IMG/VR virus record: IMGVR_UViG_3300024239_000011
Location: 80,303 to 144,302 of that record
Direction: 5' to 3' (one strand)
Length of the DNA stretch: 64,000 nucleotides
Source of the DNA: a virus
Part shown: piece after piece, positions 1 through 64,000 of the stretch
How the letters are laid out: every line of letters begins with the position of its first letter
Numbering within the stretch: the stretch's first letter is position 1
The notes under the pieces: generated by a model
The model's database searches: none
What the model saw: the letters and a program-made list of their open reading frames with translations, nothing else
Told to the model about the DNA's origin: nothing
Translations under genes and position numbers: made by a program

Positions 1-546
1 CGCGTTCTACCCCCTGAACTACACCCGCACCTCATCCTTGTAGCAAGACTATTTAGCACGGTCAATATTCTTTTTGTCCCTTATCCTCCAATCTGATCGG
101 TGGTAGTGCCTCATCAACCCCGTCAAAAATGACAGAAAGATAGTCTTGCCCAAAATCCCTTACAATTCTGGTGCGCAAACTAACACTCCGTGCGGTTGCC
201 TCTTCAATTGAACGTTGCTTTTTCAAATATTTTCTATCCATACAATTTCCTTTCGATTACCGGGTTGCTTGACCCGACGTTCAAAACCCCTTATACTATC
301 TAAGGTTTGAACAATTATGGTTAAAACAGCATGTTTCACAGCAATCTCGCCATACGCGACCGTACCCGGAAGAGTGCCGCGCCGCGTATCGACCCCAGCG
401 CGCCGGTTTACCAGTTTAAGGCGGAAGGGTTTATTGGTGGTCGTTTTGTCGTCAAGACCATTTGGGCACGGTCGGACGTGGAAGCGTCTTCCAAAGCGCG
501 TCGTTCGTTTGATATGTCCAGCGAAATCACGATGTACTCGGTATAA

Positions 547-847
547 TATGTCCACACCGGAACCCAAAAAGAAAGGGTTGGGGCGTAAGTGGTTCCCACC
601 TCGTGAGGATCGTGGGAATTACCGTTTCTTCAAGAAGTGGTCTGAAAAACTTGAAGTTCAAGCTAATATAGCCTTGACTTCTCAACTTTCAGTCTTCGTC
701 CGCCCCCAGATCAAGACTTGGCTCGCTACTGAAGTTGGGGAAGGGAAATTCGGGTTCGAGGTGGGTGAAACCACCGTGACCTTCGGTTTTAAGACGGAAA
801 TCGACCGAATGAAATTCGAACGGTTTCTTGAAGCGAATTACAAGTGA
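547..847 (+). CDS. hypothetical small protein
   Basis: ORF (C-terminal 100 aa of the 317..847 track ORF); ATG at 547 directly after a TATAAT box; no recognisable domain. Confidence 0.35.
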
Positions 848-852
848 AAGTT

Positions 853-946
853 TGGAGGAAAGGGTCGGACTCGAACCGACATACCCCTGCGTTTGCAGGC
901 ACCTGATTTGCACTCAAGGACCGTCGCCTATTCCGGTCACCTTTCC
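853..946 (-). tRNA. type II (long variable arm) tRNA, anticodon GCA (Cys-like), U73
   Basis: 7-bp acceptor GGAAAGG/CCTTTCC, D stem ACC/GGT, anticodon arm CTTGA-GTGCAAA-TCAGG, 21-nt variable arm with CCTGC/GCAGG hairpin, T arm GTCGG-TTCGAGT-CCGAC, encoded CCA. Confidence 0.55.
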
Positions 947-1083
947 ACAACCTTATTTACCTATTGCCACTCAAAGTAAAGTTTGAAATACGGCATGTCA
1001 ACATTTGCATGCCGTAAATAAGTGGTTATTTTACCCTCGTAAACCACTATCTAAATAAGCTGGGTGCAACGAGGGGTGTTTCC

Positions 1084-1524
1084 GTGCGTGTTCTTCTACT
1101 AGAAGAAAAAGTCAATGGACTAGAATTCGTCGTTCAGCATTTGCGAGGCGTCGGCGGAATGTCGTTCATGCTCGCAAAAGATATCAGCGAAATTGAACCC
1201 TTTGTTTTTAAGCAACACTACGATTTTTGTTTCGTGTGTTTAAATGGTGATTATATACCGAAACTTGATTATATCAAATCGGTACTCCATCCCGAAACCA
1301 TTCTTATTTTGGCACTTGATGACGATGACAGTGTAATTACCGATATTGTTGACGACGTAATTACCGCCTCAACTAAAGGCGAACGTCTATACCGGTTGGT
1401 CGGATTGTCTATAATGCAAAAGAAACATCAGGCGTGCCCCCAAAAATTTGAAATGGTCAAATCTCTTCGGGAAATTAGGCAAATTACCAGTTATCAAAAC
1501 GTCGTGATGGCAGGTAAAGCCTAG
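1084..1524 (+). CDS. hypothetical protein (possible receiver-like fold)
   Basis: 146-aa ORF; no confident motif. Confidence 0.4.
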   Translation: MRVLLLEEKVNGLEFVVQHLRGVGGMSFMLAKDISEIEPFVFKQHYDFCFVCLNGDYIPKLDYIKSVLHPETILILALDDDDSVITDIVDDVITASTKGERLYRLVGLSIMQKKHQACPQKFEMVKSLREIRQITSYQNVVMAGKA

Positions 1525-1583
1525 GACCACTTGACTACCACTATCCAAGATCGTATATTAGAACCTCCTTTGGAGGTTCCATC

Positions 1584-1832
1584 ATGAATGTGGAAATCAT
1601 TCGCGAAGTTACTCTGCGCTCGGTCGTTATGAACGTTGATCGGAGCGGTGAATTGGTTCTGGCAACCCTGTGTCGGGAATATTCCGCCAAGAACGTTACC
1701 GTTTCCATGGTCAATAACAAGGTGCGCATCGGTAAAGATGCCTACAGGATGACCGTACAGATCGATGACGCACACGCTGACGAATTTATGACCACGTTGC
1801 TGGCTCAGATCAACACTCGTCGGGCTGCCTAA
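1584..1832 (+). CDS. hypothetical protein
   Basis: GGAGG RBS at 1566-1570; TAATG stop/start overlap with next ORF. Confidence 0.55.
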   Translation: MNVEIIREVTLRSVVMNVDRSGELVLATLCREYSAKNVTVSMVNNKVRIGKDAYRMTVQIDDAHADEFMTTLLAQINTRRAA

Positions 1833-2062
1833 TGCCCGAACTCATCATTCGCGAGAAACAAGTACAACCGCGTGGCGCTCATTACCCACTACCCACGGCG
1901 ATGATCTCGGTCATGCTGTCTAATGGGAAGAACGAGACACTGCTTCAGAGTTTCCCCGACCGCGAAGGGCTAGTTGGTGCAAATATTGACCAGTTGCGCA
2001 TCCAGGCGACCGAATACGCCACAAGGGTGGCTGGCGTTCTTGGATGTAAAATCAGTCAATAG
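1832..2062 (+). CDS. hypothetical protein
   Basis: translationally coupled to upstream ORF. Confidence 0.45.
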   Translation: MPELIIREKQVQPRGAHYPLPTAMISVMLSNGKNETLLQSFPDREGLVGANIDQLRIQATEYATRVAGVLGCKISQ

Positions 2063-2311
2063 GCTGCCTGATCCAATCGTCCTCATCATCGCGAAATTCC
2101 CAGACACATCCCGATTCATGTCCATGGTGTGGTCCATTACCGACCGCCATGGTTTGTTGGCTTGCTGGTTTCTGATCAACCATGCTTGTTTGACGGCGTT
2201 GATCAACGCCCTCTGGAAATCCCGCCATAACGGGTAAATTGGCGGGGTGCTAAGCACCCCACCTTTCCGGGCGCTTCATACGCCGCTGTACAAAGTCCCG
2301 ATCTGCGTACA

Positions 2312-2572
2312 TCATACCTCACAACGCAAGGGTGCGTAAGCGTACCGGTGATGCAAACAATCCAGATGCTCTAACACGATGGTGCTGACCGCGCCAAGGT
2401 GATCGAATAAACTGGCTGACACCAGCGGACCCCAGTGAATTTCGCCATTATGAAAACGAAGGAATTTCTGCGTGGACAAATCCTTGATCGTGTATACCAC
2501 GTTCGGGTCCACATGCTGGGTGTCTTCGGAGGGTAGTACCACCGAGGCAGTAATCGGAATTTCAGTAGTCAT
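2312..2572 (-). CDS. hypothetical protein
   Basis: ATGA overlap with upstream HNH gene. Confidence 0.45.
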   Translation of the reverse strand: MTTEIPITASVVLPSEDTQHVDPNVVYTIKDLSTQKFLRFHNGEIHWGPLVSASLFDHLGAVSTIVLEHLDCLHHRYAYAPLRCEV

Positions 2573-2913
2573 TTCAATCCTTTCAAAAGCCGCTGTGAAT
2601 CGCGGTAAGCTTTATCGTAAGATGAACCAATGATTCGGTAAAGATCATTCGGGTGTAAACCCTCGACCCACCTCTTACCCCCACTGATGTGGAACTGTTC
2701 TGCCTTCATATGGCAGCCATTTTCACCATCACACAAAGAGATACCGTTGCTGGCGACATAGCCGCCATTTGGCATCAAATGGCGATCTGTGATGTGGTGA
2801 GCATCAAGCTTATATTTCGATGCAGGCTTGCTGCAAATGCGGCACTTATTGCCGTCCCGTTTGAACACAGCCTCACGGAATGCGTCGCGCACTAATTGTT
2901 TCTGTTTAGCCAT
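2569..2913 (-). CDS. small HNH endonuclease
   Basis: CxxC...DAHHI...N..LC...H motif arrangement typical of HNH nucleases. Confidence 0.6.
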   Translation of the reverse strand: MAKQKQLVRDAFREAVFKRDGNKCRICSKPASKYKLDAHHITDRHLMPNGGYVASNGISLCDGENGCHMKAEQFHISGGKRWVEGLHPNDLYRIIGSSYDKAYRDSQRLLKGLK

Positions 2914-2935
2914 GGTCTTTTAGTTGGTCGAGAAT

Positions 2936-3017
2936 GGTGCCGGGTGAGGGACTCGAACCCCCGATGTTTGTATCCCGACTTACGAAGTCGGTGCTGTCGC
3001 CGCTGAGCCAACCCGGC
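2936..3017 (-). tRNA. tRNA-Thr(CGT) with enlarged (~12 nt) variable region
   Basis: acceptor GCCGGGT/ACCCGGC, anticodon arm CCGAC-TTCGTAA-GTCGG, T arm GGGGG-TTCGAGT-CCCTC, CCA encoded; paralog of tRNA at 25116. Confidence 0.6.
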
Positions 3018-3379
3018 AGACAACCATTCTAATGACCTTGGTGCGGGATTCCCGATTCTCCACCCGCCCCACCCCGCTGAAGGACCATACATCCTTCTCT
3101 TTGTGGCTTGCTACGAGGTCATGCAATTTCTGGATCGTATCTTCTCTACACCACCCAAGGTCATAACGCCTCATTAGGCAAGTCTATTTATCAGTCCCCG
3201 GAGGTCTTAGTCAATCATTATATCGTGCGGACCACGGATACCACGACCACCGACTGGGTGGTTTTCAAATTCTTCCCCGAGAACATCATAAGAACAATCG
3301 TCACAAACCCAGCCTTCTTTGGCTTCATGCATCCCAGTGATGTCAGGGGACAATTCGATTTTGCACTTGGCACACTGCG

Positions 3380-3823
3380 TCATTTCGATCCGCCCAACTT
3401 GATTGTGAGAAACTGCCCTAGCGAGACATCGAACCAGTTTGTGTAGTTCCCACAGCTTCCGAGAAGGAACGGGGTCTCGTCTTTAACCACAGCCGGGTCA
3501 ATTTGTATCGCATGCAAGTCGGTGATCTCTACAACCGACGACACCCACTCTAATTTACCCCACTCCGGTCCCGCAACGTCGAACTCACTGCCACCATGAT
3601 CGGTGCAATAGAAGTCGTCCACGTCCTCATCGTACAGCCCAATTCCATAAAAGGAATAGCTCCCCTTGGTACACATGTTGGTGTATCGAAACAACCGACC
3701 GCGCTCCCGGAACAACTGTGCCACATCTTCCTTTGTGTTAGGCATAAGCGTTCCACAGACAGTGCAGCGGTACCCGTTCTCCCGTTTCACCGTGAATGAT
3801 CGACAATCGTGGCACTGAAGCAT
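3380..3823 (-). CDS. hypothetical Zn-ribbon protein
   Basis: 147-aa ORF with CxxC...CxxC. Confidence 0.4.
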   Translation of the reverse strand: MLQCHDCRSFTVKRENGYRCTVCGTLMPNTKEDVAQLFRERGRLFRYTNMCTKGSYSFYGIGLYDEDVDDFYCTDHGGSEFDVAGPEWGKLEWVSSVVEITDLHAIQIDPAVVKDETPFLLGSCGNYTNWFDVSLGQFLTIKLGGSK

Positions 3824-3838
3824 CGTCTACCTGCGTTT

Positions 3839-3905
3839 TGGCGTCCCCGAACCTGCGACCTTCAATTTAGGAGATTGACGCTCTTCCAATCTGAGCTACG
3901 GGGAC
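3839..3905 (-). pseudogene. tRNA-Arg(CCT)-like with deletion of most of the T arm
   Basis: acceptor GTCCCCG/CGGGGAC+G+CCA, D arm GCTC/GAGC, anticodon arm TCAAT-CTCCTAA-ATTGA, but only GCAGGTT remains between variable loop and acceptor 3' strand (66 nt total). Confidence 0.4.
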
Positions 3906-4203
3906 TTGAAAAGTTGAAATTATATATCATGGCATGTGCAGCGGATCAATCTTGCTGTTATGCCTATACCGATAAAAGCGATTAATTCATAAATAGATTC
4001 GTAGTAACAGGGTGGGTAAATGCTAAAGGTAGTAAGCTACACACCGTTTCCAAAACGAACCCCCGAAAGGGCGGAACTGAAGGTCGTTGTCTCCAACGAA
4101 CGTCCTCAGATGTCCCTATCTGATATTGTGGTTTCGTGGTGGCTTTTCCCGCTAATCCTGTTGACCAAAACCTACAGTTTCTCATTCACGTATGTGGAAA
4201 AAG

Positions 4204-4238
4204 AACGGGCGGCTCGATAAGCCGCCCGTTCCTTTTTG
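4204..4238. terminator. intrinsic terminator (bidirectional)
   Basis: GAACGGGCGGCT-cgat-AAGCCGCCCGTTC hairpin flanked by A and T tracts. Confidence 0.7.
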
Positions 4239-4260
4239 AAGACCGCCGAGAATATTGGTC

Positions 4261-4659
4261 TTAGTTAACCGACAGGGCGCTGTTGGTGTCGTCCACCTTC
4301 ACCTCGAACCAGCCGCCCCGGCTGTAGCCTCGCGCCCATCGAGCGCGAGGGGTCCACGCGCCCATATCGAAGGCATCCAGGGACAGCTTGTCACCCTTGG
4401 ACAGACCCAGGCTGGCAGCCACGTCTTCCGGCAGACGGAAACGGTTGCGGGTATTGTTCTTCTTGCTCACCAACACGGTAGCGGTAGCCGCCTTCTTCTC
4501 GGCATCGGTCAAAGCGACGCCAGCCGGGACGAACTTGATCAGGGTGTGTTCGCCATGCTTGGTGACGACGATGGTCATGGTGCCGACCGAAGCGACATTC
4601 GACTTGACGGTGATCTCGGTCTTGGCAGTGACGGGGGCGGTAGCGGAAACGTGGGTCAT
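4261..4659 (-). CDS. AbrB/MazE-like (swapped-hairpin) DNA-binding domain protein
   Basis: C-terminal RFRLPEDVAASLGLSKGDKLSL motif; overlapping GC-rich ORFs on other frames judged artefacts. Confidence 0.45.
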   Translation of the reverse strand: MTHVSATAPVTAKTEITVKSNVASVGTMTIVVTKHGEHTLIKFVPAGVALTDAEKKAATATVLVSKKNNTRNRFRLPEDVAASLGLSKGDKLSLDAFDMGAWTPRARWARGYSRGGWFEVKVDDTNSALSVN

Positions 4660-4860
4660 GGCGATCTCCTGTCTCTCTTTTGGGCGGTTTCGAACCGCCG
4701 AACCATGAGTAGATACTACCAGGGGTTTGATACCATGTCAACAGGTCGGACAACTTTTTCTTCGATTTTCTTTAGCATACAAGAACAACAAGTAATTCCA
4801 TTTTGTGGACGACTTTCATGTGGACATAAATATGGCTTTAACCCGGTCATGAGGTGAAAC

Positions 4861-5214
4861 ATGTTGGCATTTCGTCTAACTGCAATTCACGATAATAATA
4901 TCAGCAGACTACCAGAATACGACGGAATACCAATTTACCAAGCGGAAGACTGGCTCCGACATGCCGATATTTCATCAGACCAGTACACAATTCGTTATAT
5001 TCATCACGCCGATGACCGGGACGAATATGATCTTGTGTTTGAATCCAGCGACCTCATGCAGCAGTTCATCGCCGCTGTCGTTGCACCAAAGGCGCCGATC
5101 ATGATGGTGAATACCACGTGTCCGTATTGTGGTTATCTGACGCCGGTAGCGTCATCCGCCAAAGCCATTGAGCGGCTAAGTGTTTGTCCAGATTGCAGGA
5201 AAAAGGGGGCTTAA
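4861..5214 (+). CDS. hypothetical protein with C-terminal Zn ribbon
   Basis: CPYC...CPDC; followed by terminator. Confidence 0.5.
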   Translation: MLAFRLTAIHDNNISRLPEYDGIPIYQAEDWLRHADISSDQYTIRYIHHADDRDEYDLVFESSDLMQQFIAAVVAPKAPIMMVNTTCPYCGYLTPVASSAKAIERLSVCPDCRKKGA

Positions 5215-5220
5215 GCCCCC
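5195..5220. terminator. intrinsic terminator between convergent genes
   Basis: AAAAAGGGGGCTTAAGCCCCCTTTCTCTTT. Confidence 0.7.
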
Positions 5221-5227
5221 TTTCTCT

Positions 5228-6781
5228 TTACCAGTGTGCCAAGATCAGCGGCGTGTCTTGATAAGACTGCCAAATTCGTTCGGTGATATATGGCATCATC
5301 GGATGTGCCAGACGTAGGCATTGATCGAGGCACCGCATAATCGTTCCCAATGCATCCATGTCGTTCTGATCGTACAAACGATCCTTGGACGCCTCGATGT
5401 ACCAATCGCAGAACTCGTGTTTGAAGAACAATCGGAACGCATCCGCCGCTGCTCGGTAATCAAATGCATCCAGGGCATTTGCCATAGTACGTTTTGTTTG
5501 ATCGAGTGATGCGAGGATACGCAGATCATCAGGATGTTGAGACTCGTTCCAGGCAGATGGACGACCCATCCGGTCGAAATGACTGAGACAGAACCGCGAG
5601 GCTTGCCACAGTTTGTTTGCGAACCGTTTTGCAGAATCGAAAATATCGTTCGACAATCGGATATCCTGCCCGGCGGTACCGTTCTCCAAGAACCCGAACC
5701 GCAAAGCGTCACATCCGAATTTTTCGATGATTAGCAGAGGATCAATGCCGTTTCCCTTCGACTTACACATTTTTTCCCCATTGGCGTCACGAATGATGCC
5801 GTGGAGATAGATGGTGTCAAATGCCATCTGATCGGTCAGGGCAAGCCCCATCATCAACATACGGGCACACCAGAAGAATAGGATGTCCGCTGCCGTCTCG
5901 ATCATACTCGCCGGGTAGAAAGTTCGCAGATCGGGCGTGTCGTTTGGCCAGCCCAAAATGGCGAAGGGCCAAATTGCGGACGAGAACCATGTATCAAGGA
6001 CATCGTGATCTTGTCGGATGTCATCCCCCAGAATAGCTCTGGCATCCGCCTCTGTACGTGCCGCGCAAAAAGCACCAGAACCGTTGTACCAAATCGGGAT
6101 ACGGTGTCCCCACCAAATCTGACGCGAAATACACCACGGCTCGATGTTTTCGAGGAAATGACAGAAGGTTTTCCCTTCATATTCCGGGATAATCTTTAGT
6201 TCACCCGCATGATAACGTGCAAGAAGGTCGGTAGCCAGTTGACTAGTGTCCAACCACCACTGCCCATCCTGACGGTAAATCAATCCTTTTTCGAAACACC
6301 GGTTGAACGCCTCTAGGGTGGCGGTGGGATGTTCGGGGCTAAGCGTATACCATTCGCGCGACCAATCACAGCTTGCGCCCAGACGGCGAATTTGCTGGGT
6401 GATGCGCCCACCCGTCGTTTTCTGCCATGCATCTGCTTTGGCAAAATACTGGTCACGGGTTGGTTCGGTAATCCCTTCGGCGGCAAGCTCAGCCTTAATC
6501 TTAGCATCGGTTGCCAAACCCGCATGATCAGTACCGGGCTGCCATAGTGCATTAAAGCCCTGCATGCGCTTGTACCGGATCGTCGTATCCTGAAGGGTGG
6601 TGAAAAGTGCATGCCCCATGTGCAGTTGCCCAGTGATATTGGGCGGCGGCATTGGGATGTTGAAGGCTGGTGCCTCTGGGTTCATGCTTGGCTTAAAAAA
6701 GCCATTATTTTCCCAATGCGCGTAGATGTTCGGTTCTTCGGTTTTATAGTCGAAGTTCCGAGTTAGTTTGTTACGTCCCAC
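5228..6781 (-). CDS. valS: valyl-tRNA synthetase-like class Ia aaRS catalytic core, lacking CP1 editing domain and C-terminal domains
   Basis: HIGH motif PPPNITGQLHMGHA, WQPGTDHAGLAT, ISRQIWWGHRIPIWY, KMSKS-like KMCKSKGNG, start of anticodon-binding helix GCDALRF...NKLWQASRF. Only ~290 aa separate HIGH from KMSKS (ValRS normally ~500), so the editing domain is absent. Confidence 0.85.
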   Translation of the reverse strand: MGRNKLTRNFDYKTEEPNIYAHWENNGFFKPSMNPEAPAFNIPMPPPNITGQLHMGHALFTTLQDTTIRYKRMQGFNALWQPGTDHAGLATDAKIKAELAAEGITEPTRDQYFAKADAWQKTTGGRITQQIRRLGASCDWSREWYTLSPEHPTATLEAFNRCFEKGLIYRQDGQWWLDTSQLATDLLARYHAGELKIIPEYEGKTFCHFLENIEPWCISRQIWWGHRIPIWYNGSGAFCAARTEADARAILGDDIRQDHDVLDTWFSSAIWPFAILGWPNDTPDLRTFYPASMIETAADILFFWCARMLMMGLALTDQMAFDTIYLHGIIRDANGEKMCKSKGNGIDPLLIIEKFGCDALRFGFLENGTAGQDIRLSNDIFDSAKRFANKLWQASRFCLSHFDRMGRPSAWNESQHPDDLRILASLDQTKRTMANALDAFDYRAAADAFRLFFKHEFCDWYIEASKDRLYDQNDMDALGTIMRCLDQCLRLAHPMMPYITERIWQSYQDTPLILAHW

Positions 6782-6860
6782 ATGGTCATTTCGTTATCCT
6801 CCATAGTTTGAGTGACCAACCAAAACGATAAACAAATATTTTGGCTATGGCTATTTATTT

Positions 6861-7208
6861 TTGTTAGAATCCGGGGGAAAGCGAGGAATCATGCTTAACT
6901 TTTTTTTGCGTGTGAATAACCCCTTTAAAAAGGATACCCATTCAAATTTCCACCATCTATGGGGCTGGCACAAATCATTGACCCAATATAGGGAATTCGA
7001 AATCGAAACATATTATAGTCCGATGATCGTTGATGTTGAAATTGTGTTTGAAATGAAGGGACGTGATCACGCTGGTCCCCGAATCACCATTGGTATACTT
7101 GGATGGACAATTAGCGCATCAATCTATGATAATCGCCATTGGGATTATGATGCCGGATATTGGGAACAGGATGTGGTAGGGGATGACGGTACTGCCCCGC
7201 CTTCGTGA
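6861..7208 (+). CDS. hypothetical protein
   Basis: 115-aa ORF. Confidence 0.35.
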   Translation: MLESGGKRGIMLNFFLRVNNPFKKDTHSNFHHLWGWHKSLTQYREFEIETYYSPMIVDVEIVFEMKGRDHAGPRITIGILGWTISASIYDNRHWDYDAGYWEQDVVGDDGTAPPS

Positions 7209-7238
7209 CCGTTATGAGCGGTCGGCATTACTTTTATG

Positions 7239-7668
7239 CTAATCCCCAACAAAATTCACAACGTCGCTGATAAGGGTGTGTTGGTCAACACGCCCACCCG
7301 CCCTAAATTCATCATAGGTTAGCCACACCACTTCTTTGGTTTCCTTGGTGGGCTTACCCAGACCCTTAGGTTTCTTGATCTCAGCCACAAAGATGTATAG
7401 GTCGAAATATTCGTCTCGCCCTTCTACCCGATCTTTCTTGGCAAAGCACAAGTTGCGAACGTTGTCTGCCTTAATCCCAAGTTCTTCAGAACCTTCCCGG
7501 ATTGCAGCAGCTTCAATGGTTTCACCAAGGTCTTGTTTGCCTTTGGCAATTTGGGGCAATACTCCACCAAAACCCGCTTTTGACGGTACCATAAACAACA
7601 TACGCAAAATACCATTATCAATGTAATAGGGTACTAACCCAGCACGATTTGTCGTTGAAAGTCCCTTC
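7239..7668 (-). CDS. NUDIX hydrolase
   Basis: Nudix box AKGKQDLGETIEAAAIREGSEELGI; probable TTG start after GGGAGG RBS (track ORF extends to 7898). Confidence 0.7.
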
Positions 7669-7764
7669 AATTGGTACCTCCCGCCGTTCTTTATATTTAG
7701 ACTTAAACGTCCAATGGCAAGCAAATAATACCACCAATTTGCGGTATATTTGCTTGCCATGGCA

Positions 7765-8370
7765 TCATTTCCACTGGGTGCGGCGCTGCTGCTTCCAATT
7801 CTTCTGCGGGCGCCGCCAGTAATCATCCCAGACAGTCGGCAGGCACGCCTTGCGACGACGACCACGAGCCTTGATTCGATATTCGACCGCATCTTCATCG
7901 TAGTTCAGGAAATCGTTCTCACGAATCTCCTGGGTCGTTGCCATGTGACGAAGCGACTGGCACTTCCAGTGACGGCGGCAACGGATGCCCTTGACCGGAC
8001 CATTCCGGAAATCCGTCTCCGGATCGTAGTTAAAACGGGACCACTGCGTGCGGTTCGGGCACCCAAGCTGGAAAAACCGTTCCACAATGGTTTCCGGCGC
8101 AATCACCAGCCCCAATTCATCCAGAAGGACAAACTGCCCGCGCGTCCACGACGCCGGTTCCAGGGAGCTACGAATGTACGCCATCCGCGCAACACGGACG
8201 ATCTCACGATGAAACGTGGGTTCGTCCATCAAGGAAGTCTTAACCACCCCATTGTAGGCAATATAAATGAATGGACGACTTGCCCGAGATTTCAGGAAAG
8301 CATCCAAACTTTCATAGACCCACGTTTCCTTGCTGTGGATGTCCTTGAGAGTGACTTCATACTTGTACAT
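7765..8370 (-). CDS. hypothetical protein, paralog of 8585..9169, basic W/R/K-rich C-terminal tail
   Basis: shared block RENDFLNYDEDA.EY.I.ARG...WDD....KNWK.QR.T.W. Confidence 0.6.
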   Translation of the reverse strand: MYKYEVTLKDIHSKETWVYESLDAFLKSRASRPFIYIAYNGVVKTSLMDEPTFHREIVRVARMAYIRSSLEPASWTRGQFVLLDELGLVIAPETIVERFFQLGCPNRTQWSRFNYDPETDFRNGPVKGIRCRRHWKCQSLRHMATTQEIRENDFLNYDEDAVEYRIKARGRRRKACLPTVWDDYWRRPQKNWKQQRRTQWK

Positions 8371-8454
8371 ATTGGTTCTCCTTTAACGCTAATTGCGTTA
8401 ACGGAAACCCAAATATTCCTCGCGAATAACGTACATTTTATTCTCCGACGTTGA

Positions 8455-8522
8455 TGGACGCTGCCGGATTTGAACCGCGCTCGGCTCCGTCGAGCCTATC
8501 CCAGTTGGTCAAATACCCGTCC
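8455..8522 (-). tRNA. degenerate tRNA-like sequence (68 nt)
   Basis: minus-strand T arm GCGG-TTCAAAT-CCGG, partial acceptor pairing GGACG/CGTCC, hairpin GCTCG-ACGGAGC-CGAGC; no canonical D arm or variable loop. Confidence 0.3.
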
Positions 8523-8537
8523 AGGGCGCCCCATAGA

Positions 8538-8612
8538 TGGTGGAGCGCGTGGGGATCGAACCCACTGACCAGCGCCCTAAGTTGTTAACGCCAGCGGGTT
8601 TTCCGCTGACGC
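8538..8612 (-). other. tRNA 3'-half-like fragment
   Basis: canonical T arm GTGGG-TTCGATC-CCCAC plus acceptor 3' strand GCGCTCC-A-CCA, but no matching 5' acceptor strand found. Confidence 0.3.
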
Positions 8613-9169
8613 TTCCAGTTTTTTTCGTGGTGGCGACGCTGAGCGAAATCGTCCCAGGTGTCGGGTAATTCCTTATAGCGGCTACCACGTGCCCGAATAT
8701 GGTACTCTCGGGCATCTTCATCGTAGTTCAGGAAATCGTTTTCACGATGCTCCTGGGTGGTGCGGATGCCCTGGCAGAAACGACCATGGCGCTTGTGAAC
8801 GCCGGGCACCGGACCACACCGGAAATTCTTGGCGTAGGTCCAACCCTTCTTGCGCATCCACTCAGTTTCAACAAGTTCGTGGGTCAGGTGCCCATGATAC
8901 AGGGCGACCCACAGCACGGCTTCCGGCTGAATGATGTGCGCACCGGTCTGATCACACAGGTACCAACCATCACGCTGCTCGGTATAATCCTCGAAGCTGC
9001 TCAAACCGCACTGCGGCTTGTCCAGCATGTCGCGATACACATACCGATACTGGGTCTGGTTAAAAAAATCCTGAAACGAATCGAAACTGGCTTGGTAGTA
9101 GCAGATTTCGTAAACGCCGCGCCACCGGCTCCAATAAATTTGCTTCAGGATGACAGGTCCGTTGTACAT
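8585..9169 (-). CDS. hypothetical protein, paralog of 7765..8370
   Basis: shared C-terminal block and basic tail. Confidence 0.6.
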   Translation of the reverse strand: MYNGPVILKQIYWSRWRGVYEICYYQASFDSFQDFFNQTQYRYVYRDMLDKPQCGLSSFEDYTEQRDGWYLCDQTGAHIIQPEAVLWVALYHGHLTHELVETEWMRKKGWTYAKNFRCGPVPGVHKRHGRFCQGIRTTQEHRENDFLNYDEDAREYHIRARGSRYKELPDTWDDFAQRRHHEKNWKRQRKTRWR

Positions 9170-9338
9170 GGTTTCCTCCTAGAGACGAAGCGTCCCTAAT
9201 GGAAACCGGCATACTCCCGAATGTTCATGACACGGACTCCCGTGGTTGATGATGTCCTTATAGCGATATTTACTAGCGCCGTCAATATCTGGCGTTGTAA
9301 TCACCTAAAAATCATGTATCCTCACGCCGTTATTATGG

Positions 9339-9692
9339 GTGAGTGTCATGGACCTGAAGCACATCACGACAAACCGTTGTCCACATTGCGGCTGCACGAT
9401 TGTAACCGAAGAAACCGTTGAAACCACCAAGGGGGTGAACGGTATCGAGATTCGCGTACACGTGAATGGACAACGGTGGGAAACCAGCAAATTCGCGTGC
9501 GGTCACAAGATCGCCTGGATTCCGAACTTCTCCCGCGAGGAAGTCAAGCAGGAATGCAAGCAGTCCGACGCGGCGAAATTGAAGAAAGCCAAGCGGGCCA
9601 AGGCGACCGAAGAGGCGAAGGCGTTTATCGCTACCCTCGACGTGGACGAAGACTGGAAGAACGATGTTCGTCTACCGGTCGATTGGGACTAA
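9339..9692 (+). CDS. hypothetical Zn-ribbon protein
   Basis: CPHCGC...CGH; lysine-rich C-terminal half. Confidence 0.5.
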   Translation: MSVMDLKHITTNRCPHCGCTIVTEETVETTKGVNGIEIRVHVNGQRWETSKFACGHKIAWIPNFSREEVKQECKQSDAAKLKKAKRAKATEEAKAFIATLDVDEDWKNDVRLPVDWD

Positions 9693-9704
9693 AAGAAAAG
9701 AAAA

Positions 9705-9731
9705 GCGGCACCGAAAGGTGCCGCTTTTCTT
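9705..9731 (+). terminator. intrinsic terminator
   Basis: GCGGCACC-gaaa-GGTGCCGC then TTTTCTTT. Confidence 0.75.
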
Positions 9732-9740
9732 TGTAATGAG

Positions 9741-9815
9741 TGGTAGTCGGAGAGGGATTTGAACCCCCGGCCACCGCCTTATCAAGACGACGCTCTACCG
9801 CTGAGCTATCCGACT
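9741..9815 (-). tRNA. tRNA-Ile(GAT)
   Basis: acceptor AGTCGGA/TCCGACT, D GCTC/GAGC, anticodon loop TTGATAA, T arm GGGGG-TTCAAAT-CCCTC, CCA. Confidence 0.75.
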
Positions 9816-10505
9816 ATAGCCTGCCAGGGAATTTCTTCCCCAGCGGCGTTGTTCTCGATACCCTCTTCCCGATTACTCGGTATCCCCTGTCCCAGGTAGA
9901 TCGCTTTCGCGACGGGCGCTGGCTATTGGGTTTCCCCTCAACCGACCAGTCCAGCGTAAGGTGCTTCGTTTTGACTCAACTGCGTCCAGTTTCCTAGCAC
10001 AGTCCCTAAGGACATCGCAGCGGAGTGCATCTATTTATACATCCACCCACGATGGGTCAATTTCAACAGTCGGTGCCTTTCCTTAGCTCATCGGGGTCGG
10101 AAATCAAAACTTTCGTTCTGCAAACTGTCGTGTTGAAGGGATGCCAGACTCCCTTCCGCCAACCAACGGGAACTATATCTGACCGTCACCCCGTTTATGC
10201 TCTTGCGTTTTATCCCGCATCGGTTCTGCGGTAGATGATATTTAGTCCTTACGACTTGGCCTCATCCAGCGGCGCTCGCCCGAACCTGATCCACTTTACC
10301 GTGAACTTCATCTTTAACGACCGCTAGGCGCCCGAGCGGTCGGGCACCTGTGGTATACGCGGGGTGCCGCCACGATCAAGCCCAGCAGAATACCCGTCAT
10401 CGTCTGGACGGGCACAGAATGACGAACACCAAGCGCGATTGCTTCCGGGTCACCACCACGACAGGGTTTAACAAGAAACCACGTCGTGTGTCTATTTATA
10501 TTTGG

Positions 10506-10579
10506 TGGTCCCGACTGGACTCGAACCAGCGCAAACCTACCTTCGGAGGGTAGTGCTCTTCCAACTGAGCTACGGGACC
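10506..10579 (-). tRNA. tRNA-Arg(CCG)
   Basis: acceptor GGTCCCG/CGGGACC, anticodon arm CTACC-CTCCGAA-GGTAG, TTCGAGT T-loop, CCA. Confidence 0.8.
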
Positions 10580-10582
10580 AAA

Positions 10583-10789
10583 TCAATGAGGTTCCTCACC
10601 TTCAGGAACCTCTTCAAGAAAATACGGCAAAACCATATCATCTTCAAGTTTATAAATGAGGCACTTCTTACCATCAGCAGACGTTGCCCACCCAAGCCGG
10701 TCGGGATGGAAATCACCGGTTTGTGTCCTGATATCAGCAACAAGGATTTCGTAAAGATCGCGCGGTAAGACTTCAGCGTGTTCGAACAT
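10583..10789 (-). CDS. hypothetical protein
   Basis: internal ATG start chosen to avoid overlap with upstream ORF; track ORF is 10583..10927. Confidence 0.3.
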   Translation of the reverse strand: MFEHAEVLPRDLYEILVADIRTQTGDFHPDRLGWATSADGKKCLIYKLEDDMVLPYFLEEVPEGEEPH

Positions 10790-10898
10790 GGCAATCCTTT
10801 GTATATCGAAAAGCAGACCGTAGCTAAATAAAGGCACCACGTCAATTTTCGATACGGTGAAACAAGGGTAACGGTCGCCAATCACGCGGCGTAAGGCG

Positions 10899-11318
10899 TT
10901 AATCAATCTCGTAACGCTGTTCTTCAAAGAATGACTTCACCGACACGTTCCCATCAACCATGTCCTGAGTAATCTCGTATTCGAAAACACGCCGATCCTC
11001 CCGTGGCTGGTCTTGTTCGATTAAATTTTCTAACCGGAATTCATCGAAATACACGATGGTCACATCGGGACCGAAGAATTTTTTGAACTCGATGGCAATT
11101 TTTCGCCCTTCTTCGGCGAAACCTTCGCAACCCCAATCGTCGTTGTCCAGCGCGGTTTCAAACCACTGGCGCCAGCGATAATGCCGATCAAAGAGGTCAT
11201 CGGGCAACCCGAGTTCGTCCACGTCCAGCATAACACCATGTTCATCCCACACACCGTCCGACGAATAGTCAGCCATTATTTTGATGTATTTCATCAAAAC
11301 CACAGTTTGCGGAGCCAC
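10899..11318 (-). CDS. hypothetical acidic protein
   Basis: 139-aa ORF. Confidence 0.45.
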   Translation of the reverse strand: MAPQTVVLMKYIKIMADYSSDGVWDEHGVMLDVDELGLPDDLFDRHYRWRQWFETALDNDDWGCEGFAEEGRKIAIEFKKFFGPDVTIVYFDEFRLENLIEQDQPREDRRVFEYEITQDMVDGNVSVKSFFEEQRYEID

Positions 11319-11438
11319 GGCGTGGTCAGCGTCCTCAACGGGCGCCGTGGTCCTTTGGGTGCCGTGTAGGCATCACCGAAGCCGATATCCAAGCGTCCTT
11401 GGTGGTTATTTCGGGAGAGGGCATCACGACTAGGAAAT

Positions 11439-11511
11439 TGGAGCGGGTGAAGGGGATCGAACCCTCGTCCTCAGAATGGGAATCTGATGCACTACCACTG
11501 TGCTACACCCG
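11439..11511 (-). tRNA. tRNA-Gly(CCC)
   Basis: acceptor GCGGGTG/CACCCGC, anticodon arm TCAGA-TTCCCAT-TCTGA, T arm GAGGG-TTCGATC-CCCTT, CCA. Confidence 0.7.
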
Positions 11512-12021
11512 CATTGAGCATCCAACCCTTACAATGCTCAGCCACCATTTCGAGTGGATTTTTCGTACTACACAGAATTGCTTCCGTGGTTCCAAGGCAT
11601 AGTCCAACTTGCGTCCTCTGATCGGTCTGCCTATTAGAGTACCCGATCTTCCAACTCATCAGGGCGTTCTTTCCAGAGCGACCAAAAGTCTGTCTGTACT
11701 CAAACCTGAGGACGTGCCCCGGTGGCTTTTTCGACGGACGATACACCGGAGAGCCACCCCAATGTACCGGGAACCACGGTGGTTTGCTCCCTCCCGCATG
11801 CGGCTAACATGCACAGGAACCTTGACCATCCCGTACCTCTTTACCTGATCCGGGGAAACCCTGTCCACCTTACAGGTGGCATTTCCCATTCCTTAGCAGC
11901 AACAGGGTTTTTCTGCTGTCGGATCAAATTACCCATCCTATTTATCTCAACCATAATCAAATGTCAATTTTCCCTGACGCCCGGCATAAATATATAAAAT
12001 CAAAACAGGAGTCAACAAACA

Positions 12022-13308
12022 ATGGGCATTAAAGTGTATAATACTACTTTAGGTGGGATTAATTTTAAAACACCAACCACGTTGAGTGACCCATACTTAC
12101 AAAATGTTGTCCTTCATATTGATAGTAGTTTGCCTCAATTATCAGACAAAACAGGAAAAATATTTACTAAATATGGCACTGCTTCATCTGGAAATTCGGG
12201 GTTTAATGCTGCCTATTTTGATGCAAATACTTATTGGGAAATAGACTCCATTTACGATTGGGGTCTTTCAGATTTCACGTTTGAATACGAAATATATCAC
12301 AATGCCACACCTACCACTGGTGGTATTTTCGGCTATCGTGCATCATCAACCGATAATTTTTCAGTATATTATGGTTGGCCAACCACAGGCTATCATATGA
12401 TATTAAATGATGTTGAATTAATAGGAACAACAGCGGTTCCGCCGGTTGGGCAATTTCAACATTATGCATGGTGCCGTAAGGGTAATACGTTAACTCTATA
12501 TATCGATGGTGTGCTTATAACCACAAAATCATTTACAGGCTCATTAACAAAAAACTTACCAAAAATGTTTTTAGGTTGGATCAATTTTGGAAGCGCATTT
12601 AATGGTATGATAAGAAATTTCACATTCACCAAATCATGCCGTTACCTTTCTAATTTCACGCCATCAAATTTGGATAGAAATCAACTCAACGACCCGTTAT
12701 GGAATTCGGTGGTATTTCATATACCCGCTTCTGGATCAAATGGGTCATTGCTTAAAAATACAAAAACTAATAATACATTAGTACGACATGGCACCTCTGC
12801 TATTATCAATAGCATTTTTACCAAAAATACAGTGTATGCAAATGGTGGTTACTACAGTACCCCAGGATCAATTGATTTTCAATTTGGACGTGATGATTTC
12901 ACTATTGAAATGTGGGGGTATGATTTAACTCGCTCAGCAGAAGCACCGTGGATCAGTACCGGATGGGTCAATACCAATTCATGGGTAATTCATCCACAGC
13001 ATTCCAGTCATAATTTTTCATTTTGGTCACAAGCATACGGAACAACCAATCCAATCGTTAAAGGACCAGCATTGCCACTACGCGAATGGGTTCATGTTGC
13101 CATATCAAGACAAGCAGGAACTACCCGGTTGTTCAATAATGGAACACTTGTTGCAACAAGTACGGTCAATTATAATATAACCAACCCAACCCTATTACCA
13201 TTCGAAATCGGGCACGAAAGTCCATTAACAAGAACCGTCAATGGATGGTATGCTGATATTCGAATTACCAAAGGCGTATCAAGATATAATCAATCATTTA
13301 CCGTTTGA
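12022..13308 (+). CDS. tandem LamG/concanavalin-A-like lectin-fold protein (possible receptor-binding or adhesin)
   Basis: two repeats each with W..VA.SR..GT..LY.NG pattern; AGGAG RBS; strongly AT-rich compared with neighbours. Confidence 0.7.
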   Translation: MGIKVYNTTLGGINFKTPTTLSDPYLQNVVLHIDSSLPQLSDKTGKIFTKYGTASSGNSGFNAAYFDANTYWEIDSIYDWGLSDFTFEYEIYHNATPTTGGIFGYRASSTDNFSVYYGWPTTGYHMILNDVELIGTTAVPPVGQFQHYAWCRKGNTLTLYIDGVLITTKSFTGSLTKNLPKMFLGWINFGSAFNGMIRNFTFTKSCRYLSNFTPSNLDRNQLNDPLWNSVVFHIPASGSNGSLLKNTKTNNTLVRHGTSAIINSIFTKNTVYANGGYYSTPGSIDFQFGRDDFTIEMWGYDLTRSAEAPWISTGWVNTNSWVIHPQHSSHNFSFWSQAYGTTNPIVKGPALPLREWVHVAISRQAGTTRLFNNGTLVATSTVNYNITNPTLLPFEIGHESPLTRTVNGWYADIRITKGVSRYNQSFTV

Positions 13309-13319
13309 TAAAGGAAAAG

Positions 13320-13347
13320 GCTGGTAGGTCAACGACCTACCAGCCTT
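13320..13347. repeat. hairpin repeat copy 1 (GGCTGGTAGGTC..GACCTACCAGCC)
   Basis: near-identical copy at 14054-14081; both followed by AAACTTGGTGGAGC. Confidence 0.7.
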
Positions 13348-13425
13348 TAAACTTGGTGGAGCCTGCCCGAAACGAATTTTCGACGTTGATAAATACATCG
13401 TGAACCAAAACAACAAGGCTCCACG

Positions 13426-14046
13426 ATGGAAATTGAACTCAAAGAGAAACTTTCTAAACGACCACAAAATCAGAATTTTGGCGCCCGTGCAGGACGTGAT
13501 TATGGCTTGAAGGTTGCTGCTGAACATCGGGCTGCTTATGCCCTGTCTCCGAAACATTGTACCGAATGCGACTCGGAACTCCCGTATGAACAACGCGACT
13601 GCAAATTTTGCTCTCGGTCATGTGCCGCCTCGCACAACAACAAAGAACGCAATCGACCAAAACGCGAAGCCATCTGTCTTCATTGTGGGAAAACTTTCTC
13701 GGCTAACCGAAAAAGCCATGGAAAGTTTTGCTCTCTTAAATGCCAAGGACAACACAAATGGGAAAATGAAACAAAACCACGTATTCAAGAAGGAAAAGTA
13801 CGTGAACGAAAAACGCTCAAGAAATTCCTCATTGAACGGGACGGACATCAATGTTCGTGCTGTGGAAACACTGAGTGGCTGGGCAAACCCATTCCCATTG
13901 AAGTAGATCACATCGACGGCAACCCAGCTAATGACATGCCTGACAATTTGCGTCTACTCTGCCCAAATTGTCATAGTATGACAGAAACCTACAAAGGTAA
14001 GAATATTGGGTCCGGTAGGGGTGCGAGAGGAATATCGCGATCCTAA
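13426..14046 (+). CDS. HNH homing endonuclease (tRNA-adjacent family)
   Basis: Cys-rich N-terminus, C-terminal EVDHIDGNPANDMPDNLRLLCPNCHS. Confidence 0.8.
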   Translation: MEIELKEKLSKRPQNQNFGARAGRDYGLKVAAEHRAAYALSPKHCTECDSELPYEQRDCKFCSRSCAASHNNKERNRPKREAICLHCGKTFSANRKSHGKFCSLKCQGQHKWENETKPRIQEGKVRERKTLKKFLIERDGHQCSCCGNTEWLGKPIPIEVDHIDGNPANDMPDNLRLLCPNCHSMTETYKGKNIGSGRGARGISRS

Positions 14047-14053
14047 AAACAAT

Positions 14054-14081
14054 GGCTGGTAGGTCGATGACCTACCAGCCA
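14054..14081. repeat. hairpin repeat copy 2
   Basis: GGCTGGTAGGTCGATGACCTACCAGCC. Confidence 0.7.
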
Positions 14082-14091
14082 CTAAACTTGG

Positions 14092-14165
14092 TGGAGCAGA
14101 GGGGGATCGAACCCCTGACCTGAAGCTTGCAAAGCTACCGCTCGTCCCAACTGAGCTACTGCCCC
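14092..14165 (-). tRNA. tRNA-Ala(TGC)
   Basis: acceptor GGGGCAG/CTGCTCC with G3:U70, D GCTC/GAGC, anticodon loop TTTGCAA, T arm GGGG-TTCGATC-CCCC, CCA. Confidence 0.7.
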
Positions 14166-14234
14166 ATAAATGACAACTCGCGTCGCCATGACCAAACTAT
14201 TTATACGAACCGCTCGGGCGGCGCAATAAGAAAA

Positions 14235-14915
14235 TTAAAAAATCTCGATTCCTATTTCCCCCAGGAATTTCGTCAACGGGCGGGATGGTACAAACAATTT
14301 TTCTCGTTTGGCCAGCAGAACTTTGCCCATGCCTTCCTGGGTACGTTTATTCACAATTTTTCGATGTTGAAATACTTGTAAAACTTCGGTCGCATCAAAC
14401 CCCATCATGGTTACTGCGATGGTGTCATGTTTAATACGAAAAACGTGTTTTTCGTCAACATGATGTTTCACTTCATCGATAACCATTCGCATCACAAGCT
14501 CCCCAATATCATACCCGAAAGCTTTAGTAAAATGGTTCATGTTGAATATAGTTAACATGCATATAGGGGTATCATTTCGCTGAAGCGACAAGAAATCAAT
14601 GAATACCTGTCGATCTTCATCAACATCAAGTGAAATCTTTTTGAAAGCATCAAAGTCTGCACGCAGGTTACCAACATCAGCCGTAACCTCTTCAACGTCA
14701 CGCACCACCCCATTAAGGTCAGAACGGGTTCGAATGGTTGCATCTAGAAGAATTTCAGCAGCTTCACGTAATACATCAATATTTTGAGCATTTTGAATAT
14801 GGTCGGCGTAGGTGGACAACGTTGCATCAAAAACTGTTGCCCGATGCTTCATCCGCCCGAGAATTTCTTCGATTTTCGAAAGGTTCTGTTCAAACCTGCC
14901 GTTATGGGACATCAA
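14235..14915 (-). CDS. degenerate GGDEF-like (nucleotide cyclase fold) protein with N-terminal coiled coil
   Basis: FGYDIGELVMRMVIDEV ... FRIKHDTIAV aligns with the YGHxxGDxxL ... RxGGDEF region but GGDE is replaced by KHDT. Confidence 0.45.
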   Translation of the reverse strand: MMSHNGRFEQNLSKIEEILGRMKHRATVFDATLSTYADHIQNAQNIDVLREAAEILLDATIRTRSDLNGVVRDVEEVTADVGNLRADFDAFKKISLDVDEDRQVFIDFLSLQRNDTPICMLTIFNMNHFTKAFGYDIGELVMRMVIDEVKHHVDEKHVFRIKHDTIAVTMMGFDATEVLQVFQHRKIVNKRTQEGMGKVLLAKREKLFVPSRPLTKFLGEIGIEIF

Positions 14916-15105
14916 TGCTCACCAAAAATAATTGTTCGTAACCTACTTAGCCGATTTTTGATATCAGGGAACGTAGGATATAACCCACCTATTGCAAGTA
15001 TAAACATATTATGGTATCTAGATAGTCGAAGAAAAAGAAGGCATAACTAAAAAAAGAGGCGCAATAATAGGGCGCCCCTTTTCACAACCAATAAAGGCGG
15101 TTTCA

Positions 15106-15807
15106 ATGTACACCCTCCCCACCACAAAATTTCTCGTTACTATTGTTTTTTCGCTGACCTTCTATGGTATTTGTAATTTAATCGCGTCACCCGTGCCATT
15201 TACCCTTGGTACTTTTTGGTATCTACCAGAAACATGGGAACCGTTCTGGTGGGCTATTGCACCGATGCTGGTGTGGGGATGTGCGATAAACATCATCTTT
15301 ACTGCCGCACACAAAGGTGACCACCCTGGTGAAATTTTGGTTGCGGGAACCCTTGTCAGTCTTCATGCCGGAATTCTTGAGGAACTGGTTTACAGATGGG
15401 CTGCATTTTATGCCGCTATCATCAGCGTCAAGATCGGTGATTTTCTGCTTGGCGGGTTTATGTTCCCCCATGGGTTGACGTGGGTTTTCCACAATTACGT
15501 GGTTGGACATATCGTCAATTTCACCACATTTGGTTTATTGAACGACTTTATCTTCCATCCAACGACCTGGGCGATTGGTGCGGGAATGATCGCGGTTAAT
15601 GCCACTTTCCGCGATGGTCACAAATACCAGGGTTTCTGGGGTTTTTGGAATAGCTGGTTCTGCGGTATGTACCTGTTCTACGTGATGTTCACGTATGGAC
15701 TTCCAGCAGCAATTATCACGCACTTTTTGTACGACTTCATCATCTTCGCAACCATTGCCGCAAAGGTAGCGGTTTTACCGAATTCGATGAAACGGGTCAG
15801 ACTATAA
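15106..15807 (+). CDS. CPBP-family (CAAX protease / Abi) intramembrane protease
   Basis: multi-TM protein with EELVYRW, FMFPHG...HN and HIVN motifs. Confidence 0.7.
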   Translation: MYTLPTTKFLVTIVFSLTFYGICNLIASPVPFTLGTFWYLPETWEPFWWAIAPMLVWGCAINIIFTAAHKGDHPGEILVAGTLVSLHAGILEELVYRWAAFYAAIISVKIGDFLLGGFMFPHGLTWVFHNYVVGHIVNFTTFGLLNDFIFHPTTWAIGAGMIAVNATFRDGHKYQGFWGFWNSWFCGMYLFYVMFTYGLPAAIITHFLYDFIIFATIAAKVAVLPNSMKRVRL

Positions 15808-15810
15808 TTT

Positions 15811-15885
15811 TGGTGCCGGATAGAGGAATCGAACCTCTGACATCCACGTTACGAGGGTGGCGTCCTTCCACTGAACGAATCCGGC
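15811..15885 (-). tRNA. tRNA-Thr(CGT)-like
   Basis: acceptor GCCGGAT/ATCCGGC, anticodon loop CTCGTAA with C31:C39 mismatch, T arm AGAGG-TTCGATT-CCTCT, CCA. Confidence 0.55.
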
Positions 15886-16109
15886 ATTAAGAAAGAAATT
15901 GTGCATTGCAATAAATAGGTAATAATAATATTCCAACTATCCTATGTGGAGCATTGCAATGATCGGACAATTTGATCACGAACAAGAACGTCTTGACCGA
16001 ATCACAGAAGCCCTTGACGAAGAGTGCCACTGCCAGGATCATCATGAAACTTCATGCCATCCATGTGTGATCAAAAAGGCGGCAAACGTCAAGCAATCCG
16101 AAAATGGTT

Positions 16110-16193
16110 GATGGTAGATTGGCGATCCTGAGAGGATTCGAACCCCCCTTTTCAGCATCCGACTACGGTTAAGCGGGTAGAAGCCGCCCCCGG
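16110..16193 (-). tRNA. 84-nt type II tRNA, anticodon unresolved
   Basis: acceptor GATCCTG/CAGGATC+G+CCA, T arm GGGGG-TTCGAAT-CCTCT; D stem GCCG/CGGC with 4-nt loop; anticodon arm ambiguous (possible CTTCTAC loop, anticodon TCT, or Leu/Ser type). Confidence 0.45.
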
Positions 16194-16353
16194 CTACAGG
16201 ATCAAATTTCTATACTTCCACTCCGTTATTTGGTATGGTCGAAGCCTTGGCGGCTACCGCCAAGGACATCTACTCCCAGTTGACCGGGTTTGAAGACCCC
16301 GCAGCTATTTCCGCTTTCTTCGACGGACAGCGCGTCGGTCCTGCCAACTAAAT

Positions 16354-16428
16354 TGGCGCGGGTACGGAGGATCGAACTCCGACTCCTTGGTTGGGAACCA
16401 AGTAGACACCCCAGTATCTTATACCCGC
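16354..16428 (-). tRNA. tRNA-Gly(CCC)
   Basis: acceptor GCGGGTA/TACCCGC, anticodon arm CTTGG-TTCCCAA-CCAAG, T-loop TTCGATC; same backbone as the duplicated Gly(GCC) genes. Confidence 0.7.
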
Positions 16429-16471
16429 AAATACAAAATGGGTGGGCAATGCCCACCCATTTGTTGTACTA

Positions 16472-16548
16472 TGGAGGATCGGGTGGGACTCTCACCCACT
16501 AGGACAAGGTTTGCAATCTTGTGCCTCGGATACTTTGGCTTCCGATCC
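16472..16548 (-). tRNA. tRNA-Cys(GCA)-like with non-canonical T-loop
   Basis: acceptor GGATCGG/CCGATCC, anticodon region CAAGA-TTGCAAA-CCTTG, T arm GTGGG-TGAGAGT-CCCAC. Confidence 0.45.
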
Positions 16549-16555
16549 ATAACTT

Positions 16556-16638
16556 GGTGCGGCTGAAGGGAATCGAACCCCCATTTTCAACATCCTTTAC
16601 CGTTCCACCGATTCGAAGTCGGGGCGGGTTACAACCGC
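16556..16638 (-). tRNA. 83-nt tRNA-like, internal structure unresolved
   Basis: acceptor GCGGTTG/CAGCCGC+A+CCA, T arm GGGGG-TTCGATT-CCCTT, hairpin CCGA-CTTCGAA-TCGG; no clear D arm. Confidence 0.35.
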
Positions 16639-16642
16639 AGGA

Positions 16643-16716
16643 TGGTACCCAGTACGTGAATCGAACACGTTCGCATGCTATGTGAAAGCAAGCAGGCTTC
16701 CAAGCCGTCACCGGGT
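16643..16716 (-). tRNA. tRNA-Val(CAC) candidate
   Basis: acceptor ACCCGGT/ACTGGGT, T arm ACGTG-TTCGATT-CACGT, anticodon loop TTCACAT. Confidence 0.5.
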
Positions 16717-16717
16717 A

Positions 16718-16792
16718 TGGTGCCGAATGTGGGGATTGAACCCACCACAACTGCTGTGTAAGAGCGGTCGTCACCCCAGTGATCTATTCGGC
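16718..16792 (-). tRNA. tRNA-Val(TAC)
   Basis: acceptor GCCGAAT/ATTCGGC, anticodon loop CTTACAC, T arm GTGGG-TTCAATC-CCCAC, CCA. Confidence 0.65.
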
Positions 16793-16809
16793 GTGATTTG
16801 GTGGAGCGA

Positions 16810-17436
16810 TTACGGTCTTAATCCGCGTGTCCGTCTACCATTTCCGCGATTGCGGTATCCAAATGTAGGTGTTTGGCTATGACAATTTGGACAAAGCAAA
16901 CGAAGATTGTCAGGTTTATTATTCGACGGGTCGCCGTCAATGTGATCAAGTTGAAAAACTAACGTTTCGTTATTCCATCCCATGATCCCACATTTACTAC
17001 ATTGCTCACCATCACGTTCGGCAACGTAGCGTTTTAGTGTCGGGGACGTAGTAACCTCACCGCGCCGAATTCGTTCGTTCGTCTTTATTTTACGCAAATG
17101 TTCGGCGCGACACGACGAGGAACAAAATTTGCGGCGGCGAGACTGGGTAGTTGAAGTAATCTTAAATTTCTCATTACAATGGTGACAAACACAATGTGTT
17201 TCAGGCTCAAGTTTGAGTTTTAAAGTTTCCAAGCGTGTAGTTGCAGTTGCTCTAGCCGAGCAAGACGACGAACAATATTTGTTGGCTCTCCGCTCATATG
17301 GAATAACGGTGTTACAGCACTCACAAACTTTTGGATTTTCGTAATACTTGTTCCGATTTTGCTCAGCAATTCCTATCGCATATTTTGCCCCGATTACTCC
17401 GAAATTTTTATTTTGTGGTCGTTGCGACATACTCAT
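16810..17436 (-). CDS. HNH homing endonuclease (tRNA-adjacent family)
   Basis: multiple CxxC Zn fingers; QLDHIDGDPSNNKPDNLRLLCPNCHS. Confidence 0.8.
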   Translation of the reverse strand: MSMSQRPQNKNFGVIGAKYAIGIAEQNRNKYYENPKVCECCNTVIPYERRANKYCSSSCSARATATTRLETLKLKLEPETHCVCHHCNEKFKITSTTQSRRRKFCSSSCRAEHLRKIKTNERIRRGEVTTSPTLKRYVAERDGEQCSKCGIMGWNNETLVFQLDHIDGDPSNNKPDNLRLLCPNCHSQTPTFGYRNRGNGRRTRGLRP

Positions 17437-17702
17437 ATGCAGTCCCTCAAAATCATTGATGTGACAATTTTATTTATCACGTAACGATTTTGAGTTCCGC
17501 CTACCACAGTGCGCGTACTCAGCGCATGTCGTGAATTTGGAAACAATGGAGCCAGCAACACCGGGCACCAACCACACATACATTCCGATGTTCACAGACG
17601 CCAGCAAAGCGCAACTGATGCGTAAACTGCTGCTCAAGGCAAATCCCGATGGGAAATTTGCGGTCGCTACTGTTCGTGGCATGAAGCTGCACTTTGAGTA
17701 AA

Positions 17703-17777
17703 TGGCGCGGGTACGGAGAATCGAACTCCGACTCCTTGAGTGGCGCTCAAGTAGACACCCCAGTATCTTATACCCGC
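17703..17777 (-). tRNA. tRNA-Gly(GCC), copy 1 of perfect duplicate
   Basis: GCGGGTATAAGATACTGGGGTGTCTACTTGAGCGCCACTCAAGGAGTCGGAGTTCGATTCTCCGTACCCGCGCCA; identical to 22389..22463. Confidence 0.7.
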
Positions 17778-17855
17778 ATAGAAACGTGCGAGCCTACTGC
17801 GGTGAAGTGGCGGCTGAAGCCCACTCAACGATATAATCGTTGCCGCTTTCCTCAT

Positions 17856-17933
17856 TGGCGTTCCCGGAGGGAGTCGAACCCCCAACCTTCGGATTCGTAA
17901 TCCGATGCTGCTATCCAGTTGAGCTACGAGAAC
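17856..17933 (-). tRNA. tRNA-Arg(ACG)
   Basis: acceptor GTTCTCG/CGGGAAC, anticodon arm TCGGA-TTACGAA-TCCGA, T arm GGGGG-TTCGACT-CCCTC. Confidence 0.75.
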
Positions 17934-17940
17934 ATTGTTT

Positions 17941-18029
17941 TGGCACGGGTGTGAGGAATTGAACCCCTTCGGCATCCACCTGAATTTTTGTGCCACTGGG
18001 TTTGGAATCCAGCTTCAGGAAACACCCGC
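17941..18029 (-). tRNA. 89-nt long tRNA-like, anticodon unresolved
   Basis: acceptor GCGGGTG/CACCCGT (G1:U72), T arm AGGGG-TTCAATT-CCTCA, CCA; internal arms could not be resolved by hand. Confidence 0.4.
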
Positions 18030-18033
18030 GTAA

Positions 18034-18109
18034 TGGCAGGGGATGAGGGAATCGAACCCCCTCTGCAAGGTTTTGGAAACCCGCCGACTTCCAGTTATCT
18101 TAATCCCCT
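18034..18109 (-). tRNA. tRNA-Trp(CCA)
   Basis: acceptor AGGGGAT/ATCCCCT, anticodon loop TTCCAAA, T arm GGGGG-TTCGATT-CCCTC, CCA. Confidence 0.65.
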
Positions 18110-18110
18110 A

Positions 18111-18183
18111 TGGTGGAGTAAACGCGAATCGAACGCGCCGCAACCGCATTGCGAATGCAGTTCGCCCCCTTGGTCATGCTACC
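18111..18183 (-). tRNA. tRNA-Ala(CGC) candidate
   Basis: acceptor GGGGTAG/TTACTCC with G3:U70, anticodon arm CTGCA-TTCGCAA-TGCGG, T arm GCGCG-TTCGATT-CGCGT; weak D arm. Confidence 0.45.
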
Positions 18184-18246
18184 CCAATGTGATTAATTGT
18201 GGTTGATCCACTAGAGTGATATTATCCTCATCCGAAAGGGGAGGAC

Positions 18247-18528
18247 ATGCGCACTCTTGTTCTCATTTTCATGCTATTCTTGGTCGCATGCCGGGATGAT
18301 TCCAGACGTGCCAACCTTGTCTGTACCTTTGAGTCAGACACCTTCCATTGGAAAATCGATACCGAGAAAGCCGAAGTCAGCGGCGACCGAATCGAAACAA
18401 CGGAAGTAAAAATAAGCAATCTGTCTTACGTGTTCACCTCGGGTACCGTCAACATCGTCATCCGGCGCACAGATTGGCAAGCCTGGATTCACGGGAACGG
18501 ACAATCAATCCAAGGAAAATGTAAGTAG
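18247..18528 (+). CDS. small lipoprotein
   Basis: signal peptide with LVAC lipobox. Confidence 0.45.
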   Translation: MRTLVLIFMLFLVACRDDSRRANLVCTFESDTFHWKIDTEKAEVSGDRIETTEVKISNLSYVFTSGTVNIVIRRTDWQAWIHGNGQSIQGKCK

Positions 18529-18614
18529 AAATGGCTCCCGACCCAGGTACCGCCCCTGGCAGCCATCGCTTAACAGGCGAGTCCGTTCGCTTGCTCGGTC
18601 GTCGGGAATAAATG

Positions 18615-18706
18615 TGGCTCCCACTTGAGGTTTCGAACCTCACCCCGCATCGCTGCGAGACTTCCGGTTAACAGCCGGATACCTTCACCAAGCCGGTCCA
18701 GTGGGA
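18615..18706 (-). tRNA. type II (long variable arm) tRNA, anticodon GTT (Asn codons), G73
   Basis: acceptor TCCCACT/AGTGGGA, D ACC/GGT, perfect anticodon arm TCCGG-CTGTTAA-CCGGA, variable arm with CGCA/TGCG hairpin, T arm TGAGG-TTCGAAA-CCTCA, CCA. Confidence 0.55.
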
Positions 18707-19272
18707 ATGAATTCATTCTGAAGTTTCTGCCATCGCTTACGGACGGCGGCTTCAGAAACACCTAACATATCTCCAATTTGCATAAATGTTTTTGTCTTAC
18801 GCAATTCGATAAGATCAACCGTTTCCCAGCGAACTTTTCCATGCAGCGAACCGGCGCATTTCCACGAACAAGTCAAATTGGTTGTTGGTTTTGATTGCCC
18901 GCAAACAGGGCATTCATCGGTGGGAACACTGGTACGGTGGGTTTTGTACTCTGCAAATTGTTCATTAAATGATGGTGCTGTGCTAGGAACCTCAATCAAC
19001 CCATCGTGTATCTCAGCATGGCAACGATTGCATACCAAAACACACTTCCGTAATTCTTCAACAATAGCCGACCACGATTGCGGGTTCGCACGAATTGCAC
19101 CAAAATGAAATTCTTTTTGTGACGGATCACGGTGGTGGAAATCAAACGCCCGCAACGAGCGACTGTAACCACAAACACAACATTCTCCACCAAAGGCATC
19201 AACCATTCTTTGCTTAGTACGTTCGCGCCAGCGCCGAACTGCTTCACTTCCTCTTGACATCCAACACCTCAT
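18685..19272 (-). CDS. HNH endonuclease with C-terminal sigma-70 region-4-like HTH
   Basis: CxxC pairs, H..H, C-terminal TFMQIGDMLGVSEAAVRKRW. Confidence 0.7.
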   Translation of the reverse strand: MRCWMSRGSEAVRRWRERTKQRMVDAFGGECCVCGYSRSLRAFDFHHRDPSQKEFHFGAIRANPQSWSAIVEELRKCVLVCNRCHAEIHDGLIEVPSTAPSFNEQFAEYKTHRTSVPTDECPVCGQSKPTTNLTCSWKCAGSLHGKVRWETVDLIELRKTKTFMQIGDMLGVSEAAVRKRWQKLQNEFIPTGPAW

Positions 19273-19320
19273 AGTCGAACCGGACTATGAGTATTTAGCA
19301 AACCTTGTTAATTATGGATA

Positions 19321-19410
19321 TGGAGGACACGGTGGGAATTGAACCCACGAGGGGCTTTCGCCCGTGCGATTAAAAGTCGCATGTTCTCAACCAACAAGAA
19401 CGTCGTGTCC
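19321..19410 (-). tRNA. type II tRNA, anticodon TTT (Lys codons), U73
   Basis: acceptor GGACACG/CGTGTCC, D GTTC/GAAC, anticodon arm TGCGA-CTTTTAA-TCGCA, variable arm GGGC-GAAA-GCCC, T arm GTGGG-TTCAATT-CCCAC. Confidence 0.55.
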
Positions 19411-19418
19411 ATAAGAGT

Positions 19419-19504
19419 TGGAGGACCGGTGGGGAATCGAACCCCTTATCGCACGGTTTAAAAGACCGCTGCCCCCACCAGGGTGGCTGTAACGTTCCCG
19501 GTCC
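19419..19504 (-). tRNA. 86-nt tRNA-like with enlarged D region; hairpin loop CTTTTAA
   Basis: acceptor GGACCGG/CCGGTCC+T+CCA, hairpin GCGGT-CTTTTAA-ACCGT, T GGGG-TTCGATT-CCCC; ~28 nt between acceptor and this hairpin. Confidence 0.4.
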
Positions 19505-19569
19505 AATCGTTTTCGATCAAGTTCCGGTTTTCGTTTTCGAAGCATAGCTTCACCTTTCACTTAGGATTT

Positions 19570-19654
19570 TGGAGCGGGTAGGGGGAATCGAACCCCTTTC
19601 CAGTTAAGGGCTTGCTTGGAAGGCAAGTGAGCAATCCATTGCTCGACTACCCGC
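19570..19654 (-). tRNA. type II tRNA, anticodon TCC (Gly codons), U73
   Basis: acceptor GCGGGTA/TACCCGC, D GAGC/GCTC, anticodon arm CTTGC-CTTCCAA-GCAAG, variable hairpin CCCTT/AAGGG, T-loop TTCGATT. Confidence 0.5.
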
Positions 19655-19666
19655 ATATTGTGATGT

Positions 19667-19754
19667 TGGAGACGCGAGTGGGAGTCGAACCCACCTGACC
19701 TTTCGGTACAAACGGTTTTGCAGACCGCCGACTAAACCGCTCATCCATCGCGCC
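19667..19754 (-). tRNA. type II tRNA, anticodon GCA (Cys codons), U73
   Basis: acceptor GGCGCGA/TCGCGTC (G2:U71), anticodon arm GCGGT-CTGCAAA-ACCGT, variable ACC-GAAA-GGT, T arm GTGGG-TTCGACT-CCCAC. Confidence 0.5.
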
Positions 19755-19946
19755 CGTTTAAATTGGTTGCTGGATGCACCCTCTCACATCCCGGTCGAGC
19801 GTCCACGACCTTTCAGATCAAGTAACGACACCGCTTATCGGGGTCCAGCACTCCCGACTCACCGTTGCATGCCGATAACCCCATGTCGTCGGGGTCGTCA
19901 GCAGGGGCTTCGGTGAGGGTAGGCGATAGGTGAACATCGCCTATCT

Positions 19947-20021
19947 TGGTAGTCGGAGAGAATTTCGAAATCTCGCCCTCACGCTTATCAAGCGTGCGCT
20001 CTGCCTCTGAGCTACCCGACT
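19947..20021 (-). tRNA. tRNA-Ile(GAT)
   Basis: acceptor AGTCGGG/TCCGACT, D GCTC/GAGC, anticodon arm CACGC-TTGATAA-GCGTG, T-loop TTCGAAA. Confidence 0.65.
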
Positions 20022-20028
20022 ATAAAAT

Positions 20029-20102
20029 TGGTAGTCCCTGGCGGAATCGAACCACCATCAAACGCTTATCGGGCGCTCGCACTACCGTTGTGCTAAGGGA
20101 CT
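20029..20102 (-). tRNA. tRNA-Ile(GAT)-like with C33
   Basis: acceptor AGTCCCT/AGGGACT, anticodon arm AGCGC-CCGATAA-GCGTT, T arm GGTGG-TTCGATT-CCGCC; paralog of 23869. Confidence 0.45.
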
Positions 20103-20152
20103 AAAAGGATACGGTCGCAACAGGTAGGAATCGAACCTTTCCAGACCAAGGA

Positions 20153-20178
20153 TTATCAACACCGATTTCTGTTGATAA
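20153..20178. repeat. 9-bp perfect inverted repeat between two tRNA-like T-arm fragments
   Basis: TTATCAACA-ccgatttc-TGTTGATAA. Confidence 0.6.
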
Positions 20179-20365
20179 CGAAGGGGATCGAACCCTTCAT
20201 CTACCGGCATGCCTTTACAGGGTGGTACCCGACCAGGGCTGTTACTTACCTTGACACCTCCGACATTGCTCCCTCCCCGACATCCGGAGTAGGAGAGTTC
20301 ACGCCGTTTTCGGTGCTTCGGTCAACGGTTGACCCCGGCATCAATCTCCACTATCCTACTCGCGG

Positions 20366-20484
20366 TCTGCTGTAGGATCAGTTGGTAGAGAGAACCACCC
20401 CTCGTGAGGCGTAAGCCTCCCGGTGAAGGACCGTAATGCCGGGGATAATGGTTGGCCGTGGGTTCGAGTCCCACCAGCAGACCA
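20366..20484 (+). tRNA. plus-strand oversized tRNA-like (~117 nt)
   Basis: perfect acceptor TCTGCTG/CAGCAGA, D-loop-like AGTTGGTAGAG, canonical T arm GTGGG-TTCGAGT-CCCAC then CCA; ~42 extra nt between D region and T arm. Confidence 0.4.
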
Positions 20485-20500
20485 CTTTAGATGTTAACAT

Positions 20501-20575
20501 TGGTGGGTCTGGGTGGGATCGAACCACCTCTCTTCGGCGTGTCATACCGACGCTTTCCCAATAAGCTACAGACCC
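20501..20575 (-). tRNA. tRNA-Val(GAC)
   Basis: acceptor GGGTCTG/CAGACCC, anticodon arm TCGGT-ATGACAC-GCCGA, T arm GGTGG-TTCGATC-CCACC, CCA. Confidence 0.65.
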
Positions 20576-20585
20576 AATGAAGAAA

Positions 20586-20670
20586 TGGAGAACCGTGGAG
20601 GAATCGAACCTCTTAGCCACCGGGTAAGAGCCGGTTGCGGACCCCAGTCATCGTCTTGGCGCACGGTTCA
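20586..20670 (-). tRNA. 85-nt tRNA with possible 8/4 acceptor/T-stem architecture, anticodon CTT (Lys codons)
   Basis: 8-bp acceptor GAACCGTG/CACGGTTC, 4-bp T stem GAGG/CCTC with TTCGATT loop, anticodon arm ACCGG-CTCTTAC-CCGGT, T73+CCA; enlarged D region. Confidence 0.45.
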
Positions 20671-20676
20671 TTGATT

Positions 20677-20751
20677 TGGTGGAGCGTATCGGAATCTCAC
20701 CGATCAGGCTAGAATCTTGCAAGGATTCTCCGGGTACATAGCCCACGCCCC
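20677..20751 (-). tRNA. tRNA-Ala(TGC) with non-canonical T-loop
   Basis: acceptor GGGGCGT/ACGCTCC (G3:U70), anticodon arm GAATC-CTTGCAA-GATTC, T arm ATCGG-TGAGATT-CCGAT. Confidence 0.65.
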
Positions 20752-20757
20752 ATGTGG

Positions 20758-20834
20758 TGGTAGGTCTTCCGCGAATCGAACGCGGTCAATAACACCATGT
20801 CACGGTGTTGCCTTCCCATCTGGCTCAAGACCTA
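20758..20834 (-). tRNA. tRNA-Val(GAC)
   Basis: acceptor AGGTCTT/AAGACCT, anticodon arm ACACC-GTGACAT-GGTGT, T arm CCGCG-TTCGATT-CGCGG; overlaps 3' end of HNH ORF. Confidence 0.65.
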
Positions 20835-21423
20835 TTGAACGTTTGGTAGTTGGTGTCGTGAGCCAATCACCAAAAACACCAGCCACCCTAATTTCACGTA
20901 TCTTATCGACTAACAAAAACCACGCTTCATATGGCATGTCGCGGCGTAATAAATTGCACCTAATACAACAAGCAACCACATTATCCATTGTGTGACCAAT
21001 GCTATTATTCTTTCGGTCAACTGTCATGGTTATTGTCGTCTCACCACAATACGAACAACCATTTGCAATCAATTCATCAACGAACTTAATAGAAAGGTCG
21101 TTTTCCAATCCTCGTTTGCGGTCAGACTTGCGCGAATCTTCAACAATGTATTTTGCACGATTGATACCGTGTTGACGTTCAAATTTTATTTTTGCTTGTT
21201 TCTTCTCTTCACGCCGTTTTCGGGAATCTAAGGTTTCGTATGTTCTGGCACGTGATTGATCACATTTCCGGCAATACACCTTCGGGTATCTTCTTCCTTT
21301 TACGGTTCGCATACCAAATGAAGTGATCGGCAATACTTCTCCGCAACTCGAACATATTTTAGTCTCACACATTTTTAACCTCTTTTGGTACTCGGGGATT
21401 ATGTATTTATCACCGAGTACCAA
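20800..21423 (-). CDS. HNH homing endonuclease
   Basis: CxxC Zn fingers; VDRKNNSIGHTMDNVVACCIRCN HNH core; C-terminus runs into tRNA-Val. Confidence 0.65.
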   Translation of the reverse strand: MVLGDKYIIPEYQKRLKMCETKICSSCGEVLPITSFGMRTVKGRRYPKVYCRKCDQSRARTYETLDSRKRREEKKQAKIKFERQHGINRAKYIVEDSRKSDRKRGLENDLSIKFVDELIANGCSYCGETTITMTVDRKNNSIGHTMDNVVACCIRCNLLRRDMPYEAWFLLVDKIREIRVAGVFGDWLTTPTTKRSIGLEPDGKATP

Positions 21424-21636
21424 AAGATAGTTTGGAGCCGGGTGCGGGGTTCGCGCCCGCCCAGTCTAAGCCCGCTCTCGCGGTCGAACGCAAAGACTGC
21501 CTCTCGGCACCGGCATAAAAAATTGATAAATGATGACTAGCCCCAACTCATCGCCGCCATCAACGAACCACCATAACAGCAGTCCTTGCCTAACTTGGTC
21601 TACCCCAATAAAACCTAGTTTTATAGCATAGATGCT

Positions 21637-22425
21637 ATGCTAAATACTTGCATGGAACCAAACATTATAAATGAAATACGGTCGAAGCGACGTGATGGAT
21701 ATAGTCTTCAGTGGCTATCTCGTGAATATAATGTCGCAGTTGGCACCATACGATACCATACTAAGGGCATCCTTGTTAATAAAACCCCACATACATTGAT
21801 ACAAGAGAAGCCAATCATCGTACCAATACCATCCGAGGATTGGGCATATTTTTGGGGATTTTATACTGGGGATGGTTGTTTAACGCAAATGACAAGAAGT
21901 TATTCAATAAGTATTTCCTGTGACATCAAGTATGAATATTTGATTGCGAATTATAGTGCTATTCTTTCTGATTTATTCAGACGCGAAGCAAAAATTTACA
22001 AAACCAAACGGAATTGTGCAATCGTTCGTATTCACGGGGTTGACCTACCCAACATTCTTCAGCTACCACCGGGGGCGAAAACTGAAGAGTATAAAGTCCC
22101 AGAGTGGATATTTTCAGATAGAAAATACGCAGTTCAATTTCTAAAAGGTCTTATAGAAACTGACGGAAGTTGTTACCGACGAGATATAACACAATATGGT
22201 GTCATGTTCACTCAAAAAAACAAAACGATATTCGACTATTACAGCACCGCAATGTCTCTTTGTGATTACTCATTTACCAAGAGTAAAGGTAATGCTTACC
22301 AAGCACAGACATCAACCAAAAACGGTGCAAAGGAAATGATTGATGAATTAAGGCTTCATCAAAAGATGCGAACATATTCAAGAAAAAATGGCGCGGGTAC
22401 GGAGAATCGAACTCCGACTCCTTGA
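21637..22425 (+). CDS. LAGLIDADG homing endonuclease
   Basis: two LAGLIDADG motifs (FWGFYTGDGCL and FLKGLIETDGS); AT-rich; 3' end overlaps the duplicated tRNA-Gly(GCC) copy. Confidence 0.8.
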   Translation: MLNTCMEPNIINEIRSKRRDGYSLQWLSREYNVAVGTIRYHTKGILVNKTPHTLIQEKPIIVPIPSEDWAYFWGFYTGDGCLTQMTRSYSISISCDIKYEYLIANYSAILSDLFRREAKIYKTKRNCAIVRIHGVDLPNILQLPPGAKTEEYKVPEWIFSDRKYAVQFLKGLIETDGSCYRRDITQYGVMFTQKNKTIFDYYSTAMSLCDYSFTKSKGNAYQAQTSTKNGAKEMIDELRLHQKMRTYSRKNGAGTENRTPTP

Positions 22426-22463
22426 GTGGCGCTCAAGTAGACACCCCAGTATCTTATACCCGC
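22389..22463 (-). tRNA. tRNA-Gly(GCC), copy 2 of perfect duplicate
   Basis: 75/75 identical to 17703..17777. Confidence 0.7.
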
Positions 22464-22481
22464 ATTGTGTTGGTGTAGAAA

Positions 22482-22556
22482 TGGTGGAGCATATCGGAAT
22501 CAAACCGATCAGGCTATCATACTGCCAGCATGATCCGGGTACTCAGCCCATGCCCC
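22482..22556 (-). tRNA. tRNA-Ala(GGC)
   Basis: acceptor GGGGCAT/ATGCTCC (G3:U70), anticodon arm TCATG-CTGGCAG-TATGA, T arm ATCGG-TTTGATT-CCGAT. Confidence 0.6.
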
Positions 22557-22561
22557 ATTAT

Positions 22562-22637
22562 TGGTGCCACCACCCGGATTCGAACCGGGAACCTTCACTT
22601 TACCAAAGTGCTGCTCTACCATTGGAGCTATAGCGGC
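22562..22637 (-). tRNA. tRNA-Thr(GGT)
   Basis: D GCTC/GAGC, anticodon loop TTGGTAA, T arm CCCGG-TTCGAAT-CCGGG, CCA. Confidence 0.7.
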
Positions 22638-22647
22638 TTGAATTTTT

Positions 22648-23232
22648 TTAATGTATACGCAGCCCGCGTGATTTTCTCCCATTCCCCCTGTTTTTTCCTT
22701 TGGACGTGGGCATCAGAGAATGGCAATTCGGGCAAAGTAAGCGAATATTTTCAGGTTTATTATTCGAAGCATCTCCATTGACATGATCTAGTTCAAGGCT
22801 CAATGGTTGACCGTGCCAATCGGAAATGCCGCATTTTTCACAACAATTACCTCGAATTTTTCTAAGGTAATTTTTCAGAGTTTTCCTTTCTGAAACTAAT
22901 CCATTTTCTATTTTTGGTAATGTTTCTTGAGTGAACTGGTAATCTCGCTGGCATTTATGAGAACAATATGTCCTTATTGCACGATTTTCACCCGTAATTT
23001 CATTTCCGCAATTAAGACAAAAGCATTTCTGAAAATTTTCAGCAGCGTAAAATAGACCAGAGCACCGTTGACAGCAGAACCTATTCTTTCGCATATCATA
23101 CGGTAATGGCTGTTTGCAGTATTCACAACACGATGGACTTATCTCATAAGTCCGTATTTTTTCTTGTTTTATGAGTTTAGCTTTCTCTGCCCATGCTTTT
23201 CCGCCGAGTTTCCCTGCTTCTGATTTGTTCAT
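22648..23232 (-). CDS. HNH homing endonuclease (tRNA-adjacent family)
   Basis: multiple CxxC; ELDHVNGDASNNKPENIRLLCPNCHS; AT-rich. Confidence 0.8.
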   Translation of the reverse strand: MNKSEAGKLGGKAWAEKAKLIKQEKIRTYEISPSCCEYCKQPLPYDMRKNRFCCQRCSGLFYAAENFQKCFCLNCGNEITGENRAIRTYCSHKCQRDYQFTQETLPKIENGLVSERKTLKNYLRKIRGNCCEKCGISDWHGQPLSLELDHVNGDASNNKPENIRLLCPNCHSLMPTSKGKNRGNGRKSRGLRIH

Positions 23233-23320
23233 TATGTCCTCTACGTATAGTATCCTACGACACTATTTATTTCGGAGAATATAGTGGATATAAACCAGTC
23301 AAGGGCTGGGAGAATATATT

Positions 23321-23409
23321 TGGAGAACCGGGTGGGAATCGAACCCACGACGGGCTTTCGCCAGCAGTTTAAGAGACTGTTCCTACCAACCAACAGTAGG
23401 CTCCGGTTC
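23321..23409 (-). tRNA. type II tRNA, anticodon CTT (Lys codons), U73
   Basis: acceptor GAACCGG/CCGGTTC, D CCTA/TAGG, anticodon loop CTCTTAA, variable GGC-GAAA-GCC, T arm GTGGG-TTCGATT-CCCAC; paralog of 19321. Confidence 0.55.
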
Positions 23410-23420
23410 ATTAAGAGAAT

Positions 23421-23490
23421 TGGTGGCGAAGGTTGGTAACGCTCCAACCTGACCGGCTTATGAGACCAGTGTCCTCCTTGAGGCATCGCC
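23421..23490 (-). tRNA. short (70 nt) tRNA-Met/Ile2(CAT)-like
   Basis: anticodon loop CTCATAA, T arm GTTGG-AGCGTTA-CCAAC, short D arm, acceptor with one mismatch. Confidence 0.45.
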
Positions 23491-23597
23491 ATGGTATTCA
23501 ATGCGCGTTGGATGATCTGTCAGTCCGTTCGAGCGAACATCTGTATGATAGGCACCTTGCCCGAAGATCATCACGTCATACCTACAACATCGCAATT

Positions 23598-23673
23598 TGG
23601 TTGCGGGGGTGGGATTTGCACACCACGACCTCTTGGGTATGAACCAAGTAAGCTACTGCTGCTCTACCCCGCA
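23598..23673 (-). tRNA. tRNA-Met(CAT), copy 1 of 80-nt near-perfect duplicate
   Basis: acceptor TGCGGGG/CCCCGCA, anticodon arm CTTGG-TTCATAC-CCAAG, CCA; copy at 23986. Confidence 0.6.
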
Positions 23674-23704
23674 ATATTACATTGGTCAATCCGCCGTCCC
23701 AAAA

Positions 23705-23780
23705 ATGGAACTCCGTAGTGGAATCGAACCACCGCAGTCAGGTTTCGTAGACCCGAAGCCGTAAATACCAACGGACGGAG
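23705..23780 (-). tRNA. tRNA-Arg(ACG)
   Basis: acceptor ACTCCGT/ACGGAGT, anticodon arm CGGGT-CTACGAA-ACCTG, T-loop TTCGATT. Confidence 0.65.
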
Positions 23781-23785
23781 TATGT

Positions 23786-23860
23786 TTGGTGGAGAATATC
23801 GGAATCAAACCGATCAGGCTATCTGCGTGCAAGGCAAATCCGGGTACTCAGCCCATTCCC
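23786..23860 (-). tRNA. tRNA-Ala(TGC)
   Basis: acceptor GGGGAAT/ATTCTCC (G3:U70), anticodon loop CTTGCAC, T arm ATCGG-TTTGATT-CCGAT; paralog of 22482 and 20677. Confidence 0.6.
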
Positions 23861-23868
23861 CGTTGTAT

Positions 23869-23942
23869 TTGGTAGTCCCTGATGGAATCGAACCATCGTC
23901 TAACGCTCATCAGGCGCTTGCTCTACCATTGAGCTAAGGGAC
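23869..23942 (-). tRNA. tRNA-Ile(GAT)-like (G37)
   Basis: acceptor AGTCCCT/AGGGACT, D GCTC/GAGC, anticodon arm AGCGC-CTGATGA-GCGTT, T arm GATGG-TTCGATT-CCATC. Confidence 0.45.
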
Positions 23943-23985
23943 TAGAAATGGTTGTCGCTACCAGCCGAAGCGAGCGACGGTTAAA

Positions 23986-24061
23986 TGGTTGCGGGGGTGG
24001 GATTTGCACACCACGACCTCTTGGGTATGAACCAAGCAAGCTACTGCTGCTCTACCCCGCA
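23986..24061 (-). tRNA. tRNA-Met(CAT), copy 2 of duplicate
   Basis: one mismatch relative to 23598..23673. Confidence 0.6.
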
Positions 24062-24066
24062 ATAAT

Positions 24067-24142
24067 TGGTGCCAGGGGTCGGGATCGAACCGACATCTGC
24101 GGTTTTTCAAACCGCCGCATGGACCACCACTGCCACCCTGGC
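24067..24142 (-). tRNA. tRNA-Phe(GAA)
   Basis: acceptor GCCAGGG/CCCTGGC, anticodon arm GCGGT-TTGAAAA-ACCGC, T arm GTCGG-TTCGATC-CCGAC, CCA. Confidence 0.7.
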
Positions 24143-24166
24143 ATGGATTACTTGGTGATCTTGTAT

Positions 24167-24242
24167 TGGTGCCGCCCCACGGTTCTGACCCGTGTTCTCC
24201 GGGGTTTCAATCCGGTGCAATGACCACATCTGCTAGAGCGGC
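24167..24242 (-). tRNA. tRNA-Phe(GAA)-like with non-canonical T-loop
   Basis: acceptor GCCGCTC/GGGCGGC, anticodon region CCGGA-TTGAAAC-CCCGG, T arm CACGG-GTCAGAA-CCGTG. Confidence 0.45.
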
Positions 24243-24249
24243 TTGAAGT

Positions 24250-24326
24250 TGGTTGCGGATGTCGGTGCTGCCCCGACTCTTCACAGCTTATGAGGCTGGC
24301 GACTTATCTTCCTTGTCCTATCCGCA
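24250..24326 (-). tRNA. tRNA-Met/Ile2(CAT)
   Basis: acceptor TGCGGAT/ATCCGCA, anticodon loop CTCATAA, T arm GTCGG-GGCAGCA-CCGAC. Confidence 0.55.
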
Positions 24327-24331
24327 TTAAT

Positions 24332-24407
24332 TGGCACCAAGGGTCGGTATCGAACCGACATGTCTGGTTTTTCAGACCAGTGCATGAACCATCACTGCCA
24401 CCTTGGT
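24332..24407 (-). tRNA. tRNA-Phe(GAA)
   Basis: acceptor ACCAAGG/CCTTGGT, anticodon arm CTGGT-CTGAAAA-ACCAG, T arm GTCGG-TTCGATA-CCGAC. Confidence 0.6.
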
Positions 24408-24446
24408 ATAAATACTACTAACTAAGCTTAATTTCAGGTAATCGTC

Positions 24447-24980
24447 ATGTTCATCCAAAACAAATACACCGCCGCGTATTTTCGCATCATTGAGAAAGCC
24501 AGATCAGAAGCACGAAGCAAATGTGACGGCTATTTTGAACGCCATCACATCACACCGCGATCTTTTGGTGGGACAAACAAGAAAGACAATCTTGTACTTC
24601 TGAAACCACGAGAGCATTTCGTATGCCATCTTCTCTTAACTAAGATGGTTTGTGCCAATTCACCGGAATGGCACAAAATGCTTCATAGCTTTATGCTTAT
24701 GAAAGGTCAAAACAAATTCCAAGACCGTTACATCAATAACCGTCTATACGATAAACTCAAAGAGGCGTATGCCGAATATCGACGCTCCGTTACCATTGGA
24801 GTTCCGCATACCGCAGAACATCGGGCGAAGATCGCACAAGCAATGACGGGACGCACGATGTCAGAAGAAGCCAAGAAAGCGATTTCCGAAAAAGCTGCCA
24901 AGCGCCCACGCAAACCGTTTAGCGACGAATATCGCGCAAAGATGTCTGCGATAATGAAAGAACGTCGGAAAACGGGTTGA
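24447..24980 (+). CDS. HNH homing endonuclease with NUMOD3 repeats
   Basis: ERHHITPRSFGGTNKKDNLVLL...EH HNH core, then repeated G.PHTAEHRAKI / GRTMSEEAKKAIS motifs. Confidence 0.75.
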   Translation: MFIQNKYTAAYFRIIEKARSEARSKCDGYFERHHITPRSFGGTNKKDNLVLLKPREHFVCHLLLTKMVCANSPEWHKMLHSFMLMKGQNKFQDRYINNRLYDKLKEAYAEYRRSVTIGVPHTAEHRAKIAQAMTGRTMSEEAKKAISEKAAKRPRKPFSDEYRAKMSAIMKERRKTG

Positions 24981-24982
24981 AT

Positions 24983-25058
24983 TGGCTGGGGTGGTAGGGA
25001 TCGAACCTACGACATTCGGTTTAACAGACCGACGCTACTACCGCTGAGCTACACCCCA
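24983..25058 (-). tRNA. tRNA-Asn(GTT)
   Basis: acceptor TGGGGTG/CACCCCA, anticodon arm TCGGT-CTGTTAA-ACCGA, T arm GTAGG-TTCGATC-CCTAC, CCA. Confidence 0.75.
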
Positions 25059-25115
25059 ATATTTCGTAAAATGATTAACCCGGTGAAAGTTCAAAACCTC
25101 CCACCGGAATAGATT

Positions 25116-25198
25116 TGGCGCCGGATGAGGGACTCGAACCCCCGGTGTTGGTATGCCGCGTTACAAAGGCGGTGCTGTCGCCACTGAGCCAATCCGGC
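25116..25198 (-). tRNA. tRNA-Thr(TGT) with enlarged variable region
   Basis: acceptor GCCGGAT/ATCCGGC, anticodon loop TTTGTAA, T arm GGGGG-TTCGAGT-CCCTC; paralog of 2936..3017. Confidence 0.6.
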
Positions 25199-25299
25199 TT
25201 GACTTTTAAAAGGAAAAATGCTAAATAAGAAGCTTGAGCCACCAGGGGATCACTCCCTTCCACAGTTATGATCCCCACAGTGGTGTACATAGGCAGGCG

Positions 25300-26121
25300 T
25301 TATTGATGCGCCACTACCTTCGAAATCGCTTCTTTGATTATACTCAAATCACCGTAAGCGATTTTTACCTTAGTTCTAATGTACTCCATTTTCTCGTGAT
25401 CCTGTTGCATGACCAGATGGTTCTTCGGATCAAGATATAAGTCAAAATCTGGCAAATAAAAATCTGGAAAATATAGATGTTTAATAGCTCGGTTGTCATG
25501 CCATTCTATGGGTTTCGGGCGTATCCATTTGATTCCCATGGTATCAAGCAATGATGCAATTTCCAGTTCCCACGTACTCTGCAATTTTATTACTTTGTTT
25601 TGGTAGCGATTGAAATAACAAATGACCTTCGCCCCTAATGTTGGCTTGCTATTATTTCTCAATGCGACGATACAAGCCATTCCCCCACATGTCTTTCGTT
25701 GTTTTAATGCATCCTTGCCACAAATAGGACAGTGTTTAGCAGGGGTTTGTTGCTTTGAACACCCGATAGCATCCAATGCAGCATGCCACGACCCGAAAAC
25801 ACTCACGTAATGACAATAATGCGGATATTTCAACCCGTCAAACATAGTGCTGGTTGGTATTGTCCCGGTTTCATCTGCATATCGTCGTAATTCTGATAGC
25901 AAAACATCATTGGAATGTTTTGTTCCTTTATTATTACCAAACTTAACAATAGGCAGACCAGCTTCGGTCAATGCACTATTCCAATTTCCGAACACATTCT
26001 TATAAGTGTTGGAACCAAATAGATAACCCTCAGGCTTGGGGCGAAAATCCCTTTCACGGGGCACCCTTCCAAATTCCTTGTAAAAACGTTGCAACTCTGC
26101 TAACATGATCTCTCTAGACAT
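25300..26121 (-). CDS. homing-endonuclease-like protein: N-terminal helix-turn-helix repeats plus C-terminal PD-(D/E)xK-like nuclease motif
   Basis: repeated F..G.W..ALTEAGL-type repeats; C-terminal W.LE...L...GIKW....YFPDFYLPDFDLYLD. Confidence 0.55.
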   Translation of the reverse strand: MSREIMLAELQRFYKEFGRVPRERDFRPKPEGYLFGSNTYKNVFGNWNSALTEAGLPIVKFGNNKGTKHSNDVLLSELRRYADETGTIPTSTMFDGLKYPHYCHYVSVFGSWHAALDAIGCSKQQTPAKHCPICGKDALKQRKTCGGMACIVALRNNSKPTLGAKVICYFNRYQNKVIKLQSTWELEIASLLDTMGIKWIRPKPIEWHDNRAIKHLYFPDFYLPDFDLYLDPKNHLVMQQDHEKMEYIRTKVKIAYGDLSIIKEAISKVVAHQ

Positions 26122-26352
26122 ATGAAACCTCGTTTTGGCGCGTTCCTAATAGTATTTAGCAGACACCACAAGAAACGCGCCAAAACAGCGCAAAATGTTA
26201 TTGATGCACCACATTTTGCTGGGTGCTCAAACATATCAGCACTGGAAACCAGAGGGTGGGCTACCACCATCGCTGTGAGTTACGCGCCTACGCACGCTCT
26301 CACTCCCTACCAGATACCTAGCTTTCCCCTCTCGGGTACCGGCTTTACAAAA

Positions 26353-26410
26353 CAAAAAGCCCCGCTCCACTTTGCCTTTTTTGGCTTCGCGGAGCGGGGC
26401 TTTGTTTTAG
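26353..26410. terminator. long GC hairpin with flanking T tracts (probable bidirectional terminator)
   Basis: GCCCCGCTCC ... GGAGCGGGGC then TTTGTTTT. Confidence 0.5.
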
Positions 26411-26925
26411 CCCTTTTTGGAGTAGTTGGATCAGATTTCTTTGATCCTTCCTTCTCCGTTCGCTCCATCAGCCGTTCCGCGCTTATTTGCAACGGTGGCG
26501 ACAGTAAACCAACGACCACGACCGCGACCGCACACGGCGGCGGCGATAATCGTCGCTTTCCGCATATTGGTGGTGGTCATGGTGGCGAACATTGAAGGCA
26601 AACTCCTAAATCTCGTTGAGCGAGGACATGTGTCCGTCGCGTTGATGGGGTCAATCTAATGGCTTTGATCACCCCCGTCAACATTTATTTAGCACGGAAC
26701 GCATTTTTTGTGTCCAAAATACATAACCAATTGAAAAATAAGTATTTTTGATAGCTATCTTCTGTGGTTTAAACCGATACTTCAAAATTTTTTGAGGTCT
26801 TTTACCCAGAAAATGATGCTGACCCTCCATAATGAAAGTTCGGCATACCCATCGTCTGTAAGATAACCCCTCAGAAGTAGTCCGCCAAGGTGACTAAATA
26901 TTCGATCAACCATAGGGGGTTCACT

Positions 26926-27747
26926 ATGTCATATGTTCCACGGGAGGCAGTTGCTTCCGATGTTGAAAAATACGCCGACCAAACAGGTGTGCTGCGCATT
27001 TCTACGTTGTCGGATAATGATGCTGACACGTTTATTAAACTCGAAACTACAACGGATGACGATTTCATCCGCGTGTCTACGGCGGGTACGGAACGGCTTG
27101 TATTGGACAATACCGGTACACTGACCATTAAGACGGCAACGGTATCCGCCACTGATGCGACCACCGTCAACTTAGCAACCAGCGCATCCAATACAACGGT
27201 CAACATTGGTACTGGTGCTGGTTCTAATACAATTACATTGGGTGGTAGTGCGAGCGTGATTGTACTCGGGTCAACCCCAACGGCATCGAGCCATGCGGCC
27301 AACCGTGGTTATGTCGATTCCCAGATCAGTGGATTATCCAGCACCTATCTTGGACTCGCGGGTGGTACCCTTACCGGCGCCCTTACCTTACATGCCGATC
27401 CATCTTCAAACCTTCATGCCGCAACGAAGCAGTATGTGGACAGTTATGTAGGAACGAACAAGGTGGTAGTGACTAGTGGTTCCAGTTCAACCGTTGCCAC
27501 TAATACCGACATTCTCATCATCAATAAAGGTACTGGTGGTGCCCATACAGTTGTATTACCAGCCGGGGCATCATTCACGCGCAAAACCCTTATTATCAAA
27601 GACGGTAAAGGGGACGCGGGTACCAATCCCATAACCATTGATGCGAATGAAAATGAGACAATTGATGGGTCTGCTACCAAAATTATCGATGCAAATTACA
27701 TGGCGCTTACCCTTACGTGGAATGGCACCGAATGGAACATTGTTTGA
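26926..27747 (+). CDS. phage tail fibre protein
   Basis: AGGGGG RBS; Ser/Thr/Gly-rich repeats, ANRGYVDSQI and LGLAGGTLTGALTL motifs. Confidence 0.75.
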   Translation: MSYVPREAVASDVEKYADQTGVLRISTLSDNDADTFIKLETTTDDDFIRVSTAGTERLVLDNTGTLTIKTATVSATDATTVNLATSASNTTVNIGTGAGSNTITLGGSASVIVLGSTPTASSHAANRGYVDSQISGLSSTYLGLAGGTLTGALTLHADPSSNLHAATKQYVDSYVGTNKVVVTSGSSSTVATNTDILIINKGTGGAHTVVLPAGASFTRKTLIIKDGKGDAGTNPITIDANENETIDGSATKIIDANYMALTLTWNGTEWNIV

Positions 27748-27759
27748 TAAGGGGCTACA

Positions 27760-28290
27760 ATGACATATCTTTCAACAGATAATATAGTCGATAAGGCATA
27801 TCGCCCTTTCATCGCCCTAAGTCTTCAAACGGATTTGGCGATGAATAGATCAACCCCCACCGAAATTACCTGGGATCGTGCAGACTATGTGTGTGACGTA
27901 TACACATTCACCCTTGGGCAATCCGGGATCACAATCAACGTGGACGGATGGTATCATCTGACAGCGGAAATCAGCCTAAAACTGCTGAACAATTCCGCAA
28001 CCACATCTGTCATTGCCATTTTCCAAAACAACACCCAGGTGGGAAACAGCCTATCCTTTGGTTACCACACCAACAAATCCAACGGAACCAGCACCCTTAC
28101 CGTAGAAGGGACCGTACAAGCATTAGCTAATGATGTTCTGGATGTTCGCGGCTGGAATTACGCGGGTTCTGGCAATCTCTCGACCGTTGCGTCCGGGTGC
28201 CGTATGCGCATCGAACAAATGTTGGATAGTCCGTACAAATCCAACTACCTGTGGCGTGTCACCAATTTAAAAAGCGGCAAAGGGGTCTGA
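27760..28290 (+). CDS. tail-fibre-associated beta-sandwich protein (receptor-binding-tip-like)
   Basis: immediately downstream of fibre gene; no named motif. Confidence 0.45.
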   Translation: MTYLSTDNIVDKAYRPFIALSLQTDLAMNRSTPTEITWDRADYVCDVYTFTLGQSGITINVDGWYHLTAEISLKLLNNSATTSVIAIFQNNTQVGNSLSFGYHTNKSNGTSTLTVEGTVQALANDVLDVRGWNYAGSGNLSTVASGCRMRIEQMLDSPYKSNYLWRVTNLKSGKGV

Positions 28291-28291
28291 T

Positions 28292-28951
28292 ATGCCGAAA
28301 CCAACATATACGCCAGTCCCCACAAACCAATTCGTTCATGCTGACTGGAATAACCAACGAATTATCATTGGTCCAATCTCTCTTCCTGCAAATATGACCG
28401 TTGCCGGGAAATCATGGAAGTTGAAAGACAAGAACGTTGCCGAACTGGCTCAGATGCAATGGTATCCATTCGTCTACACGAACAGTCCGCCGATCATTCC
28501 ATATGAGGTTTACACTAATATCGACCTGAAATGGCGAAACGGGCAAGTGGAGGCGACTTTCGTCAAACAGCAAATTCCACTCGAAACGGCCAAAGGCTAT
28601 CGACGTGATGAAGTCAATTCACGGCGTGAAGAATTGCTGAAGGCTGGCATCGTTTTCCAGGGAAATACGTTCGATACCGATGATCGTTCCATCCAAAACA
28701 TCATGGGCGTGAATACCCGTATTGCGCTGGGAATGGTATTGCCTGCGGGGTTCACATGGCGTAGCGCCAACAACCTTGATGTGCCCATGGATAACGTCAA
28801 GATTCTCGCGTTGGGCGCCTCAATGGCGCATTGGACTGACGCGATCTACAATGCGTCATGGACGCATAAACGTGCCATCGACGCACTGACCACGGTCGAT
28901 GCGGTGATCAACTACGACACCGATACTGGGTGGGTATCAAACGTGTACTAA
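28292..28951 (+). CDS. tail fibre assembly / chaperone-like protein (DUF4376-like C-terminal region)
   Basis: GNTFDTDDRSIQNIMG...WRSANN..V.M...ILALG.SMAHW motif pattern; overlapping stop/start with upstream gene. Confidence 0.5.
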   Translation: MPKPTYTPVPTNQFVHADWNNQRIIIGPISLPANMTVAGKSWKLKDKNVAELAQMQWYPFVYTNSPPIIPYEVYTNIDLKWRNGQVEATFVKQQIPLETAKGYRRDEVNSRREELLKAGIVFQGNTFDTDDRSIQNIMGVNTRIALGMVLPAGFTWRSANNLDVPMDNVKILALGASMAHWTDAIYNASWTHKRAIDALTTVDAVINYDTDTGWVSNVY

Positions 28952-28959
28952 AAGCAAAA

Positions 28960-28990
28960 CCCCCTGGTTGTTAGCCAGGGGGTTTTGGTT
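28960..28990 (+). terminator. intrinsic terminator
   Basis: CCCCCTGG-ttgttag-CCAGGGGG then TTTTGGTTT. Confidence 0.8.
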
Positions 28991-30246
28991 TAGATTTCCA
29001 CGGCGTGAGATTACCGCCATGAAGGATGGGTCTTTGGAACCGTACCGCGTAGCTTGCGACCAGCGTTAATTCCTAACATCCATGGGCTTTTGACCCATAT
29101 CCCACCAGAGCCGCTTTTTTTAGCGAGTAGCTTATCTCGCGTCGTTGGTGATTACTCGGTGTCTCTTCCACAGAGATAGGTCAGCTAAACCCACCAATGC
29201 AGCGCCCACACCAAACTGCTTCGCTTTGCGGGCTAGGCAGCACCTCCTTCCTTACGGGGAGGCGTTAGGCTCCTTCTCATCACCAACCGGGACAGGCTTT
29301 TGCGTTTTTGCATATCAAAGCCATGATTGATGCCGGATTCTCACCCGGCGGGCACCCTATCAGTGACGTGCTGTCCCAGTCCCTCCATGAGTTTTTGACC
29401 CACAGAATTATAGACACGCCACGTACTTTTCTGCTTGCAAGCATACTCAGCGGTTTTTCAAGTTCCAGTCCCCACGGGCATTACGCTTAGGGTCCAGCAA
29501 CTTTCAAACTGTCTTTCGCCCTTGGCTGCGAACCTCGGACTACGGCAGTAATGTACCATATTACCAGTCTCGGCACCACCCGTTAGCTGGAACATCCTCA
29601 TTGGGTTGGTAGCCCTCCGAAGATGTTGTCTATGACACAAAACGTCCACAGACTATCCCTTAGTCTTCCACTTGGACTGGTTTTGCCATGGAGGGGTTCG
29701 TCACCCTCTTCCCTGATCGCCCTTTCTGTTCTCACCTCTCGGCGGAACTCGGATTGAACAGAGTTCGTTCCCATGCCGTCGTCAGTTTTATTCACCGCCT
29801 GCTCTCGCAACCGATGACCACCCTCTCGGGTGAGACTGGGACTTGCTTAGATGAACCGTATTGCTACGGCGGGGTTATCGTAGGGATTTCCGCCTTTACA
29901 CGAGTTGCCTCGTGCTATTCTTATGGACGCCAAGCCGCCCAATCTATCGATTAACAAATTCAAAGAGCAAGCTGAGTTAATCTACCCAGCTAAACCAGCC
30001 TTTCGACCGGCGAGGCACGGTTTATACCGTTCCTCTTTTTCTTCGTCAACAACTATTTTCGTTCGTCGCGATTTTTATTTCGCTTCGTCCCGAGCGTTCG
30101 TTGTCGCCGTCGAAGTGAGGTGTTTATATCTTTCCTCATGGGAACCGTCAACACCTTTTTCCATAATAATGCGATTTTTATCCGGTCGTATTGACCGTTT
30201 GGTTTTACAACGCTACAATGTATTGAAACTATACAAGGTTTATATC

Positions 30247-30489
30247 ATGACCACACATTGTCATTATCAGCAAGTCGTTGTTGACCCTGGCGGCAATCCG
30301 CGCACGGTTCTCGCCCTCGACAGCTTCGCGATGGATGAAATTCGGCGTGGGCTGGAACTGGTCGCCCGTGAGAAAACGGGAGGCACCACCGATGCCAAGC
30401 GAAACACCCTGCTGGGCGAGTTCAACATCGCCATGGGTCAATCGGAAACCGAACTTCGTCGGTTGCCCCGGAATTCGGACGAGGAATAA
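30247..30489 (+). CDS. hypothetical small protein
   Basis: 81-aa ORF; weak RBS. Confidence 0.3.
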   Translation: MTTHCHYQQVVVDPGGNPRTVLALDSFAMDEIRRGLELVAREKTGGTTDAKRNTLLGEFNIAMGQSETELRRLPRNSDEE

Positions 30490-30493
30490 AAAA

Positions 30494-30520
30494 GGGCGCC
30501 GAAAGGCGCCCTTTTCTTTT
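30494..30520. terminator. bidirectional intrinsic terminator
   Basis: AAAAAAGGGCGCC-gaaa-GGCGCCCTTTTCTTTT. Confidence 0.8.
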
Positions 30521-30536
30521 ACCGGGGAATGGTCGC

Positions 30537-30989
30537 TTACGCGGTGACCATTTCCTTGGCGATCCGGCTGGCGGTCGCGTTGTCGAACTGACCAGCATAC
30601 TGGGAATTCAACGCACCCATGATCTTGCCCATGGACTTCTGTTCCTTGGGAAGGTTCTGCTCGCTGATGATCTGGGTGACCAGTTCACGAATCTTGTCCT
30701 CGGACATCTGCGGGGGTAGGAAGGTTTCGAGGATAACCGCTTCAGCTTCACAGACAGCCGCTTCGTCGGCACGACCAAGGTTCGCATAGCCAGCGCCAGT
30801 CTCACGCTTCTGACCGACGTTCTTCTTGATCGTGGCGATCACATCCAGATCAGTCGGCTCCTTGCGCTCCTTACCGGAAGTCATGGCAGTATTCACATCC
30901 GAAATGACCTGACGGATCAACCCCAGCTTCACGGAGTCTTTGGCGCGCATAGCATCCTTCATAGATGCCTTCAAAGTCTCCATCAATGC
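30537..30989 (-). CDS. yqeY: GatB/YqeY-domain protein
   Basis: LIRQVISDV...GKERKEPTDLDVIATIKKNVGQKRE...MGKIMGALNSQYAGQFDNATASRIAKEM; ATG chosen at MSALMETLKA. Confidence 0.7.
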   Translation of the reverse strand, partial: ALMETLKASMKDAMRAKDSVKLGLIRQVISDVNTAMTSGKERKEPTDLDVIATIKKNVGQKRETGAGYANLGRADEAAVCEAEAVILETFLPPQMSEDKIRELVTQIISEQNLPKEQKSMGKIMGALNSQYAGQFDNATASRIAKEMVTA

Positions 30990-31098
30990 GCTCATGACAC
31001 TATACTCCCTTCCAAATGTGCGCGGACAATACACGCCGTGATCGCATTTGGCAAGAAAATATTGTGTAACTGATTGGGTCATCTTTACGAAAAGAAAA

Positions 31099-31123
31099 GG
31101 GGGCGCAAGTGCGCCCCCTTTAT
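31099..31123. terminator. intrinsic terminator downstream of flotillin operon
   Basis: GGGGGCGCA-agt-GCGCCCCC then TTT. Confidence 0.75.
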
Positions 31124-31138
31124 GAAGGTCAACCAACC

Positions 31139-32815
31139 CTATTCCTCATTATCGTCCGACATGTCTCCGTCCACATCATCAACGAATTCATCGGTGAGTA
31201 GGGAAGAAGCACCAGTAACGCTGCTGATATCCATACCAATTTGCTTGGCAAGGGCATCAACTGCCGGGCTTTGCAGGCGGAAATTCAAAAGACCATCGAT
31301 CACCTGATTGGCGACGCTACCACCGGTAGCCGTAGGCTTACCATCAGTGCCGGTCATCACGCCACCGACACCGCCCAAACCGGACAACATGTGGACGCGC
31401 ACGCCTTCGATGTTCTCAAGCGGCTTAACCATCTGTTCGAGAATGCTGGGCATCTGCTCGATAGCGGTCAGGCGGACGCGGTTGGACAGAACCTTGATGT
31501 CCAGAGTATTTTCGGCTTCGTTCAAAGCACGACGACCAGCAGCTTCAACTTCAAAGTCCTTCGCTTTGGCTTCCGCTTTGATCTGAATGGTTTCGGCTTC
31601 GGCTTCCGCCTCGATAATCAATGCAGCAGCGCGATCTTCTGCCGCAGCCTTTTCAGCAGCGGCAGCGACCTTGATACCCACGGCATCCTGTTCGGCTACC
31701 TTGGTCGCTTCGATCACGGCGATGTTCTTGTTACGCTCGGCAATCGCAGTTTCCTTGGCGGTAACCACCGCTTCTTCTGCGGCGACCGCAGAAGCTCGTG
31801 CCTTGGCAGCATCCGCTTGTGCCTTCGAGTTCTCTTCAGACTTCTTGGCGATGGCGATCTTCTGATCCTGCTGGGCGAGTTCAATTGCCTTGGCGGCGTC
31901 GATCTCGTTTTCCTTCACCTTCTGGTTCTTGGCAATACGGGCTGCCTCAGTTGCCTGCTCAGCCGTAATACGGGCAATTTCAGCGGCACGGTTCTGCTCG
32001 GCTTCCTGCTCAGCAATCACACGCTGCTGTTCCGCACGACGGGTGGCAACTTCCCGTTCTTGTGCCATCTGCGCATACTCTTGTTCACGAGAAATTTCCA
32101 AGCTGCGCTGATTGGCTTTGAGGTTTTCTTCCTCAATCGCAACACGGGTTTTCGCCTGGATTTCGTTGCGCTGCCGATTTTTTTCTTCGGTAATGGAAGT
32201 CAGCTTTGCCAAACCCTCAGCGTCAAACGCATTGTTCGGATTGAAAAATTCCGCAGGAGTCTGGTCAAGACCGGTCAATGAAACCGACTCAAGTTCCAGA
32301 CCATTCTTGGCAAGGTCTTCGGCAACCGTAGTCTGCACCCGCTGGACAAAAGTCACGCGGTTCTCATGGAGTTCCTGCATTTCCATCTGGGCAGCGACCG
32401 AACGCAGGGCGTCCACAAACTTACCTTCGACCAACGCCGACAATTCACGCGGCTCCATGGTACGGCGACCAAGGGTTTGAGCGGCAGTCGCAATACCGTC
32501 ACTATCAGGCTTCACCCGGACATAGAATTCCGCCATCACATCAACGCGCAGGCGATCCTTGGTAATCAAAGCTTCCTGGCGTTTACGCTCGACCTGAAGT
32601 CGAAGAGTTTGCATGTTCACGTCAATGACTTCGTGAAACATCGGGATCACAACGGCGCCGCCGTCCTTGACCACTTTCTGACCACCAGCACCGGTACGGA
32701 CAAATGCCCGTTCCTTAGTCGCACGGCGATAAAGCTTCATCAGCACCAGACCGAAGCCAATAAACCCAACAAACAACACACCAACAACCGTGGCAATAAA
32801 ACCCCAGTTCTCCAT
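31139..32815 (-). CDS. yqiK: flotillin-like SPFH/band-7 protein (YqiK family)
   Basis: N-terminal TM helix, SPFH domain, long Ala/Glu/Lys-rich coiled-coil flotillin region; antisense Ala-rich ORFs rejected. Confidence 0.85.
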   Translation of the reverse strand: MENWGFIATVVGVLFVGFIGFGLVLMKLYRRATKERAFVRTGAGGQKVVKDGGAVVIPMFHEVIDVNMQTLRLQVERKRQEALITKDRLRVDVMAEFYVRVKPDSDGIATAAQTLGRRTMEPRELSALVEGKFVDALRSVAAQMEMQELHENRVTFVQRVQTTVAEDLAKNGLELESVSLTGLDQTPAEFFNPNNAFDAEGLAKLTSITEEKNRQRNEIQAKTRVAIEEENLKANQRSLEISREQEYAQMAQEREVATRRAEQQRVIAEQEAEQNRAAEIARITAEQATEAARIAKNQKVKENEIDAAKAIELAQQDQKIAIAKKSEENSKAQADAAKARASAVAAEEAVVTAKETAIAERNKNIAVIEATKVAEQDAVGIKVAAAAEKAAAEDRAAALIIEAEAEAETIQIKAEAKAKDFEVEAAGRRALNEAENTLDIKVLSNRVRLTAIEQMPSILEQMVKPLENIEGVRVHMLSGLGGVGGVMTGTDGKPTATGGSVANQVIDGLLNFRLQSPAVDALAKQIGMDISSVTGASSLLTDEFVDDVDGDMSDDNEE

Positions 32816-32832
32816 AGAACTAACTCCTAAGA

Positions 32833-33459
32833 TTAGTATTTTTGAGCACGAAAGTGGTTTTCACCCAGACACTTAGTCAGGAGTATGCGTGACCCCTGCT
32901 CAATTTCGCCGTCATTGGGTTCCACTCGCAGATAGTGAACTTGACCATACTGATCTGTACATTTGGCTTCCGCCGGAAACCCCGGACGTGCAGTTCCAAT
33001 GGTAATCCAAGCTTCTCCACCAACGAAATCACGGATGGTCACTGCACTGGTGATTTCTTTTGGAAAGATTCGCGCGGTAATCACGCAGATAATCTTCGCC
33101 GGGACAACTGCAACCGGAACCACCAACAACCCGGCGATCCACACCGGAACCATTCCCCCGAAAATACCAGCGGCGATCCACTGAACAGTCCAACCGATCA
33201 ACCCGTAGCACATCATGAACGCCATCAGAATGATAAGGAACGGAACCTTACCGAAGTACATCCACCCAAGGAAATGAGTCAACACCCCAGCATCAACGTG
33301 AATATCAACATCCACATCAGCATCGGTATCCATCCCCGCAAATTCACCAACAGAGTGATCCACCGATAACCCGAATGCTTGGAGTACGGTGATCGCAAAC
33401 ATAAGTCCAATTGCAACCGTAAACGGCACAACCGAATCATTGGTAAAGAATTCAAACAT
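32833..33459 (-). CDS. yqiJ: NfeD-like membrane protein (YqiJ family)
   Basis: multiple TM helices then C-terminal beta domain; directly upstream of flotillin gene. Confidence 0.65.
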   Translation of the reverse strand: MFEFFTNDSVVPFTVAIGLMFAITVLQAFGLSVDHSVGEFAGMDTDADVDVDIHVDAGVLTHFLGWMYFGKVPFLIILMAFMMCYGLIGWTVQWIAAGIFGGMVPVWIAGLLVVPVAVVPAKIICVITARIFPKEITSAVTIRDFVGGEAWITIGTARPGFPAEAKCTDQYGQVHYLRVEPNDGEIEQGSRILLTKCLGENHFRAQKY

Positions 33460-33545
33460 GGCAAGTCCTTGGCCGGTGGTTTGTATCTTCTTATCCCATA
33501 ATCAACGGGCAGTCAAAGAAGAAAGAGAGGGGAATGTCCCCTCCC

Positions 33546-33971
33546 TTACCCCAACATACGCAGGATAAACGGAACGCTTGGGTCACGAACTTCAATGATT
33601 GCGTTCCACGGCACGAATACCGAAGTTGCAACCCCACTGAAGTAAATTACCACCGTGAACCCTTCATCAGAAATTTCCAGATCATGGAACTGGTTCTGAA
33701 GCACGATGACAGTTTCCCCACGCAAATGAAGGGGGAACCCCGATACCCCGAAAATCGTGGTATCGAGGGTGATGTAGAAATGGTGTCCGTGATCATCAAC
33801 ATTAGGATCATCACGGAAATTGGATAAGACCTCACGAATCATCCGAATGTTTGCAAGATGGTGTTCTCGCCGGAAGATACCGTCGTAATCAAATGCAGTG
33901 GGACTGTTCCCGGTCGCCGCTGATTTGTCTACCTGGGATTTTTTACCAGGGAAATGAATTACGTTTGTCAT
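33546..33971 (-). CDS. sspB: SspB-like (ClpXP adaptor fold) protein
   Basis: GETVIVLQNQFHDLEISDEGFTVVIYFSGV...VFVPWNAIIEV parallels the SspB core; ATGA overlap with upstream NTase gene. Confidence 0.5.
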   Translation of the reverse strand: MTNVIHFPGKKSQVDKSAATGNSPTAFDYDGIFRREHHLANIRMIREVLSNFRDDPNVDDHGHHFYITLDTTIFGVSGFPLHLRGETVIVLQNQFHDLEISDEGFTVVIYFSGVATSVFVPWNAIIEVRDPSVPFILRMLG

Positions 33972-35137
33972 CAGTCAATCAACTGGATTGTTTTCGAGGA
34001 TGGCTTGGGCTTGATCTTGGTAGGTTCCAAATCTTTTTCGGAGGGGTCTACCACACGGGTCACCAGGGCACGCTTGAGACGGACGACGCCACCTTCTTCA
34101 AGGATGATGTCGTTAACACATCCCGGCTTCAATTCAATTACTACAGCCTTGTCGCGATAGGTGCAATAATCAAACGCCTGTTTAATCGTCTGCTTGGCGT
34201 AGATGTATGGGTCACCAGACTGCACGTATTCACCAACTACATACTTAAATGTTGGTTTGTACATCGAGACTAGCTCATCGCCATTACGATAGACCTTCTT
34301 GAAGAACACACGATCCTTAAAGATTTCACCAACATCAACCATCTTACCATTTACTGGGCGGCAAGGAACCGGCTCATAGTCATCGCTATCCGTATAGACC
34401 CGTGCATAGAACTTTCCGTTCAGTTGATAATACTCGATCTCACGTTTACCAACTGCGAGAATGACTTCTTCTGCGCTCCCTACAGGGGATTTAGTCGGAA
34501 AAGTCAGACGGTCGTTCATTGCAGCAAACATGTTCTCTATTGAGAACGGGGTATCTTCAGGTACCCGCACCGCCTCGCCGTAAATACCGCCAATCTGATC
34601 AACCAGTTCATCCCATGAATTGATTGGTTTCAGCGCACAAGCCGCCAGGATTTTGAAGTTCTCAAACTTACCAATGGTGTATCCACGTTCCTTGTACTTG
34701 TTTACACGCCATGCGGACGCATACGGGAACCGTGTCTTCGGGTTAAAACGAAGAACTCGCTGACAGCAATCTTCCAAAAAATCGTCGTGGAGAACGAATT
34801 TCTTGGTATCAACGTCATATGCCCCCATGCACACCGTAAAGTCGAAACATTCAAAAATTTTCTCAGCAGTTTCGAACGTATCAAAATGCATGATTTGGAT
34901 CGGGATATCATCGCCCTGCACAAATGTCACGGCACGTTCCGAAACATCGGCACAAAAGTACCCGCTCTCGAACATCAAATGTACTAAATCCTCAAACGCC
35001 GCTTCCGTTTTCGGATATACATCGATGTCGTTGATTGGTTTGTTCGTATATATGGAGGTAATTGAGCCACCCGCAATAAAGCAATCTTTGGCTTCCTTGG
35101 GGAGATACCCGGCTATCATCGTTGCCTTTGTCATCAC
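33971..35137 (-). CDS. tRNA nucleotidyltransferase / poly(A) polymerase family (Pol-beta superfamily) enzyme
   Basis: head-domain motifs GGS-x12-DIDVY and FECFDFTVCMGAYDV (RRDFTINA-like) then RVLRF. Confidence 0.65.
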   Translation of the reverse strand: MMTKATMIAGYLPKEAKDCFIAGGSITSIYTNKPINDIDVYPKTEAAFEDLVHLMFESGYFCADVSERAVTFVQGDDIPIQIMHFDTFETAEKIFECFDFTVCMGAYDVDTKKFVLHDDFLEDCCQRVLRFNPKTRFPYASAWRVNKYKERGYTIGKFENFKILAACALKPINSWDELVDQIGGIYGEAVRVPEDTPFSIENMFAAMNDRLTFPTKSPVGSAEEVILAVGKREIEYYQLNGKFYARVYTDSDDYEPVPCRPVNGKMVDVGEIFKDRVFFKKVYRNGDELVSMYKPTFKYVVGEYVQSGDPYIYAKQTIKQAFDYCTYRDKAVVIELKPGCVNDIILEEGGVVRLKRALVTRVVDPSEKDLEPTKIKPKPSSKTIQLID

Positions 35138-35247
35138 ACGACCTATGTTTTGTACGGTTGAGTGATTCTTAGGTTATCCAATGCATAACGGTCAAAATTT
35201 CTTTTACATAGAAAACAAGGCATAAATACTATCTGAAAGGATTTCAG

Positions 35248-35574
35248 ATGAACAAATACGAGAGGTTGAAGCAAGACCTCGACACAAATGGCACCGGTAC
35301 CATGAAATGTTTCGGATCATCCATGCTTCCAATTCTTACCAATGGAACTACAAACACTTACGTTCGGGAAAATGAGTACAAAATTGGTGATATTGTATTC
35401 TGTAAAGTTAATGGAAGATATATAGACGCCCACAAGATAACAAAAAAAGCCGCTGATGGGAGATACATGATTGCGAACAATAACGGTCATGAAAATGGAT
35501 GGACCAGAACCATTTATGGCAGAGTAATCAAAGCGGTCGATAATCACGGAAACGTGAAAGAATTCACCCGGTAG
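35248..35574 (+). CDS. S24/S26-type peptidase-fold small protein
   Basis: GSSMLPIL motif. Confidence 0.45.
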   Translation: MNKYERLKQDLDTNGTGTMKCFGSSMLPILTNGTTNTYVRENEYKIGDIVFCKVNGRYIDAHKITKKAADGRYMIANNNGHENGWTRTIYGRVIKAVDNHGNVKEFTR

Positions 35575-35594
35575 GCGCCCTACGGCGCCTTTTT
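35574..35594 (+). terminator. intrinsic terminator
   Basis: GGCGCCCTACGGCGCC then TTTTT. Confidence 0.75.
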
Positions 35595-35673
35595 CATTTT
35601 ATACGCACTCGAAAAGTTTTAATGAGATCGGGTATCCACTCCGCATTCTCAAAATCATCAAAATCCCGAGAAA

Positions 35674-36234
35674 ATGTTGATCATGCTACTAGTGACGTGG
35701 CGCGATGATGACGCGGTGGAGCGTCAGGCAAAAACTCTATTACATCCACGTGGATGGTTTGTCGCAGAGACGTATACACCAGACGAGGATGAGGATGATG
35801 GAACCACGCTATTCCGCATTGAACCGTTCGTCGGACAACGAACAACTGAAATCCCGGACAAGCTTTATCACGCCACCCCTGCACAAAATGTCCCGCGCAT
35901 TCTCAAGCAAGGGCTGATCCCACAACGGGGAAAGCACACCGGAATGTTCGCGGCTACACCAAACCGAATCTATATCGCCAAATCACTTGCCTACGCCGTT
36001 GATATCAAGAATATGCTTCAGAAGCACGATGGCTACAGACAAGACTACGCGATCATCGAGATCGATACGACGAAACTCCGGAAGGGGACGAAATTCTATA
36101 TCGACCCGCAATACCATTCTGGCGTCTACACGACCACGCCTGTTCCACCCGCCGCGTTGCGCGTACTCGGCAATGAGGAAGTGGAACAGTGTCCGGAACC
36201 GGATTTCGACTACGAACTAGCGATGAATGTCTAA
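35674..36234 (+). CDS. kptA: RNA 2'-phosphotransferase (Tpt1/KptA family) with N-terminal extension
   Basis: KLYHATP...GLIPQRGKHTGMFAA...DYAIIEIDTTKLRKGTKFYIDP..GVYTTTPVPP. Confidence 0.7.
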   Translation: MLIMLLVTWRDDDAVERQAKTLLHPRGWFVAETYTPDEDEDDGTTLFRIEPFVGQRTTEIPDKLYHATPAQNVPRILKQGLIPQRGKHTGMFAATPNRIYIAKSLAYAVDIKNMLQKHDGYRQDYAIIEIDTTKLRKGTKFYIDPQYHSGVYTTTPVPPAALRVLGNEEVEQCPEPDFDYELAMNV

Positions 36235-36334
36235 CAACCGAGCGATATAGCGTTCTGCGATTTGATCATGAAAAAGCCCCTTAATGGTCCAAACCTGCAT
36301 TAGTATTTAGCAAGTTCTCCCATTAAGGGGCTAT

Positions 36335-36629
36335 TGGATCGGGGAGAGGGATTCGAACCCCCATAAAGTGGACCCTTACCACTTCGACTTTCGCCGCCCT
36401 CTTTCGAGGTTTGTGGTCTGGACTTTATCTTCACCATAGCTTGCGCCGTAGGTGCTGCCCGTCAAGTCTCTACACCTTCCGCTCTCGCGGCTTGGCTCGG
36501 GATTGGCATTTTACAGCGTTCCCCGAATTTGAGCAGTTCTACATCAAAGGTTTCCCTTTAAGCATCCGGTTTTCCTCTGTGTGGGAGGAAGGTAAAAACC
36601 ACTGGTCCTACCGTTAGACGATCCCCGAA
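36335..36629 (-). tRNA. tRNA gene (best fit Gln-UUG; Lys-UUU or Pro-UGG possible) interrupted in the anticodon loop by a ~221-nt group I (IC3-type) intron
   Basis: 5' exon 36596..36629 TCGGGGA-TC-GTC-TAACGGTAG-GAC-C-AGTGG-TTTT; 3' exon 36335..36374 GGT-CCACT-TTAT-GGGGG-TTCGAAT-CCCTC-TCCCCGA-T-CCA; intervening RNA contains GGATGCTTAAAGGGAAACC, AATCCCGAGCCAAGCCG, GGAAGGTGTAGAGACTTGACGGG and AAGATAAAGTCC, matching the conserved core of cyanobacterial/plastid tRNA-Leu(UAA) group I introns as I recall them. Confidence 0.55.
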
Positions 36630-36678
36630 TAGCGGTGGGAGGTATTTAGCAAAACCCCAACCCCACCGCAATAACTTT

Positions 36679-37272
36679 TTACCATCGTGTCGGTAACTGA
36701 GCTTCACCCGCAATCAAGGACGGCTCATAGATAATATCCTTCGGGTCATGATCTTTGTACCCAAACCCACGATACTTTTTCAACCGATCAGCCTTGACAT
36801 CACCACCCGGCTTGGATGGACGCAACGTCATAGTCTTATTGTCCCAGAAGAAGTTATCGGTACATATCACTACGCGATTAAACACGTCAAGCGCACCTTG
36901 ACACACCGTCATATCAAACGACTCAAAAATACTCATGGGCGAATCGAAAGTACGTTCGACCAACTGTATACTAACATAGTGATCTTCTCCGATCAGAATG
37001 CTTTCATAGCTAGTGGCGTTGGTACTATTGTAGGCAACTTCCTCACCACCCGCATATTCAGACAAATAATCATTGAATTTTGCATGATCGTTGCTCGACC
37101 GTGTGTAGCAGTCCACATCACCATCTAGAAGATTACGACCAGTTAGAAGCCGAGAAACAAATCCCCCGGCAATCATAACCTCGACCCCACTATCACTGAT
37201 GAACTTGAAAAGTTCTTTAAATGGATAATCATGGGGGTATTTCTGGGTTAGACTGAACAACGGTATGATCAT
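36679..37272 (-). CDS. short paralog of the tRNA-NTase/poly(A) polymerase head domain
   Basis: AGGFVSRLLTG-x-DGDVDCY and FESFDMTVCQGALDV motifs. Confidence 0.55.
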   Translation of the reverse strand: MIIPLFSLTQKYPHDYPFKELFKFISDSGVEVMIAGGFVSRLLTGRNLLDGDVDCYTRSSNDHAKFNDYLSEYAGGEEVAYNSTNATSYESILIGEDHYVSIQLVERTFDSPMSIFESFDMTVCQGALDVFNRVVICTDNFFWDNKTMTLRPSKPGGDVKADRLKKYRGFGYKDHDPKDIIYEPSLIAGEAQLPTRW

Positions 37273-37413
37273 GCTATACCCGCGATCATTATATGGTTGA
37301 AGGGTTGGCCGTGGTTATAACCCAACCACGACTGAGATGCATCAAGAAATTATAACCAATTGACTTATCCAACACATGGTTGTATAATCTCTAACCGGTT
37401 TGGAGGTTGGTCT

Positions 37414-37728
37414 ATGCGTCTTATTAATCCCGATATTCGCAAATATGGCACTTTGATCTACAATAGCGACGGCAAAACCGCAGGATTCGGAAACCCGTAC
37501 CAGATCACCGTGGACGTGATTGAAGACGCCCACGACTATGTGGTGGTTAAATTTCGTCCGTCAAAGAAAGTGTTGGGTGCCCATCGTATTGGGTTGGAAC
37601 CCACTTACGAACCCGGTTTTTTCGTCAAGTTCCAGATAATCAAGATCGTAGCGCACTGCCGCGTTGAGGTACGAGAAATCGAACGTTGGACTGGTCGGCG
37701 GTCGAAAAAAGACGGTAAGTATATCTGA
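37414..37728 (+). CDS. hypothetical protein
   Basis: GGAGG RBS at 37401 then ATG. Confidence 0.45.
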   Translation: MRLINPDIRKYGTLIYNSDGKTAGFGNPYQITVDVIEDAHDYVVVKFRPSKKVLGAHRIGLEPTYEPGFFVKFQIIKIVAHCRVEVREIERWTGRRSKKDGKYI

Positions 37729-38043
37729 TTACCGAATCTTCAGGTAAAGATTCTCACCGTCTCGGTGCTGATCCAACTGCTGCTTGGTGGGTTCGTAGAA
37801 ATCCATCAGCGCAGGAACAGTCAGTCCGAGGTCGTAGGCGTACCGAAGAAGCTGTCGAATCTGCTCCTGGCTGAACATGCCTTCATTGGCAAAATGATCG
37901 GTCATCAATTCAACATGAAATGCAGCTTCTTCATTGCCGCGTAGCTTTGCCATGTCGAACACGTTGCGTATGAGATCAAGCAACGGCTCAATCATTTCAT
38001 CACGAATTTTCATTAGCTTACCTTCTGTGGAATCGTAGTTCAT
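37729..38043 (-). CDS. hypothetical protein
   Basis: 104-aa ORF overlapping the start of the HNH gene. Confidence 0.4.
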   Translation of the reverse strand: MNYDSTEGKLMKIRDEMIEPLLDLIRNVFDMAKLRGNEEAAFHVELMTDHFANEGMFSQEQIRQLLRYAYDLGLTVPALMDFYEPTKQQLDQHRDGENLYLKIR

Positions 38044-38650
38044 CTACCTCGATATCAATGTCGTACTTTGCCCACAGCAAGGTCAAGAAATCAGTGGCTT
38101 CTTGCTCACTAAATTCCGACGAAAAAGCAGTCATGTTCAATGCGCGGAATTGCACGCAGCGTCGCAGGTCTTCTTTGATTTGAATGATGTGGGGATGGTT
38201 CTTATATACTTCGCCAATCCGTTGGCGGATGGCATTCAACTTGATGAATTTTGTTCGTTCTGGTGGTAGAACAACCTTATCGGCTTTCTTCCCATTACAG
38301 TTGGCACACATGGGTTGCCCATTCGCCAATGTGTCGTTCCCGCCTTTTGATTTCGGAACGATGTGATCCAACGTCATCAGATCACGACCACCGTTCCGCA
38401 TCCCATACAGGTTCATAATCGAAAGAGTACAGTCCTTGGGCGTATCCAACCATATTTCAACGAAATGATGTCCTTCCAGCCCGCAAGAAACGCATTTGGT
38501 GCCTTTCTCAACAAACAACTGAAGGGTACGAGATATCCGCAGACGATTACCACTGGGTAGCCAAATGCTGCGTTTGCCATCGGCACGTGCCTGGGTCAGC
38601 AACGGCATAATCTCAGCAATAGGATAACTCGCTAAGGGCTGTTCGGACAT
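38018..38650 (-). CDS. HNH nuclease with Zn finger
   Basis: CVSCGLEGHH ... DHIVPKSKGGNDTLANGQPMCANCNGKKADK. Confidence 0.7.
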   Translation of the reverse strand: MSEQPLASYPIAEIMPLLTQARADGKRSIWLPSGNRLRISRTLQLFVEKGTKCVSCGLEGHHFVEIWLDTPKDCTLSIMNLYGMRNGGRDLMTLDHIVPKSKGGNDTLANGQPMCANCNGKKADKVVLPPERTKFIKLNAIRQRIGEVYKNHPHIIQIKEDLRRCVQFRALNMTAFSSEFSEQEATDFLTLLWAKYDIDIEVDELRFHRR

Positions 38651-38664
38651 ATTATTTCCGACAA

Positions 38665-38898
38665 CTACTTCTTACTATAAATGATGTGAACTTCTCGGCT
38701 CCCATCAGGGCGAATAGCGGTACAACGAATTTCACCGCGATCCGGCTCGTGTCCGACAGTCGCCTTATAGTGGTCAAGATACTCGATTGCTGCGATCTCA
38801 CATTGCGCCATGGTATCCATGGTTTCGCTGATCCCACTTTCAAACCCCCGATGACCCGTCCAATACATCATCGTACCCAGGAGCAAAATCTTAACCAT
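38665..38898 (-). CDS. hypothetical protein
   Basis: 77-aa ORF. Confidence 0.35.
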   Translation of the reverse strand: MVKILLLGTMMYWTGHRGFESGISETMDTMAQCEIAAIEYLDHYKATVGHEPDRGEIRCTAIRPDGSREVHIIYSKK

Positions 38899-39089
38899 TG
38901 GTTAATCCTATGCCTTCTCAAGATCGCCTTCACTTGGGCGTGCGCAGACCCACATATTACCGCCCATACAGCGGTAATGCGTCCAACCAGACCGGGATAA
39001 AATGGTAGAGGAACAGGATATGACGACCTTCTTTTACCAGAATCCGAATCCGAATCGGTCTAGATTTCATGATTTGATCCAATGGAAAT

Positions 39090-39179
39090 TGGCGGAACGG
39101 GAGGGATTCGAACCCCCGGAACCCTTACGAGTTCGCAAGTTTAGCAAACTTGAGCCTTAAGCCTCTCGGCCACCGTTCC
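39090..39179 (-). tRNA. tRNA-Ser(GCT)
   Basis: acceptor GGAACGG/CCGTTCC, G73, anticodon arm CAAGT-TTGCTAA-ACTTG, long variable arm, T arm GGGGG-TTCGAAT-CCCTC, CCA. Confidence 0.85.
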
Positions 39180-39278
39180 TTGACACCTATTTATGCTGTT
39201 TAGATATTATGGTCAATAAACATTTGTCCATGGTCAACAACCCGGCTACACTTTCCCAATCTTTCAGGAGTCCCAACC

Positions 39279-39494
39279 ATGACGTGTACTTGTAGCACCC
39301 GAATCATTGAATTCCACGGCAAAACCGATGACCGTAGTGAAACGCATATTCTTGCGCCCGCCAGGGGAAAATCCCATTATGGAAATGTCCTGTATGGTAT
39401 CGGAATTGGCGGTGGCGATTACGTTCACTTCAAATACTGCGCGGACTGTGGTCGCATCCAGGGCAAATTCCCACTCTCGGACGAGATAATTTAA
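39279..39494 (+). CDS. hypothetical Zn-ribbon protein
   Basis: AGGAG RBS; CTCS...CADCG. Confidence 0.5.
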   Translation: MTCTCSTRIIEFHGKTDDRSETHILAPARGKSHYGNVLYGIGIGGGDYVHFKYCADCGRIQGKFPLSDEII

Positions 39495-39509
39495 CGAAGC
39501 GTTTGAAAA

Positions 39510-39815
39510 ATGACCGACTTCACCACAACCATCTACACAGACATCCATGGAACGGTACTGGAAGCTGGGCAACGGGTACGGCATGCCGACGATGATGGCT
39601 ATTTTTATTACGGGCGTCTAGCAGTAACCGAGTTCGAATTAGATGGTGACCAGCACAAAATGCTGGAATTCTACTATGACGAAATGCCGCGTAATTCAGA
39701 TGAACTTGAAAGTATCCCAGTTTCATGTATGCTTGACACTATTGAAGTCTTAACGGCAGCAATAAAAACCCGTCCAGACATTGACACGGCAACCTCCGAC
39801 CCTTATACTACCTAA
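39510..39815 (+). CDS. hypothetical protein
   Basis: 101-aa ORF. Confidence 0.45.
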   Translation: MTDFTTTIYTDIHGTVLEAGQRVRHADDDGYFYYGRLAVTEFELDGDQHKMLEFYYDEMPRNSDELESIPVSCMLDTIEVLTAAIKTRPDIDTATSDPYTT

Positions 39816-39832
39816 GATTTTCGGAGGTTATC

Positions 39833-40261
39833 ATGTCTGAAATTCGCGCATCACTCCACTGGCAAGAACAAAAAGGGCGCGGAACTAATATGTCTCTGTT
39901 TGGCGACCTTGTGGTGGTCGAGGAATGGTTTCATCGCGTTCGCGATACTTATTATAAAGCCTGGATCGAAAAGGCGATGTTTCCGCAGTACGTTACCGCG
40001 ATAACTTGCGGATATCTACGGGAAGTCTATGGGTTGGAAGCCAACCTGCGATATCATCGTCGCAAGGGGATGGAAACCGAAAAATCAGGTGAAATCCTCA
40101 AAAACGGCGATGTAATCGCCATCGCCCGTCGTATCTCACATCCTGAATTCATTCGACCTTTTTGGGAAGTTGATTATCAAGGACACACTTTCCAATCCGG
40201 TTGCCTGGAAGGGCTACTGCTGGAAATCGCGGATTTCGAAGGTAACCACAATGAGTGTTGA
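39833..40261 (+). CDS. hypothetical protein
   Basis: GGAGG RBS. Confidence 0.5.
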   Translation: MSEIRASLHWQEQKGRGTNMSLFGDLVVVEEWFHRVRDTYYKAWIEKAMFPQYVTAITCGYLREVYGLEANLRYHRRKGMETEKSGEILKNGDVIAIARRISHPEFIRPFWEVDYQGHTFQSGCLEGLLLEIADFEGNHNEC

Positions 40262-40748
40262 ACCTCGCCCTGTCCTATTTCTCGCATTCAATCAGAAGCA
40301 TGCGCACACCGTCGCGCATGCTTGGGGTGTTGATCCACGCATGTTCCGGTATGTGCGCAACGAACGTGATCTCATGGGCATCCCCCGTGGAACCCCACTG
40401 GTTACCTACTTTCCGCCGGGTTTCTTCCCATCGCGGGTACAATCGGATGCCCTTGTGGTTGCTCATGCTCGTGGTTTAACCATCGAAGAATTCGAAGACC
40501 TATACACGCCCGAGAAAACCGCCACCCAGGCGTTCGCCAATGTTCTGTTTAATGACGGGGTGGGGGTTGGTCCCGATCCGGTCATTGACCGCATCCAGCG
40601 TCGAGTGGACGAGGCAGAAGCCCGAATCCTAGCGTCGGTTGGACTTCAGGCGCCGGAAATTGATCTCGATGCCCGCCGCACCGAAGCGTGGAAGGAACAT
40701 TTCCGCACGGTGATTAAGCAGCACTATGCGGAAAGAAACGCCCGATGA
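40250..40748 (+). CDS. hypothetical protein
   Basis: internal ATG of track ORF 40170..40748; overlaps neighbours by a few nt. Confidence 0.45.
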
Positions 40749-41236
40749 TTGTCACCCTCACCCTCGATATGCTTCCAGCTACGTGCAATATCAATGTTGC
40801 GATTGGTTGGATCAGCGATACCGAGTATGTGACTTTGGTAGGTTCGCCTACTAAAGTACGTGAACAGTGTGAACGTGATGGGGTGAAACGGGTCGATATC
40901 TCCGATATTCAGTGGAATGTGATCGGAAATTCCAGCGCGAAAACACATTTGGACGCAATTATATTGGACTATCTGCAATACGAAGAAATGTATTCTCACC
41001 ACGGCGATATTTCGCCGTTTAATCCTGAACAAGTGATGACTGCGGTCGGTGAAAAAGCCATTCGTACCGGAATCGAAGCTGCTCGAAATGGCAACCCCGA
41101 GCAAGGATTGCACGACATGTTATTCGAGTTTCAATCTTATATCGGACAGACTGACTGCAATTTAGCAGGCGTTTTCGTTTCCGGAAACGTCAAAAAGCAA
41201 ATTATGGAAATACTATCAGAAATAGCTTCAGTCTAA
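40745..41236 (+). CDS. hypothetical protein
   Basis: ATGA overlap with upstream gene. Confidence 0.5.
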   Translation: MIVTLTLDMLPATCNINVAIGWISDTEYVTLVGSPTKVREQCERDGVKRVDISDIQWNVIGNSSAKTHLDAIILDYLQYEEMYSHHGDISPFNPEQVMTAVGEKAIRTGIEAARNGNPEQGLHDMLFEFQSYIGQTDCNLAGVFVSGNVKKQIMEILSEIASV

Positions 41237-41563
41237 TTGAGCCAGACGAACGGTGAACCATACTCCGGTAAACCCGGAAATAAAATATTCACCATCCTTG
41301 TTAATAGCTTGCCAAATCAATGATACAACATCATTGACCGTTGATCCCGGTGGCACTTCAAAAGCCTGATCAATACCAGGGTTTTCGGCAGCATCCTTTA
41401 CATAATCTATTAATTTTCCAGTCCACTCCAATGTACCATCTTCATCGGTACTATCATGCGAACGAACTTCAACTAATGTATCACCGATACTTTCTTTTAG
41501 TTGAATTTTGTTAATATTTTCAAGTGTTTCGATTAATTTACGAATTTGTTCAATTTGTGACAT
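41228..41563 (-). CDS. hypothetical protein
   Basis: 111-aa ORF. Confidence 0.45.
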   Translation of the reverse strand: MSQIEQIRKLIETLENINKIQLKESIGDTLVEVRSHDSTDEDGTLEWTGKLIDYVKDAAENPGIDQAFEVPPGSTVNDVVSLIWQAINKDGEYFISGFTGVWFTVRLAQLD

Positions 41564-42094
41564 GGCAAACCCTGTTAATAATTAACAAATTGTATTTAGT
41601 TGATTTTGTATTTGACCTAGATTGGAGGTACACCTTCCCCCTTTCGGAGGAAAAGGTGTTTTGACCTGAGTTGTCGTATCGTCAAACGAGGGATATCCGC
41701 AGGCGGACTGGCTATATTCCTGCGTACCTCTTACCTTCCACGGCGCAATGCCGTCCAGTCGGGACAGTGGGTTAACCTTGACGATGATACCCCACCGTTG
41801 CTTGTTGTGGTTTGTCACAGAGCAAGCATCCATTCACCAAGATCGGCTGTACCATAGCCGAAACAGGGCTTACCACCAGCATCACTGGCGTATCCTCTTT
41901 TTGTGTGGGCAGGAACCGCAGTAGCGATTTTCCCATCGGGTGGAAGAAGCACCCTCATACCCCCGGTCAGGCGTCCCGGTCTTAGGCGTTTATGTTTTGT
42001 TCTTCGTGAGACGAAAATACACTCCACTACTTATACGAGTCAATTTTTTACGCCTATACCGGGGCTGGTTTGTGTCGCCCTATGGGCAAAAGAA

Positions 42095-42120
42095 AACCGG
42101 CGCTTGAGCGCCGGTTTGAA
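42095..42120 (-). terminator. intrinsic terminator
   Basis: AACCGGCGCT-tg-AGCGCCGGTT. Confidence 0.7.
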
Positions 42121-42122
42121 AG

Positions 42123-42998
42123 TTAATTAAGGGAAGCCACCTGGGTTTGTTTGGACTTCCGATCAAATTTTTTGAAGTCGTATTGTTTGATATGACCCTT
42201 GATTTTTGAAACGTATTTGTGTCCTAGGGTCGAATACGACATTATTCCGGTGAGCAATTCACTACTATCCAGTGGTTGCTCGTTCTTACGCATATCCCAC
42301 CGCGTTTGGCGAAATTTATTGTAAGCCGGATGTGTGTTCAGATTCCGCATATACGAACGGATTGATGCACGTGGGTTGTTGAAACAGGGATGGCTCCCAC
42401 CATCTGATGCGGACACCGCGCAAGTGCTGGTGCCTTTCTGTCCAAAGAACCCATTGGTCTTCTGAGCCACACGGGATGTTCCCCATCCGCTTTCTTCAAC
42501 CGCTTGTGCCAGCGCCATTGAGACCGGAACGACATCGACGCGCTTTACAAGTTCGCCAATGTCTCGGGGGTCGGAAACCTTGTATTCTGCCATTTTGGTT
42601 TGCAACCATTCCTTCTCACTTACAGTGAGACGGGGTTTGGAAGCAAGCCTGAGAATGGTACGTCGGTCATGCAAGATTTCATCCTGTACTGCCCCGATCA
42701 TAGGTACCATCATCTTGACAAATTCCGACTTTAATTCTTCACCCTCCATTTGGGTGAGTTCGATTGGGTAATTGGGCGCGTATTTGCTACGCTGCACGGG
42801 CTGCTCAGCAGTTTGAACAACCGGCGTCGGCGCATGGGGGGCGGGGGTTCGATCCTTGTACAGACCGTATGACCCAGCCGCTAAAGTCGCGGCGACGGCA
42901 CTAGCAGCGACAGCACTACGGAACCCCGTCATGCTTTCTGCCATATCTACCTGCTGTGTTAGTTCATCATCTATAATCTCGATAAGCCTCATTGTCAT
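42123..42998 (-). CDS. glucosaminidase-domain peptidoglycan hydrolase (Bax/FlgJ-like; possible lysis enzyme)
   Basis: LAQAVEESGWGTSRVAQKTNGFFGQKG. Confidence 0.7.
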   Translation of the reverse strand: MTMRLIEIIDDELTQQVDMAESMTGFRSAVAASAVAATLAAGSYGLYKDRTPAPHAPTPVVQTAEQPVQRSKYAPNYPIELTQMEGEELKSEFVKMMVPMIGAVQDEILHDRRTILRLASKPRLTVSEKEWLQTKMAEYKVSDPRDIGELVKRVDVVPVSMALAQAVEESGWGTSRVAQKTNGFFGQKGTSTCAVSASDGGSHPCFNNPRASIRSYMRNLNTHPAYNKFRQTRWDMRKNEQPLDSSELLTGIMSYSTLGHKYVSKIKGHIKQYDFKKFDRKSKQTQVASLN

Positions 42999-43162
42999 AA
43001 CCGATTATCTATCGTTTGTCTACTATTTATGTCGTTTCTATACGAGAAAATCCTACCTTAACCTCGCCAATAGGGTCATTACCTATAATAAGATACAATA
43101 TATTGTATGCCTCGGTGGGATTTGTGCAGTGCAAAAGATAAAACGAATCTTTAAAAGCAAAA

Positions 43163-43190
43163 TGCCGCCCTAAAAAGGCGGCATTAATTA
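43163..43190. terminator. hairpin terminator
   Basis: ATGCCGCC-ctaaaaa-GGCGGCAT. Confidence 0.6.
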
Positions 43191-43191
43191 T

Positions 43192-43283
43192 TGGCGGACA
43201 GGGAGGGATTCGAACCCCCGATACGCTATTAACGTATACACACTTTCCAGGCGTGCGGATTAAACCAACTCTCCCACCTGTCC
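43192..43283 (-). tRNA. tRNA-Ser(GGA)
   Basis: acceptor GGACAGG/CCTGTCC, G73, anticodon arm CACGC-CTGGAAA-GTGTG, long variable hairpin ATACG/CGTAT, T arm GGGGG-TTCGAAT-CCCTC. Confidence 0.8.
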
Positions 43284-43315
43284 AATATATTCTATTTATC
43301 ATCGCAGTCAAAATA

Positions 43316-44293
43316 CTACGTTTGAAGTGATGCTGCTTTCACTTTTTGAGTATAGGTTATTACACAATGGTCGGTGATCCCGTCTAGTAATCCCAGCGAG
43401 CCATTGTTTACCGCTCCAAATTTGTGCAAAACCCATTGACCTCGCATAATCACATCATCCACCCAACGATGCCACCAGCGAGCGTTGTGAATTAATTCGC
43501 CCACATGAGAAATGTAGATCATATGCCCGGTATGACGGAAAAAGATTGGTGGTGGTAACTGAGGTACGATGTCGTCGTTATGAACAAAGCGAAAGTGCGG
43601 AATAAGGTACTTCACACGCTTGGCAAATTTGCTATCTCCGACTCTCGGGCTACCGAACGTATAGAGTCCGTGACCACCAAAGCGACTTGCCGCAATGGTC
43701 GCTAATGCACCACCAAGAGAATGCCCGCACCACCATATAGATCGACCGTGTTTATTTGCTTGGATACAGCGTTCCATTTCTGGCCAAATCAAATCCAGTG
43801 CATGTTGGAAACCGTTATGAACTTTTCCGCCGTTCTCGGAGTCTGTAAATAGAAAATCCATATCAGTTTTGATGTCTTTGAACTCATTCAATTCGGTGCC
43901 ACGAAATGCTATTACAATTATATGGGTACCGATGGCAATGAATGCCTGGGTACCTTCACAATCATAAAAATGAACATCCACAAACCCAGCATTAATAAGT
44001 TGGGCAGCAACACGCTCATTGTCTCGCAAATATACCAACCGGGAGCATTCTACCAGCCATGTTGCGTTGATAGGACTATAAAGCAATGTGTCATAATCAA
44101 ATGGATGGGTTTGATGATAATCGAACCAGCCATATTTACCCGGAGGATCAATAATATCTAACTTGGAATAGGAAATCACCCCCATAGCACACACCTCGCA
44201 ATTCTCTTGCGAATATTTATGCAGCTTTGGGTAGTTCAGATGTGACGATACAGTGAACTTTGGGATGACCAATTTCTTCGTCATTACGTCCAC
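43316..44293 (-). CDS. class 3 lipase (alpha/beta hydrolase)
   Basis: GHSLGGALA nucleophile elbow. Confidence 0.8.
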   Translation of the reverse strand: MDVMTKKLVIPKFTVSSHLNYPKLHKYSQENCEVCAMGVISYSKLDIIDPPGKYGWFDYHQTHPFDYDTLLYSPINATWLVECSRLVYLRDNERVAAQLINAGFVDVHFYDCEGTQAFIAIGTHIIVIAFRGTELNEFKDIKTDMDFLFTDSENGGKVHNGFQHALDLIWPEMERCIQANKHGRSIWWCGHSLGGALATIAASRFGGHGLYTFGSPRVGDSKFAKRVKYLIPHFRFVHNDDIVPQLPPPIFFRHTGHMIYISHVGELIHNARWWHRWVDDVIMRGQWVLHKFGAVNNGSLGLLDGITDHCVITYTQKVKAASLQT

Positions 44294-44774
44294 GGAGAAT
44301 TCTTCTTGATAGAACTTGTTCTAAAATAGTTGCTAGATGTAGAGCGGTATTTCCTGAAATCCTTTCTGCATCGATGACGAAACCAGTAGGATTTGAGTAC
44401 AACACCAAATCTGCGGCATTATTTTCATCAAGAGTGCGTTTGATAACCCGAGAAAGTTCAGAAATCACATTAAAACGATACGAACCACACTCCGGTATGT
44501 CGGTATGTATTGTGATAACAATTGCATTTACCGCGTCACGTGAGACTATCGACCGAAGTAATTTTAGTTCAGCAGAAATCAATGCTATCTCTGTTTGGAT
44601 AGCGGTAATTTGCTTCCGCATTGCCCTGGTTTCTTTAATTACGGAATACAGTAATTTGAATAGTTGGACGAGCATAATCGACCCCAGCACAGTATTCCTA
44701 TGCAGGTATTTACATCTAACCATTGGCGGCAAAACATATAATTTTACGAAAATTGTGGGGAAAATTCCCCACAA
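44217..44774 (-). CDS. hypothetical protein (start uncertain)
   Basis: ORF overlapping lipase start; competing plus-strand ORF 44374..44799. Confidence 0.3.
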   Translation of the reverse strand: MWGIFPTIFVKLYVLPPMVRCKYLHRNTVLGSIMLVQLFKLLYSVIKETRAMRKQITAIQTEIALISAELKLLRSIVSRDAVNAIVITIHTDIPECGSYRFNVISELSRVIKRTLDENNAADLVLYSNPTGFVIDAERISGNTALHLATILEQVLSRRILRGRNDEEIGHPKVHCIVTSELPKAA

Positions 44775-44776
44775 TT

Positions 44777-45823
44777 TTAGGAATAGAGATCGCTATTGAG
44801 GTACTGATCCAATGTATACGCCGTCACAACACTGATGGCGGCGGCGGCGGGTACTGCCACAAAGACCCCAACAAATCCGAACAGTGTAGCGCCTGCCAAC
44901 ACCGCGAAGATCACCATAACCGGGTGAATCCCAATGCTTTCCCCAATCAGTTTTGGGACGAGTACACCACTTTCAACGACATGAACCACCGCAAACACCG
45001 CACCAACAATGGCAAGATGGTACACGTCGTGGAATTGAAGGAACGCGAGGATTAATGCAACCGATACGCCCCCAATCATGGCGACATACGGAATGAATGC
45101 GAAAATACCGGTCAGCATCCCGACAATCAGCCCGAAATCAAGACCGACTAACCACAACCCAACACCATAACCGACCGCAAGGCACGCACAAACCATACCC
45201 TGACCACGGAAGTATGCAGATAGCTTTCCATCAATTTTGGTGGTGATGTGATCAAATGCGGGTTTCACCGACCGAGGGAGATGGAGATGAACCCATTCGA
45301 TCAGTTTTGGCCAATCCTTGACCATGTAATAGGCGACGATTGGGGTTAACGCCAAAAGGGCGAAGAGATGAATTGCCCCAAGGCTTCCTGTGATCATATG
45401 GGATGCAATCGCCCCGGCTTTCTCAAATGCCGCGCTTCCATGTGCCGCTAACGTTTCCTTGAGTTGGGCGATTTGATCATCACTCATATATTGTTTTAAG
45501 TACGGCATGAGTTCGCTCGTGCGTGTATTGAGCGCCATTTTCATGTCAGGGATGCGCTGAATAAGGTTGGTGATTTGATGCCAGATCAGCGGACCCACAC
45601 CAAGTCCAATCATTCCAATAAGCAGGAAGAAAGAACCGACTACGCCACCGGCAGCAACAGATCGCGATACCCCGCGTCGATCCAGTTTTTCAACGAGGGG
45701 ATCAACCAGATACGCAATCACAGCGCCAATCACAAACGGTGCCAGGATAGAAGAAAGGTAGTGGATCAAGACACCAGCGGTGACAATCACCGCCAGCCAA
45801 ACAATAGTTTTTTTCGACATCAT
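44777..45823 (-). CDS. AI-2E family transporter (PerM/YdiK-like membrane protein)
   Basis: 8-TM profile and AI-2E-like N-terminus; my recall of the family. Confidence 0.75.
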   Translation of the reverse strand: MMSKKTIVWLAVIVTAGVLIHYLSSILAPFVIGAVIAYLVDPLVEKLDRRGVSRSVAAGGVVGSFFLLIGMIGLGVGPLIWHQITNLIQRIPDMKMALNTRTSELMPYLKQYMSDDQIAQLKETLAAHGSAAFEKAGAIASHMITGSLGAIHLFALLALTPIVAYYMVKDWPKLIEWVHLHLPRSVKPAFDHITTKIDGKLSAYFRGQGMVCACLAVGYGVGLWLVGLDFGLIVGMLTGIFAFIPYVAMIGGVSVALILAFLQFHDVYHLAIVGAVFAVVHVVESGVLVPKLIGESIGIHPVMVIFAVLAGATLFGFVGVFVAVPAAAAISVVTAYTLDQYLNSDLYS

Positions 45824-46218
45824 GGCACCGTCACTTCGAAGTTGATTGTGATGGTAAACGGGAGCGACTGCTTTTCACCGAATACCTCGATGATCTGCAT
45901 ACCCATCGGTATGTTTTTAACGATAAATGCTTCCATTTCTTCGTAGGTCATAAATCCTTCCACAAAATGTCGTGGTGCGCGTTTCGCAACGGATTTCATA
46001 CCAACCGCAATCCATGGAAATTCATTAAAGATCGCCATTTTTTCCCCAAGAGTGAATGCAAGCTGGGGATCGATGAACGGGTATTTGTTTTCCATGTCAT
46101 TAAGACGTTGCTGAATTTGTACCAGATCATAGCAATGGGCATGCATCATGCCGTTTTCGGACATATGTACATACCCACCGTTAATTGGCTGATTGCAATG
46201 AACACACGACACCGGCAC
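45820..46218 (-). CDS. hypothetical protein
   Basis: ATGA overlap with downstream transporter gene. Confidence 0.5.
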   Translation of the reverse strand: MPVSCVHCNQPINGGYVHMSENGMMHAHCYDLVQIQQRLNDMENKYPFIDPQLAFTLGEKMAIFNEFPWIAVGMKSVAKRAPRHFVEGFMTYEEMEAFIVKNIPMGMQIIEVFGEKQSLPFTITINFEVTVP

Positions 46219-46267
46219 ACCTCCATTTGTTATGCGAAGTGTACTAATCGGAAATGCGTTCGTCCAG

Positions 46268-46642
46268 TTAAACCGCGTGGTCGAGTTCTGGTTTCACCAG
46301 AAATTCAATACGAATACCACCGGACCCGGCAACGATCTTGTAATCGTTTGCCAACCCAGACTGATGTAGATGCATTAGCTTGGTTAGGGCGACATCATCA
46401 TCTAGATTTATGACGCCTTCACGGGTTGCGTCGTCGTAATAGATGGAATTGCGGTCGTAAGAATCGAAGGGTAATCCAATTCGCCGGGCTGCTGCGATGA
46501 TCAGTTTGGTGATCTTTTGCTCACGCTCTATGCGTCGATCCTGTTCTTCCGCTTCTGGATCAGGAGCGTCAATATCATCAGGGCTAAACACATCTTGTTC
46601 GTTTAACCCGGCGAGGTGGCGAAGTCTGCGTATGTCTTCCAT
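46268..46642 (-). CDS. hypothetical protein
   Basis: 124-aa ORF. Confidence 0.45.
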   Translation of the reverse strand: MEDIRRLRHLAGLNEQDVFSPDDIDAPDPEAEEQDRRIEREQKITKLIIAAARRIGLPFDSYDRNSIYYDDATREGVINLDDDVALTKLMHLHQSGLANDYKIVAGSGGIRIEFLVKPELDHAV

Positions 46643-46718
46643 GTATCTATTTAGTTATAAGCTTGGAAAAATTGTGTCATAAAAGGAAAGTGAAGTATAA
46701 TGTTTTTGGAGACAAACC

Positions 46719-47075
46719 ATGCATACTTCTTATTTTGCCAATTTGAAAAATGTCAAAAATCCTTTATCAATTAGTGGTAAAGCACCGGAATGGTACACGG
46801 GACCGCAGTTTAAGATTTTGTCTCCCAAATATAGGTTCTTTCGAGACTATAAAGATGGCAACATAGATCAGCTTGGTTATACTGAGCAGTTCCTTGATCA
46901 AGTGCTGAAACCACTTGACCCACAAAGTACCTATGATTATCTGATCACCACTTATGGTGAAGACGTGACCCTTCTGTGCTACGAAAAACCGGGTGATTTC
47001 TGCCACCGGCATATCGTTGCATTGTGGTTTGAAATGAACCTGGGCGTGAAGGTATCTGAAATTCCGCGTCCTTAA
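46719..47075 (+). CDS. DUF488-family protein
   Basis: CYEKPGDFCHRHIVALWF. Confidence 0.6.
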   Translation: MHTSYFANLKNVKNPLSISGKAPEWYTGPQFKILSPKYRFFRDYKDGNIDQLGYTEQFLDQVLKPLDPQSTYDYLITTYGEDVTLLCYEKPGDFCHRHIVALWFEMNLGVKVSEIPRP

Positions 47076-47464
47076 TCGTGCAAGGATGGAACAAACTCTT
47101 CGATTTTTTCACGGAGGGATGACGTATCAAATGGCTTGATAACATAGCCAGATACACCAGCTTGCATAGCTGCCTCGACCGCATCCGTATGCGTTTCTGC
47201 CGTAATGATGATATATGGAATTTTGCGCAGATCGCGGTTCCCCCGAACCCGTGATAGCAATTCCAAACCATTCATCGGAAGCATATGAAAATCAGAAATA
47301 ATCAAACCAAATGGACCTTCTTTTTGAAGAATGTCCATTGCGGAATATCCATCCGCAGCTTCATAGATGTGCTGGAAACCAATTTCGTTTAACGTCATTT
47401 CAATGATGCGCCGCATGGTATTATAGTCGTCAACGACGAGAATTTTCATATCTTGCGACTGCAT
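47072..47464 (-). CDS. CheY-like single-domain response regulator
   Basis: MKILVVDD, ISDFHMLPMNGLELL, KIPYIIITA; AGGAG RBS before MQSQDM. Confidence 0.75.
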   Translation of the reverse strand: MQSQDMKILVVDDYNTMRRIIEMTLNEIGFQHIYEAADGYSAMDILQKEGPFGLIISDFHMLPMNGLELLSRVRGNRDLRKIPYIIITAETHTDAVEAAMQAGVSGYVIKPFDTSSLREKIEEFVPSLHD

Positions 47465-47536
47465 GATGGCTCTCCTAGGCACAGGGATATTTAGAGCCAT
47501 ATTTGGATGAGTTAACACCTACGTAGACTTCATAGG

Positions 47537-47737
47537 TTAGATCGAAAACTTGTAAGAAGTACAATAGGTTAAGCTAAGAATGTTTACCATATATCCAGTA
47601 ACACCAGCTTTCTTTGCTAATAGTACATTTCCGAGGCTGGCGTCCGAGTTGATCATGATAAAAGGTATGTTCTGATAATGCCCAGCATCACCAGCACGAA
47701 TGGCTTGAAGCAATAGAAAACCACTCATTGGTTCCAT
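47537..47737 (-). pseudogene. truncated receiver-domain fragment (C-terminal half only)
   Basis: aligns to alpha3-beta5 of the adjacent CheY-like protein; no phospho-acceptor half. Confidence 0.4.
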
Positions 47738-47750
47738 GGAACATAGTAGT

Positions 47751-47784
47751 GTCTTTTCTCCGGTGTATTTACCGGAGAAAAGAC
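47751..47784. terminator. perfect 14-bp hairpin
   Basis: GTCTTTTCTCCGGT-gtattt-ACCGGAGAAAAGAC. Confidence 0.6.
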
Positions 47785-47807
47785 ACCTAATAACCCTAGG
47801 GTTATTT

Positions 47808-48359
47808 TTACATGATGCCGTTTGCTCGCAGTACCGGACGTAGAATATTCATTGACCGGGTATACCGGTCAGCAATCCCTTGCTTGTCCGGGGGCAACTG
47901 CGCTATGCGCTCGGGATCACGGTTGTCCTCGTTATCGCAGTATTTCACCTCGATTACGTCGAGGTTGCCTTCATCCACCATCTTGCGGATTTTCTGAATA
48001 TAGGTCAGCCCGTCATTAGGGTCACGGGTCATACCAATCACACCGATGATGACGCTCTCGGTGAAGCCCCAGGCACGCAGATCGTCCGGGGTGATCGGAT
48101 CGGGGCGCCCAAGCGCCAGATCGACCATTTCCACTGTGTCTTCGATCACGTCATGCATGAGGGCAATTTTCTTCTTGCGATCAGTCGGCTTCTTCAGCCG
48201 ATTCATCACACTGACCGGGTGGTGCCAGTAGGCGAAACCACCCTTATCAACCTGTCCTTCATGAACGATCTTGATGATCTCGGTGGTCTGGGCGACCGAA
48301 GGTTCCTGACCATTGATATCCGCGATCAACGCGGCGATACGCTGTTTCTTGCTCGGCAT
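47808..48359 (-). CDS. HD-domain protein resembling the SpoT/RelA (p)ppGpp hydrolase domain
   Basis: YWHHPVSV ... MHDVIEDT. Confidence 0.65.
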   Translation of the reverse strand: MPSKKQRIAALIADINGQEPSVAQTTEIIKIVHEGQVDKGGFAYWHHPVSVMNRLKKPTDRKKKIALMHDVIEDTVEMVDLALGRPDPITPDDLRAWGFTESVIIGVIGMTRDPNDGLTYIQKIRKMVDEGNLDVIEVKYCDNEDNRDPERIAQLPPDKQGIADRYTRSMNILRPVLRANGIM

Positions 48360-48424
48360 TCCTGTTTCTCTCTTCTTTTTCAGGATGGAGAGTAACAAGA
48401 ATGCCATTACAAGTCAAGATCGCG

Positions 48425-48952
48425 TTATTTCTTCGTCTTGCGGTCGAAGATCGAACAGAAACTCTCTTTCTTTTCACCATAATAGGTCTGTGCCAACCCC
48501 TCACTGATCAAGGTTTCAGCAAGGTCGTTCCCGTTGACCAGAACTTTCGCATCAAATCTCCCACCGAATTTATCCCAGTGATATGGGATGATTACGATGT
48601 CGTTCGTAGGATTGGTGATGAGGTTCGTCACCCGTTCCATGGATTTTTTGGAAAGTTCTTTCTCGGCGTCACATTCCGCGCGATTACCTTTTTCGGCAGT
48701 ATTCGCTCCCAGTACACGCACCAGCCATTTGCGCAAAACGACCGGGTAATTGTCATCGGTCAACTGGAAGTCAACGCGAATAGTGTCGCTATCGACAACT
48801 TCAAGAATTTTCCATTGATGCTTTCCCACCACTGGCTGAATGCTGGCAGTGAAATGCTGAAGTTCGGCATCTTTGTTTTTAGGTTGCTTCGCAGTAACCG
48901 GCGAAGCAACCATCATTGCCAAAAAGACCGTGGCGAGAATACGGCAGACCAT
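48425..48952 (-). CDS. secreted thermonuclease (SNase-like)
   Basis: signal peptide; EVVDSDTIRV...VRVLGANTAE...AE.EL SNase pattern. Confidence 0.7.
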   Translation of the reverse strand: MVCRILATVFLAMMVASPVTAKQPKNKDAELQHFTASIQPVVGKHQWKILEVVDSDTIRVDFQLTDDNYPVVLRKWLVRVLGANTAEKGNRAECDAEKELSKKSMERVTNLITNPTNDIVIIPYHWDKFGGRFDAKVLVNGNDLAETLISEGLAQTYYGEKKESFCSIFDRKTKK

Positions 48953-48971
48953 AGATTAACCTCTTGCGCGT

Positions 48972-50072
48972 TTAGGCGAAAATACCCGCTTCTTGGAGCA
49001 TTTTCCAGCCCAAATCCAATTCCGATTTCGACCCGGCAACGAACACCACATTCTCGCTGCGGGCGCTGAATTCGAAGGGGTCGCCGTTCGCGGGAACCGC
49101 GAGGTTCCGGCGTTCGCTATTGGGAACGGGCACCGTGGCGACGACTTCGGCGGTCGTCCCATCATTGAAAATGACCCAGCTACCCGGCGCCAGCGTGCCG
49201 ATGTCGGCGGCGAACACCCGCGTGGCTTCGGGAAGCGTGGGTGAATAGTAGCCGCCGTACTTCCACGACATGCGCTTGCGGTACCACGATGCGTGACGAC
49301 CATCCCAGGTATCGGCGCCAATGATGATGGCATTGCAACCACGGCGATGAACCCGATCCGGATGTTCACCGGGCTTGGCGCCCAGGTAGTCGTATTGATG
49401 GGTCTGGCGCATCGAGAACGCGACTAGAACGCGCAATTCATCCATGCTGTATTGGCTTGCGGGTGACTGGACGAAGACCACGCTTTTGTAGTCGAAACGC
49501 CCTTCCGACTGGTTCGGGCGATCATCGCCCCAAATCATCGCCCCAGCGAACGAGCAGATACCGAAACCGGTGCCGCTGTCTTCGCTCAACCATTCGAGGG
49601 CGAGGATCAATTGATCCCGTGTCATCGTCATGGGATTGAGCCGGGTGATGGTGGTCGTGGGGGTTTCCACGAAGCCCGACTCGCGGGTCTTCCGGTCGCA
49701 TCGCTGCGTCTCGTACTTGAACCCATCGCCGTTCCAGTACCCGGCGGTGAGGATTTGCAGCATCACCCCATCATGCTCGATGAAGTCGCCGCAATGCAAG
49801 GTCGGTACCAGTTTGCCCTTGTGGGCGTTCCAGGCAGCCATGACCTTCGCCGCCTCGACCAGGGCAGCGGTATTGTCCGGGGCGATTTCGTGCCCCTGGA
49901 ACCGGACGACGTATTTGGGACCATTGGTCCGGTACGACTCTTCCAGTTTGTACCCATAGGGGTACAACGCCGCCATTTCCTTGGTGGACGCCGGGCGATC
50001 ATCCCGCACAACGTGATCGTCATCATCCCACACCCGGACATTACCATAGGAATCCATGAAGGCACGAAACAT
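48972..50072 (-). CDS. hypothetical protein
   Basis: GAGGTGA RBS before internal ATG; no recognised domain. Confidence 0.5.
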   Translation of the reverse strand: MFRAFMDSYGNVRVWDDDDHVVRDDRPASTKEMAALYPYGYKLEESYRTNGPKYVVRFQGHEIAPDNTAALVEAAKVMAAWNAHKGKLVPTLHCGDFIEHDGVMLQILTAGYWNGDGFKYETQRCDRKTRESGFVETPTTTITRLNPMTMTRDQLILALEWLSEDSGTGFGICSFAGAMIWGDDRPNQSEGRFDYKSVVFVQSPASQYSMDELRVLVAFSMRQTHQYDYLGAKPGEHPDRVHRRGCNAIIIGADTWDGRHASWYRKRMSWKYGGYYSPTLPEATRVFAADIGTLAPGSWVIFNDGTTAEVVATVPVPNSERRNLAVPANGDPFEFSARSENVVFVAGSKSELDLGWKMLQEAGIFA

Positions 50073-50076
50073 GTCG

Positions 50077-50430
50077 TCACCTCTTACCAAAGGGAAAAAC
50101 AACGACATTATCCCCGCCGACCTTAACTCTGTCAGGCATTGGGTTCGGGTGAGGGATTTGCAGCGTTGTCACTTCATTCAACCAATGGCTAATTGCCGAA
50201 TGCGGATGCGTGGACATGAATTGCCGGAATGTTGAACGTACCGCAACATCAAAATCCTCAAACGACCCATCCGACTTGTTGACTTTCATGATTCGAAAAT
50301 CGTCAAGGAAGCGTTCCTTGCTTTCAGCCATTGCCATCGGATCACCCGCGCAACGCTTGATGCATGCATCCCCGAAAATCATTAGCCCGAACATAGCGTC
50401 GGTAATCATCGGCACCTCCATTTTCACCAA
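50077..50430 (-). CDS. hypothetical protein
   Basis: 117-aa ORF immediately upstream. Confidence 0.4.
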   Translation of the reverse strand: MVKMEVPMITDAMFGLMIFGDACIKRCAGDPMAMAESKERFLDDFRIMKVNKSDGSFEDFDVAVRSTFRQFMSTHPHSAISHWLNEVTTLQIPHPNPMPDRVKVGGDNVVVFPFGKR

Positions 50431-50487
50431 CTATACCACCCACGGCTGTATAGTCAATACCGATAAATACAGAAAACGTTTTTCAAG

Positions 50488-50709
50488 GTGGTATTGATGG
50501 CATTACGTGATAAGCAGCAAATTGAAGTCGAAGGCTGTATCGCTTCTATTCGCGAAACTGCGACCGCACTCACTCAGTTTGAGAGCGATAATAAAGATAC
50601 AGCCCTTTTGGCCGAGCAACTTGGTGACACCCTGAATAAACTGGCTGCGGTGGTAAATATACTCTACCGGGAAGTTCTAACGGTGGGGAATACTATTTAC
50701 GATGTCTAA
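50488..50709 (+). CDS. hypothetical protein
   Basis: 73-aa ORF. Confidence 0.4.
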   Translation: MVLMALRDKQQIEVEGCIASIRETATALTQFESDNKDTALLAEQLGDTLNKLAAVVNILYREVLTVGNTIYDV

Positions 50710-51076
50710 AAAACTCAGCGAAGAAATCCGTGAATATGTAGAAACATTAGGAATGATCACGGAGGGTGAATATATCCCCAATCGTCCACGCACCCTTCAA
50801 GTCAACATGGATCACTGGGATGCGTTCCCACGCATGATGATCCGATGGCACAATCCATTTGGACCGACCCCGGCTGTTTTCGATAAGGGAATTTTGAATT
50901 TTTATGACGAACAGTCGTATGAAGACGCCAAGAAAAAACTTCAAACCCTTGGCATTTCCTTTGATGAACTTGATGACGGAATGACGACACATAAAGACAA
51001 AGAACTTCGGCATGATACGGCTGGACAATTGTCACCGTATCCGAGCAATCGTGACATCTTCGATCATGAGTTCTGA
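50702..51076 (+). CDS. hypothetical protein
   Basis: overlapping start with upstream ORF. Confidence 0.45.
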   Translation: MSKKLSEEIREYVETLGMITEGEYIPNRPRTLQVNMDHWDAFPRMMIRWHNPFGPTPAVFDKGILNFYDEQSYEDAKKKLQTLGISFDELDDGMTTHKDKELRHDTAGQLSPYPSNRDIFDHEF

Positions 51077-51276
51077 AAGTGCTCACGAATGCGCGTCAGG
51101 AAATTAATCGCCTGCTCATACCCATAGGCGTGGATGCCGGTATGACCTTTAGTGTTGTTGTCATCAAACAGCGCCAGGAAATCGCGATTGGTTGCTGACC
51201 AATCGATGTCGATAACGCGCTTGCGACAGCCGATTTTGAACCGCCCAAAGTCAGGGATATTTATCAAAATCGCCAA
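51064..51276 (-). CDS. hypothetical protein
   Basis: 70-aa ORF. Confidence 0.35.
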   Translation of the reverse strand: MAILINIPDFGRFKIGCRKRVIDIDWSATNRDFLALFDDNNTKGHTGIHAYGYEQAINFLTRIREHFQNS

Positions 51277-51279
51277 GGT

Positions 51280-51361
51280 TGGTGGGGACGACGGGACTTG
51301 AACCCGTAAGCCGAAGCGGAGGTTTTTAAGACCTCTGTGTTTGCCCTTTCACCACGTCCCC
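51280..51361 (-). tRNA. tRNA-Leu(TAA)
   Basis: acceptor GGGGACG/CGTCCCC, A73, anticodon arm GAGGT-CTTAAAA-ACCTC, long variable arm, T arm ACGGG-TTCAAGT-CCCGT, CCA. Confidence 0.85.
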
Positions 51362-51367
51362 GTTACC

Positions 51368-51598
51368 CTATTCTTCACGCGCTCTGATCGGCGTGATAGT
51401 TACTTTTACCGCAATAACCTCGATCCCGTCAAAATTTTCCTTCATCGGGATGGCATCTTCTACTGCATCTTCTCGCAAATCATACACCAGAGATTCGCTG
51501 ATACGATGATCCCACCCCGTCATTCCGTTTGCCGAGTAATATCGAAATTTTCGTTTATCGAGTTTCTGACGGATAACGTACTTGTTTGACATGTCCAC
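51368..51598 (-). CDS. hypothetical protein
   Basis: 76-aa ORF. Confidence 0.35.
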   Translation of the reverse strand: MDMSNKYVIRQKLDKRKFRYYSANGMTGWDHRISESLVYDLREDAVEDAIPMKENFDGIEVIAVKVTITPIRAREE

Positions 51599-51635
51599 AC
51601 CTCATTATGTGTGGATATTTATGTCAAACTATTAC

Positions 51636-51884
51636 TCAGGGTTCCTGATGTAGCCAGATACGCACCCGATCAACGGTTTGCTCTACAAAGCGCGGATCAG
51701 TTTCGATTTTTTGTCGAAGATACGTCTGAAACACCCGGACAGACGGTTTATCTTCACTGTGATCGGGGATGTGAAGTTTCGGGATCACTGAGGGCGGTTC
51801 CGGGGTGGGATTTGATGTTTCGGGGGCTACCTTGATGGCATGTTGTACCGCCCGTTGGATCAACCACTCTTTGATTCGCTTCAT
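51636..51884 (-). CDS. hypothetical protein
   Basis: 82-aa ORF. Confidence 0.35.
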   Translation of the reverse strand: MKRIKEWLIQRAVQHAIKVAPETSNPTPEPPSVIPKLHIPDHSEDKPSVRVFQTYLRQKIETDPRFVEQTVDRVRIWLHQEP

Positions 51885-52021
51885 CGTTACCCCAAGAATG
51901 CTCGGATTTTAGGAGAGTATTATGGGAACCTATGCGGTTGTCAAAAAGTTTCGCACGTCCCGAGGCAGTTGGTAGACGTGTTTTGCTAAATACGCATGTC
52001 CCTCTTCCAATCAGGTGGAAC

Positions 52022-52534
52022 ATGCGCAAATCAAAGTACACAAAAGAACTTCTTGAACAACACGTTGCAACGGCAATTTCATACTCGACATTGATCCAGT
52101 CATTTGGGTTAAAACCAACCGGCGGGACGTATGTTTACTTTCAAAAACTGGTACGCCAGCACGAAATCAACGTCGATCATTTTAAAGGTATGGGATGGGC
52201 GAAGGATTTAACCAAAGATAATAATACGACGATCAAAAGAATAGCTGAGCGCAATTCTTATACTGACGAGCAGGTACTTTGTGATAAATCCCCGGCGTCG
52301 ATCCGCCCAACCCGTCTCCGTGATCTGATGATCAAGAACGGCATCCCCTATGTTTGCTCAGAGAGCGACTGTGATGTTGGGGCGGAATGGAAAGGGAAAC
52401 CGATCACCCTTCATATCGACCACGTGAACGGCATAAGCAATGATAACCGCCTAGAGAATTTGCGGTTCCTTTGCCCAAATTGCCACCAACAAACACCAAC
52501 ATGGGGTCGGCACAAAGAAAAAGAGCCGGGGTGA
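52022..52534 (+). CDS. HNH homing endonuclease (tRNA-adjacent family)
   Basis: HIDHVNGISNDNRLENLRFLCPNCH; AGGTGG RBS before internal ATG. Confidence 0.75.
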   Translation: MRKSKYTKELLEQHVATAISYSTLIQSFGLKPTGGTYVYFQKLVRQHEINVDHFKGMGWAKDLTKDNNTTIKRIAERNSYTDEQVLCDKSPASIRPTRLRDLMIKNGIPYVCSESDCDVGAEWKGKPITLHIDHVNGISNDNRLENLRFLCPNCHQQTPTWGRHKEKEPG

Positions 52535-52569
52535 GGTACCCCGACTCCACATACCCATTAAGGGAAACT

Positions 52570-52656
52570 TGGTGCGGATGACTGGACTCGAACCAGCACG
52601 GGTGTTACCCCACATCCACCTCAAAGATGCGCGGATACCAATTTCGCCACATCCGC
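52570..52656 (-). tRNA. tRNA-Leu(GAG)
   Basis: acceptor GCGGATG/CATCCGC, A73, anticodon arm CATCT-TTGAGGT-GGATG, long variable arm, T arm CTGG-TTCGAGT-CCAG. Confidence 0.85.
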
Positions 52657-52714
52657 ATACACACCTATTTATATTTTTCGTGCTTGGTAGTCAACATATT
52701 TCTTCAAGATTTTA

Positions 52715-53089
52715 TCAAGCAATGAAACCATGTCGCCAATCCGTACTGATGGGTTGGGCAGCACGTACATGTATCTCAGCCATCACTTCGTCAAATGAAT
52801 GATGTCGCTCGGGGAACATATCACCTGCATGACAGCGACGAGCAGCTTCTTGGTCGTATGCGGTACGTCGATCATCCGCCACCCACACCATGGCATAACT
52901 CTCAGTGTCGCCCGGACCCACATAGACCTGTAAGTTGACAATTTCACCGGTTTCCGGATGAAATACGACATCAACCCGCTGGCTGAAATTGGTAATCAGA
53001 CAGTCCTTGAGGCAATCCCAGCCGTGGAATTGCGTTCCTTCGGTAAGTCGATACCCGAGTATATGCATCAGATCATTGATGTGCATCAT
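52715..53089 (-). CDS. hypothetical protein
   Basis: 124-aa ORF. Confidence 0.4.
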   Translation of the reverse strand: MMHINDLMHILGYRLTEGTQFHGWDCLKDCLITNFSQRVDVVFHPETGEIVNLQVYVGPGDTESYAMVWVADDRRTAYDQEAARRCHAGDMFPERHHSFDEVMAEIHVRAAQPISTDWRHGFIA

Positions 53090-53391
53090 TCGTCCCCGAG
53101 GGTAATCATCGCGACGGTTTCGATACGTGAGGTTTTTCCACTTTGATAGGTTTCTGACGCGGAAAGACCAACAACGTTTTTACATCCATCGTTATTTTTT
53201 ACAAGAAAGTAAACACGATCTTCGGTTCCATCTTTGTATTTTACTTGCTTGACCATTAGAGGGCAGCCATTGATGGTAGCAACCGCCACCGCATTTCCAG
53301 TGACAAATGCCTGTTGGTTGGCATCGTCAGAGAATTTCTCACATCCAGACAGCGCCAATACGACACCGCCAACCATCAAAATTTTACGCAT
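53086..53391 (-). CDS. small lipoprotein
   Basis: signal peptide with LSGC lipobox. Confidence 0.5.
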   Translation of the reverse strand: MRKILMVGGVVLALSGCEKFSDDANQQAFVTGNAVAVATINGCPLMVKQVKYKDGTEDRVYFLVKNNDGCKNVVGLSASETYQSGKTSRIETVAMITLGDE

Positions 53392-53432
53392 GGGACAACC
53401 CTCCGTTTAGGGTTGGATATACCAGTCCAACC

Positions 53433-53867
53433 CTATACCGCGCAACCAACTATTTCATGAATCGCCGCAAGGTAATCCACTTGTTCAGGTTCTTTGATCG
53501 TTGCTACGACCTGAACAAGGCGATAATCACTAACTCGCAGATCAGTGTCCAGCATTCCGGTACCACATGCTGCAAGGCGGAATGGCGCATTCTCTGTAAC
53601 CATCCCTTGAAGAATTTGACCAGCAGGGGTGTCCAACAGCTTGATCTCTGCCATCAGCGCGTTTCCGTCGAAGAATAGGTTCTCTACGGTATGCGATACC
53701 TTGTCCATGCTGATGACTAGCGTTCCTTCTGGGAAACCAAGTTGACCCGTTCGAAATGTCTGGGACATATACTCGGTTATTGCCGCTTGCATCATATCGC
53801 GTGGGTAAATGCGCCCGGTAATGGTCGGGGCATCGCAATCAAGAACTTTTTGGGTAATAATTTTCAT
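53433..53867 (-). CDS. hypothetical protein; C-terminal DYLAAIHEIVG motif shared with 54965..55492
   Basis: 144-aa ORF. Confidence 0.45.
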   Translation of the reverse strand: MKIITQKVLDCDAPTITGRIYPRDMMQAAITEYMSQTFRTGQLGFPEGTLVISMDKVSHTVENLFFDGNALMAEIKLLDTPAGQILQGMVTENAPFRLAACGTGMLDTDLRVSDYRLVQVVATIKEPEQVDYLAAIHEIVGCAV

Positions 53868-53873
53868 GTTTCC

Positions 53874-54197
53874 TCACACGGGCGCATTGCCCTCATAAAA
53901 ACGTTCACGATGACATGCGACCCCTGGTGAAAAGAGATGGTATCTTTTGCCGTTTTTTCCAACTTCGACTCCATAGTCGTAAAACGTCCAGTCCCATCCA
54001 TCTCGCGTGTCGAACGTATAATATGCCTTATTGAGTTGGCATGTCAGGATAGCATATGAATATTTTACTTCAGGTGCCACTTGCTTTTGAGGTTCACATC
54101 CAGCGAGTAACCACATGACACCACTAAGCCACAGAAGTCTCTTCACTTTTCGCCTCCCAATACGTTCCATAACCATGCTGGCGCATATGATCAGCAA
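53874..54197 (-). CDS. lipoprotein
   Basis: LAGC lipobox. Confidence 0.45.
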   Translation of the reverse strand: MLIICASMVMERIGRRKVKRLLWLSGVMWLLAGCEPQKQVAPEVKYSYAILTCQLNKAYYTFDTRDGWDWTFYDYGVEVGKNGKRYHLFSPGVACHRERFYEGNAPV

Positions 54198-54756
54198 GTT
54201 TTTTCATGGATATCTTTGTTGTCCAGTTGACCGGGATCGAGAAACGGTCATCTGACCATTTTTTGCGAACCCAAATTATAGCATCAGTTTCATTCAGGAA
54301 ATCCACCCCGGCATACATGTACGAGTATTCCTCATACTTCCAAAAAGTCTTGATCACTTTTTGTTGGAATTTGAACTGATCGCCTTCCAGTAGCTCGTAA
54401 TCGTTTAGTCCGGTGATCGGCACGAACGACTCATTTCCCACATGGCAGAGGCGGTCAGACCCGATTTCTCGAACCATCATTTCGCCATTGCCTCGGTTCT
54501 CTTCACAGAAACCCACAACCCATTCATTCAAGGGCATGCTTTGACACAGCACCAAATCGCCTTTTTGAGGCGTGCGATAAGTGGCAAAATGGGTACGCCG
54601 ACTGAAGTCAGACGCGAACAGGGTTTCGGTACTTTCCCCGCTCCGTGTCGCTCGCAAGGTCAAGTACAATTGCGTCCCGTACAACCCGCGAATCACGCTA
54701 AGCAGGATGCGTTCACGATCAGTCAATATCGGTGAAACCAACCGCATTAGTGACAA
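54124..54756 (-). CDS. hypothetical protein
   Basis: 210-aa ORF. Confidence 0.45.
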   Translation of the reverse strand: MSLMRLVSPILTDRERILLSVIRGLYGTQLYLTLRATRSGESTETLFASDFSRRTHFATYRTPQKGDLVLCQSMPLNEWVVGFCEENRGNGEMMVREIGSDRLCHVGNESFVPITGLNDYELLEGDQFKFQQKVIKTFWKYEEYSYMYAGVDFLNETDAIIWVRKKWSDDRFSIPVNWTTKISMKKLADHMRQHGYGTYWEAKSEETSVA

Positions 54757-54968
54757 CTCTCAGCGCAATTACCCGTACACGGTTCTGGTACTTCGACATT
54801 CATCACCACGTTGTGAAGTTCATCCACAGCGTCGTCATGCTGTTCCATGGCGCGAATAAATGCCCCTTGCCAAGCATCACAGTCGCTTGGCGGATTCTGG
54901 TCCAGCCATTCGTGCAGAGCTTTGATATGGGCGGCAAATTTCTCTGCCGCTTCAACCATGACCGTCAT
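54747..54968 (-). CDS. hypothetical protein
   Basis: 73-aa ORF; overlapping start/stop. Confidence 0.35.
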   Translation of the reverse strand: MTVMVEAAEKFAAHIKALHEWLDQNPPSDCDAWQGAFIRAMEQHDDAVDELHNVVMNVEVPEPCTGNCAESCH

Positions 54969-55492
54969 AGACCAGCCCCCACGATGTCCCGGATCGCCTG
55001 AAGGTGATCAACCGGCTTGGGTTTGTTCTCTCGCTCGAAGGCTTCCATGAACAAAGTGGGATAGGTCTTGGAGTAATGCTTCTGACCCGAGTACAACATC
55101 GGAAGAAGCGACTTCCCAGTGCCGCCCTGTTGCGACAGGATAAAGGGAGTGTTCAGCTTCATTGCCTGCTCGCGAAGCTTGTCAACCCACTCAGCCATCG
55201 CGGCATACATCGACTTGGTTTCAGCGCGAGCAGTCTCACTCATACTGAGGCAAGCATCCGGGTCGTAATAGAAAATCTTGTTCGGCATCAGCGCACCCAA
55301 TTGGGTCTTCGGCTCACGACTCTTTGCCACGAAAATGTTCATTTCGCCGCGCCGAATACCGCCAGCAAGTTTGTCGATACGGTCAAACCCGGAGACGACC
55401 CACGGGGTGTCCTTAACCGAATCATTACCTTCAGTAACGTAAATCTCTTCCATCGGGCGAACCCTCCCTAAAACGTCAACCACATTCCCCAT
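54965..55492 (-). CDS. hypothetical protein; C-terminal DHLQAIRDIVG motif
   Basis: 175-aa ORF. Confidence 0.45.
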   Translation of the reverse strand: MGNVVDVLGRVRPMEEIYVTEGNDSVKDTPWVVSGFDRIDKLAGGIRRGEMNIFVAKSREPKTQLGALMPNKIFYYDPDACLSMSETARAETKSMYAAMAEWVDKLREQAMKLNTPFILSQQGGTGKSLLPMLYSGQKHYSKTYPTLFMEAFERENKPKPVDHLQAIRDIVGAGL

Positions 55493-55935
55493 TCCATGTC
55501 GGCGGGGTCAATTTTATTCAGCAAACGTTGAACTGCCGGGATGAACTTGTCCTTCGCTTCCTGCGGCATGTCATGAATTTTGCAGAAATTCTTCCCGTAC
55601 TGGCTGATCTCGAACCGGTGCCCAACGATCAGTGCAATGGTTTGACACTGCATGGGATCACCATGCCAAGCTTTCGGGTTGTGAAGGACGGTCGTTTCGA
55701 CCCCCATTGCATGTTGGTTCTCGTCTGGGATTAATTCGTATTCAAGATCATGCAGGCTGCGGTTATCTTCGATTTCGCGCCACATAGGGGCGCCACACTC
55801 GCCGCAGAATTTAGACGGGCTTTCCGGGTGAGTGCATCCACGTTCTTGTCCGTGGTTAAGGTAGGCGTCGTAGATCACGTCAGCAGGTATCTTGTACCCG
55901 ACGAAGACGGACGCATGGCATGTGTGTCCCATCAT
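55468..55935 (-). CDS. hypothetical Cys/His-rich protein
   Basis: 155-aa ORF. Confidence 0.45.
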   Translation of the reverse strand: MMGHTCHASVFVGYKIPADVIYDAYLNHGQERGCTHPESPSKFCGECGAPMWREIEDNRSLHDLEYELIPDENQHAMGVETTVLHNPKAWHGDPMQCQTIALIVGHRFEISQYGKNFCKIHDMPQEAKDKFIPAVQRLLNKIDPADMEWGMWLTF

Positions 55936-56405
55936 AACCCCCCAACGATGTCACGAATAGCTTGAAGATAATCAGGTTTGTTCCGCGCCTGGATGAACTC
56001 TTGAATATCGCCTTCGGTTGGATTGATGAAAAGCTGTGTGTTTGGATACCGAGTTCCAATCCGACGCATCAACGCACCGAGCTTTCTCGGTAGCCATGTG
56101 TGTTTGGTTTCTACCTACCGTACTTGTCCCGCCGCGCGGTCGAGAGAAGCAGTGCCTATACAGGGTCGGTCAAGAGGTACACAAACCTCTTAATTACTTT
56201 TGAACGACGGTGAAATACGAACCATCCACCCGGTTGCCAAAAGCGTTCAGATGGACTTCAGTATTTCCGTCCTTGAGGATCAACGTCTCAGATTCACCGT
56301 TATCCTCGCTGGTAATCACCACATCATCCTTCAGAAAAGGACGGAGGCTGTTGGCCACATCTTCAAGACGTTCGGCAATGGACATCATGATCCTCGTTGT
56401 ATTTG

Positions 56406-56491
56406 TGGTGCGGGTGAGAGGATTCGAACCTCCATGGATTGCTCCGCTGCGACCTAAACGCAGTGTGTCTAGCCAATTTCACCACACCCGC
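56406..56491 (-). tRNA. tRNA-Leu(TAG)
   Basis: acceptor GCGGGTG/CACCCGC, A73, anticodon arm CTGCG-TTTAGGT-CGCAG, long variable arm, T arm GAGG-TTCGAAT-CCTC. Confidence 0.85.
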
Positions 56492-56519
56492 ATCTTTACC
56501 ACGTTTACCAACAAGGGGT

Positions 56520-56603
56520 TGGTGCGAGAGACGAGACTCGAACTCGTAAGCCTTGCGGCAGCAGTGTTTGAGACTGCCGTGTATGCCGTTCCACCACTCT
56601 CGC
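56520..56603 (-). tRNA. tRNA-Leu(CAA)
   Basis: acceptor GCGAGAG/CTCTCGC, A73, anticodon arm GCAGT-CTCAAAC-ACTGC, long variable arm, T arm ACGAG-TTCGAGT-CTCGT. Confidence 0.85.
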
Positions 56604-56617
56604 TCCGTGGTGAATAT

Positions 56618-57253
56618 TTATGTATCAGAGCTTTCCAGTAGCAGCAACAATTTTTTGGCCCGCTTGTAATTTCCCCCTTTCGGGTCTAGTCCAACCTCAA
56701 TCAACGCTTGGCGAATGCTATCTGTGCGAGCAAGAGCGGTAATTAAGTCTTGGTCAGGTACCTTAATTCGACCAGTGTTTCTACGTCCCTTAAATGTCGG
56801 TGTTTGGCTATGGCAGTTGGGACACAAAAATCGTAAATTTTCCAAACGATTATCACGTCGATTGCCGTTTATATGGTCGAGTTCGAGAATCAGGGGTTTG
56901 TTATTCCATGACCCGTCCAAACCACATTCAGTACATTTGTATGGTAATAGACGTTCAGTCAAAATCAACTTTTTCAATCGTTCTGTTGTAATCTCAGACC
57001 CTTCTATAAAAATATTAGACGGCTCTACTTTGCGTTTTACTCTTCCGTCTGATAAAACGGTTTTGTGTTTATTCCAAGGTGTTTGACCTTTGAAATGATC
57101 ATAAGCCATTTTTCCGTCTTCATGCGCCTTGCGTAATCCTGCTGCATTTTTTTCTTTAACAGCAGGGCACGCATTATAGCTAGTTGTACAGCATTGGCGC
57201 CCGTTTCTAAGAACATTTGTTGCTTCATTTCCACAACCATATTCACATAACAT
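56618..57253 (-). CDS. HNH homing endonuclease (tRNA-adjacent family)
   Basis: ELDHINGNRRDNRLENLRFLCPNCHS. Confidence 0.8.
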   Translation of the reverse strand: MLCEYGCGNEATNVLRNGRQCCTTSYNACPAVKEKNAAGLRKAHEDGKMAYDHFKGQTPWNKHKTVLSDGRVKRKVEPSNIFIEGSEITTERLKKLILTERLLPYKCTECGLDGSWNNKPLILELDHINGNRRDNRLENLRFLCPNCHSQTPTFKGRRNTGRIKVPDQDLITALARTDSIRQALIEVGLDPKGGNYKRAKKLLLLLESSDT

Positions 57254-57416
57254 TTGATACCTCCATATAAAACACAGAGGTATTTAGCAAATTGGTATAC
57301 GCATCATGTCTACACTGCAAAATTAAAGCTTTTGGCCGGTCGCAACATCTTTTTGTACGACTTGACAATACTACTCAGGGCTGTTATCTTGGCGGAAATT
57401 TCCAAGGAACTTCACC

Positions 57417-57866
57417 ATGGTAAAGCCCGCGAAGCACAATTTCTCTGTCGTTTCGATGCTGGCGCTTCACTGTAAGTTTAGCGCCCAGTCTCCCGATCTG
57501 ATGGTGATGGTTCACCAGTCCACGGGCGGCGACTGCTGCACGACCGGTTGCGTGTTCTTCGACCGGGGTAAGTGCCCGTCCTACCAGAAGCTCAAGACCG
57601 CCGAGACTGGCAGCAAGGCTGCCCTGGAAAGCGTGCTGCACCACACGGGCATGTTGACCCTGGTGATGGGGATGAGTGCCAACTACGGCATTCAGCCGCC
57701 CTACATCGTCGCCGGGCTGTCCAACCTGCTCGCGGCGAACCCGCTGGTTCCCACGGCGGAAGAACTGTGGGTGGGCGCCAAGACCAAGTTCCCCAGCGAG
57801 GACGGCGGCATCGACACCGATGCGCTGGCGGCGAAGATCAAGGAAATCTACAAGCTGCGGGGTTAA
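57417..57866 (+). CDS. hypothetical protein
   Basis: AAGGAA RBS; GC-rich stretch with competing antisense ORFs. Confidence 0.4.
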   Translation: MVKPAKHNFSVVSMLALHCKFSAQSPDLMVMVHQSTGGDCCTTGCVFFDRGKCPSYQKLKTAETGSKAALESVLHHTGMLTLVMGMSANYGIQPPYIVAGLSNLLAANPLVPTAEELWVGAKTKFPSEDGGIDTDALAAKIKEIYKLRG

Positions 57867-57870
57867 CGCC

Positions 57871-58227
57871 ATGCCGAAGATGAACGCCAATGACGCGATG
57901 CTTCGGATGGGCATCGCGTTGACCGAGAAGCGCGTAGAGTCGGAAGTTCTCTGCGCGGTTCCGTTCGAACACAAGGTCAATGTGGTCGTGCGCAACGGTA
58001 AGCAGGGATCGAATCGCTACACCGTGGTAACCTTCTATGATGGTACCCCGGCAAGCGCCAGCGGCACCCTGACCGGCTGGGTGGACATCGCCTTTTATTT
58101 GGAAGGCGAAGGTTGTAAGAACGTCAATGAAGTCGTCTGGAAACGCGAACCGAATGAACGGGCGTTTCGGCGCATGGCGAGCGTTCTGACCACGATTCAA
58201 GCGTTTGAAGAAATGCAGGGGCGTTAA
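57871..58227 (+). CDS. hypothetical protein
   Basis: ATG right after upstream stop. Confidence 0.4.
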   Translation: MPKMNANDAMLRMGIALTEKRVESEVLCAVPFEHKVNVVVRNGKQGSNRYTVVTFYDGTPASASGTLTGWVDIAFYLEGEGCKNVNEVVWKREPNERAFRRMASVLTTIQAFEEMQGR

Positions 58228-58229
58228 TC

Positions 58230-58601
58230 ATGGGAATGTGTTTTCCGTTTTCGGTATCGGCACACGAGATTGCGCCGTATGACCACAAGTACGGCGGTGG
58301 ACGACATTTTTCTGCTATTCACTTGGTGTGGAATCGGTGGGTTGACCATGGTAATTCCCGCACACCCACGAAGCTGGGATCGTGGAAGGGGACATGTATC
58401 ACCGTCAATGACGACATCGCAATCATTCAACTAATTGATCCCCCGGCTGGTTGGTCCCGTACTGTGAAAGTTCCCATCACCATGATCAAACGGTGGTGTG
58501 ACGAATCAAGGCATGTGCGTGACTGGTTCGAGGCTGAATGGCAACCGTCCGCGTGGCGTCGTCTATGTGGCTGGATCGCCAACAAGATCAAGAAAGGTTG
58601 A
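58230..58601 (+). CDS. hypothetical protein
   Basis: 123-aa ORF. Confidence 0.4.
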   Translation: MGMCFPFSVSAHEIAPYDHKYGGGRHFSAIHLVWNRWVDHGNSRTPTKLGSWKGTCITVNDDIAIIQLIDPPAGWSRTVKVPITMIKRWCDESRHVRDWFEAEWQPSAWRRLCGWIANKIKKG

Positions 58602-58605
58602 TCAG

Positions 58606-59424
58606 ATGCCGTTGCTGAATTGGGCGCCGCTCAAAGACTATGTACCGGAAGGGCATTATGGTTGTTGGATCAACCAAGATGGGTTGGTACACCGGGTTGG
58701 CTTCCAGGCGCATTGGCAAGTTGCTGCTATGTGTTTCGGTTCGGATTACGGTAATGCCAACAGCGCCGCGTTGCATGCCGGGTGGATTGGTATTAAGCAC
58801 CATCCGTTTGAGGTCAGCGCGGATTTCTACGCACCCACGAAGAAGGCGCAGCGGGTGGCAGTGAAGTTGCTGCGTGATTTCTGTAAGGCGCACAACCCGC
58901 AGATTTTCACTACCTTGACTGCGCGGCATGAAACCCTACAGGAAATGCTCGCGTATATCAACGATCCCTGGCAGGAGCCGATGAAGGATGGGGAAATCCG
59001 CCATACCTACCTGGGTTCGGCGTTCGAGGACTTGTCCGGTACTGCGCGTACTGACGTAGAACCATGCATGCCGCATGCCTGGATTATCGACAATAATTGT
59101 GAAGATCAGCCGATTCCCATGGAAGAATACGCTTCTTTCAACCGGGAAGTGTTGCATGTTGTTATTCCGAAGACACGTCGGGATGCGGACCCCATAGATA
59201 TTCAGTCTGACACTCTTGATTCGATTCTGGATTTTGGAATGCGGCACTACTTGAAGGTGCCGCTGATTTTGTTCGGTATGGATCAGACATACCGGTGGGC
59301 AATGGATCAAGTCTTCCCGGTATTGACCGGTAAGAAAGTAGATTTCAAGTATTGCCATACAGGTTTACGAGATGCGTTGATAAATCGTGCGCAGGAACGA
59401 AAAATGATGTTGACAATGGAGTAG
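58606..59424 (+). CDS. hypothetical protein
   Basis: 272-aa ORF from internal ATG. Confidence 0.45.
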   Translation: MPLLNWAPLKDYVPEGHYGCWINQDGLVHRVGFQAHWQVAAMCFGSDYGNANSAALHAGWIGIKHHPFEVSADFYAPTKKAQRVAVKLLRDFCKAHNPQIFTTLTARHETLQEMLAYINDPWQEPMKDGEIRHTYLGSAFEDLSGTARTDVEPCMPHAWIIDNNCEDQPIPMEEYASFNREVLHVVIPKTRRDADPIDIQSDTLDSILDFGMRHYLKVPLILFGMDQTYRWAMDQVFPVLTGKKVDFKYCHTGLRDALINRAQERKMMLTME

Positions 59425-59472
59425 ATGGCTCTATTATAGCCATGTGACAGAAAAAGGGGTAAAAGGGTCGTT

Positions 59473-60072
59473 GTGACCACCCGGCTCTCTGTGAAAACGG
59501 AGTGTCACGAAATGGAAAATGAGACCGCCCAGAGTGGCGTTACTAAGATTGTCGAGCCTGCTCTTGTTGCACTCGACACCACCAATCTCCCTCAAGAACT
59601 GATCAAACCACTGGCACAGCTTCAGAGCCTCTATGCTCTACGCTCCATGTCGGCTGATGATTGGGTTGAAACTCACGGCTCCGGAACCTTGCGTAAGAAC
59701 AAGCGCATTGGTTTTGCGTGGAAAGCCCAGTACCGCGAAGAACGTGCCGCCTATGAGTTTGGCTGGACGTTTGAAGTTGTCCCTGCCAGTCGGGTGATGT
59801 GGGGTATCCCCTTCACTGAAGGTGATTGTCACGCGGTTACTGAAGCTGGATGGCACATCGAACGCTTCTTCGAGAAGAAAGTGTTTGCCGAAGACTTCTA
59901 CGAAGCCAAGTACATCAAAGTCGAATACCCTGATGGGGCGACCAAAGAAGGTATTGGCATCGTCGTGCGCCAGACCTCGGCCAAATGGGTCGGGGAAGGT
60001 CAGCTTGTCTTCGCCATTGTTGCCGAGTTCGTGCCGGGCAAAGGCTGGAAAGAAGCCGAGAACCCGTTCTAG
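59473..60072 (+). CDS. hypothetical protein
   Basis: 199-aa ORF. Confidence 0.45.
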   Translation: MTTRLSVKTECHEMENETAQSGVTKIVEPALVALDTTNLPQELIKPLAQLQSLYALRSMSADDWVETHGSGTLRKNKRIGFAWKAQYREERAAYEFGWTFEVVPASRVMWGIPFTEGDCHAVTEAGWHIERFFEKKVFAEDFYEAKYIKVEYPDGATKEGIGIVVRQTSAKWVGEGQLVFAIVAEFVPGKGWKEAENPF

Positions 60073-60083
60073 GGAGTCGTGTC

Positions 60084-60599
60084 ATGGAATTTGTCTTTGA
60101 AAAAGGCTTGTTCCCCGACAACTGGTGCTACGTCCGGAACATTTTCATCATCGGCAAGACCAAAAGCGCCAAGAGCGCCTTGGCTGACTGGATTGAGACG
60201 AAATATCCGGAATTCTGCCGGGTTCAGGCTTCGGAATGGATCAAGGCAGAATGCCCGTGGGAAAGCTACCAGTTGTTAGAGGACAGCTATCCTGAGTATG
60301 TGAAGTTCCTCAGTCATCTGAGCGCAAAACGTCTCAAGGAGAACCCAGACGCTTGCATCGACTACATCAAGCGGAAGTATCGGATTGAAAACGGTATGTA
60401 CGCAATTGAGGGCATTCGGAACCCTCGCGACTTCATGTCGTTGTTTGACCCTGAACGGGACATGGTGCTTTTCTTGAGCAACCCCGGTCATGAGTTCGAC
60501 GGCAATTTCGATGACGGTATCGAGGTGATCAAGGGTTATGTGGAATGGCTGGCGAAACACATGCTGTTCGCCAATTTTGAGGGGGTGTTGGTAAAATGA
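60084..60599 (+). CDS. hypothetical protein
   Basis: 171-aa ORF. Confidence 0.45.
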   Translation: MEFVFEKGLFPDNWCYVRNIFIIGKTKSAKSALADWIETKYPEFCRVQASEWIKAECPWESYQLLEDSYPEYVKFLSHLSAKRLKENPDACIDYIKRKYRIENGMYAIEGIRNPRDFMSLFDPERDMVLFLSNPGHEFDGNFDDGIEVIKGYVEWLAKHMLFANFEGVLVK

Positions 60600-61114
60600 T
60601 TCGCTATGATTTGCCGAAGCCGATCAAAGCTGTGATCGCGGAAATGTATCTCTACGACATGGACGAAACCAAGACTGCCTGGGTGCCCTGTAAGGTGTTC
60701 GCCATCGACGCCTACCCAGGAGAAGCCCTGACTGTCACCGTCCTGCTCGATGATGGGTCGATGTTCAACTACATTCCGTTGGACGCGGTAATGACCAAGG
60801 CACCAGAGGAAGGCGCGTTCCTGCTCCCCTACACCGATCTGGTCTACAACAACTGCATTGGTGGCAAGGTGGCTGTCACCGTCCACGAGGTACTAAATCA
60901 GCCGGTGTGGGCTTATTTCAAGAACAAGAACCTCTGGATGGGTGCCGAGTTCGTCTGTTGCTTGGATTTCTATGAGGGCAACGACCTGATGAACTTCTTG
61001 ATCTTGGAGAGCGGGCAGTTTGCGGCACTCCCCAACCACAAGATCAAGTTCGGAGCGAACGCACCCAAGGAATTGCCCCAGTACAAAAAACTGCGGAAGG
61101 TCTGGAAGGTCTAA
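60596..61114 (+). CDS. hypothetical protein
   Basis: ATGA overlap. Confidence 0.45.
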   Translation: MIRYDLPKPIKAVIAEMYLYDMDETKTAWVPCKVFAIDAYPGEALTVTVLLDDGSMFNYIPLDAVMTKAPEEGAFLLPYTDLVYNNCIGGKVAVTVHEVLNQPVWAYFKNKNLWMGAEFVCCLDFYEGNDLMNFLILESGQFAALPNHKIKFGANAPKELPQYKKLRKVWKV

Positions 61115-61142
61115 AATGAAAGGGCGAGGATTACCCGCCCTT

Positions 61143-61481
61143 TCAAATAACCGGTTCACCGAGGATTTGCACAACTTCCAAAATCGCCGGGTCCACAAAC
61201 GCCGTGAAATAATCATCCGCGCCATTCATGATGTGGACCGTATCATCAATGAACGTAACCGTGGGATTACCATCAATGATGGTTGGAATGATTCGAATGG
61301 CGACCCGTTCCGGTGCCATTACCGCCATGCCCTTTTCATTCTCTTTGGGGTCGGCGGCGATATACGCCAGCGACCCCACCTTCGGGGTGTGGTTGCGCGC
61401 GACCGGATCACGGGTCGTTATGCGAAGAATCGTTCCGGCGTCCCATTTCATGACAACCCCCCTTCTAATGCTGATATTCAC
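61143..61481 (-). CDS. hypothetical protein
   Basis: 112-aa ORF. Confidence 0.4.
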   Translation of the reverse strand: MNISIRRGVVMKWDAGTILRITTRDPVARNHTPKVGSLAYIAADPKENEKGMAVMAPERVAIRIIPTIIDGNPTVTFIDDTVHIMNGADDYFTAFVDPAILEVVQILGEPVI

Positions 61482-62007
61482 CGTTCCAAACCGGAATGTC
61501 GCTAATTTTCATGCGCAGAACCGGGCGACTATCCAACAATTCTTTGGCAGCGATACGACGAGCCGAAAACTGATCCTTCTTGCCAATATGGTTCAGGTCG
61601 TAAAGCGTGCGGTAGCTACCGTTCGGAATGAAAAACGGATCGAAGCCAAAGGCATCGGACGGGGCATTGTCAGTCTTAACCAGCGTGCCCGTGATCACGC
61701 CCCTATAAACGTGAATGTGTTCACCGTCATTGTAGCCGAGCGAAACGACCCACTGGGCGTCTTTGGCAGTTTTGATCTGGTTTAGCTTCCAGCGAATGTC
61801 AACGACTTCTTCGCCGTCGATGACAAGGATGGTGTCTTCGACAACCATATCCTTGCCAGCGTCAAGAGCCTTGTAGAGAATGACCTGATCGGGAGTGCCT
61901 TGGACTTCCTTTAGGTCCAAGCCCTTCTTGATCTGAATGTCAAGACCGAGGCGCCGAAATTCGGCAAGCTTCTTGTCATTGGACGAAACCAGATACATGT
62001 CAGACAT
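61465..62007 (-). CDS. rdgB: Ham1/RdgB-family non-canonical NTP pyrophosphatase (ITPase)
   Basis: LVSSNDKKLAEF N-terminus, GFDPFFIP...SARRIA C-terminal motif. Confidence 0.7.
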   Translation of the reverse strand: MSDMYLVSSNDKKLAEFRRLGLDIQIKKGLDLKEVQGTPDQVILYKALDAGKDMVVEDTILVIDGEEVVDIRWKLNQIKTAKDAQWVVSLGYNDGEHIHVYRGVITGTLVKTDNAPSDAFGFDPFFIPNGSYRTLYDLNHIGKKDQFSARRIAAKELLDSRPVLRMKISDIPVWNGEYQH

Positions 62008-62093
62008 CCGCGTTGGTGAGCCACAAATATAAGTTTTTCCGGTACAACTGTCAACCCTGAGGTACTAAATATCAGTAAATCAAGGGACTGGTA

Positions 62094-63056
62094 ATGCGCA
62101 TCAAAGAAATCCTCGAAGATACATCCACATCACCATGGTACTTTGTCATTTCCAAGGATGGTATGGCCAAGGTATTCAATGAAGATGATCCCGAATACCT
62201 GAAGCATATCTGTGATCTGGGCTGGGAAGTTGAATGGGATAGCGCCCGTAGTCCCGAGCAAGGATACCGTTTTGCCCGTGAACATGGATTGAAACCTGTT
62301 GGTCAAAAAGAAAGCCCGCTTGACAATCCGAACTTCCGTAAATGGTTCGCAGGCAGTAAGGTTGTAGACAAGAACGGTAATCCGCTTGTCGCCTACCATG
62401 GCACGTCCCAGGATTTTGAGGCATTCAGTGTGAAACCCACCAAGAACGTTGGTCGTTATGGTTTCAACCGTATTGGGTTCTGGTTTGATACCGACCCCAC
62501 TACCCCTAATTATTTCGCGGGCGATGATGGCGATAGTATTGAAGGGCGTCAGGGTGGTGGAAACGTTATGCCGTGTTACCTGTCGATCAAACACCCATTG
62601 GTTATTACCAGTGAGGCTTTAAGCGCACGAATGGAAGCACAGCTTCGTGATCTGTGGGCACAACATAAGGCGCTCTGGCAGAAATACAACACCGAACGTA
62701 AGGCGACCCCCACTTACGATGATAACCTTCATCGAAAATATAGTGCCCTGTCCAAGAAAATCATGGCTGAAATTGAAGATATCAAAGCTCGGCGCGGGTC
62801 GGATTCTTTCTATAAACTCATGAGCCTACTTCCCCATGGACCAAAGACCAAGGATGCCGATGTTGACCAATTTGTGGCTGACGCGAAAGCCGAGGGATAT
62901 GACGGCATTCTGCTCAAGGATACCCTGGCAGATGACGGCTCCCGTGGTGGGAAGCTGACTGACTGGTGGTTGCCTTTCGACCCCCACCAGATCAAGTCAG
63001 TGTTCAATAAGGGCACGTGGAGTACGGAGACGCCCAAGCTCTCCGAAGGGGCTTAA
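62094..63056 (+). CDS. putative ADP-ribosyltransferase-fold protein (H-G-T class candidate)
   Basis: LVAYHGTSQDFEAF then GRYGF; assignment tentative. Confidence 0.4.
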   Translation: MRIKEILEDTSTSPWYFVISKDGMAKVFNEDDPEYLKHICDLGWEVEWDSARSPEQGYRFAREHGLKPVGQKESPLDNPNFRKWFAGSKVVDKNGNPLVAYHGTSQDFEAFSVKPTKNVGRYGFNRIGFWFDTDPTTPNYFAGDDGDSIEGRQGGGNVMPCYLSIKHPLVITSEALSARMEAQLRDLWAQHKALWQKYNTERKATPTYDDNLHRKYSALSKKIMAEIEDIKARRGSDSFYKLMSLLPHGPKTKDADVDQFVADAKAEGYDGILLKDTLADDGSRGGKLTDWWLPFDPHQIKSVFNKGTWSTETPKLSEGA

Positions 63057-63316
63057 TCCAGTCCCAACCGGGCACGGACGTGCAGGTTCACCACATCCAT
63101 ATCAACCACCTTTCGAGTGGCGCGTGCCCGCTGAAAATGGCTCGCGAAAACCTCTTTGGCCGTTTTCTGCTTGATTGCCGTGCGGAGTGCCCAGCGCGTA
63201 GAGATTCGTTCCAGGCTGGCGGCGATGTGGGGGAGCAATCCAGCCTTCCAAAGAAGGATAGATTCGCGGGTAACGACGTAAGCTGTTGGGGAGTTTTTGC
63301 TAAGAATGAACAACAT
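63053..63316 (-). CDS. hypothetical protein
   Basis: 87-aa ORF. Confidence 0.3.
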   Translation of the reverse strand: MLFILSKNSPTAYVVTRESILLWKAGLLPHIAASLERISTRWALRTAIKQKTAKEVFASHFQRARATRKVVDMDVVNLHVRARLGLD

Positions 63317-63558
63317 ATAGTACCTCCTTGCTGTAGGCGTGAAAAGACATCCCGTAGTTCACTATTCAGGACCGTCTTTCGTATTTTCCTACAGTGAGTT
63401 GGTCTTACATGTTGGTTTACCTTGCAGTTCTGCTGGTATTTAGTCGGTAATTAGCATAGTCGCTGGAAAACCTTCAATTTTCCGCGAGATTGTCCCTTTG
63501 AAAAAGTAAGAAAGGTGGGGTATAGTCCGGGTATATCCAACTCCCGGAGGCTCGGACT

Positions 63559-64000
63559 ATGGACGAAGAAGCGATTCCTGACCTGAAAATGGGTATCTAC
63601 AAGGGGTACTCCCGCATCAATCTCGGTTCAAAAGTGGCGGACCACATCATGAAAGTCGGTCCATATGTCGCGATCAGTGGGCGATGGTCGGAAGGCTTCT
63701 ATCTTACCCCAAGTGCCGCGAAGATCGACAACATGCCGTCGCAGCGGAAAGTGATGGATTCGCCCGGAACCAACGGCGGGCGTGCGTTCCCCCTGTTCGT
63801 GGATTTCAACTCCCGAACCCTTGGTGATCTTCCTTTCACCCGGCTCAGTGCCACACCAATTCAGGTGGAGTTTCAAAAGGATGGGCGCCTGTGGCTGCGT
63901 ACCGATATCCTTAACCTGAAGTCATTGGACATCGAGCCGTCTGCCCCCGCAGAACCGGTGGCAAAACCTGCCGATACCGTCGTGCGAGTGCAGCGTACCC
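63559..64000 (+). CDS. hypothetical protein (partial; runs off window end)
   Basis: GGAGG RBS then ATG; open to end of window. Confidence 0.45.
   Translation, partial: MDEEAIPDLKMGIYKGYSRINLGSKVADHIMKVGPYVAISGRWSEGFYLTPSAAKIDNMPSQRKVMDSPGTNGGRAFPLFVDFNSRTLGDLPFTRLSATPIQVEFQKDGRLWLRTDILNLKSLDIEPSAPAEPVAKPADTVVRVQRT

Follow-up and report, generated by a model that had tools for sequence, protein, structure and literature searches.

A single intact open reading frame (ORF) encoding a 517-residue protein, hereafter mini-ValRS, was found on the minus strand of the window, the 64-kb stretch of phage DNA analyzed in this study. By both sequence and predicted fold, valyl-tRNA synthetase (ValRS) was the nearest family of this protein, ahead of IleRS, LeuRS, and MetRS. 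The same window included four tRNA-Val genes, and a short leader precedes and partly overlaps the synthetase gene. The positions of these features, together with the protein domains and motifs discussed below, are collected in Table 1.

Table 1. Features of the mini-ValRS locus and tRNA-Val genes of the window.
Feature	Position	Strand	Details
Mini-ValRS gene	5228..6781	-	517 codons and a stop codon; GTG at 6781 annotated as start; from the ORF list
Helix-bundle anticodon-binding domain	5231..5650	-	Residues 378-517; PF08264 and AlphaFold2 helices
Rossmann-fold catalytic core and stem-contact fold	5651..6781	-	Residues 1-377; 1GAX alignment
KMSKS loop, here KMCKS	5759..5773	-	Residues 337-341; alignments
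CP1 deletion junction, IYRQDGQWWL	6251..6280	-	Residues 168-177; alignment gap and AlphaFold2 model
HIGH motif (HMGH)	6611-6622	-	Residues 54-57, within the catalytic core
5' leader	6763..6802	-	Shine-Dalgarno GGAGGA at 6797-6802; ATG at 6789, +1 frame
Two tRNA-Val genes, CAC and UAC	16643..16792	-	CAC 16643-16716, UAC 16718-16792; ARAGORN; probable substrates
Two tRNA-Val(GAC) genes	20501..20833	-	20501-20575 and 20758-20833; flank tRNA-Ala; ARAGORN; probable substrates

Family assignment and catalytic core

A Pfam search of the 517-residue protein matched both of the families that the original prediction had put forward for alignment. PF00133 was matched with an E-value of 5.8e-107, and PF08264 was matched with an E-value of 1.1e-22, where residues 421-516 aligned to profile positions 3-103 of 148. 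Among the NCBIfam models, the top matches were the valS equivalogs TIGR00422 and NF004349, which aligned in two stretches, the second of them pairing query residues 174-517 with profile positions 352-695 of 860. The valS models scored 615 and 571 bits, compared with 268 for ileS, 111 for leuS, and 99 for metG. Both valS scores remained under the respective equivalog cut-offs (615.2 versus 704 for NF004349 and 571.2 versus 612.1 for TIGR00422), which, as far as sequence scores go, would weigh against mini-ValRS being a functional ValRS. A homologue on a 581-kb contig of Sphingomonas sp. 3-13AW is named at NCBI only as a "class I tRNA ligase family protein".

Structural comparisons led to the same family. 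The best sequence match in the PDB was 1GAX, the ValRS of T. thermophilus (E=6e-120, compared with 1.4e-42 for IleRS), and an AlphaFold2 model of mini-ValRS was obtained with a pLDDT of 94.8 and a pTM of 0.93. 1GAX was also the best Foldseek match, with a query-normalised TM-score of 0.92 and an E-value of 1.4e-33.

The catalytic signatures of ValRS had been described as intact, and every motif quoted in support of this description was located in the ORF: PPPNITGQLHMGHA at residues 45-58, WQPGTDHAGLAT at residues 80-91, WWGHRIPIWY at residues 223-232, and KMCKSKGNG at residues 337-345, along with the sequence LIYRQDGQWW at residues 167-176. H57, K337, and K340 were invariant in the family alignments. 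The valine pocket of Thermus ValRS, reportedly defined by Fukai and colleagues in 2000, is composed of P41, P42, D81, W456, I491, and W495. The residues aligned to these positions in the 1GAX comparison were P45, P46, D85, W265, I300, and W304, where the first two were at least 90% conserved in a 12-sequence alignment and the remaining four were invariant across full-length ValRS and the short homologues described below. Altogether, the short and the full-length sets had 103 conserved alignment positions in common, including H57, D85, W265, I300, W304, K337, and K340, and only eight positions were class-specific switches between the two. The KMSKS motif reads KMCKS in the 517-residue member, an observation that was counted against a ValRS function.

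Domains lost and retained

The absence of the CP1 editing domain, a central claim of the original prediction, was borne out by both alignment and modeling. In a multiple alignment, a gap covering ~190 columns of the full-length sequences took in the first CxxC knuckle, the editing domain, and the second knuckle, and both Cys4 zinc knuckles were absent from mini-ValRS. The CP1 domain, which occupies ~180 residues in full-length ValRS, was replaced in the AlphaFold2 model by the two-residue turn D172-G173 of a beta-hairpin, the strands of which are formed by residues 168-171 and 174-177. Alignment to 1GAX paired query residues 6-172 with residues 3-170 and query residues 147-508 with residues 332-695, so that Thermus residues ~171-345 (CP1) and 705-862 were left without a counterpart. 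A cryptic editing domain, which had been considered as an alternative, was ruled out by the confident AlphaFold2 model, where no domain remained unassigned, and by the agreeing Foldseek result.

The claims about the C-terminus were confirmed only in part. The KMCKS sequence at residues 337-341 is followed by 176 residues, in line with the predicted ~170, and the coiled coil is indeed absent. However, the helical anticodon-binding domain is not truncated as had been stated, and only the domains past the bundle are missing. The five helices of this bundle were modeled at residues 378-405, 417-438, 442-471, 475-492, and 497-505. Across the short and full-length ValRS, K390, E463, and K466 were invariant, and W392, L469, and H493 were at least 90% conserved. 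The 1GAX alignment paired K390 with K581 and R396 with R587, two anticodon contacts of the Thermus enzyme, and R396 was at least 90% conserved among the 12 aligned sequences. With a complete helical bundle, the description of the enzyme as "anticodon-blind" is unsupported.

The last residue of mini-ValRS corresponds to Thermus residue 700-705, where the stem-binding domain would start, and the protein includes neither the C-terminal anticodon-stem-binding domain nor the coiled coil (PF10458). The PF10458 domain was found in the full-length matches and in none of the short ones, which instead share a common LITxxW C-terminus in the multiple alignment. In 2003, Fukai and colleagues reportedly found a substantial contribution of the coiled coil to tRNA-Val aminoacylation by the Thermus enzyme, and the activity of mini-ValRS could thus be low without a partner.

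Distribution, integrity, and leader of the short genes

At least 48 homologues of 430-535 residues were found to share the junction and the C-terminus of mini-ValRS, several of which are located on contigs of 200-650 kb. The Stenotrophomonas phages RAS14 and CM1 (cultured, 319 kb) each gave a single-piece match without CP1, and the CP1-less junction was also observed in the annotated gene of RAS14, in P0165 and P0144, and in the aligned short homologues. The short ValRS formed one clade with a neighbour-joining bootstrap of 100/100. The mean identity within this clade was 56%, as would be expected of an old and maintained lineage, and dN/dS between family members was ~0.13-0.19. The clade is under purifying selection, with the core, the pocket, and the anticodon bundle kept.

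The clade is so far known almost only from contigs of huge or jumbo phages. Among the matches listed in scans of cellular genomes and metagenomes, only full-length ValRS were present, which is not evidence that short forms are absent there. The plasmids of PLSDB contained only full-length ValRS. No equivalent of mini-ValRS was found in the BFVD viral structure library, and DNA pattern scans of IMG/VR for additional 5' ends returned the known loci and eight chance matches without a ValRS. In a search of the full-text literature, neither a CP1-less ValRS nor a truncated phage ValRS was found to have been described.

Another possibility raised in the original prediction was a frameshifted full-length valS, of which this gene would be an N-terminal fragment. 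This did not hold, as the truncation points are common to at least 48 homologues. An independent assembly, with a single base difference over 16,781 (99.994% identical), carries the same ORF apart from one amino-acid change (near-identical P0274). Neither the CP1 nor the C-terminal segments of three full-length ValRS were detected in the 64-kb window (best tblastn E-values of 0.1-0.4), and the complete genome of CM1 and the surroundings (within 10 kb) of 12 related genes were likewise free of CP1 or C-terminal remnants. Reading through the stop codon of mini-ValRS revealed no real similarity, where the alignment beyond the stop was noise, and a frameshifted or fragmentary valS was ruled out by these tblastn negatives.

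The 5' leader encodes an ORF of nine codons (6789..6763, minus strand; M T M W D V T N stop), which runs across the annotated GTG start. All 12 related loci have a comparable leader ORF, as does RAS14, in which the TGA of the leader overlaps the ATG of the ValRS gene (GUAUGA). Every family member examined contained a well-placed Shine-Dalgarno sequence and ATG, followed by an ORF of 6-9 codons in the +1 frame that conforms to M..(W/L)(D/E)V..stop. In addition, an in-frame ATG, GTG, or TTG start was absent in seven of the 12 relatives. A Shine-Dalgarno sequence placed for an out-of-frame ATG, together with the missing starts, would weigh against the gene encoding a functional ValRS.

Since about half of the genes have no start codon of their own, ribosomes would have to reach the ValRS frame by way of the leader. 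Termination-reinitiation would be one potential route, as suggested by the GUAUGA overlap in RAS14. Another would be a -1 frameshift on the invariant G_GAC_GUA during slow decoding of the A-site valine codon. If the latter were true, synthesis of the enzyme would respond directly to the supply of Val-tRNA-Val, which would represent a new kind of synthetase autoregulation. We regard it as doubtful that expression of mini-ValRS is gated by this short leader ORF with its valine codon. As for a stimulatory RNA structure, only a weak 5-bp hairpin (CUUCG...CGAAG) recurs ~17 nt downstream of the putative shift site, and it does not constitute evidence because it is explained by conserved F-D and E-E codons.

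Proposed function and known systems

The retained core, pocket, and anticodon bundle suggest that the gene probably encodes a functional minimal ValRS, which would charge tRNA-Val in an anticodon-dependent manner and without proofreading in cis. The four tRNA-Val genes of the window all contain A35, C36, and A73 as well as an encoded CCA, and the D-loop of tRNA-Val(CAC) is 4 nt long. The phage CM1, with its short single-piece ValRS match, similarly encodes a tRNA-Val(UAC). A35, C36, and A73 make up the valine identity set of tRNA-Val (PMC9976931); given their presence in all four genes, atypical identity rules need not be invoked.

Mini-ValRS would activate valine and transfer it to the phage-encoded and probably also to the host tRNA-Val, where A35 and C36 would be recognized through the retained helix bundle and A73 and CCA through the catalytic core. 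Without CP1, it is predicted to be unable to hydrolyze Thr-tRNA-Val or aminobutyryl-tRNA-Val in cis. Any such mischarged products would need to be cleared in trans by the full-length ValRS of the host or by free-standing deacylases, or else be tolerated while the infection is brief. Without the stem-binding domain and the coiled coil, contacts to the tRNA elbow would be lost, so that the tRNA would probably be bound more weakly and the demands on its shape may be relaxed. The likely role of the enzyme would be to supply Val-tRNA-Val for phage proteins independently of the host enzyme, within the large tRNA and translation set of the phage.

Relaxed Thr/Val fidelity or the charging of atypical tRNAs, raised as possibilities in the original prediction, would follow reasonably from the loss of CP1, and relaxed fidelity is plausible. 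A further step would be that the loss of editing was itself selected, with Thr- or aminobutyryl-tRNA-Val, or the charging of atypical tRNAs, relaxing fidelity at valine codons. CP1 is entirely missing throughout the clade, the valine pocket is the same as in canonical ValRS with no compensating gain of specificity, and the CP1-less LeuRS of M. mobile is known to mischarge (PMC3643597). Pfam scans of ~60 ORFs of the window, which covers 64 kb of a 543-870 kb genome, also identified no trans-editing factor or second synthetase. However, genome economy or a lost constraint, with the host ValRS editing in trans, explains the deletion equally well, and the canonical identity elements of the tRNA-Val genes in the window provide no indication of atypical charging. 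Adaptive mistranslation is hence considered unlikely.

A dependence on a partner, where a phage or host protein replaces the missing modules in trans, is likewise considered unlikely. Holding the tRNA is normally the task of the C-terminal domains that mini-ValRS lacks, and the window encodes a YqeY-like protein (30537-31136) with a YqeY/GatB-type domain (PF09424, E=8e-31), which could be such a partner, as the YqeY domain is appended to GatB and to the GlnRS of Deinococcus, where it functions in tRNA binding. However, this gene is 24 kb away and adjoins membrane-protein genes rather than the ValRS gene, the sister enzyme MetRS is active without a partner in the same minimal layout, and the complete CM1 genome contains no CP1-like fragment.

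It appears improbable that mini-ValRS is a non-translational paralogue, which would bind or sequester tRNA-Val or pass Val-AMP to another acceptor in the manner of GluQ-RS or MshC. Paralogues of this type typically lose the anticodon domain or have an altered pocket, whereas mini-ValRS conserves its anticodon bundle, pocket, HIGH, and KMSKS at the positions that they occupy in true ValRS, with the eight class-specific switches noted above, and the gene occurs in tRNA-rich genomes that include tRNA-Val. The scores under the equivalog cut-offs and the two missing canonical domains would nevertheless fit such a paralogue, and there are known examples of truncated synthetase paralogues that acquired new functions (references listed in PMC9437257). 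Finally, a decaying pseudogene or assembly artefact of a full-length valS, to which the two missing domains, the unusual GTG start, and its poor Shine-Dalgarno spacing could point, is extremely improbable and already contradicted by the intact ORF and its near-identical copy in the independent assembly, by truncation points that are identical across a clade of 44-83% pairwise identity, by a dN/dS well below 1, and by the confident predicted fold.

As a functional minimal ValRS, a member of a clade without CP1, zinc knuckles, and the C-terminal domains that hold the tRNA would bear on how small an anticodon-reading class Ia synthetase can be. It would also bear on whether proofreading is dispensable at valine codons when an editing-proficient host enzyme is present or protein synthesis is confined to a short burst, and on whether giant phages alter translation accuracy or tRNA selectivity in infected cells. 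A compact ValRS of 450-520 residues that comes with its own tRNA-Val could also be useful as a component of engineered translation systems. These questions can be put to a direct test in RAS14 and CM1, two cultured phages that encode a member of the clade.

Synthetases of huge phages, with genomes of >200 kb and large tRNA sets, were reported by Al-Shayeb et al. 2020, who proposed that these enzymes act on tRNA variants of the phage and turn host translation to its use (PMC7162821). The available text includes counts and a phylogeny, and no clade of CP1-less, C-terminally truncated ValRS is described in it. Compared with the ValRS of T. thermophilus, mini-ValRS includes the same Rossmann core, HIGH and KMSKS motifs, pocket, stem-contact fold, and helix-bundle domain, and it shares ~43-48% identity with bacterial ValRS over the common parts. 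In contrast to the ~860-900 residues of bacterial ValRS, it has 517, without CP1, zinc knuckles, stem-binding domain, and coiled coil. ValRS is a textbook "double-sieve" enzyme, and to our knowledge every characterized ValRS keeps its CP1 editing domain.

Editing-defective mutants of E. coli ValRS such as T222P, which were reportedly described by Doring and colleagues in 2001 and by Nangle and colleagues in 2002 (cited in PMC11295145), charge Thr and aminobutyrate onto tRNA-Val. Cells tolerate such enzymes under normal conditions. These are laboratory point mutants in which the CP1 fold and all tRNA-binding domains are kept, whereas the phage clade represents a natural deletion of the entire domain that was maintained over long evolutionary time.

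A natural absence of CP1 is found in the LeuRS of M. mobile, which aminoacylates and mischarges Ile, and where a nonapeptide serves as the linker (PMC3643597). The structure of this enzyme (3ZIU) was among the Foldseek fold matches of mini-ValRS, and both proteins have a short linker in place of CP1 and an intact core, while the activity of mini-ValRS is predicted. They differ in that the linker of mini-ValRS is a two-residue turn and that its C-terminal tRNA-binding domains were also lost. In addition, the M. mobile enzyme belongs to the Leu family and is the sole LeuRS of a reduced cellular genome, whereas the phage enzyme coexists with the ValRS of its host.

In overall layout, mini-ValRS resembles MetRS (e.g., 7WPN of S. 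aureus), an enzyme of ~500 residues with a class Ia Rossmann core, a helix bundle, and no editing domain. Recognition by MetRS is anticodon-dependent, and mini-ValRS superposes on MetRS at target-normalised TM-scores of 0.75-0.81. MetRS nonetheless belongs to another family, with a different pocket and an identity of ~20%, and mini-ValRS reached the MetRS-like layout secondarily, through deletion from a ValRS ancestor.

Domain architecture of the short ValRS

The 517-aa short valyl-tRNA synthetase (mini-ValRS) matched the Pfam families tRNA-synt_1 (E=5.8e-107) and Anticodon_1 (E=1.1e-22), and every catalytic motif quoted as intact in the original prediction was found in it. The valS equivalogs were its top NCBIfam models, aligned as two segments, one with query 1-172 and the other with query 174-517 (to profile 352-695 of 860), while alignment to the Thermus thermophilus ValRS structure 1GAX paired query 6-172 with residues 3-170 and query 147-508 with residues 332-695. 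In a multiple alignment with full-length ValRS, a single clean gap of ~190 columns spanned the first CxxC knuckle, the editing domain CP1, and the second knuckle, and the alignment stopped directly after the helical bundle. Where full-length enzymes have their second zinc site (CxxC...CxxC before DTWFSS), mini-ValRS lacks cysteines altogether.

A highly confident AlphaFold2 model computed from a 65-sequence alignment (pLDDT 94.8, pTM 0.93) contained a beta-hairpin (strands 168-171 and 174-177) at the point where CP1 emerges, and an anticodon-binding bundle of five helices from 378 to 505. The loss of CP1 and of the C-terminal coiled coil, both predicted originally, was thus borne out by the gap and the hairpin and by the alignment ending after the bundle, respectively; a cryptic editing domain was also looked for, and the model included no extra domain. 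The top Foldseek match was 1GAX (TM-score 0.92, normalised to the query), and matches also included Mycoplasma mobile LeuRS, which naturally lacks CP1, and MetRS cores of ~500 aa. The catalytic, pocket, best-match, and anticodon-domain features of a ValRS were all found, while three among those tested were absent: the CP1 domain, the C-terminal domains, and a score above the curated equivalog cut-offs (615 vs 704; 571 vs 612). Hence, the protein is a predicted ValRS-like core and not a canonical family member.

Short homologues in huge phages

A search of 5.8 billion proteins identified 48 short homologues (429-535 aa, 46-64% identity) among the best 120 matches, several of them on contigs of 200-650 kb. 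Nine short homologues are encoded on viral contigs in IMG/VR, the longest of 578 kb. The short homologues share the junction ..LIYRxD/GQWW.. and the C-terminus ..LITxxW, and the PF10458 coiled-coil domain was in none of the 48. Clustering at 50% left ~8 short representatives among the best 150 matches. The cultured 319-kb Stenotrophomonas jumbo phages RAS14 and CM1 each gave a single-piece match without CP1; the RAS14 gene (449 aa, annotated "valyl-tRNA synthetase") has the same junction as mini-ValRS.

A neighbour-joining tree was built from 49 short and 30 full-length ValRS, the latter picked as best matches; the short sequences, RAS14 among them, formed one group in 100/100 bootstraps. Mean identity was 56% inside this group and 43% between short and full-length sequences. 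Conserved in both classes were 103 positions, including H57, D85, W265, I300, W304, K337, K340, K390, E463, and K466, and only eight were class-switching. Pairwise dN/dS between family members was ~0.13-0.19. The segment holding the second zinc site is also deleted in some clade members. The same junction occurs in two further CP1-less proteins, P0165 (742 aa) and P0144 (811 aa); both carry long acidic tails at the C-terminus with no relation to ValRS, and P0144 also has an insertion of 57 aa behind its WPN motif. Another mini-ValRS, P0275 (WP_422513522.1), is annotated in the Sphingomonas sp. 3-13AW isolate assembly, where it bears just the name 'class I tRNA ligase family protein'. Its N-terminus reads MTNDHVGR and begins five codons ahead of the start adopted in this analysis; its 581,572-bp contig may be a huge phage, prophage, or megaplasmid.

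The minimal ValRS is a real, conserved lineage of huge phages, and it is apparently undescribed so far. Full-text literature searches returned no published description of a natural CP1-less ValRS, and no equivalent was found in PLSDB plasmids or the BFVD viral structure library. Scans of cellular genomes and of metagenomes listed only full-length ValRS among their first 600 matches each, a sample and not a census. Synthetases of huge phages are already known, their domain architecture not being described in the consulted passages of PMC7162821. The cultured RAS14 and CM1 offer systems in which the minimal ValRS can be tested.

Genomic setting and leader ORF

All 39 tRNA genes in the window are on the minus strand, as is mini-ValRS. 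Phage-type genes are present too, and the tRNA region is interspersed with many homing-endonuclease genes, of which seven are HNH, one is LAGLIDADG-like, and one encodes an HNH-associated repeat protein. No close DNA relative of the window was found among deposited phages. An independent ENA assembly of the same phage was 99.994% identical over 16.8 kb (window 1-16781), and its version of the 517-aa ORF differed by a single amino acid. The phage is represented by a 543-kb contig in JGI and 870 kb in ENA; the latter, if not a concatemer or misassembly, would exceed the 735-kb genome given as the largest phage genome in PMC7162821. Just upstream of the NUDIX and ValRS genes are two paralogous ~200-aa ORFs with no Pfam match and a shared C-terminal motif (ENDFLNYDEDA.EY.I.ARG..). 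A weak match to Tpt1/KptA RNA 2'-phosphotransferase was also observed.

Coordinates of features in the window
Feature	Position	Strand	Remark
mini-ValRS ORF	5228-6781	-	517 codons, ORF list
5' leader region of mini-ValRS	6763-6802	-	
L110, independent ENA assembly	1-16781 (match)		ERZ27245855, contig k141_178484, 869,618 bp
NUDIX gene	7239-7898		
Paralogous ORFs	7765-8370, 8585-9169	-	
tRNA with 4-base anticodon (ctta)	16120-16203	-	ARAGORN
tRNA-Val(CAC)	16643-16716	-	D-loop only 4 nt
Long tRNA-Cys	853-946, 19667-19754	-	83-94 nt
Long tRNA-Thr	2935-3017	-	83-94 nt
Long tRNA-Asn	18615-18706	-	83-94 nt
Long tRNA-Lys	19321-19410, 23321-23409	-	83-94 nt
Long tRNA-Gly	19570-19654	-	83-94 nt
Homing-endonuclease genes	13426-14046, 21637-22425, 24447-24980, 51932-52534	+	
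Homing-endonuclease genes	16810-17436, 22648-23232, 25300-26121, 38018-38650, 56618-57253	-	
YqeY-like protein, free-standing	30537-31136	-	PF09424, E=8e-31
Flotillin gene	31139-32815		
YqiJ-like gene	32833-33459		
SspB-like adaptor	33546-33971	-	host-like accessory gene
Tpt1/KptA match	35674-36234		weak
AI-2E family transporter	44777-45823	-	host-like accessory gene
Response-regulator receiver domain	47072-47518	-	host-like accessory gene
ART-PolyVal ADP-ribosyltransferase	62094-63056	+	host-like accessory gene

An ATG at 6789, 8 nt from the Shine-Dalgarno GGAGGA (6797-6802), opens M-T-M-W-D-V-T-N-stop in the +1 frame; the spacing from the Shine-Dalgarno to the annotated GTG start (6781) is 16 nt. 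A +1-frame leader ORF with its own Shine-Dalgarno and ATG, containing a Val codon and overlapping the first ValRS codons, occurred in all 12 related loci (L001-L012). In the ValRS frame of seven of these, GTT replaces GTG, and neither the first 16 conserved codons nor the sequence ahead of them offers an ATG, GTG, or TTG; in three of the seven (L008-L010), CTG and ATH are missing as well upstream of the conserved N-terminus. The 43 N-terminal codons of the start-less loci, which code for the first Rossmann-fold strand of the AlphaFold2 model, are nevertheless under purifying selection (dN/dS 0.13-0.29). Eleven of the 12 loci have an identical GGACGT hexamer, with no synonymous changes. The homologous RAS14 leader terminates in GUA-UGA, its stop overlapping the ValRS AUG, a classical coupling arrangement. 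This pattern of leaders and start codons suggests that ribosomes may reach the ValRS frame by way of the leader; such entry, by reinitiation or a -1 shift at G_GAC_GUA, is a long shot, as is the sensing of Val-tRNA-Val at which the conserved Val codon would hint.

Predicted function and comparison with known enzymes

Thermus residues P41, P42, D81, W456, I491, and W495, which we take to be the valine pocket, align with P45, P46, D85, W265, I300, and W304. As the pocket, HIGH, and KMSKS are unchanged, valine activation is the expected chemistry. The original prediction had called the enzyme anticodon-blind, which its complete helical bundle does not support: the counterparts of Thermus K581 and R587, presumably anticodon contacts, are an invariant K390 and an R396 at least 90% conserved in a 12-sequence alignment. 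The valine identity of tRNA consists of A35, C36, and A73 (PMC9976931), and each of the window's four tRNA-Val genes has these nucleotides plus an encoded CCA; CM1 also encodes tRNA-Val. Because the pocket and motifs are intact, the bundle is complete, the identity set is present, and MetRS and M. mobile LeuRS provide precedents, the best explanation, and a probable one, is an active, anticodon-reading, editing-free ValRS.

Since post-transfer editing of Thr-tRNA-Val and aminobutyryl-tRNA-Val is a function of CP1 (PMC7373986; PMC11295145), mini-ValRS is predicted to lack editing of these products in cis, and the relaxed fidelity proposed originally is plausible as a prediction. Mischarged products might be cleared by a host enzyme, or errors tolerated; deliberate mistranslation, where the errors themselves would be the purpose, is unlikely. 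Without its stem-binding domain and coiled coil, the enzyme would grip tRNA less firmly, and one may speculate on a greater tolerance of odd tRNA shapes such as Val(CAC). The lengths of the 83-94 nt tRNAs in the array (853-25198) suggest introns or extra arms. Among the 29 tRNAs of CM1 (genome L115), two have the stop-codon anticodons CTA and TTA (23010-23085 and 26911-26985), a hint that this phage may suppress or recode stop codons.

Dependence of mini-ValRS on a partner in trans is about as improbable as deliberate mistranslation. In its favor, the window encodes a free-standing YqeY-like protein, adjoining the flotillin and YqiJ-like genes. YqeY-like domains are appended tRNA-binding modules in GatB and Deinococcus GlnRS, and by analogy the protein might aid domain-poor synthetases in trans. 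A paralogue with a non-translational role is doubtful, the valine pocket and anticodon-binding bundle being those of a ValRS.

A pseudogene or artefact, such as a frameshifted valS, is highly improbable, contradicted by the shared junction and terminus, the independent assembly, and the absence of CP1 or C-terminal pieces. Segments of three full-length ValRS covering these regions had no tblastn match in the window (best E 0.1-0.4), and neither piece turned up when the whole CM1 genome (complete) and the 10 kb around each of the 12 related genes were searched. The DNA downstream of the mini-ValRS stop is an ORF on the opposite strand; one alignment continuing past the stop codon was rejected as noise.

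An active, editing-free ValRS would resemble known enzymes in several respects. MetRS has the same minimal layout and uses it for anticodon-dependent charging, and the M. mobile LeuRS, also of class Ia, aminoacylates without CP1 at the cost of mischarging (PMC3643597). In contrast, full-length ValRS carries CP1, zinc knuckles, and C-terminal domains, all of which are absent from mini-ValRS.

Follow-up and report, generated by a model that had tools for sequence, protein, structure and literature searches.

Five open reading frames of the 64,000-nt window, the whole stretch of DNA analysed here (positions 80,303 to 144,302 of the IMG/VR virus record IMGVR_UViG_3300024239_000011, renumbered from 1), are most probably, at a rough probability of 0.7, free-standing homing endonuclease genes, which belong to one widespread HNH clade including F-TflIV of phage T5, reside at tRNA genes and spread in the manner proposed. 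The initial annotation described them as selfish HNH nucleases of the homing type with a tie to tRNA genes, and this core reading is supported by the presence of F-TflIV in the family, by polymorphism among T4-like and T5-like phages, by family-wide tRNA adjacency and by scars at HNH1 and HNH2. The five genes are as follows:

13426..14046, plus strand: HNH1, 206 aa; pair of FCS-like zinc fingers, HNH domain at the C-terminus; family profile E 9e-73
16810..17436, minus strand: HNH2, 208 aa; two zinc fingers and an HNH domain
22648..23232, minus strand: HNH3, 194 aa; two zinc fingers and an HNH domain
52022..52534, plus strand: HNH4, 170 aa; helix-turn-helix-like module (..GLKPTGGTY..) at the N-terminus, together with an HNH domain
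56618..57253, minus strand: HNH5, 211 aa; Cys-rich N-terminus, HNH domain and a C-terminal ..GLDPKGGNYKR.. module

All five ORFs are stop-free translations at these coordinates and share the core (L/V/I)DH(I/V)(D/N)G..(N/D)N..(D/E)N(L/I)R(L/F)LCPNCH(S/Q), with 18 invariant columns in the alignment of the five; CxxC, DH, N and CPNCH are invariant in all of them. They match Pfam HNH/HNH_3 with scores close to the curated cut-offs. A family profile searched against all six frames of the window returned exactly five matches (E 9e-73 to 1.6e-18) and no sixth member, the next best having E 0.12; thus, search and alignment agree with the earlier count of five genes with one HNH core. For HNH4 the start at 52022, with TAAATA 35 nt upstream, is favoured over 51932. 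The C-terminal domain of the HNH2 AF2 model (pLDDT 87) matches McrA/Cap5 HNH domains with a Foldseek probability of 0.99, and the best PDB profile match is likewise McrA. Judging by sequence and model, the clade is predicted to combine a McrA-like beta-beta-alpha-metal core and a CxxC...CPNCH zinc site with exchangeable DNA-binding modules.

The genes had also been taken for a family of paralogues, but our comparison does not bear out a single tight set. Three architectures occur among the five; HNH1-3 are 37-44% identical to each other, while HNH4 and HNH5 have in common with the rest only the core of about 60 aa (23-31%). Homologues in other genomes are as close to HNH1-3 as these are to each other, and the three would therefore not be recent intragenomic copies; the copies being old and divergent, separate arrivals or ancient splits are more likely, on sequence grounds, than recent duplication. 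Multi-Cys N-termini, ascribed previously to the whole set, were found in HNH1-3, as two CxxC..FCSxxC fingers weakly resembling FCS zinc fingers (E 0.03-0.1), and in HNH5, and were absent from HNH4.

The stop-codon end of each gene faces a tRNA gene across a gap of 10-42 nt, in line with the upper limit of about 40 nt noted before:

14089..14165, minus strand: tRNA-Ala(tgc), convergent with HNH1, 42 nt between its 3' end and the stop codon of that gene; 60.4 bits
16718..16792, minus strand: tRNA-Val(tac), on the strand of HNH2 and 17 nt beyond its stop codon; Rfam 27.3 bits
22562..22637, minus strand: tRNA-Thr(ggt), on the strand of HNH3 and 10 nt beyond its stop codon; 59.3 bits
52570..52656, minus strand: tRNA-Leu(gag), convergent with HNH4, 35 nt between its 3' end and the stop codon of that gene; 48.4 bits
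56520..56603, minus strand: tRNA-Leu(caa), on the strand of HNH5 and 14 nt beyond its stop codon; 51.4 bits

By Rfam, tRNA-Val(tac) is a weak tRNA (27 bits, threshold 29). A stop end no more than 45 nt from a tRNA was observed in 5/5 family ORFs vs 8/109 other ORFs of the window (Fisher p=9e-6); the tRNA adjacency of the five HNH genes exceeds chance. The window contains a dense array of about 45 tRNAs in 16 kb.

Two of the genes are flanked by what appear to be insertion scars made of tRNA 3' ends, as supported by the following sequence features:

13309..13362: left copy of a 54-nt direct repeat flanking HNH1; terminator hairpin and the last 9 nt of tRNA-Ala (GCTCCACCA, minus strand)
14044..14097: right copy of the same repeat (85% identity to the left one), running into the intact tRNA-Ala
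16799..16808, minus strand: 10-nt tRNA 3'-end fragment CGCTCCACCA, lying between the HNH2 stop codon (1 nt away) and tRNA-Val (6 nt away)

The alignment of the 54-nt repeat scores 69 vs a shuffled maximum of 27, and the nucleotides directly after its left copy (13363-13369) match the 5' acceptor strand of tRNA-Ala at 6/7 positions. The tRNA-Ala-like gene at 20677-20751 has the sequence of the fragment CGCTCCACCA at its 3' end. No scars were seen at HNH3, HNH4 and HNH5, and no further flanking duplications across the 160 related loci searched.

Presence/absence polymorphism was detected in other phages. The T4-like family member of Pu-Krd-SF5 exactly replaces nt 9-72 of tRNA-Gln in comparison with fHoEco02 and is present in 42/1077 matching records (about 4%), and the T5-like orthologue of F-TflIV, found in 23/425 records, replaces a 63-aa ORF together with tRNA-Leu(UAA) in comparison with Kenya-K37. 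Of the replaced tRNA-Leu(UAA), the final 10 nt are kept after the stop codon, the same geometry as that of CGCTCCACCA at HNH2. The host of the five genes is a very large phage-like genome, for which the search for relatives yielded only 99.99%-identical copies; as it revealed no allele devoid of the endonuclease, the mobility of the window's copies rests on the scars and on the relatives.

The linkage to tRNA genes extends over the family. At IMG/VR loci, a tRNA lies within 3 kb in 76 of 80 cases (569 tRNAs in 475 kb). Among the family ORFs there, 81% have a tRNA no more than 100 nt from one end, vs 36% of other ORFs at the same loci, and 40% have the stop end no more than 15 nt from a tRNA, vs 14% of the others. 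Control loci contained no tRNAs in 126 kb. In bacterial genomes, 75/80 family loci have a tRNA within 3 kb, yet the density is only 1.6 tRNAs per 5.6-kb locus; 59 of 84 family ORFs there are no more than 100 nt from a tRNA, which is mostly tRNA-Thr(UGU), on the same strand (33/36) and in a housekeeping context. In many relatives the ORF ends at the downstream tRNA's own U8-A9-G10, read as TAG. Members sharing a tRNA neighbour tend to be more alike, a tendency confounded by shared ancestry.

According to the proposed mechanism, the nuclease would cut a genome or allele devoid of the endonuclease gene at a conserved sequence that it recognises in a tRNA gene, and recombinational repair from the endonuclease-carrying copy would transfer the gene with its flanks. 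Insertion, as shown for the relatives and, in the form of scars, for HNH1 and HNH2, would replace or truncate a tRNA gene in a tight cluster, so that the ORF stop would come to adjoin the next tRNA or a 9-10-nt 3' remnant. All five genes have TAAATA 33-40 nt upstream of the ATG, followed by a Shine-Dalgarno sequence:

13390..13395, plus strand: TAAATA promoter-like motif of HNH1, 36 nt upstream of ATG
17471..17476, minus strand: TAAATA motif of HNH2, 40 nt upstream of ATG
23264..23269, minus strand: TAAATA motif of HNH3, 37 nt upstream of ATG
51987..51992, plus strand: TAAATA motif (TTTGCTAAATAC variant) of HNH4, 35 nt upstream of 52022
57281..57286, minus strand: TAAATA motif (TTTGCTAAATAC variant) of HNH5, 33 nt upstream of ATG

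The motif also precedes many other genes and tRNAs, and an ATAAATA motif situated 11 nt before tRNA-Leu(caa) contains the stop codon of HNH5. Should TAAATA be a T4-late-like promoter, each HNH gene would be expressed on its own; the co-directional HNH2, HNH3 and HNH5 are probably also on shared transcripts with the downstream tRNAs, as was proposed for SegB.

Duplicated tRNA genes, as well as further nuclease genes apart from the family, had been reported in this region, and both observations were confirmed, with six such nuclease genes:

17700..17779, minus strand: tRNA-Gly(GCC) copy 1, exact 80-nt duplicate
22386..22465, minus strand: tRNA-Gly(GCC) copy 2, 100% identical to copy 1
23598..23676, minus strand: tRNA-Met(CAT) copy 1
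23986..24064, minus strand: tRNA-Met(CAT) copy 2, 99% identical to copy 1
18685..19272, minus strand: HNH endonuclease gene unrelated to the family (phrog_35854), within the array
20800..21423, minus strand: Endonuclease VII-like/HNH gene, within the array
21637..22425, plus strand: LAGLIDADG-type endonuclease gene (PF14528), stop end overlapping tRNA-Gly(GCC) copy 2
24447..24980, plus strand: HNH+NUMOD3 homing endonuclease gene, stop codon 2 nt from the tRNA-Asn 3' end
25300..26121, minus strand: HNH_repeat and endonuclease-domain gene, array edge
38018-38650: further nuclease gene listed with the array

Endonuclease-driven gene conversion, the origin suggested earlier for the duplicates, is at most a candidate explanation. 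The identical stretches are exactly tRNA-sized, and the window has no longer duplicated block containing a nuclease gene; [Phe-Met] segmental repeats adjoin nuclease genes.

That adjacency is a mere by-product of tRNA density, any gene in the array adjoining some tRNA, is scarcely credible: inside the dense array the excess is indeed weak (3/3 family vs 6/21 other ORFs, p=0.04), but outside it the counts are 2/2 vs 1/69 (p=0.001), and these, together with the bacterial relatives beside a lone tRNA, contradict such an explanation, the tRNA-free control loci also speaking against it. It is rather improbable, too, that tRNA clusters serve as a permissive landing zone, tolerant of insertions that separate or supplant redundant tRNAs, where mobile nucleases of any family gather without recognition of tRNA genes. 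The array is shared by at least five unrelated nuclease genes, and to some degree tRNA clusters may thus be a niche open to any insertion; in tRNA arrays generally, no CDS is as widespread as HNH genes (PMC5966550). However, the linkage is family-specific and kept beside single, presumably essential tRNAs in bacterial core regions, the junctions fall repeatedly at particular points of the tRNA (after nt 8 and 9-10 nt from the 3' end), and a different HNH family, although with four loci only, has no tRNAs nearby.

It is conceivable, although unlikely, that the nucleases have been domesticated and are useful to the phage, excluding co-infecting relatives or driving tRNA amplification and turnover against tRNA-targeting host defences, as does SegB, whose amplification of tRNA-Tyr allows escape from Septu (PMC13096335). 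The tRNA duplicates and segmental repeats beside nuclease genes, and the intactness of the five ORFs with catalytic residues conserved despite deep divergence, are consistent with this; but no duplicated block holds a family gene, the identity stops at tRNA size, and such a role is compatible with homing rather than exclusive of it. Action on RNA, e.g., processing or cleavage of the tRNAs encoded alongside, is very improbable. The tight, often same-strand linkage and the weakly FCS-like fingers would suit it, since some FCS fingers bind RNA. Nevertheless, the catalytic domain has the McrA-type DNA nuclease fold, F-TflIV, as the relative that has been characterised, is an endonuclease acting on DNA, two genes of the five (HNH1 and HNH4) run convergently with their tRNA, and presence/absence polymorphism with replacement of tRNA genes is the behaviour of a mobile element.

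Among known systems, F-TflIV (hegA, T5.075), a site-specific endonuclease of the T5 tRNA region according to work cited in PMC2330249, shares the HNH core with HNH5 (47% over 94 aa, E 7e-24), HNH2 (46% over 54 aa, E 3e-16) and HNH4 (E 9e-12). It is likewise free-standing in a phage tRNA cluster, just after tRNA genes, and its T5-like orthologue leaves the same 10-nt scar as HNH2, but it differs by an HTH region at the C-terminus (IPR000792 according to the T5 record), by the absence of the FCS-like finger pair seen in HNH1-3 and by a lack of any identity outside the core. The uncharacterised T4-like HNH gene (e.g., Pu-Krd-SF5 XPN51915.1), which some of these phages carry upstream of their tRNA cluster, is 44% identical to HNH5 over 118 aa spanning the core and the following GGNYKR module; it sits in the place of tRNA-Gln in a minority of genomes, its stop codon 6 nt before a tRNA, whereas its HNH domain is N-terminal and the Cys-rich N-terminus is missing. 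McrA-type enzymes (EcoKMcrA 6ghc, ScoMcrA 5zmm) are the best sequence and fold match to the catalytic domain, with the CxxC...DH...N...CxxCH layout, but are modification-dependent restriction enzymes with other N-terminal domains, neither mobile nor tRNA-linked.

SegB of T4/T6 cuts within tRNA genes and spreads itself with neighbouring tRNAs, and the stop codon of its mRNA is lost upon processing of the downstream tRNA (PMC2330249); it is statistically tRNA-linked across phages, and its driving of tRNA amplification is a published precedent (PMC13096335). Encoded between tRNA genes as a free-standing homing endonuclease, it resembles the HNH family, many members of which have ORFs ending inside the downstream tRNA, but it belongs to the GIY-YIG superfamily and is a functional analogue without kinship. 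Arrays of tRNA genes in mycobacteriophages, and in the plasmids and chromosomes of mycobacteria, were also reported to hold HNH genes (Morgado & Vicente 2018, 2019; Pope 2014 as cited there), which were proposed to generate tRNA repertoire diversity; the likeness is that of HNH genes in tRNA arrays, and those reports leave the family undefined.

Homing endonucleases in phage tRNA clusters are thus already known (SegB, the F-Tfl enzymes), and the modest new point is the breadth of the linkage: the whole family, beyond the five genes of the window, is marked by tRNA adjacency, and, while the tRNA link of SegB was reported for phages, that of the HNH family reaches into bacterial chromosomes, where members beside a single tRNA-Thr in conserved housekeeping neighbourhoods could equally have a domesticated function.

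All five open reading frames (ORFs) that the initial annotation had placed in one paralogous HNH family proved to be open, and they share a C-terminal core with 18 invariant columns, which include a CxxC pair, a DH dyad, conserved Asn residues and the CPNCH motif. The claim that every copy sits directly beside a tRNA gene also held, with the following positions and gaps.

13426..14046, plus strand: HNH1, 42 nt from tRNA-Ala
16810..17436, minus strand: HNH2, 17 nt from tRNA-Val(tac)
22648..23232, minus strand: HNH3, 10 nt from tRNA-Thr(ggt)
52022..52534, plus strand: HNH4, 35 nt from tRNA-Leu(gag)
56618..57253, minus strand: HNH5, 14 nt from tRNA-Leu(caa)

The residues of the predicted catalytic motif (D161, H162, N174, N181 and H183 in HNH1 numbering) are unchanged in the five proteins, and the zinc-site cysteines C143, C146, C179 and C182 are invariant, the first pair being spaced as CxxxxC in HNH4. 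A family profile run against all six frames of the window retrieved exactly these five ORFs (E-values from 9e-73 to 1.6e-18), the next match having an E-value of 0.12. Pfam searches recovered HNH families only, with no GIY-YIG domain; each protein narrowly passed at least one of the cut-offs for HNH (PF01844) and HNH_3 (PF13392), except HNH3, which fell under both (21.4 vs 24.8 and 20.8 vs 21.4). In the AlphaFold (AF2) model of HNH2, the sole protein modelled (pLDDT 87), the strands 162-165 and 178-181 followed by the helix 183-186 are predicted to form the beta-beta-alpha-metal fold, and Foldseek aligned this C-terminal domain with the HNH domains of McrA and CBASS Cap5 at a probability of 0.99; among solved structures, McrA also ranked first in profile searches. 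Outside the core, three architectures are represented: HNH1-3 (37-44% identical to each other) carry two CxxC..(K/R)(F/Y)CSxxC zinc fingers ahead of the HNH domain, weakly resembling FCS and BED zinc fingers; HNH4 has a helix-turn-helix-like module at its N-terminus; and HNH5 combines a Cys-rich N-terminus with the same module placed at the C-terminus.

The closest characterised relative is F-TflIV (hegA), an HNH endonuclease of the tRNA region of phage T5, which was matched in BLASTP searches by HNH5 (E 7e-24, 47% identity over 94 aa), HNH2 (E 3e-16) and HNH4 (E 9e-12). A passage of the SegB paper refers to reported site-specific cleavage by F-TflIV, and the presence of the F-Tfl enzymes in the T5 tRNA cluster is noted in the same work (PMC2330249). 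The likeness of HNH2, HNH4 and HNH5 to F-TflIV is, however, limited to the core, and the two N-terminal zinc fingers of HNH1-3 are absent from F-TflIV; therefore the five proteins are to be regarded as relatives of the F-TflIV core rather than as its orthologues. Homing endonuclease genes are already well documented from the tRNA clusters of phages, and the five genes, as judged from their sequences, are therefore further examples of a familiar type.

The window comes from a metagenome contig of 869,618 bp (ena:ERZ27245855 k141_178484), which is phage-like in content and would be exceptionally large if it represented one phage genome. Its recognizable phage-like genes encode a LamG/baseplate-like protein, a glucosaminidase, an ART-PolyVal domain and DUF4376, and many ORFs have no family match. 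ARAGORN detected 39 tRNA genes in the window, all on the minus strand; Rfam confirmed most of them and added several others, and the segment from 9.7 to 25.2 kb (the array, which holds HNH1-3) contains about 45 tRNA or tRNA-like genes, remnants included. As the initial annotation had stated, the array is rich in other nucleases: at least five unrelated nuclease genes are present (HNH, endonuclease VII-like, LAGLIDADG, HNH+NUMOD3 and HNH_repeat genes). HNH1-5 are free-standing ORFs located among tRNAs and other genes, and Rfam revealed no intron at the five loci, the only group I intron of the window being that at 36395-36598. On the minus strand, this intron (52 bits in Rfam at a threshold of 50) lies just downstream of the ORF 36679-37272 (-), whose similarity to a nucleotidyltransferase family is confined to the N-terminal portion; the full-length gene 33971-35137 matches that family too, and the locus is probably an intron-split gene.

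In such a tRNA-rich region, adjacency to tRNAs might reflect array density. In all five genes the stop-codon end faces the tRNA; three of them run in the same direction as the tRNA and precede its 5' end, and the other two converge on its 3' end. Over the whole window, tRNA adjacency was found for 5/5 family ORFs vs 8/109 other ORFs (p=9e-6). Within the dense array the test says little (p=0.04); outside it, where tRNAs are sparse, the ratio was 2/2 vs 1/69 (p=0.001). The family itself is large, with 2,828 clusters (50% identity) at E<=1e-30, mostly of about 200 aa, i.e., of the full-length type, and with the core common to 20,736 clusters at E<=1e-10. All the full-length homologues checked in annotated phages are located beside tRNAs: Atu_ph07 gp465 converges on a tRNA-Phe 3 nt from its stop codon, XbC2_384 lies 76 nt past a tRNA-Thr, and the DSL-LC03 homologue is flanked by tRNA-Leu and tRNA-Thr. 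Among 80 IMG/VR loci picked by protein similarity alone, 76 had a tRNA within 3 kb, with a mean of 7.1 tRNAs per 5.9 kb; a tRNA was found within 100 nt of one end for 81% of the family ORFs vs 36% of other ORFs of the same loci, and within 15 nt of the stop end for 40% vs 14%, the neighbouring tRNA being almost always on the same strand. Control loci yielded 0 tRNAs in 126 kb; these were 13 loci, comprising nine LamG relatives and four of a different HNH family, a small control, as the unrelated HNH 38018-38650 yielded no more than 3 homologues in the database and 4 loci in IMG/VR.

The most telling evidence on tRNA linkage comes from the bacterial genomes. The 80 bacterial loci sampled originate from Cyanobacteria, Chloroflexota, Saccharibacteria and other CPR groups, Eremiobacterota, actinomycetes and Clostridia, and 75 of them have a tRNA within 3 kb, yet contain just 1.6 tRNAs per locus; of the 84 bacterial family ORFs, 59 are separated from that tRNA by no more than 100 nt. 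The density of arrays therefore fails as an explanation of the linkage. The adjacent gene is usually tRNA-Thr(UGU), the remaining cases being Gln(CUG), Leu or Thr(CGU), and in several phyla the gene occupies a position 0-60 nt upstream or 36-110 nt downstream of a single tRNA-Thr(UGU), on the same strand. The genes sampled on the bacterial flanks have housekeeping roles (an aconitase-family gene, pheS, a nucleotidyl transferase) and do not belong to prophages.

A recurrent subclass of the IMG/VR loci consists of ORFs without a stop codon of their own, which cross the acceptor stem and stop at the TAG formed by U8-A9-G10 of the tRNA. Enrichment of CCA downstream of family stop codons was looked for, and none was found. 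The running of an ORF into a tRNA is also displayed by other HNH families, as in phage T5, where the F-TflII gene (2398-2979) and the F-TflI gene (4023-4607; both in comparison locus L108) overlap pseudo-tRNA-Gln by 23 nt and tRNA-Ser2 by 14 nt, respectively.

The presence/absence comparison proposed in the initial annotation revealed polymorphism of family members in T4-like and T5-like phages. In the T4-like phage Pu-Krd-SF5, a family member (44% identical to HNH5 over 118 aa) immediately precedes the tRNA cluster. Alignment with fHoEco02, whose corresponding region is 95% identical, demonstrated that the first 8 nt of tRNA-Gln are kept, while the gene stands in for nt 9-72 of the fHoEco02 tRNA-Gln, and homology restarts at tRNA-Leu; only 42 of the 1077 matching records carry this gene. 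In the T5-like phage EC105, the F-TflIV orthologue occupies the site of a 63-aa ORF and tRNA-Leu(UAA) of Kenya-K37, and the last 10 nt of tRNA-Leu(UAA), ACCCCTACCA, directly follow the stop codon of the orthologue, which is carried by 23 of 425 T5-like records. Both polymorphisms put the insertion in a tRNA gene. For the phage of the window, look-ups by exact protein yielded nothing beyond the same phage at 99.99% identity; searches for relatives with the neighbour protein 57384-57995 gave no match, those with the LamG protein reached only relatives of 25-33% identity that lack synteny, and those with the short valyl-tRNA synthetase (ValRS) against JGI metagenomes gave sequences of no more than 52% identity without synteny or family genes.

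The initial annotation had also proposed an alignment of the flanks of the five copies to define a common insertion site. Putative insertion scars were detected at HNH1 and HNH2, and none at HNH3, HNH4 and HNH5, whose flank-to-flank alignments did not exceed shuffled controls. The stop codon of HNH2 is followed by one base and then by CGCTCCACCA, exactly the 10 nt with which the tRNA-Ala-like gene at 20677 ends, with tRNA-Val starting six bases further; this putative scar has the same geometry as that of EC105. On either side of HNH1 lies a copy of a 54-nt direct repeat (85% identity; score 69 vs a shuffled maximum of 27) consisting of a terminator hairpin and the last 9 nt of tRNA-Ala, and in the left copy these 9 nt directly adjoin a stretch that matches the tRNA-Ala 5' acceptor strand at 6 of 7 positions, so that this copy looks like a tRNA-Ala minus its interior. 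Matches to tRNA-end 9-mers across the window numbered about 70, near the chance estimate of about 47, and only the position-specific ones, at 13354-13362 and 16799-16808, were counted. A repeat of the HNH1 type is not general, as among 160 related loci no flanking partial duplications were found outside annotated tRNAs. The string ATATTCACCA after the HNH5 stop codon was considered as a tRNA remnant and rejected, being part of an ATAAATA promoter-like motif 11 nt ahead of tRNA-Leu. Recent intragenomic duplication as the origin of HNH1-3 was likewise rejected: at 37-44% identity they are not mutual closest relatives, and in a neighbour-joining tree lacking support values the partner of each is a foreign homologue, a different one in every case, therefore the set looks like old or independent arrivals. 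Taken together, the family-level evidence and the two local scars appear to support well the homing-endonuclease reading of the initial annotation.

Each of the five genes is preceded, 33-40 nt upstream of its ATG, by TAAATA and then a Shine-Dalgarno sequence, a spacing which supports 52022 as the start of HNH4. The motif (e.g., 954-959, 13390-13395, 14198-14203, 39188-39193, 43293-43298 and 52666-52671) also occurs 24-48 nt ahead of many other ORF starts, often as (T)ATAAATA 7-11 nt ahead of several tRNA 5' ends, and 38 nt ahead of tRNA-Ala at 14165. It resembles the T4 late promoter, TATAAATA, and seems to be a promoter of that type in use throughout the region; it would then serve as the promoter of the window phage, one per nuclease gene. 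An 11-nt variant, TTGCTAAATAC, is present in seven copies, in which the first bases of TAAATA (on the motif's strand) are at 19297, 21641, 26158, 36309, 36648, 51987 and 57286. Five copies lie 25-40 nt upstream of annotated or inferred starts of nuclease-type ORFs (18685-19272, 21637-22425, 25300-26121, HNH4 and HNH5), and the remaining two, 36309 and 36648, flank the group I intron.

The tRNA duplicates described in the initial annotation were confirmed, although tRNA-Gly(GCC) and tRNA-Met(CAT) are both missing from the output of ARAGORN at default settings. The two tRNA-Gly(GCC) genes are 100% identical over exactly 80 nt, and the identity breaks off sharply at the edges of the tRNA; the stop end of the LAGLIDADG ORF runs into one copy, and the other lies 265 nt upstream of HNH2, a pattern compatible with nuclease-triggered conversion between paralogous tRNAs. 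The two copies of tRNA-Met(CAT) differ by one mismatch. A segmental repeat of tRNA-Phe and the 5' start of tRNA-Met (24057-24144 / 24322-24409, 82% identical) adjoins the HNH+NUMOD3 gene 24447-24980, with a diverged tRNA-Met-like remnant (24250-24331) amid the two tRNA-Phe genes; another tRNA-like remnant is located at about 20586-20670. Three paralogous tRNA-Ala-like genes (20677-20751, 22482-22556 and 23787-23861; 81-85% identical; anticodons TGC, GGC and TGC) have an odd D arm and T loop and were recognized by ARAGORN and not by Rfam, as was a tRNA with a four-base anticodon (ctta) at 16120-16203. Several tRNAs of 85-94 nt with Cys, Asn, Lys or Gly anticodons possess long variable arms (853-946, 18615-18706, 19321-19410, 19570-19654, 19667-19754 and 23321-23409; listed additionally, 16558-16639, 17944-18030 and 19422-19499). 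One exceeds the Rfam tRNA-Sec threshold (50.6 vs 47 bits), and others are Sec-like and sub-threshold; they resemble the 'allo-tRNA' type and could reassign codons. The window also encodes a 517-aa ValRS homologue (5228-6781, minus strand) with class I catalytic and anticodon-binding domains, lacking about 350 middle residues of normal ValRS, probably the editing domain; proteins similar to it (40-52% identity) occur on other contigs of 0.3-1.9 Mb.

A functional parallel is provided by SegB of phage T4, a GIY-YIG enzyme whose cleavage site in tRNA genes is at the T-psi-C box, which spreads together with neighbouring tRNAs, and whose mRNA loses its stop codon on processing of the downstream tRNA (PMC2330249); HNH1-5 resemble it in function only. 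In surveys of tRNA arrays, HNH genes were the most widespread coding sequences (PMC5966550, PMC6409571). A 2026 study found segB statistically tRNA-linked across phages, driving tRNA amplification against tRNA-cleaving defence, and called the role of HNH endonucleases unknown (PMC13096335). The literature searched contained no report of the near-universal tRNA linkage of the clade or of its sites beside single tRNA-Thr genes in bacterial chromosomes, an absence that proves nothing. By itself, the window displays an ordinary, well-explained feature of a large phage genome, and the family-wide pattern is moderately new. We tentatively propose, with a probability of about 0.4, that this HNH clade is a dedicated tRNA-gene homing lineage of bacterial chromosomes as well as phages, which occupies tRNA-Thr(UGU) most often and would be a main driver of the build-up and turnover of large phage tRNA arrays. 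If so, the clade would be the HNH counterpart of SegB on a far larger scale, having spread in giant phages onto many tRNA types, where tRNA genes would have been replaced, truncated and perhaps duplicated; it would also be a source of compact nucleases that zinc fingers guide specifically to tRNA genes. The current view of phage tRNA arrays is that they are counter-measures to tRNA-destroying host defences; if tRNA genes are also the homing sites of a second, far larger nuclease family, such elements may lie behind many of the gains, losses and duplications of tRNAs in large phages, and some of the variation around bacterial tRNA genes could share this origin.

Follow-up and report, generated by a model that had tools for sequence, protein, structure and literature searches.

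An insert-bearing tRNA-like gene and adjacent tRNA-like fragments in the tRNA array of a huge-phage-like genome

Introduction

Between two tRNA genes in the tRNA array of a huge-phage-like genome lies an interval (20103-20500) that carries tRNA-like pieces on both strands. An initial annotation, made from the sequence of this locus, offered three explanations: decayed tRNA genes, an unrecognized structured RNA, or the product of endonuclease-driven rearrangement. Which of these accounts for the interval, and what is the one tRNA-like gene found there on the plus strand? To our knowledge, short inserts other than group I introns have been reported in phage tRNA genes and never explained, and we know of no bacterial or phage pathway that would remove them.

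The window, that is, the whole stretch of 64,000 nucleotides that was analyzed, is part of a huge-phage-like genome. ARAGORN detected 39 tRNA genes in it, every one on the minus strand. At the level of Rfam, minus-strand tRNAs numbered about 45, several of which were additional to the ARAGORN set and lay at or below the threshold. Among these tRNA genes are at least nine ORFs resembling homing endonucleases (HNH or LAGLIDADG), and HNH and LAGLIDADG ORFs are found on either side of the interval. Other contents are a ValRS fragment, tail genes and lysis genes, together with a match to GOLLD RNA and a group I intron found with Rfam. The following landmarks are used below.

18685-19272 and 20800-21312: endonuclease-like ORFs on either side of the interval
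20029-20102: tRNA-Ile(GAU), one border of the interval
20501-20575: tRNA-Val(GAC), the other border
10503-10579: intact tRNA-Arg(CCG)
8266-8631: probable permuted tmRNA, elsewhere in the window
36395-36598: genuine group I intron within a tRNA, 52 bits

Results

Architecture of the plus-strand gene

The initial annotation described a tRNA-like gene on the plus strand with perfect acceptor and T arms and an enlarged body, and regarded it as the only such unit of the array on that strand. Both statements were borne out. The gene is the sole plus-strand tRNA-like unit of the window, versus the 39 minus-strand tRNAs called by ARAGORN, and it has the following parts, all on the plus strand.

20364-20484: tRNA-shaped gene with an anticodon-loop insert
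20329-20357: sigma-70-like promoter match (TTGACC, 17 nt, TATCCT)
20364-20372 / 20475-20483: acceptor stem, 9 bp including G-1:C73, perfect (9/9)
20376-20391: D arm, stem 2/4 Watson-Crick
20393-20397 / 20449-20453: helix I, AACCA/UGGUU, 5/5
20398-20448: insert, 51 nt, a three-way junction by minimum-free-energy fold
20398-20401 / 20441-20444: P1 of the insert, CCCC/GGGG
20406-20419: hairpin A of the insert, GAGGC-GUAA-GCCUC
20421-20433: hairpin B of the insert, CGGU-GAAGG-ACCG
20434-20440: joiner of the insert, UAAUGCC
20445-20448: bulge of the insert, AUAA
20458-20474: T arm, GUGGG-UUCGAGU-CCCAC, canonical, 5/5

The elements of a canonical tRNA that are present comprise the acceptor stem, the T arm, the D loop (AGUUGGUA, canonical) and the nucleotides of the tertiary contacts (U8, A14, G15:C48, G18G19, U54U55C56 and A58). 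Every helix is perfect save the D stem. Read as a tRNA, the acceptor strands GGUCUGCUG and CAGCAGACC form a 7-bp stem plus G-1:C73 and one further G-C pair. The insert begins directly below the 5-bp helix I (AACCA/UGGUU). No CCA is encoded (the 3' end reads ...A72-C-CAC), contrary to the neighboring tRNAs, and with a D stem of 2/4 the window copy of the gene looks partly eroded.

The Rfam tRNA model (RF00005) aligned to 20366-20482 with 26.0 bits, under its gathering score of 29 bits, and placed 51 nt where a canonical anticodon loop has 7. ARAGORN made no call at default settings; when the insert was deleted in silico, it called a 74-nt tRNA from the same gene, again at default settings. Of the other covariance models scanned, that for tmRNA stayed far under its gathering score, and those for group I introns and YrlA had no match. 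The minimum-free-energy z-score of the element was unremarkable (-1.64). From the sigma-70-like match, transcription is predicted to start near 20364, the first G of the gene. Such sites occurred at chance level in a 4-kb scan (6 versus 5.6 expected), and it is the position alone that is suggestive; the -10 hexamer falls in a putative inverted copy of the D-arm segment, described below.

A homologue with a conserved insert

Exact and patterned DNA scans with the element or its flanking tRNAs recovered no homologue from viral contigs, GenBank phages, metagenome contigs (one unrelated match) or the contigs of 185,000 prokaryotic genomes (three chance matches within coding sequence). A looser pattern scan, in which hairpin B, AAU and the T loop were combined, retrieved the sole homologue of the plus-strand gene, at 12345-12467 on the minus strand of an unrelated 47-kb viral contig (L044). 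In L044 the element comes second in a small operon headed by tRNA-Thr(UGU); its D arm is canonical, it has G-1:C73, and its CCA is encoded, with a U-run behind it.

The two elements are about 70% identical. Hairpin B (CGGUGAAGGACCG) is the same at 13 of 13 positions, and the joiner that follows it, (U/A)AAUGC(C/U), is nearly invariant; the conservation of this part of the insert far exceeds that of the surrounding tRNA stems. In this one comparison within a family of two members, seven pairs showed compensatory double changes, namely, five of the seven acceptor pairs, one pair of the T stem and one pair of P1, where C-G became U-A with pairing retained. Paired cells in the alignment amounted to 88.6%, versus 28-48% when the partners were slid. 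Given the two sequences and no structure, RNAalifold recovered the acceptor stem, P1, hairpin A, hairpin B and the T arm.

Stems that have been turned over around an invariant hairpin and joiner have the look of a constrained RNA, on the thin basis of two sequences. Because the homologue has a conserved insert and compensatory pair changes, we count the plus-strand gene as an unrecognized structured RNA or an interrupted tRNA, and judge it from this comparison to be a real gene lineage and not debris. Of the explanations offered at the outset, which are supported in part, that of an unrecognized structured RNA suits this gene. The strong conservation of the insert suggests a specific partner, be it a splicing factor or a protein that binds it, and speaks against junk.

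A two-sequence covariance model (R2) built from both elements brought up no further member when run over 417 kb of fetched phage loci; its best match to an ordinary tRNA in the window was tRNA-Arg(CCG), with 43.4 bits. Distant look-alikes only are L043 and L045/L058, of which the latter has a 9-bp GG..CC acceptor stem and, ahead of AAAUGCU, a CGGU/ACCG helix. Searches anchored on proteins led back to the same phage alone, as a Logan contig (100% identical, L001) and a JGI contig (1 mismatch in 8493, L033). The remaining protein matches were endonuclease relatives of at most 50% identity in unrelated arrays, and no diverged relative of this locus was found in the collections searched.

Comparison with other anticodon-loop inserts

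The anticodon obtained by deleting the window insert depended on the cut, being GAU (Ile), CAU (Met) or CCU (Arg), and position 33 was always C. ARAGORN read the L044 element as Arg(CCG), with the loop CUC-CGAA closed by the helix AGCAA/AUGCU. The window copy does not conserve this closing helix, L044 in turn lacks the helix I of the window copy, and P1 alone is an insert-closing helix common to both. When the window copy was placed in the frame of L044, its anticodon stem was 1/5 and its loop was ACC-CGUA versus CUC-CGAA.

Like group I introns in bacterial and phage tRNAs, the insert interrupts the anticodon loop. The smallest group I introns have at least about 200 nt and a catalytic core of P3-P9, whereas the insert has 51 nt, and Rfam gave no match to a group I intron (RF00028) in the interval. 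With archaeal BHB introns it shares a short structured insert, a 4-bp CCCC/GGGG helix under an anticodon-type stem and a bulge in the 3' strand. Unlike in BHB introns, the 3' bulge has 4 nt and not 3, and the 5' side is a three-way junction (multiloop) with no 3-nt bulge plus helix. On inspection of the fold, a BHB intron was rejected, since the two-bulge arrangement is lacking and cuts at the BHB positions give a nonsensical loop; we also know of no BHB splicing endonuclease in bacterial hosts. The 64-kb window yielded no splicing enzyme. One ORF that might have linked the locus to tRNA splicing, Tpt1-like and at 35674-36234, was discarded: it had 22 bits with Pfam, under the cut-off, and 19 bits with NCBIfam against a cut-off of 239, and no PDB match.

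Many gut-phage contigs carry tRNAs of 116-128 nt that score 45-53 bits. In the fetched loci, anticodon-loop inserts of 45-71 nt were found in tRNA-Ala(UGC) and tRNA-Asn(GUU) of a 522-kb phage (L036) and in tRNA-Asn(GUU) of another locus (L032). They are located at position 35/36, and their removal gives perfect anticodon stems and canonical loops. The insert of the L036 Asn gene has the same layout as the window insert, with one closing helix and two short hairpins; neither the L036 inserts nor the L032 insert was detected with a single-sequence covariance model of the window insert (R1). Conserved "enigmatic" tRNA introns have been described in Lak megaphages (Devoto et al. 2019, PMC6784885). 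Like these short introns, the window insert makes the tRNA gene overlong by a non-group-I sequence of tens of nucleotides in the anticodon loop; the gene is recognized as a tRNA once it is removed, and its sequence is conserved between genomes. Unlike L036 and L032, in which U33 and a purine at position 37 are restored, the window gene keeps C33 after any cut, and it has no common splice frame with L044 that yields the same canonical anticodon. By analogy, the plus-strand gene seems akin to these huge-phage tRNA genes with short "enigmatic" introns.

The minus strand of 20103-20363

The strand opposite to, and upstream of, the plus-strand gene was examined for tRNAs, other RNA families and repeats. 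The relevant segments are as follows.

20180-20198, minus strand: orphan T arm 1, GAAGGG-UUCGAUC-CCCUUC, extended to 6 bp
20124-20140 (within 20120-20151), minus strand: degenerate T arm 2, AAAGG-UUCGAUU-CCUAC, 3/5 pairs
20152-20179, minus strand: palindrome hairpin, 10 bp with a terminal G-U, 8-nt loop
20319-20359, minus strand: putative inverted partial copies of the plus-strand gene
20287-20294, plus strand: GAGTAGGA, a putative further GTAGGA(G)AGTT copy of the D-arm segment

ARAGORN and Rfam at normal thresholds found no tRNA in this part. No RNA family was matched by Rfam on the minus strand of 20103-20363, even at E ≤ 10 in a 206-nt search, in which the models for tRNA, tmRNA and YrlA did not come up; the one exception, a low match to tRNA-Sec (12.5 bits), lay in the region of T arm 2. 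Two low-threshold ARAGORN models, a Gly(ACC) with a 101-nt intron and an Asp(AUC), were rejected for their poor stems. Folding of the minus-strand transcript, a check that had been suggested beforehand, gave no unusual stability, with a z-score of -1.20 for the 267-nt transcript.

The two T-arm segments that had been noticed on this strand without 5' acceptor strands are present. The core of T arm 1 (20181-20197, minus strand, AAGGG-TTCGATC-CCCTT) has 5/5 stem pairs and agrees with the tRNA-Gly(CCC) T arm (11449-11465) in 17 of 17 nt. T arm 2 and the sequence preceding it resemble the variable region and T arm of tRNA-Gly(UCC), and the region also resembles the GAUAAUGGUUGGCC-plus-T-arm segment in the 3' part of the plus-strand gene (score 23). 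Upstream of T arm 2, CCUU-GGUCUGGA-AAGG (20136-20151, minus strand) can alternatively fold like a D arm. At tRNA distance, neither T arm has a 5' acceptor strand that convinces; if G-U pairs are admitted, partners of 6-7/7 are abundant throughout the upstream 200 nt, as chance predicts. Since 11 of the 47 T-arm-like motifs in the window fall outside called tRNAs, orphan T arms are not peculiar to the interval. The array also holds duplicated copies of odd tRNAs (for example, 17700-17779, the same as 22386-22465), and its oddities include a pair of identical 80-nt Gly-like genes with an anticodon loop of 5 nt.

The 9-bp palindrome described between the T arms is exact, with arms TTATCAACA (20153-20161) and TGTTGATAA (20170-20178) around 8 nt. 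Such a hairpin alone is unremarkable in a window with 96 inverted repeats that are 9 bp or longer and lie within 40 nt; what deserves notice is that its 5' arm starts exactly where T arm 1 ends. In the fold, CUACCUGU (20120-20127) can pair with GCCGGUAG (20201-20208), by which a four-way junction is closed. Simple decay does not explain why the hairpin starts exactly where T arm 1 stops, or why 20116-20211 has good permuted-tRNA dimensions. Two roles for the palindrome were considered and set aside: an intrinsic terminator, there being no U-run after the hairpin on either strand, and a DnaA box in TTATCAACA, whose 1-mismatch sites are only mildly over-represented (30 observed versus 19 expected).

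Further along the minus strand, GTAGGAT-AG-TGG-AGA (20359-20345) matches the D arm of the plus-strand gene, and TTGATGCCGGGGTCAACCGTTGACCG (20344-20319) matches its segment UAAUGCC-GGGG-AUAA-UGGUU-GGCCG; the inverted match at 20341-20319, AUGCCGGGG..GUUGACCG, is 19/23. Model R1 had its second match in this region (13.3 bits, E 0.74). The local alignments scored 18-23 against a null 95th percentile of 21, which is marginal, and the full gapped alignment was matched by 10 of 500 shuffles (p about 0.02). The case for inverted copies of the gene is thus marginal and comes mainly from pieces that are collinear. The long-range complementarity reported earlier is present, with GAGTAGGA (20287-20294) pairing over 8 bp with TCCTACTC (20354-20361). 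Taken alone, an 8-bp complement within 170 nt is at about chance level, and here it would follow from the inverted GTAGGA copies of the D-arm segment. Paralogy between the spacers 20196-20366 and 19755-19946 was rejected (score 21 versus a shuffle maximum of 23), as was paralogy with the tmRNA-like locus 8330-8640, which was not significant.

Because of the identity to a Gly T arm, the collinear inverted copies, the lack of any RNA family and the remnants found elsewhere in the array, we read the minus strand of 20103-20363 as debris of duplication and inversion and not as a gene. For this part, the idea of decayed or rearranged tRNA genes is the fitting one.

Discussion

How did an interval of this composition arise? 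The reading that we place first, and hold with about even confidence, is that it is a mosaic, in which duplication, inversion and decay have acted around a single tRNA-like gene that bears an insertion. The setting is a huge-phage tRNA array in which homing endonuclease genes abound. The upper half of the plus-strand gene is tRNA-like, and the 51-nt three-way-junction module occupies its anticodon loop. This module may be excised, a fate that has been proposed for the short "enigmatic" introns in huge-phage tRNA genes, or it may be retained, which would make the product a non-decoding tRNA mimic. The minus strand would be made up of T-arm pieces like those of tRNA-Gly, together with partial, inverted copies of the plus-strand gene, and it is the mutual complementarity of these pieces that would produce the palindrome-like and long-range pairings. 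Between the two fates of the module, we lean slightly toward an intervening sequence. We also lean slightly toward the window copy being an eroding one, given its weak D stem, its lack of CCA and the C33 in every possible spliced loop; its opposite orientation and the intact tRNA-Arg(CCG) elsewhere in the window also favor erosion. Rearrangement driven by endonucleases, the third of the original explanations, is suggested by the context, with HNH and LAGLIDADG ORFs on both flanks.

The whole interval might instead be dead, although we think this unlikely. The plus-strand element would then be a pseudogene of an intron-bearing tRNA of the Arg-CCG type, inverted by rearrangement and redundant given the intact tRNA-Arg(CCG) at 10503-10579, the same tRNA that model R2 matched best (43.4 bits) among the ordinary tRNAs of the window. 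Set beside L044, the window copy shows two mismatches in the D stem and lacks CCA, and in the frame of L044 its anticodon stem is broken (1/5). It is also the only gene in the opposite orientation, and it adjoins putative fragments of itself. A dead element is harder to reconcile with the perfect state of the acceptor stem (9/9), the T arm (5/5), P1, hairpins A and B and helix I (5/5), or with a hairpin B that is 13/13 the same as that of L044 despite five turned-over acceptor pairs. Moreover, a promoter-like site is placed exactly at the 5' end of the element, and the JGI and Logan contigs differ by 1 mismatch in 8.5 kb, so there is no sign of ongoing decay in the population.

It is conceivable, if rather improbable in our estimate, that the plus-strand gene and L044, perhaps with L045 and L058, form a new class of phage tRNA mimic. 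Such an RNA would combine a histidine-type acceptor end (an encoded G-1 with C73) and a normal tRNA elbow with a putative protein- or RNA-binding module in place of the anticodon arm, consisting of the CGGU/ACCG helix, the GAAGG loop and then AAUGC. Its synthesis and CCA-tailing would be those of a tRNA, and it might be aminoacylated, but it would never decode. Its role might be that of a decoy or tether, whose target could be, for example, a Ro60-like protein or a defense nuclease directed at tRNAs.

That the locus encodes Y-RNA-like tRNA mimics working with a Ro60 (Rsr) protein is, in our view, very doubtful. The four-way junction at 20116-20211 on the minus strand would then be a permuted module of the YrlA type, with a T arm, a closed acceptor hairpin and a D-like arm, in which the palindrome hairpin would be the closed acceptor stem of a permuted tRNA. 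The plus-strand gene would be an unpermuted version, whose insert carries a strand, GGACCGU/A-AAUGC, resembling a Ro60-binding one; the Ro60-binding strand in vertebrates is GGUCCGA. Phages are among the carriers of YrlA genes, the arm order seen in 20116-20211 is that of the permuted tRNA-like domain of YrlA, and a Ro60-binding motif of YrlA, GNCGAAN0-1G, has been described (Chen et al. 2014, PMC4201824). In 20116-20211, the three hairpins fit a permuted tRNA in order and size (a 6-bp T arm, a 10-bp closed stem, and a D-like arm with 4 bp, an 8-nt loop and GG), and L044 reads GGACCGAAAUGC where it is set against that motif. The prior for this reading was raised by context: the nearest homologue of a neighboring endonuclease-like ORF (46% identity) lies on a contig with a Ro60/TROVE gene, a tRNA array and two YrlA matches (37.7 and 43.3 bits), and another viral contig (L018) carries Ro60 beside insert-bearing tRNA-like genes. 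Like YrlA (RF02553), the locus joins a tRNA-like domain (T arm, D arm and acceptor-like stem) to a second module, is phage-borne and stands in a tRNA array, with minus-strand hairpins in the permuted order.

Against this, the Rfam YrlA model (RF02553) had no match at E ≤ 10 in 20095-20300 (a 206-nt search) or 20300-20500, and the only nearby match was an artefact of tandem tRNA-Ile. The minus-strand structure lacks the canonical YrlA D arm (UAGCUCA..GGUAGAGC), its linkers are wrong for YrlA (0 and 8 nt instead of 2 and 1), and there is no outer Ro-binding stem, with about 20 nt left before the next tRNA. Unlike YrlA, the plus-strand gene has the opposite topology, ending at the acceptor stem. 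A tblastn search with phage Ro60, a gene to be expected within a few kb of a YrlA RNA, found no such gene in the 64-kb window or in the fetched parts of L043 and L044, and the resemblance to Ro60 motifs extends over a few nucleotides, judged by eye.

A small or permuted tmRNA-like gene is effectively refuted and hardly tenable: the Rfam tmRNA model gave 18.6 bits over 20327-20484, the probable permuted tmRNA at 8266-8631 is arranged similarly to T arm 1 and the closed acceptor hairpin that follows it, and UCUGGA...UUCGA resembles a tmRNA 5' motif, but tmRNA scores (RF00023 and RF04321) of 10-19 bits are far under the gathering score of 47, neither acceptor stem (UCUGCUG, UGAUAAU) has G3:U70, a tag reading frame is missing, as is space for any coding piece, and ARAGORN found no tmRNA at thresholds of 70-80% and gave only a meaningless call at 50%.

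The mosaic reading has consequences on both strands. The debris on the minus strand would show how fast endonuclease-crowded tRNA arrays are reshuffled, which matters for the counts of "tRNAs" in huge-phage genomes. The plus-strand gene would be a new member of the poorly understood insert-bearing tRNAs of large phages, belonging to a small conserved family with a histidine-type G-1:C73 end. If its insert is removed, a new tRNA splicing route would exist in phage-infected bacteria; if the insert is kept, phages would have a further class of tRNA mimic beside tmRNA and Y RNAs.

A probable permuted tmRNA gene

Besides the tRNA genes, the minus strand of the window carries a locus with the order of parts of a two-piece tmRNA:

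8266-8631, minus strand: candidate permuted (two-piece) tmRNA gene, from the T arm, the acceptor pieces, Rfam and ARAGORN

The locus reads T arm, GCGCUCC-A-CCA, 5 nt and GGGGCGC, with a G3:U70 pair present. It scored 21.6 bits against the Rfam tmRNA_permuted model and was called by ARAGORN at the 70% threshold only, with the tag ENQYVQV*. This locus is probably a permuted tmRNA gene. Another segment (18111-18195, minus strand; 13.9 bits to Rfam tmRNA) has an alanine-type acceptor stem, GGGGUAG/UUACUCC, with G3:U70, A-CCA and an orphan T arm; both the D arm and the anticodon arm are missing.

Unusual genes in and around the tRNA array

Several tRNA genes of the window have uncommon features.

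17700-17779 and 22386-22465, minus strand: tRNA-Gly(CCC)-like gene, two 80-nt copies
19321-19410, 19422-19499, 19570-19654 and 19667-19754, minus strand: long tRNAs with a hairpin-forming variable arm, tRNA-Sec model matches
23321-23409, 857-946, 16558-16639 and 17944-18030, minus strand: the same

The two tRNA-Gly(CCC)-like copies are 100% identical to each other and 90% identical to 16350-16429. Their anticodon arm consists of a 5-nt loop (CGCCA) on a 6-bp stem, and the remaining stems and CCA are all intact. Neither ARAGORN nor Rfam gave a call for these copies, each of which is adjoined by an endonuclease ORF. Among the Lys, Cys, Gly and Asn tRNAs of the window, many are 80 to 94 nt long with a variable arm able to form a hairpin; a long variable arm is uncommon in tRNAs of these four types. 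The tRNA-Sec model matched them at 26 to 51 bits, with one match exceeding the threshold. The high-scoring tRNA-Ile(GAU) gene (20032-20102, minus strand), which adjoins the region of the insert-bearing tRNA-like gene, has C33 in the loop CCGAUAA; U33 is near-universal in tRNAs.

Two further RNA elements were found.

36395-36598, minus strand: group I intron (52 bits) within a tRNA gene, locus 36330-36640
29002-29422, minus strand: GOLLD RNA (RF02032)

The interrupted tRNA gene has the acceptor stem UCGGGGA/UCCCCGA, a T arm at 36346-36362 and, on the anticodon-loop side, a Lys-UUU-like UUUUUA. The GOLLD match, located immediately beyond the tRNA array, is full length (E 6e-34), and its 129.7 bits fall short of the gathering score of 150.

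On the protein-coding side, the ORF at 33971-35137 (minus strand) shows about 31% identity to SPbeta-like phage proteins annotated as Gad2 (anti-Gabija), 5228-6781 (minus strand) encodes a ValRS fragment without the N-terminal part, and 62094-63056 (plus strand) encodes the ADP-ribosyltransferase domain of polyvalent proteins.

Insert-bearing tRNA genes in other phages

The comparison contigs (L numbers) contained the following loci.

L040 685-4860 and L018 3880-6440, phage contigs: Ro60/TROVE gene, YrlA-like RNAs and tRNA array
L036 9775-9921, L036 19458-19582 and L032 7631-7754, huge phages: tRNA-Ala(UGC) and tRNA-Asn(GUU) genes with inserts

In L040 and L018, the YrlA-like RNAs and the tRNA array are the immediate neighbors of the Ro60/TROVE gene; in L018 these neighbors are tRNA-like genes with inserts of about 55 nt bearing AACUUGUUCC...GGGACUGAUU. 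In the huge phages, structured inserts of 50 to 71 nt, starting with GGG(A/C)A, lie at anticodon position 35/36, and canonical anticodon arms were regained once they were taken out. A family of 116- to 128-nt tRNAs, several per contig, is widespread in gut viruses (numerous IMG/VR contigs, L006 to L026, with examples at 440-563 and 56-172 of L006). Its members scored 45 to 53 bits against the Rfam tRNA model, share the motif YCUUGU...ACAGCAA, and carry 43- to 60-nt inserts near positions 26 to 29 or in the anticodon loop.
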